The position numbers and the translations under genes are program-made. The notes below the pieces were generated by a model, which worked only from the letters and a program-made list of their open reading frames with translations, was not told the DNA's origin and ran no database searches. DNA of 64,000 nt from an uncultured Chloroflexia bacterium (GTDB lineage Bacteria; Chloroflexota; Limnocylindria; Limnocylindrales; CSP1-4). The stretch covers positions 131,409 to 195,408 of the forward strand of contig CAWBQM010000005.1 in assembly GCA_963790955.1 (NCBI GenBank). Direction: 5' to 3'. Positions 1 to 64,000 of the stretch are shown in pieces (the first letter of the stretch is position 1; each line of letters opens with the position of its first letter).

Positions 1-255
1 TGCCGGCCCGGCGACCGTCTGGAACTCGATCCGGCGGTTGGGCTCGAAGATCGTGATCTCGTAGTCGGCCGCCACGCGGCGGCCCATCGGCCCCTTGACG
101 CCCTGCTCGTAGCGCGTGCCGACGCCGTCGCCAGAGACCCGTCGGATGTCGACCACCCCGGGCCGCCACTGTCGGGCGGTCTCGCCGTCCGCCACGAACG
201 CGAACACGGCATCCTGCGGACGATCGATCGTCACGGAATAACTGGCCTGCGGCAT
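1..255 (-). CDS. SRPBCC/START-like protein (polyketide cyclase/dehydrase type); 3' part lies outside the window
   Basis: Own reverse translation from ATG 253-255 (GAGGGG 6 nt upstream): MPQASYSVTIDRPQDAVFAFVADGETARQWRPGVVDIRRVSGDGVGTRYEQGVKGPMGRRVAADYEITIFEPNRRIEFQTVAGP. This pattern is typical of SRPBCC proteins. It is absent from the ORF track because it runs off the edge. Confidence 0.55.
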   Translation of the reverse strand, partial: MPQASYSVTIDRPQDAVFAFVADGETARQWRPGVVDIRRVSGDGVGTRYEQGVKGPMGRRVAADYEITIFEPNRRIEFQTVAGPA

Positions 256-340
256 CGATTTCCCCTCATCCTGATGGCGTAGAGCGTCAGCGTAATCGAG
301 CGGTCGAGGCCGCTTGCCACGGTACGGGCTCGGCGTCGCG

Positions 341-631
341 TCAGCGGCCGGCGCTGGCCGTAAACTGGGTCCGTGCGTCGTGCACGGCGACGACGGTGAC
401 GGTGTCGGTCGCCTCCTCGTACTGGTAGATCAGAAGCATCCACGGCCACGGCCCGAGAATTAGCCGGAATGCATCCCATCGGCCGACCAGCCTCCGGCCG
501 GTCAGTGGGAATGTCTCGAGCTGCGACAACGATGCGCGCACGCGCTCGCGCGTATCCGCCGGCAGGTTGCGGCTGCTGATCAGGGACAGAAGGTCGGATC
601 GCGCGCGTTGCGTGATGAGGACCCTCGCCAC
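341..631 (-). CDS. Type II toxin, ParE/RelE superfamily
   Basis: 96-aa ORF with GTG start: MARVLITQRARSDLLSLISSRNLPADTRERV... The size and N-terminal pattern fit ParE-like toxins, and it sits 3 nt downstream of a small RHH gene. Confidence 0.75.
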   Translation of the reverse strand: MARVLITQRARSDLLSLISSRNLPADTRERVRASLSQLETFPLTGRRLVGRWDAFRLILGPWPWMLLIYQYEEATDTVTVVAVHDARTQFTASAGR

Positions 632-634
632 CGA

Positions 635-895
635 TCAGAGGAGGTCGAGGGGGACGACCCGACCCGCCTTCGCATCGGCCACGCCTTCGGTCGTCCGCTC
701 CCACGCGCCGGGGATCGAATCAAGGAGTGCCGTGAGGGTCGCCGCTTCTGGATCAACCTGATCGAGGGCCATCGAGAGCAGCGAGCGCGCGACCGTGCCG
801 GGCTGGACGTACAGCCGAGCAGCCAGGTCGTTGAGTCTCGCGGCATGCTCGTCGTCGAGCACCACGTTGTAGCGCTTTCCCTGATCCGCGGCCAT
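635..895 (-). CDS. Ribbon-helix-helix (CopG/Arc-like) antitoxin partner of ParE
   Basis: The ORF track gives 635..946. I prefer the internal ATG at 893-895, which is preceded by AGGAGAG. MAADQGKRYNVVLDDEHAARLNDLAARL shows the beta-strand plus helix signature of RHH antitoxins. Confidence 0.7.
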   Translation of the reverse strand: MAADQGKRYNVVLDDEHAARLNDLAARLYVQPGTVARSLLSMALDQVDPEAATLTALLDSIPGAWERTTEGVADAKAGRVVPLDLL

Positions 896-1079
896 CCAAA
901 CTCTCCTACACGAGGCGTGTATATCAGCGTACAAGCGTGTGGCCAAGGCATCGTATCCGATGCTTGCCTACCCACATGTTCAAGAACCGGCCGGACGGCC
1001 CCTCCCCAGCGGCCTCCCGACCCTTGTCGACGCGGCTCCGATTTCGGACCCTGACCGCTGGGAACGGAAGGAGGGCACG

Positions 1080-1571
1080 ATGAAGGTGTTGACCGGACTG
1101 CTGCCGCTGGCCGTCGGACTGGCGATCGTCGGCGCGGCGATCTGGTTCCTGTACGACCGGAACATGGCCGCCGGCCGCTGGCTGCTCGCGGCGCTGCTGA
1201 TCGGCCATGGTGTCGTCCACATCATGTACGTCGTCCCGCAACCCGCCGCGACCGCGGGCGGGCCCGAGTGGCCATTCGACCTCGCCCGCGCATGGCCCGT
1301 CTCCGCTGCCGGACTGGATCCGGCCCTGGCACGAGCGCTCGCCGTGGCGCTCATCGGCGCCGTCGTCGTGGGCTTCACCTTGGCCGGGCTCTCGACGCTC
1401 GGGCTGGTCCTACCGACCGTGTGGTGGCCCGCGCTCGTCAGTGTCTCGGCCGCGGTGTCGGTCGTGCTGCTCGCGCTGTTCTTCGACCCGCAGCTCCTGG
1501 CCGGCGTGGCGCTCGATCTCGCGCTTTTGTGGCTCGCGCTCCTGACGAGCTGGCGACCCACGATCGCCTGA
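1080..1571 (+). CDS. Integral membrane protein, unknown function
   Basis: The ATG at 1080 is preceded by GGAAGGAGGG. MKVLTGLLPLAVGLAIVGAAIWFLY... has about 5 hydrophobic segments. The upstream part of ORF 939..1571 is discarded. Confidence 0.6.
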   Translation: MKVLTGLLPLAVGLAIVGAAIWFLYDRNMAAGRWLLAALLIGHGVVHIMYVVPQPAATAGGPEWPFDLARAWPVSAAGLDPALARALAVALIGAVVVGFTLAGLSTLGLVLPTVWWPALVSVSAAVSVVLLALFFDPQLLAGVALDLALLWLALLTSWRPTIA

Positions 1572-1581
1572 CGCCAGTCCC

Positions 1582-1648
1582 TCGCGCTTGCGCGTATCCG
1601 CCGGCAGATGGCGACTCCTGGTCAGGGACGAAAGGTCAGATCGCGCCT
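1582..1648 (-). pseudogene. Remnant of a second parE-like toxin gene (5' codons only)
   Basis: About 65 nt nearly colinear with 541-607 of the intact parE (cgcgtatccgccggcag...gatcagggac...gatcgcgc). The reverse translation ARSDLSSLTRSRHLPADTRKRE compares with ARSDLLSLISSRNLPADTRERV. Confidence 0.6.
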
Positions 1649-1651
1649 TTG

Positions 1652-1830
1652 TTCGATGTGGTGCAACAGATCGGCGGTTCGGGCGTGCCGAGGTCCGCGA
1701 TATCCGCGGTTCGTTCGATGTGGTGCAACAGATGGCCGCTTCGGCCGCGCCGAGGCCCGCGCTACCCGCGGTTTGTTCGATGTGGTGCAACAGATGGCCG
1801 CTTCGGCCGCGCCGGGCCGGGCCGAGGCAC
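1652..1830. repeat. 62-bp tandem repeat, about 2.8 copies
   Basis: Units begin at 1652, 1714 and 1776 with ttcgatgtggtgcaacagat. The array directly abuts the parE remnant. Confidence 0.85.
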
Positions 1831-2012
1831 GCACTTGCCCGCCGGCCGGGTCCGGGCGGTCGAGCGACCTTTGAGTTCGTGCAGATCGACGGCGCTCTCG
1901 GCATCCGGTGGCGCCGGATTGGCGGCCATTCGATCTTCACGTCGCCATGAGGCTCGCGATATTTGGGGCCTGGAGCTGAATTCGCGCCGCCCTGTGGCAA
2001 CCTTCCTCGGAA

Positions 2013-2543
2013 ATGGGCAACGGGGCCATCCTGCCAATGACCGCCTGCCCGGGCTGCGGCGTCGTCCTGCCCGGCCCGAGCAATTCGTGGCATCGCCGGT
2101 CGACTGCATCCTGGGCCTGTCACGCGCTGTACGGCGAGGCTCTGGGCTATGAGCACGAGAACCTCGTCGAGCTCGGGCGCTGGCACCAGCTCCTGGTCGA
2201 TACGTACGCGGCGCAGCACACCGGCGAAGGCACGGCTCCCATCACGACCGCCTTTGCCCTTCTCGGGCTGTACCTGACCCTCGAGCACGACCGTTCCGGC
2301 AATAAGGTCCGGGACGCCCACCAGCTGCTCGCGAGCCGATATCGCGACTGGCCGCGCTTCGGGACGCCGCGAGAGCGGGCGTCGATGACGGTCCAGGACC
2401 TCGTCCTCAGCGCCACCCCGGACGAGTACGTCGACGTTCTGCACCGTTGGGCACGAGCGGTCTGGCGGTCCTGGCGCGACGAGCATGTGCGAGTGGCCGC
2501 GTTGGCCAGCGAGCGTCTCTCACAGCTCGACGCGCGGGAGTGA
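2013..2543 (+). CDS. Hypothetical protein, DUF5946-like (N-terminal CPGCG motif)
   Basis: 176-aa ORF with non-shadow composition. The patterns MTACPGCG...WHQLLVDTYAAQH resemble what I recall for DUF5946. The start may be the internal ATG at 2037. Confidence 0.55.
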   Translation: MGNGAILPMTACPGCGVVLPGPSNSWHRRSTASWACHALYGEALGYEHENLVELGRWHQLLVDTYAAQHTGEGTAPITTAFALLGLYLTLEHDRSGNKVRDAHQLLASRYRDWPRFGTPRERASMTVQDLVLSATPDEYVDVLHRWARAVWRSWRDEHVRVAALASERLSQLDARE

Positions 2544-2864
2544 ACGCGAGGTCAGGCGAATGCGCGCCAGGCCAGGTAGCCGGCCAGGCGCTCGGGGCCA
2601 CCATTGGTTGTCGCCGAATTGACAGGCAGGTTGTCTCGCAGGCTGCTAGCCTGCGGGCAAGAACGGGGGATGAGGGAGCGTATTGGGGGTTGCCGCAAAC
2701 CCTGAGCTGACCGTCGCCGAGCGCGTCCGTCACCCGGTCGACCGCGACGTCGTCGTCCACGCCAACGTCCCCTGGCTCGCTCCGACACGCCCTGGCGGTC
2801 CTGCCCGCGACGGCGCACGCCCGGGCGATCCCCGAACGGATTTGGGCCAGACTCGATCGAACGA

Positions 2865-3284
2865 CTACGACGGGATGGGCAGGCCCTGGTTGCGGGCCAG
2901 GGTCTTCGCGCCGTGCACCGAGGCCTGGGCGAGCTCGGCGAGGGTCGCGCCGCTGCTGAGCTTGCCGGGCTCGCCGTCCTCGGCGCACCAGTCGACGATC
3001 AGCGTTCGATACGATCGGCCGGCCTTGACCTCGCGCAGGTACGCGGCGAACACCTCGCGCGCCGTCGACCCCGTGGCCAGGACCTTGTTCGATGGGATCA
3101 GCCGGAGCCGATACCCGACCGCCCCGTCGATGCCGATGTCGAAGCCGTCTTTGACCAGATACCAAAGACCGCCGACCCTGCCGCTCGACATCTGCTCGTC
3201 GGTGATCTCGGGGATGTCGAAGTCGGGGTCGTTCAGCTCCTCGTCCGTGATCTCAGGCTCGAGGTCGGCGTCGTTCGTATGCAT
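2865..3284 (-). CDS. Hypothetical protein with acidic N-terminus
   Basis: 139-aa ORF: MHTNDADLEPEITDEELNDPDFDIPEITDEQ... followed by a mixed alpha/beta-looking body. The composition is unlike GC shadow ORFs. No family was recognised. Confidence 0.5.
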   Translation of the reverse strand: MHTNDADLEPEITDEELNDPDFDIPEITDEQMSSGRVGGLWYLVKDGFDIGIDGAVGYRLRLIPSNKVLATGSTAREVFAAYLREVKAGRSYRTLIVDWCAEDGEPGKLSSGATLAELAQASVHGAKTLARNQGLPIPS

Positions 3285-3428
3285 TTCGTTCGCGCTTCGT
3301 GGCGCGCCGTGCGGAGATGATTCGAGGCCGCGATCCTCGGTCCGAGACTATCACCGTCAACTGACGGTTCCCGATCGAGCCGCCGATGACCAGGAACCGG
3401 GCGCGGGCTCTTATCCCGGGCTTACCTC

Positions 3429-3686
3429 GTGATCACCGCGCCCGACACCGGCCTCACCGCAGCACAGCGGCGCATCGTCGAGTGGGGCGACGGGCCGCTC
3501 GTGGTGATCGCAGGCGCCGGGACCGGCAAGACCAGGGTCATCGTCGAGCGCGTGCGCTGGCTACTCGAAACGAAGGGCGGCGCCACGCCGGCGCCCGACC
3601 CGAACGGCGGCCTGAGCCTCCCGCCTCTCGAGGCGCCCGATAGGCACGACCCGTTCGACGGCACGCTCGTTCCACCGGCGCCATGA
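3429..3686 (+). pseudogene. UvrD/Rep-type helicase N-terminal stub (Walker A only)
   Basis: LTAAQRRIVEWGDGPLVVIAGAGTGKTRVIVERVRWLLETKG matches the helicase N-terminus and motif I. It then diverges into Pro-rich sequence and stops after 85 aa. Its stop overlaps the next start (ATGA). Confidence 0.6.
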
Positions 3687-4597
3687 TCGGAACCGCCGAC
3701 CTTTCCATCCGCCGGGCGGTCTTCGAGTGGCTGACCGAGCAGCGAGAGGAGCGGGGGGAATCGTTGCCTCGCGTACTCCTCGAGGACTTCACTCTCGACG
3801 GACGACGCATTCCGCTGCTCGGCCCGCAGGGCATCTGGAAGCCCGCCGCGTGCGAGCTGCCGTTGTCGATCGCGACCATCATCGGCGGACCGTACGAGGA
3901 TGGCTGGGATAAGGCGCGAGGGACGCTCCAGTACGCCTACCGAGGAAGCGATCCGAACCACCGCGACAATGTGGGGCTGCGGAGGGCCATGGTCGAGCAG
4001 GTGCCGCTGGTCTACTTCCTTGCGATCGAGCCCGGCCAGTACGCGGCGTCGTACCCGGCGTTCGTTGTGGGTGACGATCCAGTTCATCTTCGGTTCACGG
4101 TGCAGCTCGACGACATCGGCGCGGCCCTGGTTACCTCGGGGCCCGGCGAGTATCCGCTCTCCGACGACTACGCCGACGCCCGACGGGCGTACGTGACCCG
4201 ATCGGTTCGGCAGCGGCTCCACCAGGTCGCGTTCCGCGAGCGCGTGATCCGTGCCTACCAGGAGCGTTGTGCGCTCTGTCGGCTGCACCACGGCGAGCTG
4301 CTCGACGCCGCCCACATCACGCCTGACAGGGAAGCCGACAGCGAGCCGATCGTGAGCAACGGGGTCGCGCTGTGCAAGCTCCACCACGCCGCGTTCGATC
4401 GCTTCTTCTTTGCGATCCGGCCCGACTACATCGTCGAGGTCCGGCCGTCGATCCTGGCCGAGACCGACGGCCCGATGCTCGTCGTCGGGCTCCAGCAGAT
4501 CCATGGCGGACAGATCGCGCTGCCCCGTCGGCAGATCCACCTCCCGGACCGCGATCGCCTTGCGCGGCGCTACGCTGAATTCGTCAGGGGATCGTGA
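3683..4597 (+). CDS. HNH endonuclease (HNH_2 type) with COG3440-like N-terminal domain; predicted restriction-type nuclease
   Basis: The C-terminus CALCRLHHGELLDAAHITP...NGVALCKLHHAAFDRFFF is an HNH motif. The N-domain carries the YRGSDPNHRDNVGLRRAM...PLVYF signature. Confidence 0.75.
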   Translation: MIGTADLSIRRAVFEWLTEQREERGESLPRVLLEDFTLDGRRIPLLGPQGIWKPAACELPLSIATIIGGPYEDGWDKARGTLQYAYRGSDPNHRDNVGLRRAMVEQVPLVYFLAIEPGQYAASYPAFVVGDDPVHLRFTVQLDDIGAALVTSGPGEYPLSDDYADARRAYVTRSVRQRLHQVAFRERVIRAYQERCALCRLHHGELLDAAHITPDREADSEPIVSNGVALCKLHHAAFDRFFFAIRPDYIVEVRPSILAETDGPMLVVGLQQIHGGQIALPRRQIHLPDRDRLARRYAEFVRGS

Positions 4598-5264
4598 GCG
4601 TTCGGGTCCTCGGCCTCGACGGCGTCAAGGAGCGGTGGGTCGCCGTGGAGCTGCTCGACGGTTTGTTCAGTCGTGCATTCGTCGTCGACCAGCTGGGACA
4701 GTTGCGTTCGCGTGAGGCTGAGTGGATCGGCGTCGACGTACCAATCGGGCTCAGCTCGACTGGATTCCGCGCCGCGGACCTCGCTGCGCGATCGATGGTT
4801 GGCCCACGGCGATCCAGCGTCTTCCTCACGCCACCTCGGCCCGTGCTCGACGCGCCCAACTTCAATTCCGCGCTCGTGCGCTCGCGGGAACTCGGCTTCG
4901 GCGGCGTCTCCCGCCAGGCCTTCGCCTTGTTCCCGAAGATCCTGGATGCCGAGAACGCGCCGCATCCAATTCGCGGATCTTCGAGGTCCACCCCGAGGTG
5001 TCGTTCTCCGTCATGACGGGCCGACCCATGGCCCATGCGAAGCGGACGTGGAACGGGATGCACGAGCGACGTGCCGCGCTGGCGACCAAGGGGATCCGGA
5101 TCCCCGAAGCGCTCGAAGGGCAGGCCGGGTTGGTGGCCATCGATGACGTTCTCGACGCGGCCGCCGCGGCATGGTCCGCAGACCGCTTGGCGGCCGGTCA
5201 AGCGATCCACCTCCCCGATGACGAACCGACCCGCCTTGGCTCGCCCGCCTGGATCTGGGCGTAG
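4594..5264 (+). CDS. DUF429 family protein (predicted RNase H-like nuclease), one frameshift near 4965
   Basis: The N-part is ORF 4594..5016 (VRVLGLDGVKERWVAV...IGVDVPIGL). The C-part is ORF 4722..5264 (RIFEVHPEVSF...AIDDVLDAAAAAW). Its GTG start overlaps the HNH stop (GTGA). Confidence 0.6.
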
Positions 5265-5317
5265 GCCCCTCGAAGCACCGGACTCTTCGGGAGCTACTGC
5301 CACCGGCCTATGCGCTT

Positions 5318-5557
5318 GTGGGCGGCTTCTTCGCCGCGTTGCCCTGGTTGTTGTGGGGCCTGCTGTCGGGCCCGTCCGAACCGCTCGCCCGCGACATCTA
5401 CAAGGCGACGGAGGTCGGGGCACTCAACGCCGCCGGGACGATCGGTGCGGCGATGCTGATCGTCGGGGTCGCCGTGCTGGTGCGTCGGTGGCGAGCGCGC
5501 GTCTCCGTCGAGGCCCCGAGCCGCGTGGGCCGGACGGCCGATCAGCCGCTCGGGTAG
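5318..5557 (+). CDS. Small membrane protein (hypothetical)
   Basis: 79-aa ORF with two hydrophobic segments (FFAALPWLLWGLL; AAMLIVGVAVLV). There is no homology call. Confidence 0.3.
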   Translation: MGGFFAALPWLLWGLLSGPSEPLARDIYKATEVGALNAAGTIGAAMLIVGVAVLVRRWRARVSVEAPSRVGRTADQPLG

Positions 5558-5669
5558 CCCGACCGGCCGGCCGAGGACTCCCGGCTCGCCACGTCGTCCT
5601 ACCCTTTGTCGCAACCTCCATGGCAGCGATGGGGACGCCTCCCCCGAGACCAGCGACACGGAGACGACG

Positions 5670-6251
5670 ATGCCAGAACTCCTGATCGACTTCATCACCT
5701 CGCTCGATGGCTACGCATCCGCCGAGGGCTGGTCGGGCTGGTGGGGCCTGCAAGGGCCCGAGTACCTCGCCTGGCTGGGCGAGCAGCCCGAAGGTGCGTA
5801 CACAATCCTGATGGGCGCCACGACGTACCGCCTCATGTCGAACTTCGCCGCCGCGGGCGAGCCCGGCACCGACGCCCTGGCGGGCATGTCCAAGGTCGTC
5901 TTCTCGAGCACGTTGCGCGAGCCCCTGTCCTGGCCGAACACGCAGCTCGTGGCCCGGGACCCGGTGGAGGCCGTGCGCGAGATGAAGGCCACGGGCTCGG
6001 CGTCGATGCGCACGCTCGGCAGCCTGACCCTGTGCCGGTCGCTCCTGCAGGCCGGTCTCGTGGACCGCTTACGGGTCGTCGTCTTCCCGGTCATCACCGG
6101 GCGCACCGGCCGAGAGCGCATCTACGACGGCTATCCCGACGTTGCCCTCGAGATGATCGGCAGCCGCACGTTCGACGGTCGCATCCAGCTGCTCGAGTAC
6201 GTGCCGACGATCCTGGCCGGCCCACCGGGCACGGACGCGGCCGGCGCCTGA
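5670..6251 (+). CDS. Dihydrofolate reductase family protein (RibD C-terminal domain type)
   Basis: LIDFITSLDGY...ILMGATTYRLM...VVFSSTL...RVVVFPVITG is the typical RibD_C/DHFR-like pattern. A GGAGA RBS precedes the start. Confidence 0.8.
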   Translation: MPELLIDFITSLDGYASAEGWSGWWGLQGPEYLAWLGEQPEGAYTILMGATTYRLMSNFAAAGEPGTDALAGMSKVVFSSTLREPLSWPNTQLVARDPVEAVREMKATGSASMRTLGSLTLCRSLLQAGLVDRLRVVVFPVITGRTGRERIYDGYPDVALEMIGSRTFDGRIQLLEYVPTILAGPPGTDAAGA

Positions 6252-6355
6252 CAGGTCTGGGTGGGCGAAACCCGCGTCCATAGGTCGGTGCCTTGGCCCG
6301 AATACCGAAGCGTCTCACCGACGCAGCGCCGTCGCCGGGGACCTACCCTTAGACC

Positions 6356-6643
6356 ATGGCTGGTCCTGCCGATGGAGCCATGCCTGGGTCGACTGATTGG
6401 CCGAGGCCACCGATCTGCCACGGCCAGCCGATGGTCGTCCGGAGACGGCGGCGTGGCCGACGGCCTGGCGGCTTCTTCTGGGGCTGCGCGACCTACCCTC
6501 GCTGCACTCGCACCGTGGACATCCCGAGAGTCGGTGCAACGCCCGATCCGCTCGCGGCCCCAGCACCGCCTTCGCCCCAACCGGCGGTGCCGTCGGGTCG
6601 GCTCGACCAGATTCTCGCCGCGGCGCGACGGCTCCTCCGCTGA
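6356..6643 (+). CDS. Small protein with topoisomerase-type zinc-ribbon-like motif (possibly a gene remnant)
   Basis: ICHGQPMVVRRRRRGRRPGGFFWGCATYPRCTRTVDI resembles the zf-C4_Topoisom pattern (CPxCGxxMVxR...FWGCSxYPxC). The rest is Pro/Ala-rich. Confidence 0.35.
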   Translation: MAGPADGAMPGSTDWPRPPICHGQPMVVRRRRRGRRPGGFFWGCATYPRCTRTVDIPRVGATPDPLAAPAPPSPQPAVPSGRLDQILAAARRLLR

Positions 6644-6660
6644 GCGAGACGCGGTGGCCG

Positions 6661-7512
6661 CTACTTCGCGGGCAGAGCGGTCGCCAGAATGGCCGTGAGC
6701 GCGACGATCTCGGCCTCGTCGAGCACCGCCGTCGCGGTGACCAGCCGCTTGATCGACCGTGGCCCTTCGAGTCGAACGCCATGGAACTCGTCTGGCGCGC
6801 CGATGAGGGGCCAGTCGGCTTCGAGGAAGCACAGCACCGGCGTGACCGGCGGGATCGGATCTGCGCCTCCCAAGGCGTCGATCACCGCGTCGACCTGCCA
6901 GGCCATGTTGTCGGCCATCTTGGAGCAATCACGCCCGCCGATCATGAGCCGCCAGTCCGGTCGCAAGAACCAGCCGCGGTTCCTGATGTCGATCCTGCCT
7001 CGATGGTTCTTGGCGTCCACGACGAACACCCCGGCCGGCGCGATGACGATGTGATCGATGTTGCCGCGGGTGCCGCGAACGCGACGGTCGTTGAGGACCT
7101 GGAGGCCGGGCACGGCGGCGAGCTCATGAGCGAGCTTCTCCTCGCCGGCCGCGCCGATCGCCCAGGCGCGGGTCGTCTGTGGCTCAGTCGACAGGGCGCG
7201 GACCACCTTGGCGGCAAAGCCCGTGCCCCAACGGTCGGAGATCGCGGCGTCGCGCTTGGCGGACCGGCGCTCGTACTCCGCGCGTGCCGAACGACCGCCG
7301 GTGCCGTGGTCGATCTCGGGTTCGGGCGCGGGATCGCCAGCCTGCGGACACTCGATGCAGTGCATGGTCTGGGTGGCTCGGTCCCAGATCGCGGGCATCC
7401 CGCGCACGAGCGTCCGCCCGCACTGGGCGCAGGGGCCGTCGTACTTTACGAGCCACTGGTTCACGGGCGGGCACGACCGGACGGAGGCATCGGCACTACT
7501 GTCCTGCGTCAT
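6661..7512 (-). CDS. NERD (nuclease-related domain) protein with N-terminal Cys4 ribbon
   Basis: GNIDHIVIAPAGVFVVDAKN is the NERD core. The N-terminal sequence CAQCGRTL...HCIEC is a Cys4 ribbon. Confidence 0.8.
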   Translation of the reverse strand: MTQDSSADASVRSCPPVNQWLVKYDGPCAQCGRTLVRGMPAIWDRATQTMHCIECPQAGDPAPEPEIDHGTGGRSARAEYERRSAKRDAAISDRWGTGFAAKVVRALSTEPQTTRAWAIGAAGEEKLAHELAAVPGLQVLNDRRVRGTRGNIDHIVIAPAGVFVVDAKNHRGRIDIRNRGWFLRPDWRLMIGGRDCSKMADNMAWQVDAVIDALGGADPIPPVTPVLCFLEADWPLIGAPDEFHGVRLEGPRSIKRLVTATAVLDEAEIVALTAILATALPAK

Positions 7513-7707
7513 GCGTTCGGGTCATGGTGAGCACCATCATCGACGTTGCGCGAGCCCGTGTCCTGGCCAAACCCGCCGACTCGTGGCCCGAAGCCCGGTC
7601 CAGCCGTGCAGCAGCAACGTGGTAGCCGAGGGCGATGGCGCGGTCTGCGATGAGTCCCTCGGCGTCTGGCGGTCCTATCGTCGAACCCGTATCGAGGAGG
7701 ACGTCCC

Positions 7708-8271
7708 ATGCGCAGCGTGACCTATTCGATGGGCATGTCACTGGACGGTTACATCGTCGGGCCGGACGGCAGCTTCGACTGGACGGCGCCGGACCCGGAG
7801 GTCTTCCGCTTCTGGATCGACGAGATCCGAGGCATCGGCGTCCACCTCATGGGCCGACGCCTGTACGAGACGATGCTGTACTGGGAGACCGCCGACCAGG
7901 ATCCATCGCTCGGTGACGCGGAGCTCGAGTGGGCATCGCTCTGGAAGCCGCTCCCGAAGTTGGTGTTTTCCTCGACGCTGTCGGCGGTACAGGGCAATGC
8001 CCGGCTGGCGTCGAGCGACGTCGCGGAGGAGATCGAGCGGTTGCGAGCCGAGCCGGGGGAGGGCGAGATTGCCATCGGCGGCGCGACGCTTGCTGCCGAG
8101 GCGGCCGGTTTGGGCCTGATCGACGAGTTCCGGGCCATCGTCTACCCGGTGCTCGTTGGCGGTGGCATCCCGTACTTCCCGCGGGCCGAGCGCCGGGTGG
8201 ACCTCGAGCTCGTCGAGACGCGCACCTTCGGCTCGAAGGTCGTCTACGTCCGCTATCGCGTGGCGCGATAG
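7708..8271 (+). CDS. Dihydrofolate reductase family protein (RibD C-terminal domain type), paralog of 5670..6251
   Basis: MSLDGYIVGPDGSFDW...HLMGRRLYETM...LVFSSTL...AIVYPVLVGGG. A GAGGAGG RBS precedes the start. Confidence 0.8.
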   Translation: MRSVTYSMGMSLDGYIVGPDGSFDWTAPDPEVFRFWIDEIRGIGVHLMGRRLYETMLYWETADQDPSLGDAELEWASLWKPLPKLVFSSTLSAVQGNARLASSDVAEEIERLRAEPGEGEIAIGGATLAAEAAGLGLIDEFRAIVYPVLVGGGIPYFPRAERRVDLELVETRTFGSKVVYVRYRVAR

Positions 8272-8282
8272 GGGCTCGGGTA

Positions 8283-8295
8283 GTTACCGGGTAAC
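8283..8295. promoter_or_regulatory. Perfect 6-1-6 palindrome GTTACCGGGTAAC, candidate antitoxin operator
   Basis: Read directly in the sequence, 26 nt upstream of the antitoxin ATG (8321). A TAGACT -10-like hexamer lies at 8305-8310. Confidence 0.4.
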
Positions 8296-8320
8296 TTCAG
8301 TAGGCTAGACTGCCGGGGTC

Positions 8321-8767
8321 ATGCGCGAACGACAACGGATCTCGAAACGCCAGACGGGCGAGCCCCTCTCCGTCCGGCTCAGTCGCCCGACCGATCAGCT
8401 GGTGGCCGCCGAGGCCAGGCGGACGCATCGCTCGAAGAGCGCCGTCGTCTCCGCGTTCACCGAGGAGACGGCCCGGACGCGTCGCTTCCCGGGCATCGGC
8501 TTTCGCGGTGATGATGCGGCCCGCAGAGCGTGGGTCATCGGCTCCGGGCTCGACGTCTGGGAGATCGCCCACATGCTCGAGGACTTCGGCAGTGTCGAGC
8601 GGCTCCAGGAAGAGACGCATCTCACCGAACGACAGGTCCGGCTGGCCCTCGCGTATCGAGATGCCTACTCGGAAGAGATCGCCGACGCGATCGCCGACAA
8701 CCGACGCCCCGTCGAAGAGCTCCCCACGCTCTATCCGTTCATCGACGTCGCGCCCGACCGCCGGTAG
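8321..8767 (+). CDS. Antitoxin, RHH N-terminus fused to a DUF433 domain
   Basis: LSVRLSRPTDQLVAAEARRTHRSKSAVV is RHH-like. GIGFRGDDAARRAWVIGSGLDVWEIAHMLEDFGSVERLQEETHLTERQVRLALAY is DUF433-like. Confidence 0.7.
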   Translation: MRERQRISKRQTGEPLSVRLSRPTDQLVAAEARRTHRSKSAVVSAFTEETARTRRFPGIGFRGDDAARRAWVIGSGLDVWEIAHMLEDFGSVERLQEETHLTERQVRLALAYRDAYSEEIADAIADNRRPVEELPTLYPFIDVAPDRR

Positions 8768-8772
8768 CGCCC

Positions 8773-9123
8773 GTGCGTCTGCTGCTCGACGCCAATCTGT
8801 CGGGTCGACGCATCGCCCGCCCCCTGCGCGACGACGGCCACGACATCCTGGCGCTGAGTGAGCAGCCGGACCTCGAAGGCCTTGCCGATCCCCAGGTCTT
8901 GGCGCTGGCGGCCGCCGAGGCGCGGATCCTCGTCACGCGCAACAGTCGTGACTTCGCTCCGCTGCTGCGGGAGTGGGCGGAGCGCGGCCGGTCGCACGCT
9001 GGCTGCGTGCTCATCTGGACGCTCAGGCACAACGATTTCGGGCGGATCCTCGAGGGCGTTCGCCGCCAGCTGGGCGACCGACCGGACCAAGCGGCCTGGC
9101 GCGACGTCGCGGTCGCCCTGTAG
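8773..9123 (+). CDS. DUF5615 family PIN-like (Mut7-C-like) toxin
   Basis: GTG at 8773 in the frame of ORF 8530..9123: VRLLLDANLSGRRIARPLRDDGHDILAL...ARILVTRNSRDF. This family is the usual partner of DUF433 antitoxins. Confidence 0.7.
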   Translation: MRLLLDANLSGRRIARPLRDDGHDILALSEQPDLEGLADPQVLALAAAEARILVTRNSRDFAPLLREWAERGRSHAGCVLIWTLRHNDFGRILEGVRRQLGDRPDQAAWRDVAVAL

Positions 9124-9354
9124 CCACGCCGGCCCTCGGCGGCGAGCCCAGGATCAGGCCGCTCCGGCGGCCATCTCCATTGACTTGGTCAGGCTGCTCG
9201 ACCTCGCGGCAGTGGTGCGGTTCGGATCGGTGCTCCTATCGCGAGCTGGGCGCTGATGCTCGCCGTCGTGGCCGTGGGCTGGCCTGTGGGCGTTCAGCAG
9301 GGAGGATCTCTAGCAATTGGCCGACCCTGCGCGAGTTGGTCTGCGTCTCGCTGT

Positions 9355-9560
9355 TCGTCCCGCCATTCGCCGCGCGTGCGTCCCGTGCGCCCCGCCATTC
9401 ACTCCGCCATTTCGCCGGGCCAGTCATGGGGTGCATCAACGGACCGCTCGTTGGCCGTTTGATGCGGCCGGTGACTCGAACGGCCCAGGCCGGTGGCCGA
9501 ATGATGCGCTGGACGCATGGGATCGCGCTTCCAGCGGTCCGTTGAGTCGCCGGGCGCATA
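9355..9560 (+). repeat. Dispersed modular intergenic repeat, copy E1
   Basis: Core 9431-9560: GCATCAACGGACCGCTCGTTGGCCGTTTGATGC hairpin, GATGCGCTGGACGCATG hairpin, and terminal GGTCCGTTGAGTCGCCGGGCGCATA. The 5' extension has ccattcgcc repeats. Confidence 0.85.
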
Positions 9561-9639
9561 CGCGTCCACACCAGCCGCGAGCAAGAGCGAGAAGGAGACC
9601 ATAGAGTTCGAGGCGAAGCGGAAGCGGAGGCAGAGGCCC

Positions 9640-10101
9640 ATGCGTCTCGACTACAAGGCACGCCCCGACATCTCCGGCGCCATGGCGGCGTTGGCCGCCG
9701 CGGCACGGCGCGGCCCCCTGGAACGGGGCCTCCTCGAGCTGGTCAAGGTCAGGGCGTCGCAGATCAATGGCTGCGCGCATTGCCTCGAGATGCACACCAA
9801 GGATGCCCGCGCGCTGGGCGAGTCCGACGACCGGCTGCACCTCGTGTCGGTCTGGCGCGAAGCGCCCGTGTTCGACGATCGCGAGCGTGCCGCGCTGTTG
9901 TGGTGCGAGGAGCTGACGCTCCTGCCCGAGCGCGACGTGAGCGATGCGGTGTACGAGCGGGTCCAGGCCTGCTTCGACGAGGACGAGCTCGCCCAGCTCA
10001 CACTGACCGTCCTCGTCATCAACTCCTGGAACCGGCTCGCGGTCGGGTTCCGCGCCCCGGTCGGCACCTACGTGGCGCCCCTCCCGGCGGGGGACGAGTG
10101 A
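9640..10101 (+). CDS. Carboxymuconolactone decarboxylase family protein (AhpD-like, CxxC)
   Basis: The ATG at 9640 follows GGAGG. VKVRASQINGCAHCLEMHTKDARALGE is the AhpD-like core. Confidence 0.8.
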   Translation: MRLDYKARPDISGAMAALAAAARRGPLERGLLELVKVRASQINGCAHCLEMHTKDARALGESDDRLHLVSVWREAPVFDDRERAALLWCEELTLLPERDVSDAVYERVQACFDEDELAQLTLTVLVINSWNRLAVGFRAPVGTYVAPLPAGDE

Positions 10102-10105
10102 GCCG

Positions 10106-10894
10106 ATGACCGGGACCGCCACCGACCGCGCCACGCTCGCGGCCCGGGCCCAGACGCTGCTCGGCGCCCATCACGCTCCCGCGCCGCTCGTCCTGGCAAA
10201 CGTGTGGGACGTCGCGAGCGCCCGAGCGGTTGAGCAGGCCGGCTTCACGGCGGTCGCCACGTCGAGCCATGCGGTCGCCGGCGCGCTCGGCGAAGGCGAT
10301 GACGACAGCGCCGACGCCGAGACGATCTTCCTGTTCCTGGCCCGGATCGCTCGCTCCGTGCGCCTGCCGGTGACCGCGGATCTCGAGGCTGGTCACCGTC
10401 TCGGACCGGACGAGCTGGTTGCCCGCATGCTCGGCGCGGGCATCGTCGGCTGCAACCTCGAGGATACCGACCACCACGGTCCGGACGTCCTGGTCGAGGC
10501 CGAGCGCCAGGCGGCATTCCTGGCCGCTGTCCGGGCAGCGGCGGATCGGGCCGGGGTCCACGTGGTGATCAACGCCCGCATCGACACGTTCATCCGGCAC
10601 GCCGGCCACGAGCGGGCGCAGCTCGACGAGGCGATCCGGCGCGGCAGGCGCTACTTCGAGGCGGGGGTCGACTGTGTCTACCCGATCACCCTGAGCGAGC
10701 CGTCCGGGATCAGGTCGATGGTCGAGGCCATGCCCGGTCCGGTGAACGTCCTGGCGCGTCCGAACGGCCTATCGATCGAGGAGCTCGGGCGGCTCGGCGT
10801 CCGGCGGATCAGCTTCGGCGCGGGCCTGCACGCCCTGGCGATGGAAGCCTTCCGGTCGGCGCTCGCCGGGATCGCCGGCCGCGGGAGCGCATAG
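10106..10894 (+). CDS. Isocitrate lyase/PEP mutase family protein
   Basis: LVLANVWDVASARAVEQAGFTAVATSS...LPVTADLEAG...GCNLEDT is the typical PEP mutase/ICL superfamily pattern. Confidence 0.8.
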   Translation: MTGTATDRATLAARAQTLLGAHHAPAPLVLANVWDVASARAVEQAGFTAVATSSHAVAGALGEGDDDSADAETIFLFLARIARSVRLPVTADLEAGHRLGPDELVARMLGAGIVGCNLEDTDHHGPDVLVEAERQAAFLAAVRAAADRAGVHVVINARIDTFIRHAGHERAQLDEAIRRGRRYFEAGVDCVYPITLSEPSGIRSMVEAMPGPVNVLARPNGLSIEELGRLGVRRISFGAGLHALAMEAFRSALAGIAGRGSA

Positions 10895-10937
10895 GCTCGG
10901 CCGAGGGCACGTCCACGACGAGCGTGACTCGGGAGGC

Positions 10938-12338
10938 TTGGTCTATGAGCCAACGATGACGACCGACCCGCGCCGTTCGCCGGTGGACCGGCTCCTGGGC
11001 CCCGAACGGGCGGCCGAGCTCACGCCCGTCATCCGCCGGCTGCTGACGGTCCGGCTGCTGCGCTCGCTGGCCCAGGGCACGCTCGTCGTCGACTTCGCGC
11101 TGTACCTGCATGCCCTCGGCTGGAGTGGCGCTGCGATCGGCCTCGTGCTCGCCGGGGCGGGTCTCGCGAACACCGCTTTCGCGGTCGTCATTGGACCCCT
11201 GAGCGATCGCATCGGGCGTCGTCGGCTGCTGGTGGCGTATCAGGGCATCGCGCTCGTGACGTCGGCCGTGGCGCTCGTGTCGGCGGAGCCGCTGCTCCTC
11301 GTCCCGGCGGCGATCCTCGGTGGCTTCGGGCGGGGCGCGAACGGCACCGCCGGCGGCTTCTCGCCGGCCGAGCAGGCATGGCTGGCCGAGAGCTCCCAAC
11401 CGGCCGCTCGGCCCTGGCTGTTCGGGCTGAACAACGCGTTGGGCTTCGGCGGCATGGGCATCGGTGCCGCCATCGGCGCGGCGCCCGCCCTGCTGTCGAC
11501 ATGGCTGCCCGGCCCGCTCGCGTACCGGCCATTGTTCGCCTTCGGCGTGCTCATCGCCATCGCCGGCGGGCTCATCCTGGCCGGGACCGAGGAGCGCTAT
11601 CGGCCGACGCGATCCACCGCCGCGGAACGCTTCGAGGCACGGGACGTTCAGCGTCACGAGAACCGGCTGCTCCTCGCGCTCTCGGCGATCAATGCCGTCG
11701 GTGGGGCCTCGATCGGCCTCACCGGGCCGCTCATCTCGTACTGGTTCGCGGTCCGGTTCGGGCTGGGCCCGGAGGCGATCGCGCCGGTGCTCGCGGCGAG
11801 CTTCCTCCTCACCGGGCTGGCCTCGCTCGCGGCCGGCCGGATCGCCGAGACCACGGGCGTCATCCGCGCCGTGGTCGTTACCCGTGGGCTCGGGCTCGTG
11901 TGCCTGCTGGCGATCCCGATCGCCCCGTCGTACCCGCTGGCGGCCGCGGCCTTTGCCGGACGACAGGTCCTCAGTCGTGGCTCGGCCGGTCCCCGCCAGG
12001 CCCTGCTCGTCGGGCTCGTCCGTGAACAGCGCCGGGGCATGGCCGTCAGCGTCAGCAACGCGTCGGTCCAGCTGCCCGCGTCGCTCGGGCCGGCGGTGGC
12101 CGGCCCACTCATCGACTCGGGTCTGCTCTACCTGCCGTTCTACCTCGCCGCCGTGCTCCAGGCGGTCTTCGTGGCCGGCTACGCGCGCCTGCTGCTGCCG
12201 TACGAGCCGCCGCGGCGCGCGCGGGGCGTCGTCGCGTCAGGTGGCCGGGTCGAGCCGCAGATCGCGCGCGACGAGGTGGATCCGTCGGAGGGCGCGAACG
12301 TGCTGGACGCCCAGGCCGCGCTCGACGACGAGGCCTGA
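10938..12338 (+). CDS. MFS transporter
   Basis: 466-aa ORF with about 12 hydrophobic segments and the loop motif GPLSDRIGRRRLL. The start is uncertain (10938 or 10956). Confidence 0.8.
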   Translation: MVYEPTMTTDPRRSPVDRLLGPERAAELTPVIRRLLTVRLLRSLAQGTLVVDFALYLHALGWSGAAIGLVLAGAGLANTAFAVVIGPLSDRIGRRRLLVAYQGIALVTSAVALVSAEPLLLVPAAILGGFGRGANGTAGGFSPAEQAWLAESSQPAARPWLFGLNNALGFGGMGIGAAIGAAPALLSTWLPGPLAYRPLFAFGVLIAIAGGLILAGTEERYRPTRSTAAERFEARDVQRHENRLLLALSAINAVGGASIGLTGPLISYWFAVRFGLGPEAIAPVLAASFLLTGLASLAAGRIAETTGVIRAVVVTRGLGLVCLLAIPIAPSYPLAAAAFAGRQVLSRGSAGPRQALLVGLVREQRRGMAVSVSNASVQLPASLGPAVAGPLIDSGLLYLPFYLAAVLQAVFVAGYARLLLPYEPPRRARGVVASGGRVEPQIARDEVDPSEGANVLDAQAALDDEA

Positions 12339-12339
12339 C

Positions 12340-12515
12340 CGCGCGCCGCGCAATTCGCCGCGCGGTTCGCCGCGCCATTCACGGGGCGCATCAACGGACC
12401 GCTCGTTGGCCGTTTGATGCACCCGGTGGCTCGAACCGCACTGGCTGGTGGCCGAACGATGCGCTGGACGCATGGGATCGCGCTTCGGACGGTCCGTTGA
12501 GTCGCTCGATGCATA
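12340..12515 (+). repeat. Dispersed modular intergenic repeat, copy E2
   Basis: By eye about 85-90% identical to the E1 core over roughly 130 nt. It overlaps the 3' end of the minus-strand oxidoreductase gene. Confidence 0.85.
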
Positions 12516-13641
12516 TGGGGCGGAGCTGCCCCGTGGCGCCCCGCGCCTCCATGTCGTGGCGCGCCCGCCGGCCGGCCAGGCGGGTGGCGATGCCGTCCAC
12601 GACCTCGGCCGCGTCGGCGCCCACGCCAAGGACCAGCGGCGACACGAAGCCGGTCTGGAACGGCAGCCCGACGAACGACAGCCCGGGCTCGCTCAGGACG
12701 ACGCCCCGCCGGTGTCGTGGCAGGCCGCTCGGCTCGAGCACCGGCAGGTGGATCCAGTCGTACGCGGGGCGGAACCCGGTGCACCAGACGACCGAGTCCG
12801 GCTCGAGCATCCGTCCGTCGGCGAGGACCGGCCGGCCATCGCGCGCGCCCTCGACCCGGGCCACTCGGTCGACGCCCGCGCTGTCCAGGTCGGACCGCCG
12901 GACGCGGATCACCGGGGCCGAGCCGTGCTCGCCCATGCGCTCGCGCATCCCGCGCCCGATCGGCGTATCGAGCGTCAGGACCCGCTTCGCGAACGCGAAG
13001 AACGGGCGCCCGTTCCCGATGCGGGCGATGCGCGGGAGGAACGTGCTCTTCCCGGCGAGGCTGACCCGACGATCGGCGCGGGCCAGCTCGAGAGCGATCT
13101 CCACGCCCGAGTTGCCGCCACCCACGACGAGAACCGAGGTGCCGGGCACCGATCCCGGGTCCCGGTAGGCGGCGCTGTGGAGCTGCCGGATGCCCGGGTC
13201 GAGCCTGGCGGCGAACGGTGGCACGAAGGGGGCGGACAGGAACCCGGTGCTCACGACGACCTCGCTCGCCGCGTAGCGTCGATCTCCGGCCACGAGGACG
13301 AACCCGCCCTCGGACCGCTCGAGGCTGTCAACCCGGACGCCATGCTCGATCGGGGCGTGGTTGCGTGCGGCGTACTCGGCCAGGTAGTCGGCCATCTGGT
13401 CCCTGGTCGGCAGGGCCGCCGCGGGAAGCGGGAACGGCATCCCGGGCAGCCCGTCGATCCCGGCCGGCGTGAACAGACGCAGGGAGTCCCAGCGCTCGCG
13501 CCAGGCGTCGCCCACCCGGGCGCCGGCATCGAGCACGACGTGCTCGACCCCCATCCGGGTCAGGTGGTGGGACGTCGCGAGGCCCGCCTGTCCGCCCCCG
13601 ACCACGACCACGTCATGACGCGCGGGCACCGAAGACACCAT
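12391..13641 (-). CDS. FAD/NAD(P)-binding oxidoreductase (flavin-containing monooxygenase-like)
   Basis: The start is taken at MVSSVPARHDVVVVGGGQAGLATS (dinucleotide-binding motif), with a second GGGNSG motif. The N-terminal 56 aa of ORF 12391..13809 are discarded. The stop lies inside repeat E2. Confidence 0.75.
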   Translation of the reverse strand: MVSSVPARHDVVVVGGGQAGLATSHHLTRMGVEHVVLDAGARVGDAWRERWDSLRLFTPAGIDGLPGMPFPLPAAALPTRDQMADYLAEYAARNHAPIEHGVRVDSLERSEGGFVLVAGDRRYAASEVVVSTGFLSAPFVPPFAARLDPGIRQLHSAAYRDPGSVPGTSVLVVGGGNSGVEIALELARADRRVSLAGKSTFLPRIARIGNGRPFFAFAKRVLTLDTPIGRGMRERMGEHGSAPVIRVRRSDLDSAGVDRVARVEGARDGRPVLADGRMLEPDSVVWCTGFRPAYDWIHLPVLEPSGLPRHRRGVVLSEPGLSFVGLPFQTGFVSPLVLGVGADAAEVVDGIATRLAGRRARHDMEARGATGQLRPICIERLNGPSEARSHASSASFGHQPVRFEPPGASNGQRAVR

Positions 13642-13642
13642 C

Positions 13643-14128
13643 TCAGTTGGCCTCCATGGTCGTTGCGGTATGGTCGGTCGACGCGCCGCCGGCATCGGGC
13701 CCGGCGAGCCCCGGGCCGTAGCCCAGCTGCACGAGCATCCCGAGCTGGTCAGCCACGCCCCAGTGCTCGGCGACGCGTCCGTCCTCGATGCGCGCCAGGT
13801 CGAACACATCGACCACCACGCGCTTGCCGGTCGGCGCGAGGCCGTTGACCGGCCCGGTGCTCGTGCCGGCGACCCGTATTCGCAGCCACACGCGATCGCC
13901 CACGACGGTCAGGTCCTCGATCGCGAACTCGAGATCGGACAGCCAGCCATGAAGCCTGGACACGAACTCGTAGACGCCCGCGACACCCTGCCCGTGGCCG
14001 CGCTGGTGCTCGATGCAATCCGGGGCGACAAGCTCGTCGATGATGGACCGATCGTTGCGGGCGAACCCCTCCTCGATCAGCCGGTGCATGCGGCCTGCCA
14101 CGTCGGGGCTGGTCGGCGATTTGAGCAT
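13643..14128 (-). CDS. SnoaL-like/ester cyclase (NTF2-like fold) protein
   Basis: IIDELVAPDCIEHQ...DLTVVGDRVWLRIRVAGT...DVFDLARIEDGRVAEHWGV is the typical pattern. Confidence 0.75.
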   Translation of the reverse strand: MLKSPTSPDVAGRMHRLIEEGFARNDRSIIDELVAPDCIEHQRGHGQGVAGVYEFVSRLHGWLSDLEFAIEDLTVVGDRVWLRIRVAGTSTGPVNGLAPTGKRVVVDVFDLARIEDGRVAEHWGVADQLGMLVQLGYGPGLAGPDAGGASTDHTATTMEAN

Positions 14129-14161
14129 TTCGCACCCATCTTGAAGTCGACATCCAATCGG

Positions 14162-14176
14162 TAGAGTGTCACTCTA
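14162..14176. promoter_or_regulatory. Perfect 7-1-7 palindrome TAGAGTGTCACTCTA, candidate TetR operator in a divergent promoter region
   Basis: It lies between the divergent SnoaL-like (start 14128) and TetR (start 14202) genes. TACTAT at 14190-14195 sits 6 nt before the ATG, which suggests a leaderless TetR mRNA. Confidence 0.5.
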
Positions 14177-14201
14177 TCCGCTAGTTCTGTACTATAGCGA
14201 G

Positions 14202-14909
14202 ATGTCCGAGGCTGTCAACCCGAGACCGAGCCTGCGCGCTGAGCAGGCCGCCGTCACACGCCGCCGCATCGCGGACGCCGCGCGTCTGCTGTTCGTGCGC
14301 GATGGCTACGGCGCCACCACGCTCCAGTCGATCGCGGACGAGGCCGGGGTCGCAGTGCAGACGGTGTATGCCGTCTATCGCTCCAAGGCCGGGATCCTGC
14401 GCGAGCTGCGCGACGGGATCGTGTTCCTGCCGGACGCCGATGAGCGTTTTCGCGAGGCACTGGCATCCGCGGCGGCCGGCGACCCGGGTGCCGCCCTCGA
14501 CTCGTTCGCCCGGTCGATTCGTGTCCGCTGGGAGATCGGCGCCGACGTCGTCCTGGTCACTCGGGACGCCGGCTCGACCGATCCCGAGCTGCGCGACGAG
14601 GCGAACAAGCCGTACGAGCGACGACGCGACGGCTTGCGCACCCTGGTCGACGCCCTGCGCCGAGGTTTACGCCAGGGCCTGGAAGGCGAAGACGCGATCG
14701 GCGCGCTCGATGCCCTGACGCTGCCCGACGTGTACGTCGAGTTGGTCCGCGGGCTGGGCTGGTCGGCCGATGCCTACGAGGCCTGGCTCGCGCGCTCGCT
14801 GCGCCGATTGCTGCTCGCGGTCGAGATGCCGAGCCAAGAGAGGGCCGTGGTTGGAAGCCCTGCTGGGCAGGGGGTTGGCGGCGATCGAGGTCGAGGGGCC
14901 CGAGGTTGA
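14202..14909 (+). CDS. TetR/AcrR family transcriptional regulator
   Basis: RRRIADAARLLFVRDGYGATTLQSIADEAGVAVQTVYAVYRSKAGIL is the TetR HTH. The C-terminal roughly 30 aa run into the PIN remnant and may not be native. Confidence 0.8.
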   Translation: MSEAVNPRPSLRAEQAAVTRRRIADAARLLFVRDGYGATTLQSIADEAGVAVQTVYAVYRSKAGILRELRDGIVFLPDADERFREALASAAAGDPGAALDSFARSIRVRWEIGADVVLVTRDAGSTDPELRDEANKPYERRRDGLRTLVDALRRGLRQGLEGEDAIGALDALTLPDVYVELVRGLGWSADAYEAWLARSLRRLLLAVEMPSQERAVVGSPAGQGVGGDRGRGARG

Positions 14910-15094
14910 TGATTGGCCGCGGATGGCCGCGCTCGTCGAGAAGTACGGCGACTTCCCACTCCGGTGGGACGGACGCCTCGGTTGCCGTCCTGGCCGATCG
15001 GCTGGGTAGCGACACGATCGTCACGCTCGATCGACGCCATTTCGGAGCCCTTCGCTCGCCGAGCGGCCGCCCGCACCGACTGCTGCCGGACTAG
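14848..15094 (+). pseudogene. PIN-domain (VapC-like) toxin remnant, C-terminal half only, frameshifted
   Basis: LLGRGLAAIEVEGPEVDDWPRMAALVEKYGDFPL is in frame 1, and TDASVAVLADRLGSDTIVTLDRRHFGALR...LLPD is in frame 2. No N-terminal PIN half is present. Confidence 0.55.
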
Positions 15095-15134
15095 CGGCGG
15101 CGAGCCAGTCGTTGGGCCGCCGGTGGGCCGTCGG

Positions 15135-15318
15135 GCCATGCGCCGCCCGGGCCGTCAAGGGCATGCGCCGCACGGCCGCCATGCGTCCCACGCATCAACG
15201 GACCAGCACGAGCGCCACCTCATGCACCGGACGCATGAGGCGGCCATTGAGCGTCCGAGATATGCACCGGGCGCATCGGATCGCGACTGCGAGCGTCCGT
15301 TGAGTCGCTAGGTGCATA
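15135..15318 (+). repeat. Dispersed modular intergenic repeat, copy E3
   Basis: Contains CACGCATCAACGGACC, several ATGC...GCAT hairpin units, and the terminal CGTCCGTTGAGTCGCTAGGTGCATA. Confidence 0.8.
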
Positions 15319-15349
15319 TACCGACGGCAACGCGGACGGGGCCGGCCCC

Positions 15350-15865
15350 TCAACAGTCGAACGCGAACCAGCACAGCTCGTTGCGCAGCCGCTCGTCGTC
15401 GAGCACGAGGTCCCGGATCTCGTCGGGCAGCTGGTCGCGCTGCCACCGGCACTCCGAGCGGCCGGCCGCCTGGCCCTCGTCATCGGGCGCGGCCGCTCGC
15501 GCCGCCCTGATCGCGTAGGCCGCGGCACCGAGCTCGTGAGCTGCCACATGGCCGACCGCGGCGGCCTGGCCGGCAGCGTAGGCGGCGTGGCGTGCTGCCC
15601 CGCGCAGGTCTCTTGCCGCGGCGTTTGCATGGCCGGCGGCGGTGCGCGCCGCTGCCCACCTGACCTCGCCCCGTGCCCAGGCGCGCCCGAGCTCGATCGC
15701 CCGACGCGGACGGTCGTCGCCAGGCCGGGCCTGCTCGAAGTGATGCAGCACGTGCTGCGCGCAGTCGGCGGCCCATACCGCGAGCAGGTGGTGGTCCCGG
15801 TCCTCGAGGCTGCCACCGCGTCGCACAGTGATGAACCTGGGATCGCGGGCCTTGGGCAGAATCAC
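15350..15865 (-). CDS. Ala-rich helical-repeat protein resembling the family labelled 'putative immunity protein' (Imm-5-like)
   Basis: 171 aa with no signal peptide: HHLLAVWAADCAQHVLHHFEQARPGDDRPRRAIELGRAWARGE...AAYAAGQAAAVGH. It lies 9 nt downstream of the nuclease gene. Confidence 0.5.
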   Translation of the reverse strand: MILPKARDPRFITVRRGGSLEDRDHHLLAVWAADCAQHVLHHFEQARPGDDRPRRAIELGRAWARGEVRWAAARTAAGHANAAARDLRGAARHAAYAAGQAAAVGHVAAHELGAAAYAIRAARAAAPDDEGQAAGRSECRWQRDQLPDEIRDLVLDDERLRNELCWFAFDC

Positions 15866-15874
15866 CTCATCGGC

Positions 15875-16774
15875 CTATTCGCAGCCCATGCCGTCGTGAT
15901 CGCCGTCGAGGCGGTAGTCGTCGGGGCCGATGACGTGGACGGGCGCCTTGCCCATGGCGCGCACATCGGGGCAGTTGAGGTCGTCGACGATCGGCAGGCA
16001 CGGCGTGTACGACGGGTGGCAGCTCGAGGGCTTGGCGGTCGAGGTAGTCGTTGGCCCCGGCGTCGGCTTCGCGGTGGGCGCGGTCGTGGGGGCAGGCTCG
16101 TTCCATAGACCGAGCTCGGCGTCGCGCGCCTGGCCCTGGGCCGCCAGGAACAGATCGACGTAGCGCACGTCGGGCGGGTAGGTCGCGACTTGTGCGAAGC
16201 CCTCCTGCACGAGCGCGAGGTTGACCATGGTCCAGCCCGACGTGGCGGCCGAGTCGGCCAGCCACACGTAGCGCAGCAGGCGTCCGTAACGGTCGGTCTC
16301 GGACACGTCGCTGCTCGAGCAACACGGTTCGGCCCTCGACGAGGGCCTTGTTCGCGGCGCTCGCTTCGGGGCCCATCGGCTGCACGGGCCGGCTCGGATC
16401 GACGGTCTCGGGCGTGTCCATGCCGATGTAGCGCAGCTTCTCGTGGCCGATGCCCGCGATCGACGTAGGATCGTGTCGCCGTCGACGACCCGCACGACAA
16501 GGGCCTCCTCGGTCGCACCGATCGGTGCGGCGCCGAAGGAGGGCTCGACGGCGGGCGAGGGGCTCCGCGTCGGGCTCGCGGCGAGGCTCGGGCTGAGGCT
16601 CGCGGCAGCGAACGCGCTCGCGCTGGCAACCTCGATCGCGGCCGTCCGCCCGGGGATCGACGGCGGCGTCCCGGCACCCGTCGGGCCGCTGCATGCGGCC
16701 GCGAGCAGCGCGACGAAGACGAGCAGCAACGGCGCGGGGAGCCAGAGGCCCGGCAGTCGGCCACGCCGAGTCAT
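15875..16774 (-). CDS. Thermonuclease (SNase-like) lipoprotein with Excalibur-like C-terminal tail; two compensating frameshifts (near 16465 and 16315)
   Basis: The lipobox is LLAAAC. VVRVVDGDTI and DRYGRLLRYVWL are in this frame, while GHEKLRYIGMDTPETVDP...ANKALVEGRTVLLEQ is in the frame of ORF 15867..16973. The tail reads YRLDGDHDGMGCE. Confidence 0.7.
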   Translation of the reverse strand: MTRRGRLPGLWLPAPLLLVFVALLAAACSGPTGAGTPPSIPGRTAAIEVASASAFAAASLSPSLAASPTRSPSPAVEPSFGAAPIGATEEALVVRVVDGDTILRRSRASATRSCATSAWTRPRPSIRAGPCSRWAPKRAPRTRPSSRAEPCCSSSDVSETDRYGRLLRYVWLADSAATSGWTMVNLALVQEGFAQVATYPPDVRYVDLFLAAQGQARDAELGLWNEPAPTTAPTAKPTPGPTTTSTAKPSSCHPSYTPCLPIVDDLNCPDVRAMGKAPVHVIGPDDYRLDGDHDGMGCE

Positions 16775-17325
16775 CAGTAGGGAGTCCCGCTCGGAACGAG
16801 GTAGACCTTGTGCTCGCCGGCGACCTGGATACAGATCTCACGGTGGGCACCGGGCGGAATGCCAGCATAGTTCGACGCCGTCGCCGCGAGCCAGCCATCG
16901 GCGAAGACCACGATGTGAGCGGGAACGTCGATGTCGTATTCCGGCGGGCTGACCGGCCCGAAGACGCCGACATACTGCCCGATGTCCCGGGCCCTTGCGA
17001 CGTCGACTTCGGCGGTGACGGGCCCCATCGAAGAGTCGCACGCAGCCGACGTTACGGGCAACGGCAGGACCTGGTGATCCCGTTCCCAAGCGCATTCCTG
17101 TTGCCAGGGATCGGGCGTCGACTCCCACGCCCCGCAACTCCGAGCAAACAGGACCTGCCCTGGCTGCAACGTCGTCACCTTCGGGATGTGCTGCGAGCTC
17201 CTCAGCCCGAGGACGAGCCCGACGAGCACGAGCACGCCGACCGTGCTCGGCAGGTAGCGGCGAGGCCGAGGTGTCAACGGGAGTCGCCCTGGACCCGCTC
17301 GGCCACGCCGGGTGAGTTCCGACAT
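16774..17325 (-). CDS. Membrane-anchored hypothetical protein (first gene of the nuclease operon)
   Basis: The start is taken at MSELTRRGR, with one TM segment (VGVLVLVGLVLGL) and then a Cys-containing domain. Its stop overlaps the nuclease ATG (TGATG). Confidence 0.5.
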   Translation of the reverse strand: MSELTRRGRAGPGRLPLTPRPRRYLPSTVGVLVLVGLVLGLRSSQHIPKVTTLQPGQVLFARSCGAWESTPDPWQQECAWERDHQVLPLPVTSAACDSSMGPVTAEVDVARARDIGQYVGVFGPVSPPEYDIDVPAHIVVFADGWLAATASNYAGIPPGAHREICIQVAGEHKVYLVPSGTPY

Positions 17326-17446
17326 CCGCACGACCTTCGATCGTCGTTGACGCCCATGCCAGCCGTGGTCCGGCCGCACTCGACCTTACTCCGCCATCGG
17401 ACGAGTAGCGATGGGTCACTGGTCATGTCTGACAGGGATCGGCGGC

Positions 17447-17917
17447 TCAGCGATCCCCGGCGTGCGGCGGGGGATTGAGGATGGCCCCGCGCAACCGCGC
17501 CAGATCGCGCGCCGAACGCTCAAACCATGGCCTCCGGTGCGGGTCGATTGGCGATGCCTCGAACGCATCGCCGGCATAGCGTGGATAGAGGTGCAGATGC
17601 AGGTGCGGGATCGTGTTGCCGTGGATCTCGTAGTTGAGCTTGGTCGCGTCCGTCGCTCGCTGCACCGCGGCGGCGACGCTCGATACCTCGTCCCACCAAG
17701 CCGCTCGATCCGCGCCGACCAGCTCGTAGGGCTCCGTCACGTGCTTCTTCGAGACGACACAGACGTAGCCCGGGAGCGGTGCCTCGGCCGCGGCGGTGAC
17801 CCAGCTCGATCGCAGCTCGACGAGCACGTCGAGGGGCGCGCCTCGAATGCAAATCGGGCACGTCTGTCCCGTCGGCGGGGTCGGTTCCGCAGGTGTCGGC
17901 TCTTCAGGGCCGGGCAT
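17447..17917 (-). CDS. HIT (histidine triad) family protein
   Basis: The start is taken at MPGPEE. GYVCVVSKKHV and HLHLHLYPR are the histidine triad. The upstream part of ORF 17447..18310 covers repeat E4 and is discarded. Confidence 0.8.
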   Translation of the reverse strand: MPGPEEPTPAEPTPPTGQTCPICIRGAPLDVLVELRSSWVTAAAEAPLPGYVCVVSKKHVTEPYELVGADRAAWWDEVSSVAAAVQRATDATKLNYEIHGNTIPHLHLHLYPRYAGDAFEASPIDPHRRPWFERSARDLARLRGAILNPPPHAGDR

Positions 17918-17965
17918 GGGTCGACCATACGCTCCCGGCCGCCCGACCGGCGCCCCCGGCCCGGC

Positions 17966-18178
17966 TATGCGTGACGCGCATCTACGAGCCAGTCGAGGCG
18001 TCAAATCATGCGCCCGACGCATGAAGCCGCCAACCACGGCCGGGAATATGCGCCGGACGCATCGGATGGCGCCGCGAGCGGTCCGTTGAGTCGCCCGGTG
18101 CATAGCGGCGCGGGCGGTCCGGACCGTTTGAGTGGCCGGGTGCATAGGGGCGCGGTCCGGTGAGTCTCCCGGTGCATC
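17966..18178 (+). repeat. Dispersed modular intergenic repeat, copy E4
   Basis: ATGCGCCCGACGCAT and ATGCGCCGGACGCAT hairpins, then three consecutive ...GGTCCG(T)TTGAGT..GGTGCAT units. Confidence 0.85.
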
Positions 18179-18182
18179 CGCT

Positions 18183-18539
18183 TCACTCGTTCGATTTCGG
18201 ATGAGCAAGATCGACGAGCGTGATCCACACCACGCGGGAGTTCTGGTCAGGGCAGTAGAAGACGCGTCCGGCGCCCGAGATCTCGTGCTGCCACTGGGGC
18301 AGCTTCCCATCGCCTATCCACTTCTCGGCGAGCGCGCCCTTGAGCCGATGGGTTCGATTGGGATTGTCAGAGCGATCGAGTGGCCGCGTCCGAAGTCGTT
18401 CGCGAACGGCGCTCATGAGCTGTGGTTCGGCCGCCATCGCCTGTTGCCATTGCTTGAGGGCTCGAGCCGAGGCCGGTCGGATCGTCCACGTCCCCTTGCT
18501 CGGCGGTCGTCCGGGTGCCCGGTCGGGTCGCCTCGGCAT
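18183..18539 (-). CDS. Putative RelE/ParE-superfamily-like toxin
   Basis: 118 aa: THRLKGALAEKWIGDGKLPQWQHEISGAGRVFYCPDQNSRVVWITLVDLAHP. It lies downstream of a Phd-like antitoxin gene. Confidence 0.5.
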   Translation of the reverse strand: MPRRPDRAPGRPPSKGTWTIRPASARALKQWQQAMAAEPQLMSAVRERLRTRPLDRSDNPNRTHRLKGALAEKWIGDGKLPQWQHEISGAGRVFYCPDQNSRVVWITLVDLAHPKSNE

Positions 18540-18554
18540 CGGCGGCGCCTGTCG

Positions 18555-19028
18555 CTACAGCTCCGCGTCGGCGAGCGGCGTCTGCTCCCTGGCCAGCAGC
18601 GCGGCGCGCGTATCGGGATCCGCCCACGCCTCGGCGGTTGCGCGCCAGTCGTCGATCAGGATCTCGACTGGACGGAGCGAGGTGCCGGAGGCCGCGATCA
18701 GGAGCGCCTCCGCCAGCTCGTCGAGGCACTGCCGCCTGTCGTCATCGGGCAGCGCGCTCAGCCACGAAAGGCGCCCGTATGCACCCGGGGAGTTGAGGCC
18801 GAGTTGATCGAGTGCCTGGCGCGCGCGAATCAGTTCGACTGCGAGGTCCTCGATCTCGTCAGTTCGCTGGATGTCGGCGGCCGGCGCGAGGATCAGGGCG
18901 GTGCCATCCTTGTCTCGGACGATTGCCCGGCCCTTTCTGGCCGCGTCGATCACCTCGCGGTGATGACGGGCCAGATCGGTGGCTTGGTAGGCGACGACGG
19001 ACTCGCTCGCCCGGGCGGCTGCTGACAT
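18555..19028 (-). CDS. Antitoxin, Phd/YefM-like N-terminus with DUF6247-like C-terminal domain
   Basis: VVAYQATDLARHHREVIDAARKGRAIVRDKDGTALILAP is Phd-like. It is followed by a helical C-domain. Confidence 0.6.
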   Translation of the reverse strand: MSAAARASESVVAYQATDLARHHREVIDAARKGRAIVRDKDGTALILAPAADIQRTDEIEDLAVELIRARQALDQLGLNSPGAYGRLSWLSALPDDDRRQCLDELAEALLIAASGTSLRPVEILIDDWRATAEAWADPDTRAALLAREQTPLADAEL

Positions 19029-19087
19029 GATGACCGATCATACGCATGATCGTGCATGTGGTCAACGGTTGCTGCCAGGTGTTCGCC

Positions 19088-19250
19088 CGGCGCATCGCTG
19101 CGTCAAGTCATGCGCCCGACGCATGAAGCCGCCAACCACGGCGCGGAATATGCGCCGGACGCATCGGATGACGCCGCCAGCGGTCCGTTGAGTCGCCCGG
19201 TGCATAGCGGTGCCGGTCAGGCGCGGTCCGTTGAGTCCCCCGCGCATACG
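19088..19250 (+). repeat. Dispersed modular intergenic repeat, copy E5
   Basis: By eye about 95% identical to E4 over the first roughly 108 nt (5 mismatches counted). Confidence 0.85.
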
Positions 19251-19261
19251 CGCCGCCCTCA

Positions 19262-19291
19262 TTGACAGAAGTGGCTACTTCTGGCTAGATG
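19262..19291 (+). promoter_or_regulatory. Candidate promoter/operator of the Phd-VapC operon
   Basis: TTGACA at 19262-19267, inverted repeat GAAGTggctACTTC at 19268-19281, and TAGATG/CTAGAT at 19285-19291. The ATG is at 19297, so the mRNA may be leaderless. The -10 hexamer is imperfect. Confidence 0.35.
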
Positions 19292-19296
19292 TGGCC

Positions 19297-19551
19297 ATGA
19301 AGCGTGTTGGCGTGGCGGAGCTCAAGAACCATCTGTCGAGTCATCTGCGAGCCGTCGAGGCAGGCGGCGAGGTCGAGGTCACCGACCGCAATCGGGCAAT
19401 CGCTCGAATCCTGCCCGTTGGCGCCGGGAGCCGTGTTTCGGTTCGTCCGCCGCGTCGCCCGTTCGCGTCCATCCGGGACAAGGCGTATCCGCCGGCCGGT
19501 TGGTCCGCGAGCTCGAAGGAGCTCCTGCTCGAGGACCGCCAGGCGCGGTGA
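19297..19551 (+). CDS. Phd/YefM family antitoxin
   Basis: MKRVGVAELKNHLSSHLRAVEAGGEVEVTDRNRAIARILP is the classic Phd N-terminus. Confidence 0.8.
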   Translation: MKRVGVAELKNHLSSHLRAVEAGGEVEVTDRNRAIARILPVGAGSRVSVRPPRRPFASIRDKAYPPAGWSASSKELLLEDRQAR

Positions 19552-19967
19552 ATGCCTACGTCGACTCGTCGGTCCTGCTGCGGATCGTCCTCGGCGAACC
19601 CGAGCCGCTGCCCTCATGGCCGCACATCGATCGGGCGGTGTCGAGCGAGATGATCCGGCTCGAGTGCCTCCGGACGCTCGATCAGGCGAGGGTCCGACTG
19701 CACATCCCCGACGTCGAGGTCGCCCGCGTACGCGCCTCCATCCTGGAGGCGATCGATGGCCTCGATCTCGTGGCGCTAGGGGCAGACGTGCTCGAGCGGG
19801 CCGCGGAGCCGTTCCCGGTGCTGATGGGTTCGCTCGACGCACTGCACCTCGCGACCGCGATCCTCGTGCGCGACCGGTTCGACGCGCTGGCCTTCGTCAC
19901 GCACGATCGTGAGCTGGCCATCGGCGCGCGGTCGATGGGCTTCGAAATCGACGGAGTCGAGATCTAG
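19548..19967 (+). CDS. vapC: PIN-domain toxin VapC
   Basis: The GTG start overlaps the antitoxin stop (GTGA). The sequence reads VNAYVDSSVLLRIVL...SLDALHLATA...FVTHDRELA. Confidence 0.8.
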   Translation: MNAYVDSSVLLRIVLGEPEPLPSWPHIDRAVSSEMIRLECLRTLDQARVRLHIPDVEVARVRASILEAIDGLDLVALGADVLERAAEPFPVLMGSLDALHLATAILVRDRFDALAFVTHDRELAIGARSMGFEIDGVEI

Positions 19968-20753
19968 AGGCGCCCGGACCCAAGACGGCCGCGAAGACTA
20001 GGGATCGCCAAGCAGCCCGCCGGTCCGTCGGCGGTAGGCCAGGTGACGACCGTGGCGCCCGATCCGATCGACCAGCCGGTGCGCTCGAGGCAATACGCCG
20101 CCCGCATCGCGAGCCGCTTCGAGCGGCCTGATGCGGCGACGATATCGGCCGTGGTGAAGGTCGCCGGCAGGCCGTCGGGCAGCAAAAGCAGCAGGTCGGC
20201 CGGTGTGTCGATGCGGCGCGTCTCGACGACCTCGACGAGGCGCCGGTCGAGGCGCCACCAGTCGCGGGGATATCGATACCGTGCGCCGGCCGGAACCGGC
20301 CCCCGGATGTCCTCCTCGCACGTGAGCAGCAACTCGATCCGGAAGTTCGGGTGGGCGATCAGCGCCGGGAGGTGCACGAGCTCGTCGAACAGGTCGAGCG
20401 GGAGCGCGCGCTTCGGCGATCGGCGGCGGCGGACGATCACGCCGTCGGCATCGACGAGGGCCAGCCACTTCTCGAGCGGCATCGGGTGCACGAGCGCCAC
20501 GCGGTGGCGCTCGACGAGCCGCTCGAGCTTGCGCCGCACACCCGCGAATCCCGCGGTCTGGATCTCGACGAGCTCGTCGCGACCCGCGACGTCGATCACG
20601 AAGCCGTCGACCGCGACCTCGACGCGTGCCCCGACGACGCTCTCGTGCGTAGCGCTCTTTGAGCGCGGCGTGCAGGGAGCCTTCACGGAACGTCGTGATG
20701 CCGTGCGCCGCGCCGTTGCCCGGAGGCGTCGCGGTCTGACGTGGCGCGTGCAC
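19964..20753 (-). CDS. Hypothetical protein, possible PD-(D/E)xK-like nuclease core plus C-terminal wHTH-like region; one frameshift near 20650
   Basis: GTG at 20753: ...ITTFREGSLHAALKERYA in one frame, then HESVVGARVEVAVDGFVIDVAGRDELVEIQT...VALVHP in the frame of ORF 19964..21118. The D...E-x-Q spacing is the only basis for the nuclease idea. Confidence 0.45.
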
Positions 20754-20945
20754 CGCCCGACCGTAGCAAGTCCGCCTCGCCCCGCCGGTCCATGGCGGGA
20801 CCTGGCAGCCGGCCGCGCCGTAACCCAACCGAAAGTCGTCGTCATCGATGCTCCGGCCGTCACCCGTCCGTCGCCGCGGACCGCGCCGGGGCCACGGCCG
20901 GACGACCGGCGCCTCGCAGGCGGCCCCGACCGATGACGAAAGGAC

Positions 20946-22910
20946 ATGTCCATGACCGCGCTCGTGCCTGGTGTCGAGGAGCGACGCCGACAGGGCCAAC
21001 CGCCCCCGTTCATCGCCGCGCCGCTCGCGCGCACCCGCTTCGCGCTGGCCAGCTGGTCGACCCGAGCCATGCTCGGCGTGGGCGGTCTGGCCGCCGTCCT
21101 GTTCCTGTGGAACCTCACGATCAGCGGCTACGCGAACCAGTACTACTCGGCCGCCGCACTCGCCGCGTCGCAGAGCTGGTCGGCGTGGTTCTTCGGCTCG
21201 CTGGACGCCTCGAACTTCATCACGGTCGACAAGCCGCCGCTCGCGACGATGCTCATGGGCCTCTCGGTCCGGCTGCTCGGCCTGAGCTCGTGGAGCATCC
21301 TGCTGCCGCAGGCGTTGCTCGGCGTCGGCTCGGTCGTGCTCCTGTTCGCGATCGTGCGGCGTCAGTTCGGCACGGTCGCGGCGACGATCGCGGGCATCGT
21401 GCTCGCGCTCACGCCGGTCGCCGTGCTCATGTTCCGGTACAACCACCCGGACGCGCTGCTCACGTTCCTCATGCTCCTGGGCGCGTATGGCACGCAACGC
21501 GCGATCGAGCACGGCCGGCATCGCTGGCTCGTGTTGGCCGGCATCTCGGTCGGGCTCGCCTTCCTGGCCAAGTACCTGCAGGGCTTTCTCGTCGGCCCGG
21601 CGCTCATGCTCGCGTACGTCGTCGCGGCCAACGCGTCGCTCCGTCGTCGCATCGCGGGTGTCGCCGTCTTCTCGGCGTCGACACTCTTGACGGCCGGCGC
21701 ATGGGTCGCCGCGGTCGAGCTCACACCAGCGTCGCTCCGTCCGTTCATCGGCGGCAGCACGAACAACTCGGTTCTCGACCTGGTCTTCGGCTATGACGGC
21801 CTGGGCCGGATCTTCGGTGGCTCGGCCGGCAACGGAGGCGGCGCGAACTTCAGCGGCACGCCCGGCATCCTGCGCCTGTTCAACACCGAGTTCGGGGGCC
21901 AGATCGCGTGGCTGCTGCCGTTCGCGGTCGTGGCCGCGACGACGGGGCTCGTGCTCACGCTCCGCGCCCGACGCACCGACCTCGGTCGCGCCGCCTACCT
22001 CCTGTGGGGCGGCTGGCTGGCGGTCCACGCGGTCGTGTTCAGCTTCATGTCGGGCATCGTTCACTCCTACTACGCGGTCGCGCTGGCGCCCGCCATCGGC
22101 GCGCTCGTGGGTGCCGGAACGGTCGCGCTGTGGCGCCTCCGGGAGCGGTACTGGTTCGGCGGGCTCGCGCTCGGCGGGCTGGTGTTGGGCAGCGCGACGC
22201 TGTCGGCGCTGCTCCTGGGCCGGAGCCCGGACTTCGTGCCGTGGCTCGCACCCGCGGTGATCGCGGCGGGGGCCGTGGCGGCCGGGCTCATCGCAATGCC
22301 GGCGCTTCGGACCGCACCGCGCTGGGTCGGCGCGTCGATCGGCGCGCTGGGTCTGGCAGCGATCCTTGCCGGACCGGCGGCGTTCTCGCTCTCGACGGTC
22401 GCGACCGCGTACTCGGGATCGATCGTGTCGGCGGGGCCGCAGGCGACGGTTTCCGATGCGCTGAGCGGTGGCGGCTCGAACGGGGCCGGAGGCGGGCCGG
22501 GCGGCTTCCCCGGCGGACAGGGTGGTAACGGTGGCTTCGCCCTCGGCGGCACGCCGCCGACCGATGACAGCGCGCTCGTCCAGTACCTGCTCGCAAACCA
22601 GGGCTCGGCCAAATGGGTCGTCGCCGTGAGCGACGCGATGTCCGCCGCGCAGCTCGAGATCGCGAGCGGCCAACCGGTCATGGCGACGGGCGGCTGGAGC
22701 GGCTCGGACAACGCGCTTAGCCTCGACCAGCTCGAGGCGTACGTCGCGTCGGGCGACCTGCGCTTCGTCGAGATCGGCGGCCAGGGCGGCTTCGGTGGCC
22801 GGGGGTCGTCCTCGGAGATCGCCGCGTGGGTCGAGGCGAACGGGACAGCGGTCACGATCGACGGCAGCTCGACGACGATCTACGACCTGTCGGGCGCCGT
22901 CGGCGCGTGA
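20946..22910 (+). CDS. Glycosyltransferase family 39 (ArnT/PMT-like) membrane protein
   Basis: 654 aa and polytopic: YANQYYSAAALAASQSWSAWFFGSLDASNFITVDKPPLATMLMGL is the typical GT39 N-terminal loop. Confidence 0.85.
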   Translation: MSMTALVPGVEERRRQGQPPPFIAAPLARTRFALASWSTRAMLGVGGLAAVLFLWNLTISGYANQYYSAAALAASQSWSAWFFGSLDASNFITVDKPPLATMLMGLSVRLLGLSSWSILLPQALLGVGSVVLLFAIVRRQFGTVAATIAGIVLALTPVAVLMFRYNHPDALLTFLMLLGAYGTQRAIEHGRHRWLVLAGISVGLAFLAKYLQGFLVGPALMLAYVVAANASLRRRIAGVAVFSASTLLTAGAWVAAVELTPASLRPFIGGSTNNSVLDLVFGYDGLGRIFGGSAGNGGGANFSGTPGILRLFNTEFGGQIAWLLPFAVVAATTGLVLTLRARRTDLGRAAYLLWGGWLAVHAVVFSFMSGIVHSYYAVALAPAIGALVGAGTVALWRLRERYWFGGLALGGLVLGSATLSALLLGRSPDFVPWLAPAVIAAGAVAAGLIAMPALRTAPRWVGASIGALGLAAILAGPAAFSLSTVATAYSGSIVSAGPQATVSDALSGGGSNGAGGGPGGFPGGQGGNGGFALGGTPPTDDSALVQYLLANQGSAKWVVAVSDAMSAAQLEIASGQPVMATGGWSGSDNALSLDQLEAYVASGDLRFVEIGGQGGFGGRGSSSEIAAWVEANGTAVTIDGSSTTIYDLSGAVGA

Positions 22911-22987
22911 CGGTCGATCCGACCCGACGCCCACCGATTGAGGGTCAACGCCGCCGCCGCGCGCTTGCTCTGGGCCAATCTATTTGC

Positions 22988-23029
22988 TTGACAACGCAAC
23001 TAGTTCGGCCTAGCCTACCGGTAGTTGCG
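22988..23029 (+). promoter_or_regulatory. Candidate promoter with flanking inverted repeat upstream of doxX
   Basis: TTGACA (22988-22993), a 17-nt spacer, then TAGCCT (23011-23016). CGCAACTA (22995-23002) and TAGTTGCG (23022-23029) form an inverted repeat. Confidence 0.35.
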
Positions 23030-23136
23030 GAAGCAACGATCGCTCCGCTGGCCGGCGTGGATGGCGCGGAGCACGTGGTCCGGATCAAAGGATCTGGCAC
23101 GGACCGACCTGGATCCCACAGGAGGCGACTCTCTCA

Positions 23137-23664
23137 ATGAATACGTTCGACGCGGCCTTGCTCATCTTGCGGCTGGGCGTCGGTCTCACGTTCGCCGCGC
23201 ACGGCGCGCAAAAGGTCTTCGGCTGGTGGGGCGGACCGGGCCTGACCGGCTGGCAGGGGGCGATGGAGAAGATGGGCTTCCGCCCGGCGCCACTGTTCGC
23301 CCTGGTCTCGGCCCTCGTGGAGCTCGTCGGCGGGGTGTTCCTCGCGGTCGGGTTGCTGACGCCGCTCGCGGGCGCGGTGCTCGTCGCCCAGAGCGTCGTG
23401 ATCATCGGCCAGGTGCACTGGCAGAACGGGTTCTTCAACACCAAGGGCGGCTACGAGTTCCCGCTGACGCTCGCGGTCGCGGCCATCGCGCTGACGCTCG
23501 TCGAGGCCGGTGCCTGGAGCATCGACGCGGGGCTCGGCTTCAGCCTCGATCCGAACATCCTGGTGGCGCTCGTGGTCGTTGGCCTGGCGGCCGGGCTCGT
23601 GGCACTCGCGGTGCCCCGGCTCTCGTCCAGCGCTGCGACCAACCGACCCGCCCATCAGTCCTGA
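23137..23664 (+). CDS. DoxX family membrane protein
   Basis: LLILRLGVGLTFAAHGAQKVFGWWGG...VELVGGVFLAVGLLTPLA is the DoxX signature. Confidence 0.85.
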   Translation: MNTFDAALLILRLGVGLTFAAHGAQKVFGWWGGPGLTGWQGAMEKMGFRPAPLFALVSALVELVGGVFLAVGLLTPLAGAVLVAQSVVIIGQVHWQNGFFNTKGGYEFPLTLAVAAIALTLVEAGAWSIDAGLGFSLDPNILVALVVVGLAAGLVALAVPRLSSSAATNRPAHQS

Positions 23665-23708
23665 CCGGCCCCCAGTAGCCCCGCCTCACGGGCGGGACGA
23701 CACGAAGC

Positions 23709-23746
23709 GAGCCCGGAGCACATGCCCCGGGCTCGTTCGATTTGTT
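23709..23746 (+). terminator. Candidate intrinsic terminator after doxX
   Basis: GAGCCCGG-loop-CCGGGCTC stem followed by the T-rich GTTCGATTTGTT. Confidence 0.45.
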
Positions 23747-24083
23747 CGGCCCGGATCCGGGCCGCAGATCGCCCCTCGCCGCCGCTCGCCCCTCGCCGCC
23801 GCCGGCGCTTGGCCGGTTTACCAGCCAGGACTGTGCAACGGCCATCTCGAACCCTCGCCTCGTCCGTTATTGGCCGGCCTACCAGCCAGCGATGTGATAA
23901 CCGCGATCCTGGGCCGGTGGCCGGCCGGTCGGCCCCCAAACAGCCCTGCCTTTGCCCGCAGCACAAGAGAGCCTGGTAGACCGGCCAATCCGGCCGCCGG
24001 CACGATCCGATCGTCGGCAGCGGCCCTGGCTGGCGATCCGATCGTCGGCCTCGACCATCGCGACAGCCGACGCCCGGCCGCGC

Positions 24084-24380
24084 TCAGCCCCCGGCGACGG
24101 CCGGGATGACGTGCACTGTCGCGCCGGAGGGCACGGCCGTCGAGAGGGTTGCCCGCTCGCCGTCGACGAAGATGTTGATATGGGCCCGGATCATCGGACC
24201 CTGATCGAGCAGCCGGTCGGCCACACCCGGCCAGCGTGCCTCGAGCGCGTCGATCAGCTCGGCCACCGTCGACGCGTCGATCGCCGCCCGCCCGGGCAGC
24301 TCGGGGATGAGCGCCCGCAACGATCGGGGCAGGCGCACCTCGACCCCGCCGCGCGGCGCCTCTCTCTCGGTCCGTCCCAT
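24084..24380 (-). CDS. MoaD/ThiS family ubiquitin-like protein ending in Gly-Gly
   Basis: Internal ATG of ORF 24084..24722: ...VAELIDALEARWPGVADRLL...INIFVDGERA...GATVHVIPAVAGG-stop. Confidence 0.75.
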   Translation of the reverse strand: MGRTEREAPRGGVEVRLPRSLRALIPELPGRAAIDASTVAELIDALEARWPGVADRLLDQGPMIRAHINIFVDGERATLSTAVPSGATVHVIPAVAGG

Positions 24381-24415
24381 CGGCGACCGATCGACCCGGT
24401 CAGGTGGGGCCGGGC

Positions 24416-25498
24416 TCAGCCGTCGACGCGGATCGCGTCGACCGACCAGATCGGGGGCAGCGTCGAGACGACGCACGACCAGTTCGCCCCGCCGTCGGCG
24501 CTCGCGTACAGCTGGCCCGTGCTCGTACCGAAGTAGATCCCGAGCGGGTCCAGGTCGTCGCGGCCCATCGCCTCGCGCAGCACGCCCATGTACGCGTCCT
24601 GTTGCGGCAACCCGGCGTCGCCGCGGATCCACGAATTGCCGCCATCCTGCGTGCGCCACACCGCCGCCGCTCCGCCGGGCATGTAGCGGCCTTCCTCGGG
24701 GGCCGTGAGCGGGATGACCCATGCGGCCCGGTCGTCATGGGGGCTCGCGACCATGCCGAAGCCAAAGTCCGACGGCAGCTCGCCCGTGATCTCCTGCCAG
24801 GTCCGACCGCCGTCGAAGGTCCGATACACACCACAGTGGTTCTGCTGGTACAGGTGCTCGGGAACGCCGGCCGACATGACCAGCTTGTGAACGCAGAAGC
24901 CGGTCTCTGGCCACGGCTCGGGCATGAAGTTGGCGCGCACGCCCTTGTTGCGTGGCTCCCAGGTCGCGCCGCCGTCGGTCGTCTCGAAGGTCCCGACGGC
25001 CGAGATCGCGACCCACATGCGCTTGGGGTCGGTCGGGTGGGGGACGATCGAATGCAGGATCAGGCCGCCGGCGCCGGGTGCCCAGGTCGGTCGGGTCGGG
25101 TGATTGGTCAGGCCCTCGACGTGCTGCCACGTCTCACCGCCGTCGTCGCTCCGGAACAGGCCCGCGACCCCGACGCCGGCGTAGACCGAGCCGTGGGCCG
25201 GGGTCACGTTCCACACGGCGCTGATCTTCGGCGCGTCCTCGGCGTCACCGTACGTCAGGCCGGTGCTCGACTGGTTCCACGTCCGGCCGAGGTCGTCGCT
25301 CCGGAAGACGGTCGGGCCATACCAGGGGCTGCCGCCCCCAGCGAACAGTCGACCGCTCGATGGATCGAACGTGACGTCCTGGATCGGCCAGCCGTCCGCG
25401 CTCGGCCCGCGGATCATCCACTTCCGCCGAGCGGTGTCGGACTCGGCGATGAACGCACCCTTCTTCGTCCCGATCAGGAGCAGCACGCGCTCGGCCAT
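24416..25498 (-). CDS. BNR/Asp-box repeat beta-propeller protein (sortilin/Ycf48-like)
   Basis: The ATG at 25496-25498 follows GGAGGG. Six S/T-x-D-G-G-x-T/S-W motifs are present (SDDLGRTW, SDDGGETW, TTDGGATW, TFDGGRTW, TQDGGNSW, SADGGANW). The upstream 320 aa of ORF 24416..26458 are discarded. Confidence 0.8.
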   Translation of the reverse strand: MAERVLLLIGTKKGAFIAESDTARRKWMIRGPSADGWPIQDVTFDPSSGRLFAGGGSPWYGPTVFRSDDLGRTWNQSSTGLTYGDAEDAPKISAVWNVTPAHGSVYAGVGVAGLFRSDDGGETWQHVEGLTNHPTRPTWAPGAGGLILHSIVPHPTDPKRMWVAISAVGTFETTDGGATWEPRNKGVRANFMPEPWPETGFCVHKLVMSAGVPEHLYQQNHCGVYRTFDGGRTWQEITGELPSDFGFGMVASPHDDRAAWVIPLTAPEEGRYMPGGAAAVWRTQDGGNSWIRGDAGLPQQDAYMGVLREAMGRDDLDPLGIYFGTSTGQLYASADGGANWSCVVSTLPPIWSVDAIRVDG

Positions 25499-25550
25499 GT
25501 GGTTCCCTCCGCCGTGGCGTTCGTCGTTGGAGGCACAGGGTAGTGCGTGG

Positions 25551-25680
25551 CGGCCCTGCCGGCTCGGCGGCCCTGCCGGCTCGGCGACCCTGCCGGCTCC
25601 CGCCACTGCCTCCAGCCCGGCACTGCCGCCTCCAGCCCGGCACTGCCGCATTCGGCCCGGCACTGCCGCATTCGGCCCGA
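25551..25680. repeat. Short tandem repeats (17 bp x3, then about 20 bp x4)
   Basis: cggccctgccggctcgg occurs about 3 times, followed by gcactgccgcctccagcccg/gcactgccgcattcggcccg units. Confidence 0.8.
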
Positions 25681-25688
25681 TGCCCGCC

Positions 25689-25830
25689 CTATGCACCCAG
25701 CAGATCAACGGGCCCCGGTATTCGCCAGGTGATGCGCGCTGTGACTGAGAGGGCTCGTGGCGTGGGTCGATGGAGCCGCTCGCAGCATCGTTCGGCCATC
25801 GAGCGATCCATTCATTCGCCCGGTGCATAG
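25689..25830 (+). repeat. Dispersed modular intergenic repeat, copy E6
   Basis: CTATGCACCCAGCAGATCAACGGGCCCCGG...CATTCATTCGCCCGGTGCATA. It is the first of a 162-bp-period tandem pair. Confidence 0.8.
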
Positions 25831-25850
25831 GGAGCTCGCCAGGGCCTCGC

Positions 25851-25992
25851 CTATGCACCCAGCAGATCAACGGGCCCCGGTATTCGCCAGGTGATGCGCC
25901 AGGCGACTGGGACGGCTCACAGCGTGGGTCGATCGAGCCGCTGGCTGCATCGTTCGGCCAACGAACGGTCCGTTCATTCGCCCCGTGCATGG
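25851..25992 (+). repeat. Dispersed modular intergenic repeat, copy E7
   Basis: The same 5' 50 nt as E6. It ends ACGGTCCGTTCATTCGCCCCGTGCAT. Confidence 0.8.
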
Positions 25993-26056
25993 CGGGAGCT
26001 GGGCATTGCCGCCGGGCGCCACCGGACCGTCCACGCTCCCGGTATCCTCTCCGGCC

Positions 26057-26581
26057 ATGGCCATCCGCCCGATCGTGCCCTTCGGCGACCCCCGGCTGCG
26101 CCTGCCGGGCGAGCCGATCACGCGCTTCGACCGCAAGCTCGGGGCAGTCATCGACGACATGGTCGAGACGATGAAGGCCGCGCCGGGAGCCGGCCTCGCG
26201 GCGCAGCAGATCGGGCTCGCGCTGCAACTGTGCGTCATCCACGTCGGCGGCCAGCTGTACGAGGTCGCGAATCCGGAGATCGTGGCGATCTCCGGCGAGG
26301 ACGAGGCGTGGGAGGGCTGCCTGTCGCTCGAGGGCTATCGGGCGCTGCGGCGGCGCGCCTTGCACGCGGTCATGCTCGGCCAGGATCGACACGGGCGGCG
26401 GATCAGGATCTCGGGCCGGGGTGAGCTCGCACGAGCGATCCAGCACGAATTCGACCACCTGCAGGGCATCCTCTATACCGACGGTCTGCCCGCGGGGGCC
26501 GAGATCCTGTCCGAGGCCGAGCTCGAGCGGCGGCTCGACGAGGGGCGCACCCAGCGCCGGCTGGTGCGCTCGACCGACTGA
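26057..26581 (+). CDS. def: Peptide deformylase
   Basis: GAGLAAQQIG, EGCLS and QHEFDHLQG are the three PDF motifs. The start is taken at MAIRPIVPFGDP. Confidence 0.9.
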   Translation: MAIRPIVPFGDPRLRLPGEPITRFDRKLGAVIDDMVETMKAAPGAGLAAQQIGLALQLCVIHVGGQLYEVANPEIVAISGEDEAWEGCLSLEGYRALRRRALHAVMLGQDRHGRRIRISGRGELARAIQHEFDHLQGILYTDGLPAGAEILSEAELERRLDEGRTQRRLVRSTD

Positions 26582-26656
26582 CGGCTGGCCGACGCGGAAG
26601 GTCCGCCATCGACGACGGCCCGCGCGCCCTGACGGCCGGCGCCACCCGACGGCTCC

Positions 26657-27619
26657 TCAACCGCGATCCGGGACGGGCGGCGCGATGACCCGCAAGGCGC
26701 GTGGCCGGCTTCGGGCGACGATCGGCGTCGGGCCCAGGTCGTAGTCGTCCGCGCGCGACGGCAGCCCGATCGTCTCTACCACCACCTCGCGCGCGCGTCG
26801 CTGTTCGATGCGCGGCCCGTGCGCTCGGCGGCCAAACGCGATCGACCAGAAGTGGCGCACGACCTCGAATGTGGTGAAGCGCCGGAAGATGCGGACGTCG
26901 AGCAGGCCGTCGTCGAGTCGCGCGTCGGGGGCGATGGTGAAGCCGAGGCCGGTGAATGGCGTGTTCGCGATCGCGATCATGATCGCCCGGTCGCGCACGA
27001 GGTTGCCGTCGAGACGCAGCCGGATGTCGTGGCGATGCTCGCGTCGAAGGATCTCGATGAGGTTGAGCAGCGACGAGTAGCGACCCTTGTCGAACTCGTG
27101 CGCGGCCGCGAACAGCTCGGCCGACAGCCCGACGGACACGCATTCGAAGAACGGACGCTCGCCGGCGGCGCCGGCGGCAGCGGTGGGATGGGCGGTCGCC
27201 TCGCCGCCGGCCACGAGGCCGACGTCGATGACCCGCTCATGCCCCTCGGCGAGGATCGCGGCGGCGGCGTCGTGATCGCGCGGGATGGCCAGGCTGCGAG
27301 CCAGGTTCATGGCGCTGCCGAGCGGCAGCAAGCCCAAAGGCACGTCCGTTCCGAGCAGCTCGGTCGCGACGAGCGCGGTCGTGCCGTCGCCGCCGGCCGC
27401 CACGATCGGCCGGCAGCCCGCATCGAGCGCGGACCGCGTCGCCGCCCGGCACTCGTCGCCGGTCGCGGTCGCGACAATGTCGTCGTCGAGGCCGTGGCGG
27501 GCCAGGAGCGCGCGCAGGCCGGGCTCGTCGATGCGGTTGGTCGGCAGGCCCGCCTTCGAGCCCGCATTGACGTTCCAGATGACCCTCGGGCGGCCGGCTC
27601 GGTCGGTCGGGTCGTGCAC
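26657..27619 (-). CDS. Diacylglycerol kinase family lipid kinase (YegS/BmrU-like)
   Basis: VIWNVNAGS...IVAAGGDGTTALV...PLGLLPLGSAMNLARSL is the DAGK catalytic domain pattern. Confidence 0.85.
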   Translation of the reverse strand: MHDPTDRAGRPRVIWNVNAGSKAGLPTNRIDEPGLRALLARHGLDDDIVATATGDECRAATRSALDAGCRPIVAAGGDGTTALVATELLGTDVPLGLLPLGSAMNLARSLAIPRDHDAAAAILAEGHERVIDVGLVAGGEATAHPTAAAGAAGERPFFECVSVGLSAELFAAAHEFDKGRYSSLLNLIEILRREHRHDIRLRLDGNLVRDRAIMIAIANTPFTGLGFTIAPDARLDDGLLDVRIFRRFTTFEVVRHFWSIAFGRRAHGPRIEQRRAREVVVETIGLPSRADDYDLGPTPIVARSRPRALRVIAPPVPDRG

Positions 27620-27629
27620 GACGACTCCC

Positions 27630-28355
27630 TTACCCGGCCGCGGCGCGCCGCAGGAGGCGTCGATACAGGGCCACGACCACGGCGACGTAGCTCAGACCCA
27701 GGAAATACGAGGCGAGCACGTCGGTGAGCCAGTGATGACCCTGGTGGACACGGCTGATTCCGACGAGCCCGACGAGCGCCAGCGGTCCGGCTGCGAGCGT
27801 TCGGCGCAGCAACGGATCGTCGATCCGAGCCGCAAGCAGGTACGCCAGCGTGCCGTACGTGCCGACGTACGAAAGCACATGGCCGCTCGGAAAGCTCGTG
27901 CCACCGAGCGGCGCGAGGATCACCTGGACCGCGGGCGCGACCGGTCGCGGGCGCCGGGTGACCTGCTTGACGAGCGTGGCCGCGAGCGCCGCGCCCCAGC
28001 CGCTCGCCTGGCACAGCGCCTCAGTGGGCAGGTCGGCCGCCAGCCAGCCGCCGATCAGCATGGGCGGGATGAGGCGGGACTCCGGCGGGAAGCCCGGCCA
28101 CGAGACGGCGGCCATGAGGGTGTCCGGCGTGGGCCCGGACCAGCGCTGGATCGCGCGTGTCGCGGCGAGATCGAGCCCGGCCGTCCGGCGGCTCGAGACC
28201 ACCAGCCACAGCGCCCCGAACCCAAGCAGTCCAATCGCGAACGGGCGTCGCAGTCCACGCTCGCGGACGAGCGTTCGGGTGGGCGGAGACGCGATTCGAG
28301 GCGCAAGCGGAGACCCGATCGGGGACGTGAGCGCGGACGGCGTCGGCTCGATCAC
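27630..28355 (-). CDS. PAP2 family phosphatase (membrane)
   Basis: KQVTRRPRP, FPSGH and SRVHQGHHWLTD are PAP2 motifs C1-C3. The GTG start overlaps the upstream stop (GTGA). The rest of ORF 27630..29453 is discarded. Confidence 0.8.
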   Translation of the reverse strand: MIEPTPSALTSPIGSPLAPRIASPPTRTLVRERGLRRPFAIGLLGFGALWLVVSSRRTAGLDLAATRAIQRWSGPTPDTLMAAVSWPGFPPESRLIPPMLIGGWLAADLPTEALCQASGWGAALAATLVKQVTRRPRPVAPAVQVILAPLGGTSFPSGHVLSYVGTYGTLAYLLAARIDDPLLRRTLAAGPLALVGLVGISRVHQGHHWLTDVLASYFLGLSYVAVVVALYRRLLRRAAAG

Positions 28356-29197
28356 GGTCGTGGCGGCCCGGCCGCGACGCGACGGCGCACGTGCTCGAGG
28401 CCGTGCTCCCAGTCCGCGTCGATCCACCACGTCGCGCCGGCCTCGCGGAACGGGCGGACCGTGTCCGCGGCGCCTGCCGGATCCTCGGCCGGGGTGACGC
28501 CGTCGACGACCACGTCCCAGAGTCGACTCCGCAGCTCCGGCGGACGCTCGCGCCTGCCGTACGCGACGACCTCTGCCACCACCTCCGGAGTCACGGCCGC
28601 GACGCCGCCACCGGGACCCTGAGCCTGCACGAGCACGCCGTCCCAGCGGACGGCGCGGCGCATCGATCGCTCGCGTGGCCATGCGCCGACGACCCAGATG
28701 GGGATGCGCGGCTGCTGGACGGGTGTTGGCCGGAACGTCATTGGCGCGAAGCGATGGTGGCGGCCCTCGAAGCCGAACGGCTCGCCGGACCACAGCCCGT
28801 CGAGGATCTCGAGCGTCTCGTCGAGCAGCTCGGCCCGGACGCGTGCGTCGACCTCCTCGCCGACGTTGCGGAACGCCGCGTCGTCGAGGGCACCGAGCCC
28901 GACGGGCAGCACGAGCCGGCCGCCCGACAGGCGATCGAGGCTCATCGCCTCGCGGGCGAGCTTCCAGGGCCGGCGGCGCGAGGGCGGCGTGACGATCGCG
29001 CCAAGACGGACGCGGCTCGTGCGCATCGCCATGGCGGCCATGACCACCCACGGGTCGTACGTGTCGCCCGGCCCGATCGCGATGCCGTCCCAGGTGAAGA
29101 CGCCGTCCCAGCCGGCGGCCTCGGCCTCGGCGGCGAGGCCGGCGACGGCGCGCGGGTCGCCGCTCGTGGCGATAATCCCGAACCTCATGGCCATCAC
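28352..29197 (-). CDS. LLM-class (luciferase-like) flavin/F420-dependent oxidoreductase
   Basis: MRFGIIATSG...VRLGAIVTPPSRRRPWKLAREAMSLDRLSGGRLVLPVGLG is the typical LLM pattern. Confidence 0.8.
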   Translation of the reverse strand: MMAMRFGIIATSGDPRAVAGLAAEAEAAGWDGVFTWDGIAIGPGDTYDPWVVMAAMAMRTSRVRLGAIVTPPSRRRPWKLAREAMSLDRLSGGRLVLPVGLGALDDAAFRNVGEEVDARVRAELLDETLEILDGLWSGEPFGFEGRHHRFAPMTFRPTPVQQPRIPIWVVGAWPRERSMRRAVRWDGVLVQAQGPGGGVAAVTPEVVAEVVAYGRRERPPELRSRLWDVVVDGVTPAEDPAGAADTVRPFREAGATWWIDADWEHGLEHVRRRVAAGPPRP

Positions 29198-29257
29198 GGT
29201 AGCGTGACGAGCGCCGTGGGCTGCGCTGGGCGACCGAGGACGCCTGCCAGCTCTGTA

Positions 29258-31360
29258 TCAGCTCGGCGTGGCGCGGCCGACGATCGCGAGGATCTCCGCG
29301 CCGTACCGCTCCAGCTTGGCCGGCCCGATACCGGGCACGCGGCGCAGGGCGGACGGGGATCGTGGCCGGACCTCCGCGATCGCGTGCAGCGTGGCGTCGG
29401 GTGCGACGACGTAGGCCGGAACCTCGTCCTCCCGGGCCCGGTCGCGGCGCCATTGACGAAGCGCCTCGAACAGCGCCTCGTCGGCGGCCCCGGCCGAGTC
29501 ACCGCCGGCGGCGACCCACGCCGGCGGCAGCTGAATGACCCGCGGCCCGCTGGACCGGGTCGCGGCCCGTGGCTGGAGCTCTGCCAGGAAGCGCGACGGC
29601 TGGCGGCGTGTCGCACTCCCACTCGAGCCCGAGCGCTGCTGCGCCCAGGACAGGGCCAGATAACGCCGCGCCCGGGTGATGCCCACGTACAAGAGGCGTC
29701 GCTCCTCGGCGACGGCGTCGTCGTCCTTGGCCTGCCGAACCGGGAGGGAGCCTTCCTCGAGGGCGGGTAGGAACACGGCATCCCACTCGAGGCCCTTGGC
29801 CCGGTGGTACGTGAGCAGGTTCACGCCGTCGACCGTGCCCGCCGCCTCGTCCGCGTCACGCCGATCGAGCTCGGCCAGAATGCCGGCCAGATCGACGCTC
29901 GGATCACGCGTCGCGACATCCTGTGCGATCTCGAGCAGCAGCTCGAGCGAGGCGGCACGCTCGCGCGCCTCGGCACCAGGGTCGGGGCCGCCACCGCTTC
30001 CGTCGCCAATCCCGCCGCCGCTCCCAGGGCCGGCATCGCCGGCGGCGTCGGGCTCGAGGCCCAGGCGCTCGCCGAGCAGCCCGCGCAGGTCGCCCACGAG
30101 CGCGAAACCGGCTGTCGACAGACGCGCCCGACGGAGCGCAGCGCGGGCCTGCCGGATCTCCGGCCGGTCGAAGAAGCGCTGGCCGCGGATTCGGTACGCG
30201 ATGCCGGCCCGCGTGAGCGCCTCCTCGATCGGTGGCAGCTGCGCGTTCAGCCGGACGAGCACCGCGATCTCGCCGGCCTGCGTGCCCTCGGCCAGTCGCG
30301 CACGGATGGCGGCAACCAGCTCGCGTAGCTCCGCCTCCTCGTCGGTCGCGCGTTTGATCGCCGGCGCGGGTCCCGAGGGCCGGGTGGCTCGCAGCGGCCC
30401 GCGGCCCGACGTCCCGCCGAGGCGATTGGCGAGGGCGAGGATCTCAGGGCTCGAGCGGTAGTTCTCGAGCAGTGGCAGGGTCCGGGCGCCAGGATGCCGT
30501 TCCCCGAAGCGCAGCAGGAAGTCCGGGGTCGCTCCGGTGAACGTGTAGATCGTCTGCTCCGGGTCACCCACCACGGTGAGCGCCGGCGATTCGCCAAGCC
30601 ACAGCGTGAGCAGGCGCTCGGCCAGCGGGTTCGTGTCCTGGTACTCGTCGACGCTGAGCCAGCGCTTGCGCGAGCGGACCAGCTCGGCCGCCGCCGCGTC
30701 CGTCTCGAGCAGCTCGACCGTCTCGACCAGGATGTCCTCGAAGTCGATCAGCCCGGCGCGGGTCTTGGACCGCTCGTAGTCCCCGTAGACGCGCGCGAAC
30801 AGGTCGGCCGGGATGGTTGCCCGATCGCTGCCGTCCGCCAGCCAGCGCCCGGGCCGGATCCGGCGCACCTTCGCCCATTCGATCGTGTCGGCGAGATCCT
30901 TGGCCGGGGTGAAGCGGTAATGGCCGGGCAGCCGCCGCGCGATCGGGACCAGTATGCCCAGCTTCGACTCGACGATCCGGGGCAGCGGCGCCCCGGCGTG
31001 CCCGGCCGGCCAGAAGTGCCGGAGCTGGGCGAGTGCCGCGGCGTGGAACGTCCGGGCCATCACGCCACGGTGTCCGAGCGCCGCCATGCGCTCGGCCATC
31101 TCCCGGGCCGCCTTGTCCGTGAACGTGACGAGCAGGATCTGGCTCGCGGGCACCGAGCCGGTCTCGATCGCGTACGCCGCCCGGCGGCTGATGACCCGCG
31201 TCTTGCCCGACCCTGCGCCGGCGAGGATCGCGAGCGGTGTGCCGGGCGCCCGGACGGCTTCGCGCTGTGCCTCGTTGAGATCGAGGAGCAGGCGCTCCGG
31301 GGTCGTGTCGGGCGCAACCCGGGCCGGGGGTGCGGGTCGAGCGGTCATCCCCGACAGCAT
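29258..31360 (-). CDS. UvrD/PcrA-family ATP-dependent DNA helicase with C-terminal HRDC domain
   Basis: LNEAQREAV...ILAGAGSGKTRV, VDEYQDTN and YVGITRAR are helicase motifs. The C-terminal LFEALRQWRRDRARE...VPGIGPAKLERYG is HRDC. The start is taken at MLSGMTARP and is uncertain. Confidence 0.85.
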   Translation of the reverse strand: MLSGMTARPAPPARVAPDTTPERLLLDLNEAQREAVRAPGTPLAILAGAGSGKTRVISRRAAYAIETGSVPASQILLVTFTDKAAREMAERMAALGHRGVMARTFHAAALAQLRHFWPAGHAGAPLPRIVESKLGILVPIARRLPGHYRFTPAKDLADTIEWAKVRRIRPGRWLADGSDRATIPADLFARVYGDYERSKTRAGLIDFEDILVETVELLETDAAAAELVRSRKRWLSVDEYQDTNPLAERLLTLWLGESPALTVVGDPEQTIYTFTGATPDFLLRFGERHPGARTLPLLENYRSSPEILALANRLGGTSGRGPLRATRPSGPAPAIKRATDEEAELRELVAAIRARLAEGTQAGEIAVLVRLNAQLPPIEEALTRAGIAYRIRGQRFFDRPEIRQARAALRRARLSTAGFALVGDLRGLLGERLGLEPDAAGDAGPGSGGGIGDGSGGGPDPGAEARERAASLELLLEIAQDVATRDPSVDLAGILAELDRRDADEAAGTVDGVNLLTYHRAKGLEWDAVFLPALEEGSLPVRQAKDDDAVAEERRLLYVGITRARRYLALSWAQQRSGSSGSATRRQPSRFLAELQPRAATRSSGPRVIQLPPAWVAAGGDSAGAADEALFEALRQWRRDRAREDEVPAYVVAPDATLHAIAEVRPRSPSALRRVPGIGPAKLERYGAEILAIVGRATPS

Positions 31361-31570
31361 GGCGCATGGTGCTCGACGCCGGCACACCCACGGCGGTCGG
31401 GTGGCGACCAGGTGACGCCGGGCTCGTCTGCACGGCCGGGCTGACCCCCCAGGCGCGGCATTTGCAAGGAGCGTGTAATGCCCTCCACGATCCGCCATCG
31501 ATAGACTCGGTCCACGGTCGCGGCATCACGCATGGGGCCCGTTCGCCCACAGCATCCATCGGGGAGCATC

Positions 31571-32432
31571 GTGACGATCACGCGTGTCGATAGCCTGCAG
31601 CGCGCCCTGTCCGATCGCTCCGCCGTGCTCGACGGCTGGCTGCGCCAGCAACTGGCGGGCGGCAGCCGGCAGAATCTCATCGGCGACCGCGAGCTTCGGA
31701 GCCAGTCGGAGGAGTTCCTGGGCCTGCTCGCGGCGGCTCTTGAACGCGGCGGCGAGGTCGATGCCCGCGACGGAGCCTGGGCGGACGTGCGCTCGTTTCT
31801 GGCCGACGTGTCGCGCGGCCGCGCGGAGCAGGGCCTCACGCCGTCCGAGGCGGCGGCCTTCATCTTCTCGCTCAAGGAGCCCCTGTTCGAGCAACTTCGG
31901 TCCGACCTCGCGAAGGATCCACGGGCGCTGGCCGAGGCCACGTTCTCGATGATGTCCGCTGCTCGAATTGCTCGGGCTGTACACGATCGAGGTGCACCAG
32001 CGCGCCCGTGAGGACGTGATCCGCCGGCAGCAGCAGGACCTGCTCGAGCTATCGACGCCGGTCGTGAAGCTGTGGGAAGGGGTCCTGGCGGTGCCGCTCA
32101 TCGGCACCCTCGACAGCGCCCGCACCCAGGTCGTGATGGAGACGCTGCTCCAGCGCATCGTCGAGACCGGCTCGCCGCTCGCGATCATCGACATCACCGG
32201 CGTCCCGACCGTCGACACCCTCGTCGCCCAGCACCTGCTCAAGACCGTGGCCGCGGCCCGGCTGATGGGCGCGGACTGCATCATCAGCGGTATTCGGCCG
32301 CAGATCGCCCAGACGATCGTGCACCTCGGCGTCGACCTGGCCGACGTCGCGACGAAGGCCACGCTCGCCGACGCGGTCGCGCTCGCGCTCCAGCGCAGCG
32401 GCTTCGCGATCGTCCGCCAGACGCCGGGCTGA
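31571..32432 (+). CDS. rsbR: RsbR-like stressosome sensor (N-terminal globin-like domain plus STAS), one frameshift near 31950
   Basis: The N-part is in the frame of ORF 31532..32011. The STAS part is ORF 31968..32432 (ELSTPVVKLWEGVLAVPLIGTLDSARTQ...IIDITGVPTVDT). The GTG at 31571 follows GGGGAG. Confidence 0.7.
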
Positions 32433-32447
32433 GGATCGGCGGCAGCG

Positions 32448-32820
32448 ATGGACCGCATCCCGATCTTCAAGGTCGGCGACTTGCTGCTCGTCACGATCCA
32501 GGTCGACATGCACGACCGGCTCGCGCTCGAGCTCCAGGACGACCTCACCCGGCGGATCGTCGAGACCGGCGCGAAGGGTGTCCTGATCGACATCTCCGCG
32601 CTCGAGATGGTCGACTCGTTCATCGGCCGGATGATCGCCAACATCGCCGCGATGTCACGCATCCTCGATGCGGAGACGGTCGTCGTCGGTATGCAGCCCG
32701 AGGTCGCGATCACCCTCGTCGAGCTCGGGCTGTCCCTGCCCGGCGTGCGCACGGCTCTCGATGCCGAGGCGGGCATGGCCCTGCTCCGTTCGCGGTGGCG
32801 ATCCGGTGGGCATGGCCTGA
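32448..32820 (+). CDS. rsbS: RsbS-like STAS-domain stressosome scaffold, probable frameshift near the 3' end
   Basis: MDRIPIFKVGDLLLVTIQVDMHD...VLIDISALEMVDSFIGRMIANIAAMSRILDAETVVVGMQP. The expected stop (TGA 32818-32820) is in another frame. Confidence 0.7.
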
Positions 32821-32823
32821 GCC

Positions 32824-33238
32824 ATGCGCGAGCCGGCGCGACGAATTGCCGCATCCGTACCTCGGAGGACGTGGTTCGCGTGCGCCAGCGGTCCGCAGCC
32901 GGGCGGTCGAGCGGGGCTTCAGCCTGGTCGACCAGACCAAGCTCGTCACGGCGGCGAGCGAGCTGGCGCGCAACACGCTCGACCACGGCGGCGGCGGCAA
33001 GGTCGACGATCGAGTGCGTCGACGGAGCGGACCGGATCGGGATCCGGCTGATCTTCGAGGACGACGGGCCGGGCATTCCCGACATCGACCCAGGCGCTCC
33101 AGGACGGCTTCACGACGGGGGCCGGGCTTGGGCATGGGTCTCGGCGGAGCCCGGCGCCTGGTGAACGAGTTCGAGATCCGCTCGACAGCCACGGCGAGGG
33201 CACTCGCGTGGTCGGTCGACGCGATGGCGACGGGGTGA
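32824..33238 (+). pseudogene. rsbT: RsbT-like serine kinase (HATPase), at least 5 frameshifts as assembled
   Basis: Homologous pieces are spread over all 3 frames: IRTSEDVVRVRQ / AVRSRAVERGFSLVDQTKLVTAASELARNTLDHGGGG / IECVDGADRIGIRLIFEDDGPGIPDI / QALQDGFTTG / GLGMGLGGARRLVNEFEIRS / GEGTRVV. Confidence 0.65.
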
Positions 33239-34251
33239 CGCTGCGTTTTGCGGTGACCGAGCGAGAGCCAGGTCGGCGCGGCGCGTCGGCGGCGTCGGCC
33301 ACGATCGCGGCCGAGCTCGGGTTCGACGAGCTCACCGCGGGTCGGCGCGGCGCTCGCCGTGACCGAGCTCGCGACGAACCTCGTCAAGCACGCCACGGCG
33401 ACTCGGCCGAGCTCGTCCTCAGCGTCGGACGGAGCGACGGGCGCGCGACGCTCGACATCCTGTCGCTCGACCGCGGCCCGGGCACGGACGACATGGCGCG
33501 CTGGCTGCGCGACGGCTACTCCACCGCGGGCAGCCACGGCAACGGCCTCGGCGCCGTTCGCCGGTCGGCCGACCTCGTCGACGTCCACTCCACCGCTGAG
33601 GCCGGCACGGCCATTCTGGCTCGCTTCCACGGACCACGGAGCGACGACACGGGCCGGCCGGTCGATCGAGGCCGCCGGCCTGCTCGTGCCGCTCGAGGGC
33701 CAGAGCGAGTGCGGTGACGCTTGGGCCATGCGGCACGATGACTCGAGCGCGACGCTCCTGGTCGCCGACGGGCTCGGCCACGGGCACGAGGCGTCGCTGG
33801 CGTCGAGCGGAGGCCGTGCGCATCTTCCTCGGCGCGGGCAACGTCGAGTCCGTGCCGCTGCTTGGCCGGATGCACGCGGCCCTTCGCGCAACGCGCGGCG
33901 CCGCCGTCGCGACTGGCACGGATCGAGCCGGCGGCCGGTCGAGTGCGCTTCTGCGGGGTCGGCAACATCGCCGGCGCGGTAGTGAACGGGGTCTCGGTCC
34001 GGCACATGGTGTCGCACAACGGCACGATCGGTCAGGGCCTGGCGACGCGGGCCCAGGAGTTCAGCTACCCATGGTCGCCCGACGCCGTGTGCGTCATGCA
34101 CTCGGATGGCATCCGAGCGCGTTGGAGTCTCGATGCCTATCCCGGTCTGACGCGACGAGAACCGGCAGTCATCGCGGGCGTGCTGTATCGGGACTTCGCG
34201 CGCGGGCACGACGACACGGGGATCGTCGTCGCGCGTTCGAGGCTGGACTGA
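33235..34251 (+). pseudogene. HATPase-like (RsbW-type) plus PP2C/SpoIIE phosphatase fusion, about 5 frameshifts as assembled
   Basis: The GTG start overlaps the rsbT stop. Pieces: IAAELGFDELTAG / VTELATNLVKHA / LDILSLDRGPG...DGYSTAGSHGNGLGAV / ECGDAWAMRHD...LLVADGLGHGHEA / MHAALRATRGAAVA / FCGVGNIAG...MHSDGI...YRDFARGHDDTGIVV. Confidence 0.65.
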
Positions 34252-34256
34252 GCGTC

Positions 34257-36009
34257 ATGGCCGGCGACCTGATCGTGATCGAGCTGCGCGCCGAGCCCGA
34301 CGTGGTGACGGCCCGCGCCCGGGCTCGCGACATCGCGCGGTCCGTGGGGCTCGGCGGGCACGACCCGGCGCGGCTCGCGACGGCGGTGTCGGAGGTCGCC
34401 CGGAATGCGGTTGCGTACGCCGGCGGCGGGCGGGTCGAGTTCTCCGTCGCCGACGGCCGGCGGCTTCTCGTCAACATCCGCGACGAGGGTCCGGGTATCG
34501 CGCGACGTTGGGGCCGTGCTCGACGGCGCGGATGCGCCCGACGCGACGGGCATCGTCCGCGCCCGCCGGATGGTCGATGGACTGGCGATCGACTCGCGGC
34601 CGGGATCGACGCTCGTGACCCTCGAGAAGGACCTGCCCCGGTCCGTCGAGTGGTCGAGCGTCGTCGCCAGGCTGCGGCCCGATCTCGTTCGTCCGCCCTC
34701 GCCCGGTCAGGAGCTGGACGAGCAGACCCTGGCACTGACTCGCGCGCTCGACGAGCTGCGCCGCCGGCAGGACGATCAGGACCGACTCGAGCGCGAGCTC
34801 GAGGAGACGAACCGAGGCGTCGTCGCGCTGTATGCCGAGCTCGACGATCGGGCCGAGCGGCTGCGCGACGCCGATCAGGCGAAGTCGCGCTTCCTGTCGA
34901 GCGTGAGCCACGAGCTGCGCACCCCGCTCAACTCGATGATCGCCTTGGCGTCGCTGCTGCTCGACCGCGTGGACGGACCGCTGACCGAGCGCCAGGAGAA
35001 GCAGGTCGGGTTCATCCAGCGCTCCGCGCAGGAACTCCTCGGGTTGGTCGACGACCTGCTCGACCTGGCCAAGATCGAGGCGGGGCACGTGGAGGTGACC
35101 ACCGCGCCGTTCGCGCTCGACTCGCTCTTCGGCGCCCTGCGGGGCGCCCTTCGGCCACTCCTGGTGCGGGACGAGGTTGCGCTCGTGTTCGACGACACGG
35201 ACGCCCTGCCCATGCTCGAGACCGACGAGCGCAAGCTTGCCCAGATCGTGCGGAACTTCGTATCGAACGCCCTCAAGTTCACCGAGCGCGGCGAGGTCCG
35301 TGTCTCGGCCTCGCTGACGCACGCGGGCGAGTCGGTCCGGATCTGCGTCGCCGACACCGGCATCGGCATCGCGCCCGAGGACCAGGACCGCATCTTCGAT
35401 GAATTCACGCAGGTGCCGGGCCGGCTCCAGGCCCACGCGAAGGGCACCGGCCTGGGGCTGGCGCTCTCGCGCCAGCTGGCCGGCCTGCTCGGGGGCGCGG
35501 TCGGCGTGGACAGCCGCGCCGGACAGGGCAGCACGTTCTGGGTCGAGATCCCCGTCCGCCACGCCTCGGTCGGGCGCCTGGACAGCCCGGCGCCAGGCCT
35601 TCGCGTGCGCAGCGTCCTCATCGTCGACGACGATCCGGTGTCGCGCTACCTGGTCGGCCAGGCGCTCGAGGAGGACGGGGTGGCGATCATCGAATCTGCG
35701 AGTGGAGCGGCGGGACTCGCACGAGCCCGATCCGAGCGTCCGGACCTGGTCGTGCTCGACCTGTCCCTGCCCGACATGGATGGCTCGGCAGTGCTCGAAC
35801 GCCTGCACGCCGATGCGGCCTCGGCGACCATTCCGGTCGTGATCTACACGTCGCGCCGACTCGACCCTGCCGAGCGGACGGCCCTCGAGCGTGACGCGGC
35901 AGCCGTCGTGGTCAAGGGCACGGACGCTCGGGGCGAACTACGGGACGCCGTTCGGGTCGTGCTCGATCGGTCGAAATCCAGGACCGGGACGGAGGTCACC
36001 AATGCTTGA
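34257..36009 (+). CDS. Hybrid sensor histidine kinase: N-terminal anti-sigma-like HATPase, coiled coil, HisKA, HATPase_c, REC; one frameshift near 34500
   Basis: The N-part is in the frame of ORF 33714..35402 (ATAVSEVARNAVAYAGGGRVEF...IRDEGPGI). The rest is ORF 34405..36009 (FLSSVSHELRTPLNS; GTGLGLALS; VLIVDDDPVSR...DLSLPDMDG). Confidence 0.75.
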
Positions 36010-37867
36010 CCTGTCCTCGCCGAGCGACGCGGGCGCTCGTACCGTGGGTGACGTGATCCTGGTCGTGGACGACAACGAGGCCGGCCGTTACGCCACCAGC
36101 CGTCTGCTCGAATCCGAGGGCTACACGGTCCTCCAGGCATCGACCGGATCCGAGGCGCTCGAGCTGCTGTCCGAGGAGCCGGACCTCATCGTGCTGGACG
36201 TGAACCTGCCCGACATGAGCGGCTTCGACGTCGCCCGCACGATCAGACGGCGGCTCACCCAGCGCGTGCCGGTCCTGCAAGTTTCGGCGACGTCACTCGA
36301 CAGTCGCTCCCACGTCGTCGGGCTCGAAGCCGGCGCGGACGCGTACCTCACGGAGCCGGTCGAGCGCGGCATCCTCCTGGCCACGATCCAGTCGCTGCTG
36401 CGCGCGGCTCGCGCCGAGCGAGAAGCGGTGCGCCGCGCACGGGAGTGGCAGACGACGTTCGACGCGATCGCGAGTCCGCTGGCGTTGCTCGATCCGCAGG
36501 GTCGCGTCGTCCGCGCGAACCACGCCATGGCCGAGCTGCTCGATTGTCCTGAGGAGGCGTGCGTCGGACGTGTCGTTGCCGATGCCATCGATCCCGAGCA
36601 CGCCATCGAGGCTCTCCATACGACCGACGCGACGAACCAGGACCGCCGCCACGTCCCGGAGGTGCGGGTCGGGGATCGCTGGTTCCAGGCAACGATCGAC
36701 CCGCGCCGGGACGACGGTCGCGTCATCGGCTTCGTCATCGCCCTGACCGATGTGACCGAGGCCCGTACGGCGACCGTCTCCGCCGAGGTCCAGTTCGGTG
36801 CCGCCCAGGCGGCGCACCATCTGCTCGAGGTCGTCGTGCAGCAGTTGCCGGTCGGCCTGATCGTGGCCGAAGCACCGAGCGGCCGCGTCCTCGTCGCCAA
36901 CGAGGAGGCGCAGCGCGTGTGGGGCGCGCCGATCCCGGCCGGCATCCCCATCGGCGAGCGCGAGCCGCGCCCGCGACTCCGGCGCGACGGCGACTGGCTC
37001 GACCGCCGGGCTCTGTCGATCTATGCCGCGCTCGAAGGCCGAGAGCAGGGCGACGAATCCGAGATCGAGCTCGAGCGGCCGGACGGCTCGGAGGTCGCGG
37101 TAGAGATGACGTCGGCGCCGGTCAGGGACGACGCCGGCAAGATCGTTGCGGCCGTCGCGGTGCTCGAGGACATCTCCGAGCGCGTCGCGAACGAGCAGCT
37201 GCGGGAGGCCTTCGTGGGCATGCTCTCGCACGAGCTCCGGACGCCGATCACCACGATCTACGGCGGCACCCAGGTGCTCGCCCGGCGCGGCTCGTCCCTG
37301 CCGGACGAGACGGTGCGCCAGATCGTCGAGGACATCGCGGGTGAGGCCAACCGCCTCCAGCGCATCGCCGAGAACCTGCTGGTGGTGACCCGCATCGAAC
37401 GCGGCGCCACGCTCGGCAGCCAGGAGCCGATCCTGCTCCAGCGCCTCGCCCAGCGGGTGGTGGAGACGGAGGGGCAGCATTGGCCGTCGATGCGGATCGC
37501 GCTCTCCCTGGCGGCGTGCCCGGCCGTCGCGGGTGACGAGGGGCAGGTCGAGCTCGTCATCCGGAATCTGGTCTCGAACGCCGGCAAGTACGGCGGGGAC
37601 GAGGTCGAGGTCGCCGTCGCCGCGGCGGAGGGCGAGGTCCAGCTGCGGGTCCTCGATCGCGGCCCGGGCCTGCCGCCGGAGGATGAGGGCGACCTGTTCG
37701 CCCTGTTCTACCGCTCGTCGCGGACCGCCGGCAAGGCGACGGGCACGGGCATCGGCCTGTTCGTGGTCCGGTCGCTCGTCGAGCGCATGGGTGGCCGGGC
37801 ATGGGCGCGCAACCGCGACGGTGGCGGTGCGGAGTTCGGGTTCGCGCTGCCCGACTACGACGATTAG
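36002..37867 (+). CDS. REC-PAS-PAS-HisKA-HATPase sensor histidine kinase/response regulator hybrid
   Basis: The ATG overlaps the upstream stop. VILVVDDNEAGRY...LDVNLPDMSG is REC. FVGMLSHELRTPITTI is the H-box. GTGIGLFVV is the G2 box. Confidence 0.85.
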   Translation: MLDLSSPSDAGARTVGDVILVVDDNEAGRYATSRLLESEGYTVLQASTGSEALELLSEEPDLIVLDVNLPDMSGFDVARTIRRRLTQRVPVLQVSATSLDSRSHVVGLEAGADAYLTEPVERGILLATIQSLLRAARAEREAVRRAREWQTTFDAIASPLALLDPQGRVVRANHAMAELLDCPEEACVGRVVADAIDPEHAIEALHTTDATNQDRRHVPEVRVGDRWFQATIDPRRDDGRVIGFVIALTDVTEARTATVSAEVQFGAAQAAHHLLEVVVQQLPVGLIVAEAPSGRVLVANEEAQRVWGAPIPAGIPIGEREPRPRLRRDGDWLDRRALSIYAALEGREQGDESEIELERPDGSEVAVEMTSAPVRDDAGKIVAAVAVLEDISERVANEQLREAFVGMLSHELRTPITTIYGGTQVLARRGSSLPDETVRQIVEDIAGEANRLQRIAENLLVVTRIERGATLGSQEPILLQRLAQRVVETEGQHWPSMRIALSLAACPAVAGDEGQVELVIRNLVSNAGKYGGDEVEVAVAAAEGEVQLRVLDRGPGLPPEDEGDLFALFYRSSRTAGKATGTGIGLFVVRSLVERMGGRAWARNRDGGGAEFGFALPDYDD

Positions 37868-38069
37868 GTCGCCGACCCGGCCTCGGAATGAGCCCGACCT
37901 ACCGGCCGCGGCCCGTGCATACTTGCGGTCCGAGCGTGCCGGCTGGTCGTCACGCCAGATCCCATGAGCGGGGCATGCGCCTGCGCCACATGCACCACCG
38001 TCAATCGCGGCCCGAGACCGGGTCACGCGCACCTCGGCGAGCGTCCACGGACTGGCCGCGAGTCGAGGC

Positions 38070-40094
38070 GTGACCGTCCGCTCGCGTCCCCGTCCCATGC
38101 CGGCCGACGAGCTCGCGGCCGCGCGCGCCCGGATCTCGGAGCTCGAGGCCCTCGAGGCCCAGCGCGAACGCTCGGAGCGCGTGCAGCGGGCCCTGTACCG
38201 CATCGCCGAGGCGGCAGGATCGGCCCACGACCTGGCCGAGTTCTACCGCACGATCCACGGCATCGTCGGCGAACTGATGTACGCCGAGAACTTCTACATC
38301 GCGCTGTACGACGCCGAACGCGAGCGGATGAACTATCCGTACTTCGTGGACGTGACCGATCCGGACATACCGGATCCCAACGCCTGGGAGCCGTTCGGGG
38401 TCGGCCAGGCCCGCGGCGTGACCGCCTACGCCCTGCGCTTGGGCGAGCCGCTGATCATGGATCCGGCGATGTACCAGCGCCTCATCGAGGCCGGTGAGAT
38501 CGAGAAGCTCGGGGTCACGACACAGGACAGCAGCTGGCTCGGCGTGCCGCTACGGGCCGAGGGCCGGACGCTGGGCATGCTCGTCGTCCAGAGCTACAGC
38601 CCGGAGCACCAGTACACGGAAGCGGATCGCGACCTCCTGGCATCGGTCGGCCAGCACGTCGCCTCGGCGCTGACCCGGGCCCGGGCGATCGAGGAGACGC
38701 GGCAGCGGAACGAGGAGCTCGGACTCGTCAACGAGATCGGTCTCGCGCTCGCGCGACAGTTGGACTTCGGCGCGATCATCACCCTCGTCGGCGATCGAAT
38801 CCGCGCGATCTTCCAGGTCGAGACCGGCGGCATCGCGCTCTTCGATGCCGCTTCGAACACGATCGCGCAGCCGTACTTCATCGACCAGGGACAGCGACTC
38901 TCGAGCGCCTCGATGCCACTCGGTCCGGGACTGACCTCCCACGTCATCACGACCGGCTCGCCGCTGCGGCTCAACACGAGCAAGGAATCCGAGGGGCTGG
39001 GCGCGATCGTCGTCGGCTCGGACGAGGCCGAATCCTGGCTCGGCGTCCCGATCCTCGCCGGCGATCGCGTCCTCGGGGTCATCTCGCTCGAGCGCGTCCC
39101 GCCGTTTGCCTTCAGCGAGTCCGACGAGCGCCTCCTGTCGACGCTCGCCTCCAGCATGGGCGTCGCTCTCGAGAACGCGCGCCTCTTTGACGAGACGAAG
39201 CGCCTGCTGGCGGAGACGGATGCACGAGCCGCCGAGCTCGCCATCGTCAACACGGTCCAGCAGGGGCTGGCGGAACGTGTCGACATCCGGTCGATGTACG
39301 ACCTCGTCGGGGACAAGATCACGGAGATCTTCGATGTCCACGGCGTGGACGTCGAGCGGTTCGACCCAACGACGCGCACGATCTACTTCGAATACACCGT
39401 CGAGCGCGGCGAGCGACTCCCCGCGGAGCCGATGGAGCTGATCGGCTTCAGGCGCCAGGTCGTCGAGACGAGGGCTCCGGTCCTCATCAACCGCGACCTG
39501 GCCGGCCGCGCCGCCGAGGCAGGGCAGCCGGCGGTGGTCGCCGGCGAGCTCGCGAAGTCGGCGCTGTTCGTGCCGATGATCGCGGCCGGAGCCGTCACCG
39601 GGATCCTCCTCATCGAGAACCTCGAGCTTGAGGACGCGTTCAACGATTCTGATGTTCGCCTCCTGTCCACGCTCGCCGCCAGCCTGAGCGTCGCGCTCGA
39701 GAACGCGCGGCTGTTCGATGAGACGAGGCGGCTCCTCCAGGAGACCGACGAGCGCGCCGCCGAGCTGGCCGTCGTCAACAGCGTCCAGCAGGGGTTGGCC
39801 GAGAAGCTGGACATGCAGGCGATGTACGACCTGGTCGGCGACAAGATCGCGGAGATCTTCGACGCCCAGGTCGTGTCGATCTCGGTCGTCGACGCAGCCG
39901 ACGGCCTGATCCATTGCCCGTACATGATCGAGCGCGGCGAGCGACTGCTCGACGAGCCGATAGCGGTCGGCGAGGGCATGACCAGCCTCGTGCTGCGGAC
40001 CGGCGAGCCGCTCCTGGTCAACGACGACGTGGCCGGCTGGCAGCGCGAGCACGGGATCGAGGCGGTCGTCCAGGGCGAAGCGCCCGGGCCGTGA
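38070..40094 (+). CDS. Multi-GAF hybrid histidine kinase, segment 1 of 3 (GAF 1-4); the frame breaks near 40078
   Basis: Repeated GAF-like units end in ...VSLERV/LIENL and are joined by the linker [33 protein letters not shown]. The frame continues in the next segment. Confidence 0.8.
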   Translation: MTVRSRPRPMPADELAAARARISELEALEAQRERSERVQRALYRIAEAAGSAHDLAEFYRTIHGIVGELMYAENFYIALYDAERERMNYPYFVDVTDPDIPDPNAWEPFGVGQARGVTAYALRLGEPLIMDPAMYQRLIEAGEIEKLGVTTQDSSWLGVPLRAEGRTLGMLVVQSYSPEHQYTEADRDLLASVGQHVASALTRARAIEETRQRNEELGLVNEIGLALARQLDFGAIITLVGDRIRAIFQVETGGIALFDAASNTIAQPYFIDQGQRLSSASMPLGPGLTSHVITTGSPLRLNTSKESEGLGAIVVGSDEAESWLGVPILAGDRVLGVISLERVPPFAFSESDERLLSTLASSMGVALENARLFDETKRLLAETDARAAELAIVNTVQQGLAERVDIRSMYDLVGDKITEIFDVHGVDVERFDPTTRTIYFEYTVERGERLPAEPMELIGFRRQVVETRAPVLINRDLAGRAAEAGQPAVVAGELAKSALFVPMIAAGAVTGILLIENLELEDAFNDSDVRLLSTLAASLSVALENARLFDETRRLLQETDERAAELAVVNSVQQGLAEKLDMQAMYDLVGDKIAEIFDAQVVSISVVDAADGLIHCPYMIERGERLLDEPIAVGEGMTSLVLRTGEPLLVNDDVAGWQREHGIEAVVQGEAPGP

Positions 40095-41743
40095 TCTTCG
40101 CGCCACTCGTTGCCTCCGGCCGGACCCGCGGCGTGATCTCGGTCCAGAACCTCGACCGCGAGCGCAGCTTCAGTGATTCCGACCTGCGGCTCCTGACGAC
40201 GCTCGCCTCGAGTCTGAGCGTCGCCCTGGAGAACGCGCGGCTGTTCGCGGAGACCCGGCGGCTCCTGCGAGAGACGGACGAGCGGGCGGCCGAGTTGGCG
40301 GTGGTCAACAGCGTTCAGCAGGGCCTGGCCGAGAACCTCGACATGCAGACGATGTACGACCTCGTCGGCGACAAGATCCAGGAGATCTTCGACGCGCAGG
40401 TCGTCGACATCGGCATCCTCGACCAGACCGACGGTCTCATCCACTTCCCGTACACGATCGAGCGCGGCCGGCGCTTCCCGGACGAGCCGCACGCTCCGAT
40501 CGGGTTCACGGAGGAGACCCTTCGGACTCGTCGGCCCATTCTCGTGAACGACATCGCGGCATACCACGCCCAGCGCGGCGAGGAGCCACCGGCGCCAATC
40601 CAGGGCGAGCCGTCGAAGGCGGTGTTGTTCGCGCCGCTCATCGTGGGCGCCGAGGTTCGGGGTCGCATCTCGCTCCAGAACCTCGATCGAACGGACGCCT
40701 TCAGCGATTCGGACGTCCGCCTCCTGACGACCATCGCGGGGAGCCTCAGTGTCGCGCTCGAGAACGCGCGCCTGTTCGACGAGACCAAGCGCCTGCTCAA
40801 GGAGACCGACGAGCGGGCAGCCGAGCTGTCGGTCGTCAACAGCGTCCAGCAGGGCCTGGCGGCCAGGCTCGACATGCAGTCGATGTACGACCTGGTCGGC
40901 GACAAGATCCACGGGATCTTCGATGCCCAGTCGGTCGACATCTCGGTCATCGACCTCGAAGCCGGCGTGGCGCGGTTCCCATACGTGATCGAACGCGACG
41001 AGCGGCTGCCCGACGAGCCTCAGCCGCTCGAAGGGACCGTGCGTGGACATATCGTGCGGACGAAGAAGACCCTGCTCGTCAACCGCGACATGTACACCTT
41101 CGCGACGGAGCACGGGATCGCCTGGGTCATCCAGGGTGAGGAACCGCGGGCCGCCCTGTGGGTTCCGCTCGTGACCGGCGACGAGGTGCGGGGCATCATC
41201 TCGCTCCAGAACCTGGACCACGAGGACGCCTTCAGTGACAGCGACGTCCGGCTCCTCGAGACGCTCGCCTCGAGTCTCGCGGTCGCGCTCGAGAACGCCC
41301 GTCTGTTCGACGAGACGCGTCGCCTGCTGGCGGAGACCGACCAGCGCGCGGCCGAGCTCTCGATCATCAACAGCGTCCAGCGCGGGCTCGCCAGCCAGCT
41401 CGAGACCCAGGCGATGTACGAGCTCGTCGGCGACAAGATCCAGGACATCTTCGACGCTCAGGTCGTCGACATCGGACTCTACGATCCGGAGTCGGACATG
41501 GTCACGTTCGCCTACACCATCGAGCGCGGCCAGCGTTTCCCGGTCGAGGCGATGCCGCTCGTCGGCTTCCGCAAGCACGTCGTGGACACCGGTCAGCCAC
41601 TGGTGGTCGATGACCTCCCGGGCATGGCCGAGGCGTACGGCAATCCCGCGGTGATCGTCGGCGAGCCGGCCAAGTCGGCGATGTTCGTGCCGCTGATGGT
41701 CGGCGAGCGGGTCGAGGGCATCGTCTCCGTCCAGAAATCTTGA
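40082..41743 (+). CDS. Multi-GAF hybrid histidine kinase, segment 2 of 3 (GAF 4-7); the frame breaks at the AAA run 41735-41737
   Basis: [23 protein letters not shown] continues segment 1 after a 1-nt deletion. It ends IVSVQKS-stop, whereas removing one A restores [21 protein letters not shown]. Confidence 0.8.
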
Positions 41744-44489
41744 CCGGCTAGGCGCCTTTTCCGAATCCGACCAGCGGCTGCTCACGACGCTCGGGGCGAG
41801 CCTGAGCGTCGCCCTGCAGAACGCGCGCCTGGTGGCCGAGACCCGCCAGCGCGTGACCGAGCTGGGCACGATCAACCGGATCGGCCAGGCGGTTGCCGAG
41901 CGGCTGGACCTGGCCCCGCTCATCGAGCTCGTGGGCGATCAGATCCGCGCCGCATTCCAGGCCGACATCGCGTACGTCGCGCTCCTGAACGAGGAGGCCG
42001 ACCTTGTCGACTTCGCGTATTACGTCGAGGACGGCGTGCATACGCCCCAGTCGCAGCTGCCCCACGGCACCGGCCTGACGTGGCGCATCATCGATGGCCG
42101 CGTACCGCTCCTGCTCAATCGTCAAACGGACTGGGAGCGCCTGGGCACCCGCGGCGTGGGCACCCTCGCGCGCTCGTTCCTCGGCGTGCCGATCCTCGCC
42201 GGGGAACGCTCGATCGGGGCCCTGAGCGTGCAGAGCACACGCGAGGAGGGCCGCTTCGGCGAGTCGGATCGGCGACTGCTGGCCACGATCGCCGCGAACG
42301 TCGGTTCGGCCATCAACAATGCCCTGCTGTACCAGGAGACGGTCCGCCGCGGCGATGAGATGGCCGCGCTGGCCGAGGTCGGCCGCGAGATGTCGGCGAT
42401 GCTCGACCTGTCGGCTGTCCTCGAGCGGATCGCCGCCAAGGCGAGAACCCTGCTCGATGCCGACAACAGCGCCGTCTATCTGCCGGATCCCGACGGCGAG
42501 AATTTGCACGCGATCGTCGCCCTCGGCCCGATCGCCGAGGCCATCCGCTCGTCGCCCATCGAGCCCGGTCAGGGGATCCTGGGCGACCTGGTGGCACGGG
42601 GTCAGGGCGAGGTCGTCAACGACACGTCGCGCGACCCGCGGGTCGTGCACATCCCGGGCACGGGCAACGAGCCCGACCGGCTGATGGCGGCGCCGCTGAT
42701 GGCTCGCGGCGGCGTGTCCGGGATCATGGCCGTCTGGCGACCCGTCAGCGAGCCCGGCTTCACGTCTGCCGACCTCAACTTCCTGATCGGGCTCTCGCAG
42801 CAGGCGGCCGTCGCGATCGAGAACGCGCGGCTGTTCGCCGATGCCCAGGAGGCCCGCGAGTCGGCGGAGCAGGCGAACGAGGCGAAGAGCAGCTTCCTCG
42901 CGGCCATGAGCCACGAGATCCGGACGCCGCTCAACGCCATCATCGGCATGAGCGGCCTACTCCTCGACAGTGGTCTCAACGAGGAGCAGCGCGACTTCGC
43001 GGACACTGTGCGGACATCAGGAGACGCCCTCCTGACGATCATCAACGATGTCCTCGACTTCTCGAAGATCGAGGCCGGTCGGGTCGATCTCGACGCGTCG
43101 CCGTTCGTGCTCCGGGAGGCGATCGAGGCCGCGCTCGACATCCTCGCCCCGACCGCGTCCAAGAAGGGCCTGGAGCTCGTGTACGCGATCGACGAGGACC
43201 TGCCGCCGCTGCTCGTGGGCGACGGCGGGCGCTTGCGCCAGGTCATCCTGAACCTGCTCTCGAACGCGGTGAAGTTCACCGAACGGGGCGAGGTCGTGGT
43301 CACCGTCGGCGGAACGCGACTGCACGGCGGTCGTGGCCGACCGCGCTGGGAGATCCGGGTCGACGTGCGTGACACGGGCATCGGCATACCGCCCGGCGCC
43401 ATGGATCGCCTGTTCCAGTCGTTCAGCCAGGTCGACGCCTCGATCGCGCGCCGCTATGGCGGCACCGGCCTGGGTCTGGCGATCAGCCGGCGGCTCGCGG
43501 AGCTCATGGACGGCTCGCTCGCGGCCAACAGCACCGGCGTGACCGGCGAGGGCAGCACGTTCCACCTCGTCGTGCGCATGCCCGAGGCCGCGCCCGACGC
43601 GATCGCGCCCACCCGCCAGCCGCGGATCGCCGCGAATCTCGGCGGCCGGACGGTGCTCATCGTCGACGACAACGTGACGAACCGGCGCATCCTCGTCGCC
43701 CAGACGGCGCGCTGGGGCATGGTGCCGCGCGAGACCAGCTCGCCCGAGGAGGCCCTCGCCTGGTTGCGTGACCGGCAGCGGTTCGACATCGCCCTGTTCG
43801 ACCTGCTCATGCCCGAGATGGATGGCCTGGAGCTGGCCGCCTCGGTCGCCGGGCTGCGCGCCAAGAAGCCGATGCCGGTCGTCATCCTGTCCTCGGTCGG
43901 GCTCGCCGACCGCGATGCGGCCCATGTCGCGGCGTGGCTGGCCAAGCCGGTCAAGCCGTCGGCCCTGCACGACACGATCGCGACCGTGCTCCTCGGCCCG
44001 GCCGTGGCCAAGGCGCCCCCGCCGGTGCAGCCCGCGAGCCGGTCGGGAGCGTCCGATGGCGGCCGCCTGCTCGGCGAGCGGCACCCACTCCGGATCCTCC
44101 TGGCCGAGGACAATCCGGTGAACCAGAAGCTCGCGCTACGCCTGCTCCAGCAGCTCGCGTATGTGGCCGACGTGGCGGGAGACGGGCTGCAGGCGATCGA
44201 GGCGATCGAGCGCGAGCCGTACGACGTCGTGCTCATGGACGTCCAGATGCCCGAGCTCGACGGGCTGGAGGCGACACGTCGGATCCGCGCCCGCTGGCCG
44301 GATCGGCGCCTGCCGATCATCGCCATGACCGCGAACGCGATGGCCGGCGACCGCGAGGCATGTCTGGCCGCCGGCATGAACGACTACATCAGCAAGCCCA
44401 TTCGGCCGGCAGAGCTGGCCGCGGCCCTGGCGCGGGTACCGTCCGCGGACGAGTCGGGCGACGGCGTCGCGGCGGGAGTGCCGTCATGA
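41736..44489 (+). CDS. Multi-GAF hybrid histidine kinase, segment 3 of 3 (GAF 8-9, HisKA, HATPase_c, REC, REC)
   Basis: [18 protein letters not shown] is the H-box, and [10 protein letters not shown] is also present. The two REC domains are [12 protein letters not shown]...DLLMPEMDG and [12 protein letters not shown]...DVQMPELDG. Confidence 0.85.
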
Positions 44490-44863
44490 ACGAGCCTGGT
44501 GCGGCCAGCCTCGACGAGACGGTCCTCGCAGCGCTCAGCGACTCCGTCGGCGGCGACGAGGCATTCGTGGCCGATCTCGTGGAGACGTATCTGGCCGACG
44601 CGGAGACACAGCTCGTCGCGATCGAGGCCGCCGTGGCCGACGACGACGCCGCGGCGCTGGTCCGCCCGGCGCACACCCTCAAGAGCGCGAGCAACACGCT
44701 CGGGGCGCTGCGCCTCGGCGAGCTGTGCCGGTCGCTCGAGCAGCGTGGCCGGACCGGTCAGCTCGACGGGGCGCCGGCGGACGCGGCGGCCGCGCGGACG
44801 GAGTGGGGGAGCGTGCGGACTGCGCTCGAGGCATGGCTCAAACGGGATGGAACCGCGTCGTGA
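44486..44863 (+). CDS. Hpt (histidine phosphotransfer) domain protein
   Basis: The ATG overlaps the HK stop (ATGA). [15 protein letters not shown] carries the phospho-accepting His motif. Confidence 0.8.
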
Positions 44864-46083
44864 CCGAGCCGGCGCCTACCACGATGGGCTCGGGCCCGGT
44901 CGTGACCGAGCCGGCGCCCGTCACGACCCAGCCGACGCAGGGCGTCATGGCCAGCCCGGGCGCTGCCGAACGACCGGGCGGCACCGCCCTCGTCGTCGAC
45001 GACAGCGCGGTCAATCGCAAGCTCCTGGCGCAGCTGCTCATCGGCGCCGGGCTCCATCCGGTCGAGGTCGAGAACGGGGTCGACGCGCTGGCCGTGCTAC
45101 GTGGCGAAACCGGGTCCGAGGTCGACCTCGTCCTGCTCGACGTGATGATGCCCGAGCTCGACGGCTACGAGACCCTGGCCGCGATCAAGGCCGACACGGC
45201 GTTGCGGCATCTGCCGGTCATCATGATTTCGGGCGTGGACGAGCTCGACAGCGTCGTGCGCTGCATCGAGATGGGCGCGACCGACTACCTGCCCAAGCCG
45301 TTCAATCCAAGCGTCCTGCGCGCGCGCCTGAACGCCTCGCTGGCGGCCAAGCGCCTGCGGGATCTGGAGCGCGAGTACGTGGAGCGCCTGGCGGCCCTCA
45401 ACGAGACGATCGAGCGTCAGAAGGGAGAGCTGAGCCGGTTCCTCTCGCCGCAGGTCGCAGCGCTCGTGTCATCGCCCGAGGGCGAGCATCTTCTGGCCGG
45501 TCATCGACGCCAGATCACGGTCGTGTTCGCGGATCTGCGCGGGTTCACAGCCTTCGCCCAACAGGCCGAGCCCGAGGAGCTGCTGAGCGTCCTGGCCGAG
45601 TACCACACGATGATGGGTGAGCAGATCGTGGCCCACGGCGGGACCCTCGAGCACTTCGCGGGCGACGGCATGATGATCTTCTTCAACGATCCGATCCCCC
45701 AGGCCGACCACACCGAGCGGGCGGTGCGCATGGCCGTCTCGATGCGCGAGCGCTTCCAGGATCTGGCCGGTGGTTGGCGCAAGCGCGGCTACGACCTCAA
45801 GCTCGGCGTCGGGATCGCGACCGGTTACGCGACGCTCGGGCGGATCGGTTTCGAAGGCCGGCACGACTACGGCGCGATCGGTAACGTCGTCATCCTCGCC
45901 TCGCGACTGTCGAGCGAAGCGGTCGGCGGCCAGATCCTGCTCGACCAGCGAGCGCACGCCGCGGTCGAGGATGCCGTGGAGGCGGAAGCCGCCGGCGAGC
46001 TCGCCCTCAAGGGCATCGCCCACCCGGTCCCGGCCCTCAACGTGGTGGCGCTGCGCACCGAGGCGAACGTGCCGGTCGGCTGA
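44860..46083 (+). CDS. Response regulator (REC) fused to a class III adenylate/guanylate cyclase
   Basis: The GTG overlaps the Hpt stop (GTGA). ALVVDDSAVNRK...LDVMMPELDG is REC. ITVVFADLRGFT...FAGDGMMIFFN...IGNVVILASRL is the cyclase homology domain. Confidence 0.85.
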   Translation: MTEPAPTTMGSGPVVTEPAPVTTQPTQGVMASPGAAERPGGTALVVDDSAVNRKLLAQLLIGAGLHPVEVENGVDALAVLRGETGSEVDLVLLDVMMPELDGYETLAAIKADTALRHLPVIMISGVDELDSVVRCIEMGATDYLPKPFNPSVLRARLNASLAAKRLRDLEREYVERLAALNETIERQKGELSRFLSPQVAALVSSPEGEHLLAGHRRQITVVFADLRGFTAFAQQAEPEELLSVLAEYHTMMGEQIVAHGGTLEHFAGDGMMIFFNDPIPQADHTERAVRMAVSMRERFQDLAGGWRKRGYDLKLGVGIATGYATLGRIGFEGRHDYGAIGNVVILASRLSSEAVGGQILLDQRAHAAVEDAVEAEAAGELALKGIAHPVPALNVVALRTEANVPVG

Positions 46084-46159
46084 ACGACGATCGGCGCCGG
46101 CCCACCCTGCCGGCACGGCCACCCGCCGGCCCACCCGCCGGCACGCGGCCTAACACCCC

Positions 46160-46305
46160 GCCATGCACCCCGCCATGCGCTGAGTGACTCTACGAACCAT
46201 CGGGCAGGCCGAACGATGCATGGGCCGACTCAAACGACCACTGAGCCATGCCATTGGAGTCACCGGCCGCATAGTTCGCCCAACGAGCCGTCCGTTGATG
46301 CGCTG
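46160..46305 (-). repeat. Dispersed modular intergenic repeat, copy E8 (inverted orientation)
   Basis: The reverse complement reads GCGCATCAACGGACGGCTCGTTGGGCG...CCGGTGACTCCAA...GGTCGTTTGAGTCGGCCCATGCAT... Confidence 0.8.
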
Positions 46306-46414
46306 GGCGACTGCCCGGACGTCGGCTGTGAGGCGACCCCGCCCGCAGTGAGCACCTTATGCGTTTGTCGGCCGTGAACTGAACCGACGCCGCACGGCGA
46401 TACTCAGATGAAGC

Positions 46415-46981
46415 ATGGCGACCCTCGACGTCGGCACGTTGTCCGAGCTGATCGATCGTGCGCGCGGCCGCGACGAGGCGGCGTTCACGGTGCTCGTCGG
46501 CCCACGACTCGAGGGCCTGCTCCGGATCGCAACGGCGATCCTCGGCCACGAGGCCGATGCTCGGGACGCGCTCCAGATCGCACTCACGAGCGCATGGGCC
46601 AACCTGCCCGGTCTGCGTGATGCGGATCGGTTCGAGGCCTGGCTCACGCGGATCGTCGTCAATGAGTGCCGGCACGCGCTCCGCCGGCGGGCGAGAACGA
46701 GGGTTCGGGAGCTGCCGATGGAGCACGTGCTGGCGGCTCAGGCGCGTGGCTCGCTGCACACGGCCGGCCCGGAGGCGTCCCTGGCCGAGCGCCTCGCCTT
46801 CGAGCGGGCATTCGAACGGCTGCCCGGGGAAGCTCGCGCGCTCCTCGTCCTCCATCACCTCGAGCGGCTGCCGATCGATGTGATCGCCCAGATCCTGGCG
46901 ATCCCCGCCGGCACGGTGAAGTCCCGCCTTCACGCGGCGCGCCGCGCGCTCGAGCGCGAGCTCGAGAAGGAGTCCCGATGA
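46415..46981 (+). CDS. ECF-type sigma-70 family RNA polymerase sigma factor
   Basis: FEAWLTRIVVNECRHALRRR is region 2. LPIDVIAQILAIPAGTVKSRLHAARRAL is the region 4 HTH. Confidence 0.85.
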   Translation: MATLDVGTLSELIDRARGRDEAAFTVLVGPRLEGLLRIATAILGHEADARDALQIALTSAWANLPGLRDADRFEAWLTRIVVNECRHALRRRARTRVRELPMEHVLAAQARGSLHTAGPEASLAERLAFERAFERLPGEARALLVLHHLERLPIDVIAQILAIPAGTVKSRLHAARRALERELEKESR

Positions 46982-48384
46982 CGCTCAGCGACGACCAGCT
47001 CCACGACTTGCTCGCCGGACGGGCGGACCGGGCTCGTCCAGCCGGATTGGATGCGCTGATCGCGCACGCGCTTGCCGCGCCCGCGCCTCGATCCCCCCTG
47101 CGCGGGCTCGGCCGGGGTCGAGCCGCCGTGCTGGCTCTGGCTGCCCTGCTCGTGGCAAGCATGCTCGTCTCGCCGATCGGCCCGTTGTCGGTGCTGTTCG
47201 GGGTGACGCCGGTACCCAGCCCGAGCCCCACGGCGCCGGTGGCCTCGGCGACGCCGGCCCCGACCCCGACGCCGACCGACCTGATGCTCACGCCTCCGCC
47301 ATACGCAGCCGGCACATGCCCTGTCACGCCGATCACCGACCTTGCCGGCGGCGCCGTTCCGGAAGTCGCCATGAGCGGTGTCCGTTGGCGTTGGGGCCCC
47401 GACCCATGGCGAGCTCGCCTGGGCCAGAAGGTCGTGCTGGTTCCCAATGGCGGCTCCGATGCCTACCTGGATGTCGACGAGATCTCGGCCGAGCGGCTCC
47501 CGATCGGACCATCCGGCAGCCCCATGAGCATCCGCTTCCCCAAGGGCGGCGGCCCGGGCTTCGTGTTCGGCGTGGGCCTCCCGGAATCGGGCTGCTGGCT
47601 TCTCACGGCGATCGGCTCGATGGCCAGCAGCAGTGTCGTGGTCGACGTCGGACCGGCTCCCGCGGACGTGCCCAGCCCCGAGTCGCAGAACGTGCCCACG
47701 ACGACGGCCGGGCTGCGGCCGCTCGCCACGTGCCCGACGAGCGAGATCGTCCAGGATTCTGGCTACCCGGCCTTCGTCGACGGCGAGGAGCGATGGACGA
47801 ACCCGGATCCGAAGCCCTGGCTCGCCGGCACGGAGCACAAGCTCGTCGTCCTCGGTGGGACGGATTCGGTGATCGCGGTGGCCGCGCCGGTCGGCATCCC
47901 GGCCGCGGGCTCCGGCCAGCGCCCGTCATTCATCACCGAGCATCCGGTCTTCGCGACGCCGCCGCCGGGCAGCGGCTCGTTGGGGTTGCTCTTCACGATC
48001 CCGACGGCCGGCTGCTGGTCCGTCAGCTTCATCGAGGGCGACCGAACGTCCACGATCGTCGCCGAGGTCGGACCGCCAGGATCGTCGTCGGGCGGGATTA
48101 CGAGCGCTCAGGCGGTGGAACGAGCCCGGAGCCACACGTCAATGGACGAGTTCGTGTCGGCCTTCGCCGGAACGTTTCGCGACCTCAACGTGGATCCATA
48201 CGTCGGTGCGGGAGCGCCCGTCAAGCCAGACGATCTCGTTTGGGCCGTGACGTTCGCCGGTGCGATGACGATCTGTAGCCCGGCCGGGACCTGTCAGTCG
48301 CCTCGACCCGGGATCCAGGTTGTGTTCCTCGATTACCGGACGGGCGCGTATCTCATGGTCGAGGGCGTGTCGCCGGCCCCATGA
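46978..48384 (+). CDS. Putative anti-sigma factor: single-pass membrane protein with duplicated extracytoplasmic domain
   Basis: The ATG overlaps the sigma stop (ATGA). The TM segment is AAVLALAALLVASMLV. It is followed by a Pro/Thr linker and two similar modules ending GCWLLTAIG...VVVDVGP and GCWSVSFIE...IVAEVGP. Confidence 0.6.
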   Translation: MTLSDDQLHDLLAGRADRARPAGLDALIAHALAAPAPRSPLRGLGRGRAAVLALAALLVASMLVSPIGPLSVLFGVTPVPSPSPTAPVASATPAPTPTPTDLMLTPPPYAAGTCPVTPITDLAGGAVPEVAMSGVRWRWGPDPWRARLGQKVVLVPNGGSDAYLDVDEISAERLPIGPSGSPMSIRFPKGGGPGFVFGVGLPESGCWLLTAIGSMASSSVVVDVGPAPADVPSPESQNVPTTTAGLRPLATCPTSEIVQDSGYPAFVDGEERWTNPDPKPWLAGTEHKLVVLGGTDSVIAVAAPVGIPAAGSGQRPSFITEHPVFATPPPGSGSLGLLFTIPTAGCWSVSFIEGDRTSTIVAEVGPPGSSSGGITSAQAVERARSHTSMDEFVSAFAGTFRDLNVDPYVGAGAPVKPDDLVWAVTFAGAMTICSPAGTCQSPRPGIQVVFLDYRTGAYLMVEGVSPAP

Positions 48385-48487
48385 GGTAGGGGAAACCCGG
48401 TCGTCGAATGCGGGTGATCCCGTCTGGTCGGCCACCGGCACGACGCCCATGGTGGCCTCGCGGGAATTCGTCTCCAGAGGGCCATCG

Positions 48488-49343
48488 ATGCACCCAGCGC
48501 CGCTCGTCGCGGAAGGTCTTGGGCGTCGCTACCGTCGGTACCGGCCATGGGCCTGCGCGACGTCTCGCTGGCCGTGCCCGCCGGCTCGATCACCGCGCTC
48601 GTCGGGCCGAACGGTGCCGGCAAGTCGACCCTCATCCGCGCCTGCCTCGGGTTCGAGCGTCCGGACGAGGGTCGGGTGCTCGTGAACGGCATCGACCCGC
48701 GGCGGGACCGGGCGCGCGGCGTCGACTCGGTCGGGTACGTGCCGCAGGGCGACCGCGTTCTACCGGGCGCTCACGATCGGGCAGCACCTGGATCTCGCGC
48801 GGGTCGGGCGGCGGGCGTTCGACCGGGGCCACGCGCTGGGGCGGATCCGGGCGGCGGGGCTGTCGGCGGACCGGCCGCTCGGCGACCTGTCGGGCGGGGA
48901 GCAGGCCCAGGTCGCGCTCGCGCTCGCGCTCGGGACGCGGGCCCCGCTGCTCCTCCTCGACGAGCCGCTCGCGAACCTCGACCCGCTCGCGCGGCGGGAC
49001 TTCCTCGGCGTCCTCGTCGACGACGTCCGGTCGCGGGGCGCGACGGCGCATCCTGTCCTCGCACATCGTGACCGACGTCGAGCAGGCGTGCGACCGGCTC
49101 GTCGTGCTCGCCGGCGGGCGGCTCCTGCTGCACGCCGCCGTCGCCGAGGCGCGGGCTCGCCACCGGACGATCGACGCCGCCGCGCTCGACGGGCGCGCGG
49201 CCGTCGGGACGTTCCGCGGGCCTGCCGGCGAGGCGCTCGCGCTCTCGGATGACGCCGGGCCGGGTCGCGAGGCGACGCTCGAGGACATCGTGCTGGGGTA
49301 CCTCGCGGCGGCACGGGCCGGCGCGCTCGCGGAGGTGGCGTGA
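48488..49343 (+). pseudogene. ABC transporter ATP-binding protein, 3 frameshifts as assembled
   Basis: Pieces: [15 protein letters not shown] / [27 protein letters not shown] / (own translation) [32 protein letters not shown] / [21 protein letters not shown]. Frames run 2, 1, 2, 0. Confidence 0.7.
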
Positions 49344-50338
49344 TGCTCACGTCGGCGCGCCTGACGCTCCGGCTGCACCGGTTCGAGGTCGGGGCGGCCG
49401 CCCTCGGGGCGCTCCTGCTCGGCGCGACGGCGCTCCTGGTCGTCGACAGCGGCTGGACGCGGTCGGGGTGCCGGACGGCTGCTTCGACGCGTGGCTCAAC
49501 GGGGGGGGTGCAACGGGGGCAGGAGACTGCGCCGGGCCCGTCCGAGGCGTTCGCGTCGATCAACGAGTCCGAGGGCGGCAAGGTCCTCGCGGCGATGGCG
49601 GTGCTGCCGTTCGCCGTGGGGCTCCTCGCGGCGGTGCCGCTCGTCGGGCGCGAGCTCGAAGCGCGGACGGCGCAGACCGCCTGGTTCCTCTCCGGCGTCG
49701 CGCCTCCGCTGGCTCGGCCGCCAGCTGCTCCCGGTGCTCGTGCTGGTGGGGATCGCCGTCGCGTTCGCCGCGCTCGCCGCCGGCGCCCTCGTCGACGCGC
49801 GGGCGCCGTTCTACACGTGGGCCGGGTGGAGCGACCTCACGTTGCACGGGCCGATCGTCGTCGGGCGGGCGTTCGCGGCGCTCGGGCTGGGCGTCCTCGT
49901 CGGCGCGGTCGTCGGGCGGACGCTGCCCGCGTTCATCGTGGGCGTGCTCGTCTCGATCCTGTTGATCTTCGGGGCGGCATCGCCCAGCAGGCGTGGGTCG
50001 GGGCGCAACCCGCGACCGTCATGGATCAGACCACGTCATCGGCCTCGGCGGTCATCCAGACCGGTTGGGGCTGGCGCACGCCCGACGGCCGGATCCTCGA
50101 CGATGCCCAGGGGCTCGCCCTCGTCCCAACCGACGTGGCGAGCAAGGACGCCGGGGCGGTTCAACCGATCAACTCGGCCCAGTGGCTCATGGATCGCGGC
50201 TACGAGGAAATCGGGTTCGGGGTCAGCCAGTCGCAGGCGCTGGGCTGGGCAGCCTGGGATGTGCTCTTGTTCGGCGCCATCGGGATCGGGGCGCTCGGCG
50301 CTGCCGCGGCCGTCGTCGACCGTCGCCGGCCCACCTGA
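49340..50338 (+). pseudogene. ABC-transporter-associated permease-like membrane protein, at least 4 frameshifts as assembled
   Basis: Pieces: MMLTSARLTLRLHRFEVGAAALGALLLGATALLVV / LDAVGVPDGCFDAWLNGG / KVLAAMAVLPFAVGLLAAVPLVGRELEARTAQTAWF / LLPVLVLVGIAVAFAALAAG...IVGVLVSILLIFGAA / C-terminal ...WDVLLFGAIGIGALGAAAAVV. The ATG overlaps the ATPase stop. Confidence 0.55.
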
Positions 50339-50452
50339 CCGTCGCGGGCCGGGCGTCCCGTTTGCGGTCCGCACCGCCTCGCGCCGTCACGCCTCGCACC
50401 GCGACGCCCCGCTCCGCGACCGGCACGCCTCGCACCGCCAGGCCGCGCCACG

Positions 50453-50593
50453 TTATGCACGTGGTGACTCTACGGTTCGTCGGGCGGGCCGAATGATGCA
50501 CCCACTGACTCAGGCGGCCGAGAAGTCGCGCCAAGTGAGCCACCGGACGCATAGGGCGGCCAATGAGCGGCTCGTTGATGCGTGGGGTGCATA
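50453..50593 (-). repeat. Dispersed modular intergenic repeat, copy E9 (inverted orientation)
   Basis: The reverse complement reads ACGCATCAACGAGCCGCTCATTGGCCG...CCGGTGGCTCAC...GTAGAGTCACCACGTGCATAA. Confidence 0.8.
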
Positions 50594-50740
50594 TGGGCGA
50601 GGGGAGGCAGGGCCGGCGGGTCGTGCCTCCCCTCGCCACCGCACTCGTGCGGATGGACGAGACCGGCATGGGTCGAAGGGCCGCTCCGAACCGCCGACTT
50701 CCCCTCTTTAGCGCGGACAGGAACCGCCTATCGTGCTTGC

Positions 50741-51214
50741 ATGGATGCGTCCGACCATTACCGAACCCTGCAGGTCGATCCCGAAGCCGAGTTCGAGGTG
50801 ATCCGAGCCGCCTATCGAGCGCTGGCCGCCAAGAACCATCCCGATCTCGGCGGGTCGCCCGAGAGGATGACCGCTCTCAACGCCGCCTGGCACGTGCTCT
50901 CGAAGCCGGCCAGTCGGGCGGCATACGACCTTCAGCGCAGACTGCGCGACGGCGGCGCCCGATGGGATGCATACGCCCCGAGCGCCGCCGAGCGTGACCG
51001 AGCGACGGGCACGATCATCGACTACGGCCGCTACACCGGCTGGTCGATCCCCGAGGTCGCCCGCGTCGATCCGGACTACCTGTTGTGGCTGGCCCGAACG
51101 CCTAGCGGCCGACGCTACCGCGCCGAGATCGAGGCCCTGGAGGCGACACCGGTTCGGGCCGCGGCCCCACCTCGGCGTCATTCGGGCCTGCGCTGCAAGT
51201 TCGGGCTGGGCTAA
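50741..51214 (+). CDS. J-domain (DnaJ-like) protein with DUF3820-like C-terminal region
   Basis: DHYRTLQVDPEAEFEVIRAAYRALAAKNHPDLGG carries the HPD motif. The C-terminal sequence is YGRYTGWSIPEVARVDPDYLLWL. Confidence 0.75.
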   Translation: MDASDHYRTLQVDPEAEFEVIRAAYRALAAKNHPDLGGSPERMTALNAAWHVLSKPASRAAYDLQRRLRDGGARWDAYAPSAAERDRATGTIIDYGRYTGWSIPEVARVDPDYLLWLARTPSGRRYRAEIEALEATPVRAAAPPRRHSGLRCKFGLG

Positions 51215-51266
51215 CGCCAAGCCGCGTCGACGGCCGCCCGTCTGCCGGGTGGCTCGGAGCGCAACG

Positions 51267-51503
51267 TCAGTTCGGCCGCCGCTCGTCCTCGTCCCGCGAG
51301 GTCAGCTCCTGCTCGATGGCGGCCTCGCGGGCGATGTTCCGGCTGAGATCCTCGACCTCGTACGACAGGCCCTGCAGCGCCCGATCGTCCGCAGGCAGCG
51401 CCTTCTTCGTGCGCTCTAGTTGGACGACCTGCTCCGCGTCGTGCTCGATCGAGTCCATCGTCGCTCGCAGATCCTCAACCCGTCGCCCGCTGCTAGTGCT
51501 CAT
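51267..51503 (-). CDS. Small coiled-coil hypothetical protein
   Basis: 78 aa from the internal ATG of ORF 51267..52013: MSTSSGRRVEDLRATMDSIEHDAEQVVQLERTKKAL... Its start overlaps the upstream stop. Confidence 0.4.
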   Translation of the reverse strand: MSTSSGRRVEDLRATMDSIEHDAEQVVQLERTKKALPADDRALQGLSYEVEDLSRNIAREAAIEQELTSRDEDERRPN

Positions 51504-51808
51504 CAGCGTCGATCCTTTCCTGCCGTCGGCACCCAGCGGCCGTCGCGATACACGTACCACACGATCCACGGTTCGCCCACGAGCAGCCGTGGATGGACGA
51601 CGATCAGCGGATAGCGCGGACGGAGGACGGCCTCGAGATCCTCGGCAGCCATGCCCATTTGCAGCGCGGACGTGGCCGCGGCGTGGAAGGCCAGGTCGTC
51701 GGCCGGGTTCATCACGAGGTGAGGTCGGCGCCACTCGGCCGCCTCCCGAATCGGCTCGAACCGAATCATCTCCTCCCTGGGTCCTCGCTCGCGGCTGACC
51801 GCGGTCAT
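51503..51808 (-). CDS. Hypothetical protein
   Basis: 101-aa ORF: ...WRRPHLVMNPADDLAFHAAATSALQMGMAAEDLEAVLRPRYPLIVVHPRLLVGEPWIVWYVYRDGRW. The composition is not shadow-like. No family was recognised. Confidence 0.4.
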   Translation of the reverse strand: MTAVSRERGPREEMIRFEPIREAAEWRRPHLVMNPADDLAFHAAATSALQMGMAAEDLEAVLRPRYPLIVVHPRLLVGEPWIVWYVYRDGRWVPTAGKDRR

Positions 51809-51994
51809 GCCCTCCGAGCATACGGACGAGACCGCCTCGCGCGAGGAGCGAGCCTTGCGGTCCTGTTACAGGGATCTTGCAGCTCCACGCCCGGCCCTCA
51901 CGCCGGCGAGCGTCGTCCCGGCGATGGCTCCAAGCCTCTGCAGGGTTCGCGGCAGCGGCCCCGCTGCGCGATCGCGAAGCGATCGCGTCGAGCC

Positions 51995-52056
51995 TTGTCA
52001 ACCCATTTGTCAAGGGGTAGAGTGGCCGCCTCGACGGCCTGTCAAGACTTGACAGG
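51995..52056 (+). promoter_or_regulatory. Candidate promoter plus 19-bp perfect palindrome upstream of dnaG
   Basis: TTGTCA (51995-52000), a 17-nt spacer, then TAGAGT (52018-52023). CCTGTCAAGACTTGACAGG lies at 52038-52056. TGTCAA half-sites recur 4 times. Confidence 0.4.
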
Positions 52057-52191
52057 CCCTCAGCTATGTCCGGCTTGGCCGGACGCGGCGGCGGTGTGTC
52101 GAGACGCGGTCGAGTCCGGTCGGGATGGGTTCGCGGATGCCGGTCCGCGACAGTGTGGGCCTCCTCGCGAGAGCGAGCCGCGTCACCGGAG

Positions 52192-54241
52192 GTGGAACAC
52201 GACCGCAGGCGCTGCCGCGGAAGTCAAGAGCCGGCTGGCGGTCGTCGACGTCGTGGGCGAGACCGTCCAGCTGCGCAAGGCCGGCACGACGTTCAAAGGC
52301 CTGTGCCCGTTCCACGGCGAGAAGACCCCGTCCTTCGTCGTCACCCCGTCGCGCGAGACGTGGAAGTGCTTCGGCTGTGGCAAGGGCGGCGACATCTTCA
52401 GCTTCGTCATGGAGCGCGACGGCGCGTCCTTTCCGGAGGCCCTTCGCGTCTTGGCCGCGAAGGCAGGCGTGGAGCTCGACGATCGCAGCCGTCGTGACGA
52501 CGTGCGCAAGGCACGACTGCGCGAGGTCCTCGACACCGCCATCGCGTTCTACCACGCGATCCTGACATCGTCGAAGACCGGCCAGCCCGCGCTCGACTAC
52601 CTGCGCGGCCGCGGTTTCACGGACGCGACGATCGCGACGTTCCAGCTCGGGTGGGCGCCGGGTGGCTGGGACACGCTCGTGCGCGAGCTCGGCCGGCGCC
52701 GGCAGATCGTGCCCGAGGCCCTGCTCGAGGTGGGGCTGGCGAGCGCCCGATCGGGCCGGCGCGGCGGCGCCTACGACAGATTCCGCGAGCGCATCATCTT
52801 CCCGATCCGCGACGCGGCCGGCGGCGCCGTCGGCCTCGGGGGACGCGTCCTCGCCGCCGACGACGGGCGTGACCACGGTCCAAAGTATCTGAACTCGCCC
52901 GCGACGCCGCTGTTCGACAAGAGCCGCACGCTGTACCTCATCGATCGCGCGAAAGGCCCGATCCGGCGGTCCGGGACCGCCGTGCTCGTCGAGGGCTACA
53001 CCGACGCGCTCATGGCCCATCAGGCCGGCTTCGACACGGTCGTCGCCTCGCTCGGGACGGCGCTGACGCCGGGCCAGGTCGCGATCCTGACCCGCTATGC
53101 GAAGCGCATCGCGCTCGCCTACGACGTCGACCCCGCGGGCCAGTCGGCGGGCACGTTCGGCGTGACCGAATTGACGGCGCTCATCAGCGAGGTCCAGGCG
53201 TCCGACGCCAAGGTCGGCCTGACCGATGTCGGGGTCGTGCGCCTGCCCGACGGCAAGGATCCCGACGAGGTTATCCGCGACACGCCCGACGTGTGGCGCG
53301 ACGCGGTCGATCGGCCGGTCGGCATCGTCGACTATCTCATCGACCATCATGCTGCCCGCGTCGACGTGCGCACCGCCGATGGCCGGAGGCGCCTCGTGGA
53401 GGCGGTCGTGCCCACGCTTCGACGGGTCGGGGATCCGATCGTTCGCGATGGTGCGATCCGGCGCCTCGCGCAACGCGCCGCCGTGGACGACGACCTGATC
53501 CGCGAGGCGCTGCGCACCCGTCCGAGTGCCACCCTCATGGCCGGCGGCGCGTCCGGCGGCGATGGCACCTCCGGCGGTGAACATGCCGGTGTCAGGCTCA
53601 CGCTCGAGGCCGTGCGCGCGGCGGATGTCGGCGTGCGGCCCGAGGAGATCGTGCGCGCCGTATCGCCCGCTGAGGCCGAGCTGTTGCGCCTGCTCCTTCT
53701 CCAGCCCGACCTGCAGCTGCGCGCCGTCGAGGAGCTCGGTCCGGACCAGCTGTCGTCGGCGCTGGCCCGTGAGGTGTACCGCGCGATCGTCGCCATGCGC
53801 GAGCCCGACGAGGCGGGCGTACCCGGCCGGTGGGATCTGACGACGCTGCGCACAACGCTCGACGAGGAGGCCGAGGCGCTCGTCACGGCCGTGCTCGTGC
53901 GGGGCGGTCCCGATTACGCGGATCAGCCTGCCGATCGACAGGCGTATGCGCTCGAGAACCTGATCCTCGACCTCGAGGCCGACCGGATCAAGGAGCGCTC
54001 CGACTACAACCGGGCGGCGACCGCCGAGGCCGAGCTGGCCGCCGACAGCGCGACGCTCGAGCTGTTGCTCGCGCAGGAGCGCGAGATCAACGCCGAGCGG
54101 CGGTCGCTCGATCGTCGGCGCGAGCAGGCCCGACTCCTGGCCCGTGGCGGTGGAGGCGCGGGCCGCGCGACAGCGCTCGAGCCGCCGCTCAGCTCGCCCT
54201 CTCGATCGGAGCCACCGGTCGTCGGGAGCGCGGCGGGATGA
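52192..54241 (+). CDS. dnaG: DNA primase DnaG (start codon unresolved)
   Basis: CPFHGEKTPSFVV...WKCFGCGKGGD is the zinc ribbon. VLVEGYTDALMAHQAG...YDVDPAG...DGKDPDE is TOPRIM. Homology starts by 52220. No in-frame ATG/GTG/TTG lies nearby, and the GTG at 52192 is in another frame. Confidence 0.85.
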
Positions 54242-54305
54242 CCACACAGCGTCGAGCACCGAGGTCCAGGCGACGTCACACGTCCGTCAGCGCGAAGGAG
54301 GAGGC

Positions 54306-56040
54306 ATGAGCGACCCGCTCGATCAACAGCTCGTCGAGGCCGTGCTGGCACGCCCTCGGCGTGGCAAGGCCGAGCTGGAGGAGGCGAAGCTCGCGGGTCT
54401 CCGACCGCGTCGCGCGGCGGCGGTCGATGAGGACGAAACCGAGGACGCCGACAGCGTCGATGCCGAGGACGACGACGTCGAACTGGAGCTCGACGCGGAT
54501 GACTCGGGCGAGGTCAGCATCGAGGTGATCGGCGAGGGCGGCGAGCCCGTCGCGGGCGCCGCGCTGGCGACCGTCGAGGAACCGACCAAGCTCGACGCGG
54601 CCGAGCTCGAAGAACCGACGCCGGAGGAGCTCGACGCGCTCTCGGCGGACATGATCGGGATCGACGACCCGGTCCGGATGTACCTCAAGGAGATCGGCAA
54701 GGTCGCCCTGCTGACCGCCGAAGAGGAGGTCGTGCTCGCCAAGGCGATCGAGCTCGGCGAGCAGATGGTCGAGGAGCCGTGGAAGGCCATGGTCAGCCTC
54801 CACGAGTGGACCCTGCACGACACCGAGCGCAAGACTCGCACGCAGAAGCCGCAGCACCGCCTGCCCTTCGGCGACGAGGCCCACCACATGGTGCGCGAGG
54901 CGTTGAGCGATGCCTGCGGCCGCGGACCTGTTCGTGGCACCGCCCGACTTCCACCTGGTCAGGGCCGCGAAGGATGCGCAGTCCGAGGGCACCAAGGAGC
55001 TGCTCAAGCAGGCCAAGAAGCTGATCGCGGCATACAACGTCGACTGCGAACCGGCGGCCTTCATCACCCTGCTCGACTGGGCGTACCTCGCGGTCCACAA
55101 CGGCGACTTCGACTCGCGCGACAACCCGGGCCTGCGGGCGATCGCCGAGTGGACCCGCGACGGCGTCGCGTTTCCGGCCCTCGAACGCTGGATCACAGCC
55201 GGCAACGATGCCGATCTGCTCAAGCGCCTGGGCTACGACCCGGAGGTGCCGCTCAACACCAAGCTCGCCCACCGCAAGGGCGAGATCGTGCGCATCGGGC
55301 GCGACGCCCGCGAGCAGCTGACGTCCGCCAACCTGCGCCTCGTCGTATCGATCGCCAAGAAGTACATCGGGCGCGGGATGTCGTTCCTGGATCTCATCCA
55401 GGAAGGCAACATCGGCCTGATCCGCGCGGTCGAGAAGTTCGACTACGAGAAGGGCTTCAAGTTCTCGACGTATGCGACGTGGTGGATCCGCCAGGCGATC
55501 ACGCGCGCCATCGCCGACCAGGCACGCACGATCCGCATCCCCGTGCACATGGTGGAGACGATCAACCGGCTCATCCGGGTCTCGCGGCAACTCCTCCAGG
55601 AGCTCGGCCGCGAGCCGACCGTCGAGGAGATCGCCGATGCGATGTCCAAGGGCCAGGAGGTCGTCGTCACGCCCGAGAAGGTGCGCGAGATCATCAAGGT
55701 CTCACAGGAGCCGGTGTCGCTCGAGACCCCGATCGGCGAGGAAGAGGACTCGCACCTGGGCGACTTCATCGAGGACCGCGGCGCGCTGGCGCCGGCCGAG
55801 GCCGCGTCGCACCAGCTTCTCAAGGAGCAGGTGGAGGCGGTTCTGGATTCGCTCACCGGCCGTGAGCGCCGGGTCCTGCAGCTGCGCTTCGGGCTCGAGG
55901 ACGGCCGCGCCCGAACGCTCGAGGAGGTCGGCAAGGAGTTCAACGTCACCCGCGAGCGGATCCGCCAGATCGAGGCCAAGGCGCTTCGCAAGCTCCGCCA
56001 CCCGAGCCGCTCCCGCAAGCTCAAGGACTACCTGGAGTAG
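54306..56040 (+). CDS. rpoD: Primary (group 1) sigma factor RpoD/SigA with a large insertion between regions 1.2 and 2; one frameshift near 54910
   Basis: The ATG follows [22 protein letters not shown] is region 1.2, in the frame of ORF 54144. [13 protein letters not shown]...[12 protein letters not shown]...[13 protein letters not shown]...[18 protein letters not shown] is in ORF 54910..56040. Confidence 0.9.
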
Positions 56041-56126
56041 CAGCATCTCGCCGTGGCTGGCCGCCTCGGGCACCGGGCCGGTGCTGACGCGCCTGGGCGT
56101 GCGCCTCGGGCCCCGGGCCGGCTCGG

Positions 56127-56268
56127 TTATGCACCCAGTGGATCAACCGACCGTCCGTTTGCCGCTTCATGCGGCCACCGACTCATTCCGCCACTGGTAC
56201 GCGCGGCCTGAGTCGCGTAGAGACTGAAACCCCCATCGAGCGGTCCGTTAGAGTCGCCCGGCGCATGA
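56127..56268 (+). repeat. Dispersed modular intergenic repeat, copy E10
   Basis: TTATGCACCCAGTGGATCAACCGACCGTCCG...CGGTCCGTTAGAGTCGCCCGGCGCATGA. Confidence 0.8.
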
Positions 56269-56315
56269 GCGGACGCGGAATGCAACGGGAACGAGCTGCA
56301 CGGCAGGCCTCGCAT

Positions 56316-56966
56316 CTACAGAAACACGATCGATGAGGTCGCCGGGTCGAGTCCCGCCGCCAAGCGACGCAGCACGAGCGCGCCCGCGGGCGGGTAGCCG
56401 TCGAGCGCGCCGCCGGGGGATCGAACGAGCTCGCGATTGTGGCGCGTCGAGGCAAGCAGCACGAGGATGTGGCTGATGTCGCCGTCCCGCCTCTTCAGGG
56501 CAAGACGTCGCGTGAGCTCCTGAACGTCATACGCACGAGTCTCAGCTTCGACTGCGACCTGCCAGTCATCACCAGAGATCACGGCGTCCCACGCCCGGAG
56601 ATCGCCTGACTGGCGGAGAGGGACCTCTGTCCGCCACCGCAGGGAGGTATTGATTCTGGCGCGGAGGCGTGCAAGCAGGGCCAGATGCGCGCGGTCACGC
56701 ACCGGCTGGCCCATCGGGAAGGCTCGGACGTGAAGACGCAGGCCGACCACGGCGAGCAAGGACGCCGCCTGGCGGATGCCGATGTCCGTCTGCGTCCCGC
56801 GTTCGATCCTGCTGCATTTCGATTGCGAGATCCCTGCGGCACCCGCGACCGATGCCTGGGATAGACCCCGAGCCAGCCGAGCATCCCTGAGCTCGCGAGC
56901 GATGTCGTGGACGGCCTCGCGGCCCTCGACGTGGCCCCGATCGCGTGGTCGTTCTCTTGTCGGCAT
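56316..56966 (-). CDS. XRE-family helix-turn-helix regulator with uncharacterised C-terminal domain
   Basis: LRDARLARGLSQASVAGAAGISQSKCSRIERG is the XRE HTH. The start is taken at MPTRER, because the ORF-track start at 57047 would lie inside the IS21 terminal repeat. Confidence 0.7.
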   Translation of the reverse strand: MPTRERPRDRGHVEGREAVHDIARELRDARLARGLSQASVAGAAGISQSKCSRIERGTQTDIGIRQAASLLAVVGLRLHVRAFPMGQPVRDRAHLALLARLRARINTSLRWRTEVPLRQSGDLRAWDAVISGDDWQVAVEAETRAYDVQELTRRLALKRRDGDISHILVLLASTRHNRELVRSPGGALDGYPPAGALVLRRLAAGLDPATSSIVFL

Positions 56967-57093
56967 GCCTGCACCATCGTCGCCGGCTCCGCTTCGCGTG
57001 CGTTTTCGAGCTGCCGTCGGGGCGATCATCGGAGTGTGAGCGAGCACGAAACGTGCAGAGAGATCGCCGCGAAAAGTGCAGAGGCGATCAGCG

Positions 57094-58912
<1,819 letters not shown>

Positions 58913-59281
58913 GTGTGATTTCCCGACGCCCGGCGGTCCGAGGAACAGCGCGTTGCGGTGCTCCTCGACGAAGCGCAGCGTGGACAGCTCCGCGATCACG
59001 GCCCGGTCGATGGACGGCTGGAAGTCGAACTCGAACTGCGCCAGGCGCTTGTCGAGCGGATAGTGGGCGAAGCGGAGCCGCCCCGAGAGCCGCCGGGCGC
59101 TGGTCGCCTCGACCTCGGCCGCGAGCAGGCGCTCGAGGACCTCGACCGGGGCTGCGGTCTCGGTGCTGGCCCGCTCGAGCTCACCCGCGAGGTGCTCGGA
59201 CGCCGTCGAGAGGCCGAGATACGCGAGGTGCTCCCGGGTGCGCGCGTACGCGGTCGCGACCCGGGACTCGGCGGCGGTCAT
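58913..59281 (-). pseudogene. istB: istB, N-terminal part up to Walker A
   Basis: MTAAESRVATAYARTREHLAYLGL...FDFQPSIDRAVIAELSTLRFVEEHRNALFLGPPGVGKSH. The ATG overlaps the istA stop (ATGA). Confidence 0.8.
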
Positions 59282-60324
59282 CGCGCGAGCTCCGCGTACA
59301 CCGCGAGCGGCCGGACCTCGACGGTCTCGCCGGCCGCGGCGGGCGTCCGCCGTGCGGTCGCGGGCGCCGGCAGGGGCACGAGGGTGTCCGCGCCCTCCAT
59401 CCGCGCGACCAGCCGGCCGCTGACGGGCACGAGGAGCGGGCGCTCGGCCTCCCATGCCTCGCCGACGACCCGCCCGGTCGTCCGGTGGCGGCGCCTCGCC
59501 TGGACCCCGGTCGCCCAGGCCCTCGCCTGCGCGTCGTACCAGGCGAGCGTCGGGTGCTCGGGGATCACCTGCCCCGTGAGCCAGGCGAGGAGGTCGTGCT
59601 TCACCTCGCGGATGACCCGCTCGACCTTGCCCTTCGTCTGGGCCCGGTACGGCCGGCAGGCGCGCGGGCGCGTGCCGAGCAGGGCCGCGACGTCGAGCCA
59701 CTCGGGCGCGTAGATCGGCGCGCCGTCCGCGCGGGATCCGGCCATGAGGGCCGTGTCCCGGTCGTGGAGGAAGTCGGCCGTCGCGCCGCCGAGGTCGTCG
59801 ACGCAGCGGACGATGCTGCGCAGGGTCGTCGGACGGGTCTTGTCGGTCGCGAACCGGACCGCGACCATGCGCGAGCAGCCGAGGATCGCGACGAACGCGA
59901 AGAGCTCGGCCGTCCCGTCACCGAGCGGCCACGAGCCGAGGTCGGCCCAGTCGCCCTGGGTCTGCTCGCCGGGATCGGTCTCGAAGCGCAGCACGGGCTC
60001 TGCCGCGGTCGCCGGGCGGAGGATGACCACCCGCCGGCGCAGGCTCCCGTACGACCCGGTGTACCCGTATCCCTCGGTGAGCTCGCGCAGGAGCACGGTC
60101 GCGCGCAGGTCGGGACACGCGGTCAGGCGCCGCTCGACGTGTGCCAGCTGGGCCGCCGTGAGCTCGGCCGGTCTCGCCCGCGGGCGGTACCCCGGGGGCT
60201 CACCGGCGGTCGCGTACTTCTTGGCCGTGCGCCAGTTGAGTCCGAACTCGCGGGCGAGGTCGGCGATCGACCAGCCGTGGCGGTGCAGTGCGTGCAGTTC
60301 CATCCAGGTTTCCTCAGACTGCAA
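59278..60324 (-). CDS. istA: IS21-family transposase IstA
   Basis: MELHALHRHGWSIADLAREFGLNWRTAKKYA is the HTH. QGDWADLG...AILGCSRM...DRDTAL are DDE-region patterns. The start is at 60324 or 60303. Confidence 0.8.
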   Translation of the reverse strand: MQSEETWMELHALHRHGWSIADLAREFGLNWRTAKKYATAGEPPGYRPRARPAELTAAQLAHVERRLTACPDLRATVLLRELTEGYGYTGSYGSLRRRVVILRPATAAEPVLRFETDPGEQTQGDWADLGSWPLGDGTAELFAFVAILGCSRMVAVRFATDKTRPTTLRSIVRCVDDLGGATADFLHDRDTALMAGSRADGAPIYAPEWLDVAALLGTRPRACRPYRAQTKGKVERVIREVKHDLLAWLTGQVIPEHPTLAWYDAQARAWATGVQARRRHRTTGRVVGEAWEAERPLLVPVSGRLVARMEGADTLVPLPAPATARRTPAAAGETVEVRPLAVYAELAR

Positions 60325-60534
60325 CTCGTCCCTCCTGTCCCGTGCTCAGAGCTCGACACTCCGAGCCTGACAGGAGGGACCTCGTCGTTTCCGGCCCCAT
60401 GGAAAGGCCCCCGGATCACTCCGGGGGCCTCTGCACTTTTCGTGATCAACCCTCTGCACTATTCATGGGCGCTCACACGGACGCTTATCCGGGCCGGAGG
60501 TCGACATGGCTGGGCAACGGGAGCGAGCTCGCTT

Positions 60535-60698
60535 GCGTTGATGCCCACGGCGCCGCCTGAGTCGCGGGGCGAATGAACGGACCGTCCGTCGGCCACTTGA
60601 TGCACCCGAGGACTCGGTCGGCGTTGGTCAAGGGCGATTTGAGCCGCCTGGTGCATGACATGGCCCTCGGCCGGTCCGTTGAGTCGCCGGGCGCATGA
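60535..60698 (+). repeat. Dispersed modular intergenic repeat, copy E11
   Basis: GTTGATGCCC...GAATGAACGGACCGTCCGTCGGCCACTTGATGCACC...CCGGTCCGTTGAGTCGCCGGGCGCATGA. It lies directly beside the IS21 right end. Confidence 0.8.
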
Positions 60699-60706
60699 CG
60701 GCTGAC

Positions 60707-60769
60707 GGCTCGGGGCCATGAGGGCTGGGCTCGGGGCCATGAGGGCTGGGCTCGGGGCCTTGGGGGCTC
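60707..60769. repeat. 21-bp tandem repeat x3
   Basis: ggctcggggccatgagggctg occurs twice, plus a diverged third unit. Confidence 0.8.
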
Positions 60770-61180
60770 GCCGCGATGAGCGGGTCGCGCCGGGGCCGGG
60801 CGGCCCGTGCCCGGCACGGAACGACGCCAGTGACGGGCAAACCGGCGGGGCGCTCGCGCACCGGCGGCCACCACCGTCGGACCAGGACAACCTGGCCCGT
60901 GGGCCCAGCTCGAATGCCGTTAGGACTAGTTGGCTCCGGTGCGGGGACGTCGACCCGGCCTCGTTAGGGGCACCATCGGCCCGACCGGGACCGTACGAGG
61001 GTCGGGATGGGCTGGGGGCGGTCAGGCCACTACCGTCAGGGCGGTTGGATCGGGGTCGCCGCGACCACGGGGGTCGGGCGTGGCGCGATGAAACCCGTTC
61101 GGCCAGATCGGCCTCGAACAGGCGGAGCCACGCGTCGGTCACCGCCGGGGGTCGATCCTGACGCAGGAGGAAGGACACTG

Positions 61181-61945
61181 ATGAAGCGATCCCCATCGCT
61201 GGCCCTCGCCGCTGCCCTGGCGGCGTCGCTCGTGCTCGCTAGCACGGTCGTGGCCGCGAATCCCGGTCACGGCCACGGCGCCGCGGCGGCGCATGCCGCC
61301 AAGACGAAGACCCATCCGGTTCGCGGTCACGGGACGAAGGCCGACACGACGACCGAGACCCTCGATCCTGCCGCGAGCCCCGCGGCCTCCCCGACGGTCA
61401 GCCCGTCGGCGACGCTGTTCGTCAAGGGCAATGCCAGCCATCCCGGTGGAACGCTGGCCGTGCTCGTGCTCGTGAAGGCGCCCGGTCCGCTCCGTCCGCC
61501 ATCGGTCGATGCGATCGTCCACTTCCAGAGCGGTGACGCACCCGTCACGCTGACGACCCACGGCGAGTCGAAGGGTGTCGCCTATCACGGGACCGCGACG
61601 GTTCCCGACGCGGAGCCGGCCGGCCAGGTCGCGATCGACGCCACGACGATGGTCGACGGGCAGGCCCTGACAGGCACTGGCTTCGGCAAGGTCGTGGTCG
61701 GCGGCGACGCGAGCGCCCAGAGCACGGACGCCGTTTCGAGCGACAGCCCCGAGGCGAGTGAGAGCCCGGAGCCCAGCGACAGCCCCGAGCCAAGCGAGAG
61801 CGCCGAGCCAAGCGCGAGCGCGGAGCCGAGCAAATCCGCCGAGCCGAGCAAATCTCCGGAGACCGACCAGGGCGACCAGGGTGGCGACGCGAGCAATCTG
61901 GGCCAGGCCCTCGTGCAATACCTCATTGCCATCTGGCTGCACTGA
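61181..61945 (+). CDS. Secreted protein with His-rich N-terminal stretch and acidic S-x-E-P-S C-terminal repeats
   Basis: The ATG follows GCAGGAGGAAGG. The signal peptide is MKRSPSLALAAALAASLVLASTVVA. Also present are GHGHGAAAAHAAKTKTHPVRGHG and the repeats SPEASESPEPSDSPEPSESAEPSASAEPSKSAEPSKSPE. Confidence 0.65.
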   Translation: MKRSPSLALAAALAASLVLASTVVAANPGHGHGAAAAHAAKTKTHPVRGHGTKADTTTETLDPAASPAASPTVSPSATLFVKGNASHPGGTLAVLVLVKAPGPLRPPSVDAIVHFQSGDAPVTLTTHGESKGVAYHGTATVPDAEPAGQVAIDATTMVDGQALTGTGFGKVVVGGDASAQSTDAVSSDSPEASESPEPSDSPEPSESAEPSASAEPSKSAEPSKSPETDQGDQGGDASNLGQALVQYLIAIWLH

Positions 61946-61965
61946 GGCTGGCTCGCAGAATCGGC

Positions 61966-62018
61966 GACGCCCCGGCCGAGCGGCCGGGGCGACGCCCCGG
62001 CCGAGCGGCCGGGGCGTC
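61966..62018. terminator. Two tandem identical GC-rich hairpins between convergent genes (terminator-like)
   Basis: GACGCCCCGGCC-GAGC-GGCCGGGGCG occurs twice in a row, each with a 10-bp stem and a 4-nt loop. There is no clear U-tract. Confidence 0.5.
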
Positions 62019-62059
62019 CTCATGTCCGCGATGCCCCACGAGCGCTGCCGAGGGGCCCT

Positions 62060-62138
62060 CGCTGAACCGCCGAGCGGCCTTCGCTCAACCGCCGAGGGGC
62101 CTTCAACCGTCGAGCGGACGCTCAACCGCCGAGCGCGC
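62060..62138. repeat. About 20-bp tandem repeat x4 derived from the 3' end of the ACT-domain gene
   Basis: gctgaaccgccgagcggcc / gctcaaccgccgaggggcc / ttcaaccgtcgagcggac / gctcaaccgccgagcgcgc. The last unit encodes ...ALGG-stop of the minus-strand gene. Confidence 0.75.
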
Positions 62139-62502
62139 GCTCCGCGGCGGCCATGTTGTCGACCCCGATGGCGATCCGAACCCGGCCACCATCCATCCCG
62201 ACCGGGGTCACGAGCTCCACGTTGATCTTCGCGCTGGCAAGGCGGTCCGCGACCGCCGCGAGCGATCCGGGTTCGTCGACGAGCGTCGTCGTCACGCAGT
62301 CGACCTGGTGGAACGCGGCCCCGATCCCGGTCAGCGCCATGCGCGTGGCGGCGTCGTCGCTCGTCAGGAAGGCGACCGCGCCACAGTCGCCCGAGCCGAC
62401 CCCGGCGACGCCGGTCACGTTGATCCCATGCTCGACAAGCGCCGATAGCGTCTTGGCCAACTCCCCGGGCTGATTCTGGAGCTCCACGACGAAGGCTTGC
62501 AT
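62122..62502 (-). CDS. ACT domain-containing protein
   Basis: 126 aa: MQAFVVELQNQPGELAKTLSALVEHGINV... plus a second ...TLVDEPGSLAAVADRLASAKINVE unit, i.e. two ACT-like halves. Confidence 0.7.
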   Translation of the reverse strand: MQAFVVELQNQPGELAKTLSALVEHGINVTGVAGVGSGDCGAVAFLTSDDAATRMALTGIGAAFHQVDCVTTTLVDEPGSLAAVADRLASAKINVELVTPVGMDGGRVRIAIGVDNMAAAERALGG

Positions 62503-62618
62503 ATGGCACCTCCTCGAGGGCTCCCGGCCCGCCGATGGGGCCGTTCGCGTGGGGCCCGGGGCCAGGATTCTACCTCGCCTGGCCGCGTATCCCTGTCTGA
62601 CCGCAGGCTCGCGGTGGG

Positions 62619-63503
62619 TCAGGTCTTCGATCGGGCGGCCGAGGATTGGCCCGGCTCCTGGCCTGCGACTACCGGCCAGCCAGTGCGGCTCCAGTCACTG
62701 TACGAGCCCGGATACAGGATCGCGTCGGGAAGGCCCGCCACGCGCAGGGCGAGCGCCGTGTGGCAGGCGTTGACGCCGCTACCGCACGACACGACCACGT
62801 CTCGACCCTCGGCCTCGACGAGCCCTCGATAGCGCTCGGCCAGCGCGGCTCCGGGCAGAAATCGGCCGGCCTCGAGGTTGATCGACGTCGGAGCGTTGTG
62901 TGCCGTGGGAATGTGGCCCGGCACCGGATCGACCGGTTCGGTCTCGCCCCGATAGCGCTCCGGCGTGCGAGCATCGAGCAGGACGACCGAGTCGAGCCGC
63001 GAGCGCAGCGCCTCACGTTCGATCGTCGAGGTCCAATCCGGCGCGAGGTGCAGCTCGGCCAGGGCATGTCGAGCGGGCTCGGTCGACAGCGGCAGGCCGG
63101 CGGCGCGCCAGGCGTCGATGCCACCGTCGAGGACGGCCGACGACGCGTGACCGAGGTTGTCGAGCATCCACCACAGTCGCGCCGCGACCGTTCCGCCGGC
63201 ATCGTCGTAGGCGACGACGAACGAGTCGTCACCGATCCCGAGCTCCGCCATCCGCCGCGCGAACGCCTCCGGATCGGGCAGGGGATGACGGCCGGGCGCG
63301 CCGAGGCCCGCCAGGTCACTCAGGTCCCGGTCGAGATCGACGAAGATCGCCCCCGGCAGGTGCCCGGCCGCGAAGACGGCGGGCCCGTGGTCGGGTGCGC
63401 CCAGCTTCCAGCGCACATCGCAGATCCGGAGGCGCGGGTCGTCGATCGCCGCCGCCAGCTCGTCGACCCCGATCAGCGGACGCGGCAGTTGGGATGGGGC
63501 CAT
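62619..63503 (-). CDS. Rhodanese-domain sulfurtransferase (thiosulfate/3-mercaptopyruvate sulfurtransferase type)
   Basis: Tandem rhodanese pattern: CDVRW...GHLPGAIFVDL; the active-site loop VVVSCGSGVNACHTALAL; GSYSDWS. Confidence 0.85.
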   Translation of the reverse strand: MAPSQLPRPLIGVDELAAAIDDPRLRICDVRWKLGAPDHGPAVFAAGHLPGAIFVDLDRDLSDLAGLGAPGRHPLPDPEAFARRMAELGIGDDSFVVAYDDAGGTVAARLWWMLDNLGHASSAVLDGGIDAWRAAGLPLSTEPARHALAELHLAPDWTSTIEREALRSRLDSVVLLDARTPERYRGETEPVDPVPGHIPTAHNAPTSINLEAGRFLPGAALAERYRGLVEAEGRDVVVSCGSGVNACHTALALRVAGLPDAILYPGSYSDWSRTGWPVVAGQEPGQSSAARSKT

Positions 63504-63561
63504 GATCGAAGGATAGCGACGGCCGCCCCGGCGGACACTCGTCGTGGCCCATCGAGCGCCG

Positions 63562-64000
63562 TCAGCCCAACGCGTCTCGGACCTTCACCACTGTGTTCCA
63601 GTTCCGATCGGTGACGGTCGTCGTGAGGACGTGCCCGAGCTGCTCGGCCGTCGTCGATCCGGACATGCCATTGCGATACCAGACGTAGATCTCGTGCCGC
63701 CCCACACGCACGACGTCCGGACCGGCGTCGATGGCCTCGACCGCCGCGCGCTCCTGGTCGGCGATCGCGTCGGCGAGGAACATGACGTGCAGGCCCCGAC
63801 CGTCTTCGCGCGCTTCGGGGATAAGGTTGCCGGCAATGATCGCGGCCACTTCCGGAGCGCTGCGCACGACGACCGAGATCGACCGGCCGAGGTGGCCGTG
63901 CAACGCCTGCTCGACCCGACCGACCACGTCGCTGCCATGTCTGTCCGGCGCGGCGAGAACGACATTGCCGCTGCGCCCGATCGTCCTGGCGCCATTGTCC
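63562..64000 (-). CDS. DUF1697 family protein, 5' end outside the window
   Basis: Own extension of ORF 63562..63927 upstream: ...TIGRSGNVVLAAPDRHGSDVVGRVEQALHGHLGRSISVVVRSAPEV... has a DUF1697-like pattern (SGNVVF...). The frame stays open to the window edge. Confidence 0.6.
   Translation of the reverse strand, partial: DNGARTIGRSGNVVLAAPDRHGSDVVGRVEQALHGHLGRSISVVVRSAPEVAAIIAGNLIPEAREDGRGLHVMFLADAIADQERAAVEAIDAGPDVVRVGRHEIYVWYRNGMSGSTTAEQLGHVLTTTVTDRNWNTVVKVRDALG

Follow-up and report, generated by a model that had tools for sequence, protein, structure and literature searches.

That small palindromic repeats populate intergenic DNA is well established for Proteobacteria, Neisseria, pneumococci, cyanobacteria, and Deinococcus. 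The Correia/NEMIS elements of Neisseria and the pneumococcal RUP are MITEs whose terminal inverted repeats are long. The enterobacterial repetitive intergenic consensus (ERIC) is an imperfect palindrome of ∼127 bp, intergenic, with diverged copies found across genera. A role in stabilizing or punctuating mRNA has been proposed for REP/BIME and ERIC sequences. REP, BIME, and REPIN sequences are extragenic and species specific and combine short inverted modules, semiconserved linkers, larger hairpins, and tandem clusters (PMC3733652; PMC3116915). TIR repeats associated with tyrosine transposases (TIRYT) are moderately abundant and palindromic (PMC3733652). In full-text literature searches, no small palindromic intergenic repeat was found described for Limnocylindria, the class (Chloroflexota) of the uncultured soil MAG that hosts the family reported here.

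The window, i.e., the whole stretch of 64 kb that was analyzed, carries 11 copies of a repeat, each of ∼140 nt, across 51 kb (∼1 copy per 6 kb). An nhmmer profile built from 8 copies and a covariance model (R1) identify the same 11 copies, with E-values of 1e-12 to 1e-36 and R1 scores of 91 to 126 bits, and the profile detects nothing beyond them in the 64 kb. All of the elements proposed in an earlier note on this DNA, made by inspection, are therefore present, and the alignment and covariance model that it suggested as a check recover them. The length of ∼130 to 210 bp given there applies less well: the conserved core is only ∼140 nt, and the extra length, on the 5′ side in E1 to E3 and the 3′ side in E4, E5, and E8, consists of degenerate extra modules or short tandem repeats. 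The features are as follows.

E1 core: 9421..9560, plus strand (nhmmer E = 9.6e-36; covariance model, 116 bits)
E1 5′ extension: 9355-9420, degenerate, partial modules
E2 core: 12376..12515, plus strand (nhmmer, covariance model)
E3 core: 15180..15318, plus strand, between convergent TetR and Imm5-like genes (nhmmer, covariance model)
E4 core: 17966..18104, plus strand (nhmmer, covariance model)
E4 tail: 18114..18178, plus strand, the terminal module twice more in direct orientation, at 18114-18146 and at 18152-18178 (module nhmmer)
E5 core: 19101..19206, plus strand, left terminal module missing, profile positions 34-140 (nhmmer)
E5 tail: 19223..19248, plus strand, one additional terminal module (module nhmmer)
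E6 core: 25690..25829, plus strand, first of a 162-nt tandem pair (nhmmer, covariance model)
E7 core: 25852..25991, plus strand, second of the pair, 87% identical to E6 (nhmmer)
E8 core: 46174..46312, minus strand, between a response-regulator/cyclase gene and an ECF sigma gene (nhmmer)
E9 core: 50454..50593, minus strand, upstream of a DnaJ-domain gene (nhmmer, covariance model)
E10 core: 56128..56267, plus strand, 88 nt past the stop codon of rpoD, in a convergent gap with an HTH gene (nhmmer)
E11 core: 60560..60697, plus strand (nhmmer)

Each copy is an imperfect palindrome assembled from four ∼25-nt modules, ATGC-RCCSGG-YGACTCAACGG-NCC, the exception to full length being E5, in which the profile match starts at position 34 and the left end is missing. 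The modules are arranged two plus two, with the left-arm pair in one orientation and the right-arm pair in the opposite one, and their starts lie ∼42 nt apart; the element is therefore palindromic throughout. The reverse strand of every copy also matches the family profile (nhmmer E-values of 5e-7 to 1.5e-21), and the linkers between modules are themselves paired (GCCA/TGGC). When reverse complemented, the right end, GGTCCGTTGAGTCGCCCGGTGCAT, matches the left end, ATGCACCC.GCGCATCAACGGACC, and because of this inverted layout the outer module pair acts as terminal inverted repeats (TATGCAC...GTGCATA) and the inner one as subterminal repeats. Despite an overall identity of 61%, strong conservation is retained in the ATGC/GCAT and GGTCCGTTGAGTC blocks. 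Conservation is higher in the right terminal module than in the left, an asymmetry not predicted for a simple symmetric MITE.

The shared terminal module described in the earlier note is confirmed: the 25-nt sequence GGTCCGTTGAGTCGCCSGGYGCATR has 8 matches at ≤3 mismatches, against 0.00 in 100 shuffles. The note overlooked the palindrome of the whole element, and its description of 3 to 5 direct units ending in GCAT fits only E3 to E5, the general plan being two plus two inverted modules. The small hairpin ATGCG-N5-CGCAT (15 nt), proposed there as a common trait, is real (8 occurrences against 0.26 expected), but all cases are in E1 to E5; the general 25-nt module is not self-complementary. 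The longer hairpin GCATCAACGG..CCGTTTGATGC, assigned to several copies, occurs in exact form in no copies but E1 and E2; E11 has a degenerate version.

Several aspects of this anatomy are shared with known elements. Like Correia/NEMIS and RUP (100 to 160 bp), the family is non-coding and intergenic, occurs in both orientations, and has ∼25-nt terminal inverted repeats, TA flanks, and the potential to form a long hairpin; unlike them, it is GC rich, unrelated in sequence, and much more diverged between copies, with symmetry through the whole element and the same module recurring as a further pair inside the outer one. Its ∼140-nt core lies within the size of MITEs (<300 to 400 bp, without coding capacity), and it has the terminal inverted repeats of that class. 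As in REP, BIME, and REPIN sequences (PMC3733652; PMC3116915), there are inverted modules, linkers, tandem clusters, a density of ∼1 per 6 kb, and an occasional position at the 3′ end of an ORF. The mosaic of inverted units with linkers and tandem amplification is that of a BIME in architecture only, as the units are not REPs. The consensus lacks the unpaired GTAG or CGTC tag of REPs, so that strict membership in a REP family fails, and has instead an invariant tetranucleotide, ATGC/GCAT, which is paired in the small hairpins. A REP unit is a stem-loop of 20 to 40 nt; here the module forms a stem-loop only in the ATGCG-N5-CGCAT variant of E1 to E5. A REPIN is a single head-to-head dimer rather than a two-plus-two arrangement, and no RAYT gene is visible in the window. 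Like TIRYT (PMC3733652), the family is defined by long terminal inverted repeats and not by a REP tag. With ERIC it shares a palindrome along the whole element, an intergenic location, and diverged copies, but the two are unrelated in sequence and phylum, and the present family is absent from every relative sampled. The earlier description as REP/BIME- or MITE-like but unassigned thus holds for its dispersed, non-coding copies in both orientations, terminal inverted repeats, module mosaic, and lack of an Rfam match, and fails for strict REP membership.

Nine of the 11 cores have no overlap with called genes, and the family is non-coding, as had been claimed; the overlaps of E1 and E2 with genes are ORF extensions without homology. 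E1 overlaps the start of a doubtful ORF, whose Pfam CMD domain begins at residue 50. E2 encodes the non-homologous C-terminal tail of a convergent FMO-like ORF, ∼50 codons that extend beyond the PDB homologue 4usr_A. From the comparison with that homologue, E2 appears to have taken the place of the gene's original 3′ end, and the supply of such a tail means that the repeat alters gene ends. Copies occupy convergent, tandem, and divergent gaps in both orientations, including divergent promoter gaps (E5 and the E6/E7 pair, the latter between a BNR-repeat gene and def), and the flanking genes are unrelated and unique. Short tandem duplications are found at element ends at 6 of 10 loci. A 37-nt stretch of 12-nt tandem repeats (12344-12380), between the stop of an MFS gene (12338) and E2, adjoins the left end of E2; a 25-nt tandem repeat (15125-15175) adjoins the left end of E3; and the terminal GCATGGCGGGGT of E8 is duplicated at 46154-46178. 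E11 lies beyond the left inverted repeat (60412-60478) of an IS21 element, at a distance of ∼80 nt, and is followed by a 21-nt tandem repeat (60689-60768).

The copies could be host architectural or regulatory sites, in which the four phased modules are contacted by a protein of the cell, be it a nucleoid-associated protein, gyrase, or a regulator, or in which the hairpin, when present in read-through transcripts, stabilizes or punctuates mRNA. The spacing of module starts (∼42 nt, roughly four helical turns), the retention of the ATGC/GCAT and GGTCCGTTGAGTC blocks at 61% overall identity, the location of 7 of 10 loci downstream of at least one gene, and the age and persistence of the copies are consistent with such a role. 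Against it, the neighboring genes share no common function, copies also occur in divergent promoter gaps, neither wobble-pair asymmetry nor a terminator tail is seen, and no copy was found in any related genome sampled, so that it does not qualify as a regulatory feature conserved across the class. We regard this explanation as unlikely on its own, although such a role can coexist with a mobile origin.

Most copies fold into one long hairpin (z-scores, −1.3 to −4.1), and in the 51-pair hairpin 80.6% of cells are paired, compared with 30 to 34% when the partners are slid. A structured small RNA family or a set of intrinsic terminators, as also proposed in the earlier note, would be hairpin rich in the same way, would likewise fold better than shuffled sequence in several copies, and could account for the double-sided changes in 18 of the 51 pairs. 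Most of this covariation comes from one subfamily switch (E3 to E5), and the hairpin structure was derived from the same alignment that was used for covariation. A count of 62 G:T against 28 A:C mismatches was discarded as an RNA signal, because the pairing had been chosen with G:T scored as a pair. Under symmetrically defined pairing the mismatches are G:T 53 and A:C 50; the strands are therefore equivalent, with no strand-specific RNA signal, as expected for a DNA element, and the model fits either strand. The T-run that follows the GC-rich hairpin of an intrinsic terminator is lacking behind every hairpin, and the search of positions 9000-26500 (17.5 kb, with seven copies) identified no terminator-like site. 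Rfam gave 0 matches at gathering thresholds over the whole window, in agreement with the earlier failure to recognize a family, and in E-value mode no element in 9300-26100 was matched at an E-value of ≤5. Together with the copies in divergent promoter gaps, these results make the RNA or terminator option very unlikely.

A shuffle control for compensatory change looks strong (0 of 500), but complementarity between arms is 69.5% within copies and 65.5% between copies (P = 0.003, whole-arm permutation), and forced ungapped pairing gives no excess within copies. Arms of the same copy are thus only slightly more complementary, and the palindrome resides mainly in the consensus of the family, as would be the case for repeated sites of protein binding. 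Given these results, selection for a hairpin in single copies is not claimed.

The first descriptions of the Vibrio VCRs also presented them as an intergenic repeat, and the elements might be attC-like recombination sites of an integron or attC cluster. They are imperfect palindromes of ∼120 to 140 nt, E1 to E7 share one orientation, the right-arm GTTGAGT fits the right-hand core GTTRRRY, and the left-arm CATCAAC agrees with the left-hand core RYYYAAC at 6 of 7 positions; by our estimate, however, so degenerate a 7-mer is expected ∼0.26 times per element by chance, and conservation extends 16 nt past the putative right-hand core. An attC array would be co-oriented at cassette 3′ ends with R″/R′ cores, whereas orientations here are mixed (E8 and E9 are opposite), the neighbors are housekeeping genes (rpoD, dnaG, and def), the spacing is 1 to 20 kb with genes on both strands between copies, and the Pfam scan of window ORFs revealed no integrase gene. 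The attC reading, which we consider extremely improbable, is already largely refuted by genomic context.

Pairwise identity among copies is 46 to 87% (mean, 61%), and the flanks are unrelated. The closest pairs are E1/E2 (87%), E4/E5 (82%), and E6/E7 (87%), all physical neighbors. These three pairs bear out the subfamilies that had been suggested, except that E10 does not group with E6/E7 (59 to 60%, no closer than to other copies). At this mean identity the copies are old, without a recent burst, and the proximity of the most similar copies would fit local spread or duplication. Adjacency of the closest pairs could also point to a purely local duplication or an assembly artifact of this region, the more so as the genome scan turned up no other contig of the source genome and the assembly has at least one frameshifted essential gene, apparently rpoD. 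Duplication or misassembly is hard to reconcile with copies only 46 to 87% identical in unrelated flanks, with short-read contigs of the same run that match the window at 99.9% with no gaps, and with a diverged homologue in another MAG (L001), and we give it very little chance.

Collection scans used TCCGTTGAGTCGCNNGNNGCAT, a pattern that matches 6 of the 11 window copies, and returned 5 singletons from 185,579 GTDB species genomes and 11 from JGI metagenomes; a pattern one base shorter gave 2 in IMG/VR. The sole homologue-like singleton is L001, from another Chloroflexota MAG, which is full length, diverged, and intergenic between efp and xseA. No copy was present in ∼145 kb from nine related loci on at least 7 distinct contigs (L017-L019, L021-L026, and L030). 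A covariance-model match in L024 (33.7 bits) was rejected as an assembly artifact because it is a perfect palindrome at a contig end. Plasmid BLAST gave no match to the repeat, a full-text literature search for the motif found nothing, and a tRNA scan was likewise empty. Eight of nine window proteins found in the collection were singletons at 90% identity, and no same-species genome that might offer an empty site was present in the collections. Look-ups of exact proteins yielded just short Logan contigs of the same run (L020 and L027). The exact IS110 protein of the window occurred on one contig only, and its 88%-identical relative lies in L030, which has no element.

The only insertion sequences in the window are IS21 and IS110, and no transposase with matching ends was found there: IS110 has no inverted repeats and those of IS21 differ. 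The IS21 ends (57034-57100 and 60412-60478) were also considered as the source of E10 and E11 and rejected, being unrelated to the element. No RAYT (Y1 transposase) was detected among 60 window ORFs scanned against Pfam. For most copies the end sequence is T|ATGC...GCAT|A, with an inverted symmetry that seems to reach a few bases further out; as TA is its own reverse complement, TA at the ends is not separable from the inverted repeat as a duplication.

We favor, with moderate confidence, a lineage-specific, non-autonomous, DNA-level palindromic repeat family of the MITE/REPIN/BIME/ERIC/Correia kind, and infer both its mobility and the existence of a cognate enzyme. The modules would be putative binding sites of a trans-acting recombinase or transposase with its gene at another place in the genome. 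This enzyme may have spread the element into intergenic DNA, with either double-stranded ends (DDE type, TA target) or single-strand hairpins (HUH/Y1 type) as its substrate. Later, copies may have diverged, undergone tandem duplication (E6/E7), gained extra end modules (E4 and E5), or lost an end (E5). A bolder and rather improbable version is that the elements are the visible part of a new, untagged REPIN-like replicator system of uncultured Limnocylindria, with ATGC/GCAT-bounded two-plus-two modules, a single-copy domesticated recombinase that maintains them, and the end duplications at 6 of 10 loci as footprints of cleavage and rejoining.

The repeat is a descriptive addition, a new sequence of a familiar kind of element and not a new principle. 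At ∼1 copy per 6 kb, it matters for the assembly and binning of such MAGs; one short-read contig from the same run ends ∼110 nt before E6. It could also be used to mark strains, and the cognate enzyme, if found, would widen the range of partnerships between repeats and transposases.

A profile made from eight copies gave exactly eleven full-length matches of ∼140 nt in the window (E-values of 8e-13 to 9e-36), corresponding in position to the intergenic repeats E1 to E11 listed in an earlier note, and no further match in the 64 kb. A covariance model trained on these eleven copies recovered the same eleven at 91 to 126 bits, and the eleven related elements of that note are thus borne out. The terminal module GGTCCGTTGAGTCGCCSGGYGCATR had 8 matches in the window (≤3 mismatches) versus 0.00 in 100 dinucleotide-preserving shuffles. 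The E5 match starts only at profile position 34, indicating that the left end of this copy was lost. The small hairpin ATGCG-N5-CGCAT, thought to be shared by the copies, is present 8 times against 0.26 expected but is confined to E1 to E5, and the longer hairpin GCATCAACGG..CCGTTTGATGC, attributed to several copies, is exact in only E1 and E2.

The consensus of the aligned copies is nATGCACCCnGCGCATCAACGGACCG..CGTT.GCCA..T.ATGCGCCCGG.GACTCA..CGGC [loop] GCCG...GAG.CGC.GG..GCATCG.ATGGC.C.TCGA.CGGTCCGTTGAGTCGCCCGGTGCATA. Each copy had been read as 3 to 5 direct units ending in GCAT; a more regular plan emerges from the alignment and a both-strand module scan, with four copies of a ∼25-nt module, ATGC-RCCSGG-YGACTCAACGG-NCC, a pair in each arm, the left pair in one orientation and the right pair in the opposite one. 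Successive modules begin ∼42 nt from each other and the inter-module linkers pair among themselves, so that the whole element is an imperfect palindrome. Every copy gave a reverse-strand profile match (E-values of 5e-7 to 1.5e-21), and 80.6% of cells in a 51-pair hairpin were paired, compared to 30 to 34% with partners slid by 1 to 3 columns. Most copies fold into a single long hairpin (z-scores of −1.3 to −4.1), E5 being the exception (−0.6). Conservation is highest in the right terminal module.

Pairwise identity among copies averages only 61%. The close pairs E1/E2 (87%), E4/E5 (82%), and E6/E7 (87%) are each physical neighbors and agree with subfamilies proposed earlier, except that E10 is not especially near E6/E7, which form a 162-nt tandem duplicate. 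In E3 to E5, a module variant, ATGCGCCNGACGCAT, forms a small hairpin by itself. The right end of E4 and E5 is extended by one or two further direct modules, and the left end differs in E1, E2, E8, and E11, where it contains a direct GAGTCGC segment.

Genes, called by a codon-position GC gene finder and Pfam, occupy ∼79% of the window. The cores of nine copies fall entirely within noncoding gaps, and E2 encodes the tail (12391 to 12550) of an FMO-like open reading frame (ORF), which extends ∼50 codons beyond the end of its closest solved (PDB) homologue, 4usr_A. The remaining core, E1, overlaps only an ORF start, which is itself doubtful. The copies are placed as follows.

E2, E3, and E10: gaps between convergent genes
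E1, E4, E8, and E9: gaps between tandem genes
E5 and E6/E7: gaps between divergent genes
E11: next to an IS21 end

This spread is roughly that of random placement in intergenic DNA. Neighbors range from toxin-antitoxin and accessory genes (E1 to E5) through to def, dnaG, and rpoD. The rpoD gene (54306 to 56040) is split over two reading frames: the match to residues 1 to 202 of a 578-amino-acid homologue ends at 54908 in frame +3, and that to residues 208 to 578 begins at 54925 in frame +1. Either the sequence contains an indel error or this essential gene is genuinely frameshifted. A large sensor kinase with many GAF domains (38097 to 44489) is broken into three consecutive ORFs; its ∼530-nt repeats are spaced by 528, 530, 531, 531, and 526 nt, not all multiples of three, and frameshifts or assembly indels are therefore likely.

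Short tandem repeats (units of 12 to 25 nt, 2 to 4.5 copies) directly adjoin 6 of 10 element loci, and some contain a duplicated terminal GCAT-containing segment of the element:

12344 to 12380: tandem repeat
15125 to 15175: tandem repeat
25549 to 25679: tandem repeat
46095 to 46178: tandem repeat
50375 to 50448: tandem repeat
60689 to 60768: tandem repeat

A 62-nt tandem repeat in a noncoding gap (1651 to 1818; 2.7 copies, 90% identity) is unrelated to the family. No transposase in the window has element-related ends, and the IS21 inverted repeats (57034 to 57100 and 60412 to 60478) differ from the element. An IS110-family element is nested inside istB of this IS21 (57034 to 60478), with its transposase at 57533 to 58582 on the minus strand and IstB profile positions 3 to 108 at 58802 to 59281 and 107 to 234 at 57094 to 57576. 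The same istB::IS110 junctions recur in an unrelated ENA contig (L030, 6366 to 7835; 82% nucleotide identity), suggesting that istB is targeted site specifically or that the composite was inherited as a whole.

Under a symmetric pairing definition, G:T and A:C mismatches in the hairpin numbered 53 and 50, so the two strands are equivalent, a result that speaks against RNA structure specific to one strand; the counts of 62 and 28 obtained with pairing chosen to allow G:T are biased by that choice. Furthermore, no T-run follows the hairpin in any copy, a scan of 17.5 kb with seven copies detected no terminator-like site, and Rfam gave no match either with gathering thresholds or with E ≤ 5. One branch of the original proposal, that of a small-RNA or terminator family, is consequently very unlikely. 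Arms were slightly more complementary within a copy than to other copies' arms (69.5 versus 65.5% Watson-Crick; p = 0.003), and forced ungapped pairing gave no within-copy excess. Because the excess is so slight, the palindrome seems to stem mostly from the consensus of the family, as recurring recognition sites would predict, and does not look like copy-by-copy upkeep through compensatory change. Host use as protein-binding or mRNA-structuring sites is a less likely alternative and is compatible with a mobile repeat.

The C-terminal region of RpoD is 91 to 93% identical to proteins of metagenome-assembled genomes labeled Chloroflexota/Candidatus Limnocylindrales. Nine of ten window proteins looked up were present in the protein collection, assigned to a 243,984-bp NCBI/ENA contig, and eight of these clustered as singletons at 90% identity, leaving no known close relative. 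The ninth, a RibD_C/dihydrofolate reductase-family protein (7708 to 8271), falls in a cluster of 999 members (≥90% identity) in which every named one is from Streptomyces, which, beside singleton neighbors, points to probable acquisition by recent horizontal transfer.

Searches of ∼145 kb from nine related loci with the profile or covariance model found zero copies; these comprised neighborhoods of RpoD relatives (L017 to L019) and of BNR-protein relatives at 77 to 78% identity (L021 to L026, of which L023 to L026 are four contigs with an identical protein and the same neighboring genes), and L030, which has a related IS110. A 33.7-bit covariance model match (L024, 3650 to 3814) is a ∼160-nt perfect palindrome at the extreme end of a metagenome contig, an assembly artifact that scored on structure alone and is not a family member. 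With an 18-base degenerate pattern matching six window copies, every hit was a singleton: the 185,579 species genomes scanned yielded 5, JGI metagenomes 11, and IMG/VR 2. One of these singletons, the only plausible homologue outside the window among the sequences searched, is a full-length, diverged element of ∼160 nt with TATGC...GCATA ends, located between efp and xseA in Chloroflexota metagenome-assembled genome BP_610 (L001, 342 to 500; JAXDLE010000110.1). The absence from related loci and the singletons indicate a lineage-restricted family that has one or more distant relatives in other Chloroflexota. Run ERR11718636 provided two short Logan contigs, which agree with the window at 99.9% identity without gaps, one ending ∼110 nt short of E6; a purely local artifact is highly improbable.

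As the earlier note supposed, the consensus matches no named family, whether in Rfam, PLSDB plasmids, or the searchable literature. Of the REP-, BIME-, BOX-, or MITE-like affinities suggested, BIMEs resemble the element in their mosaic, inverted, amplifiable architecture, and MITEs such as Correia in their long terminal inverted repeats. Di Nocera et al. (PMC3733652) define REPs by an unpaired GTAG/CGTC tag and a stem-loop unit; by these criteria the element is not a REP, since the tag is absent and the general module does not form a stem-loop. GTTGAGT fits the attC motif GTTRRRY, but genomic context, orientation, and extent of conservation are all contrary, and attC sites are extremely improbable.

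All four alternatives are weaker than a mobile repeat. TA flanks the element ends and, being self-complementary, leaves no demonstrable target duplication; we infer mobility, and the mobilizing enzyme would work either on double-stranded ends (DDE type) or on single strands in folded form (HUH type). On balance, we favor, with some reserve, a non-autonomous DNA repeat of the MITE/REPIN-BIME/ERIC/Correia kind: dispersed, noncoding, in both orientations, and palindromic with terminal and subterminal module copies, found in one lineage only, prone to local duplication, and having changed a gene end, in the C-terminal tail encoded by E2.
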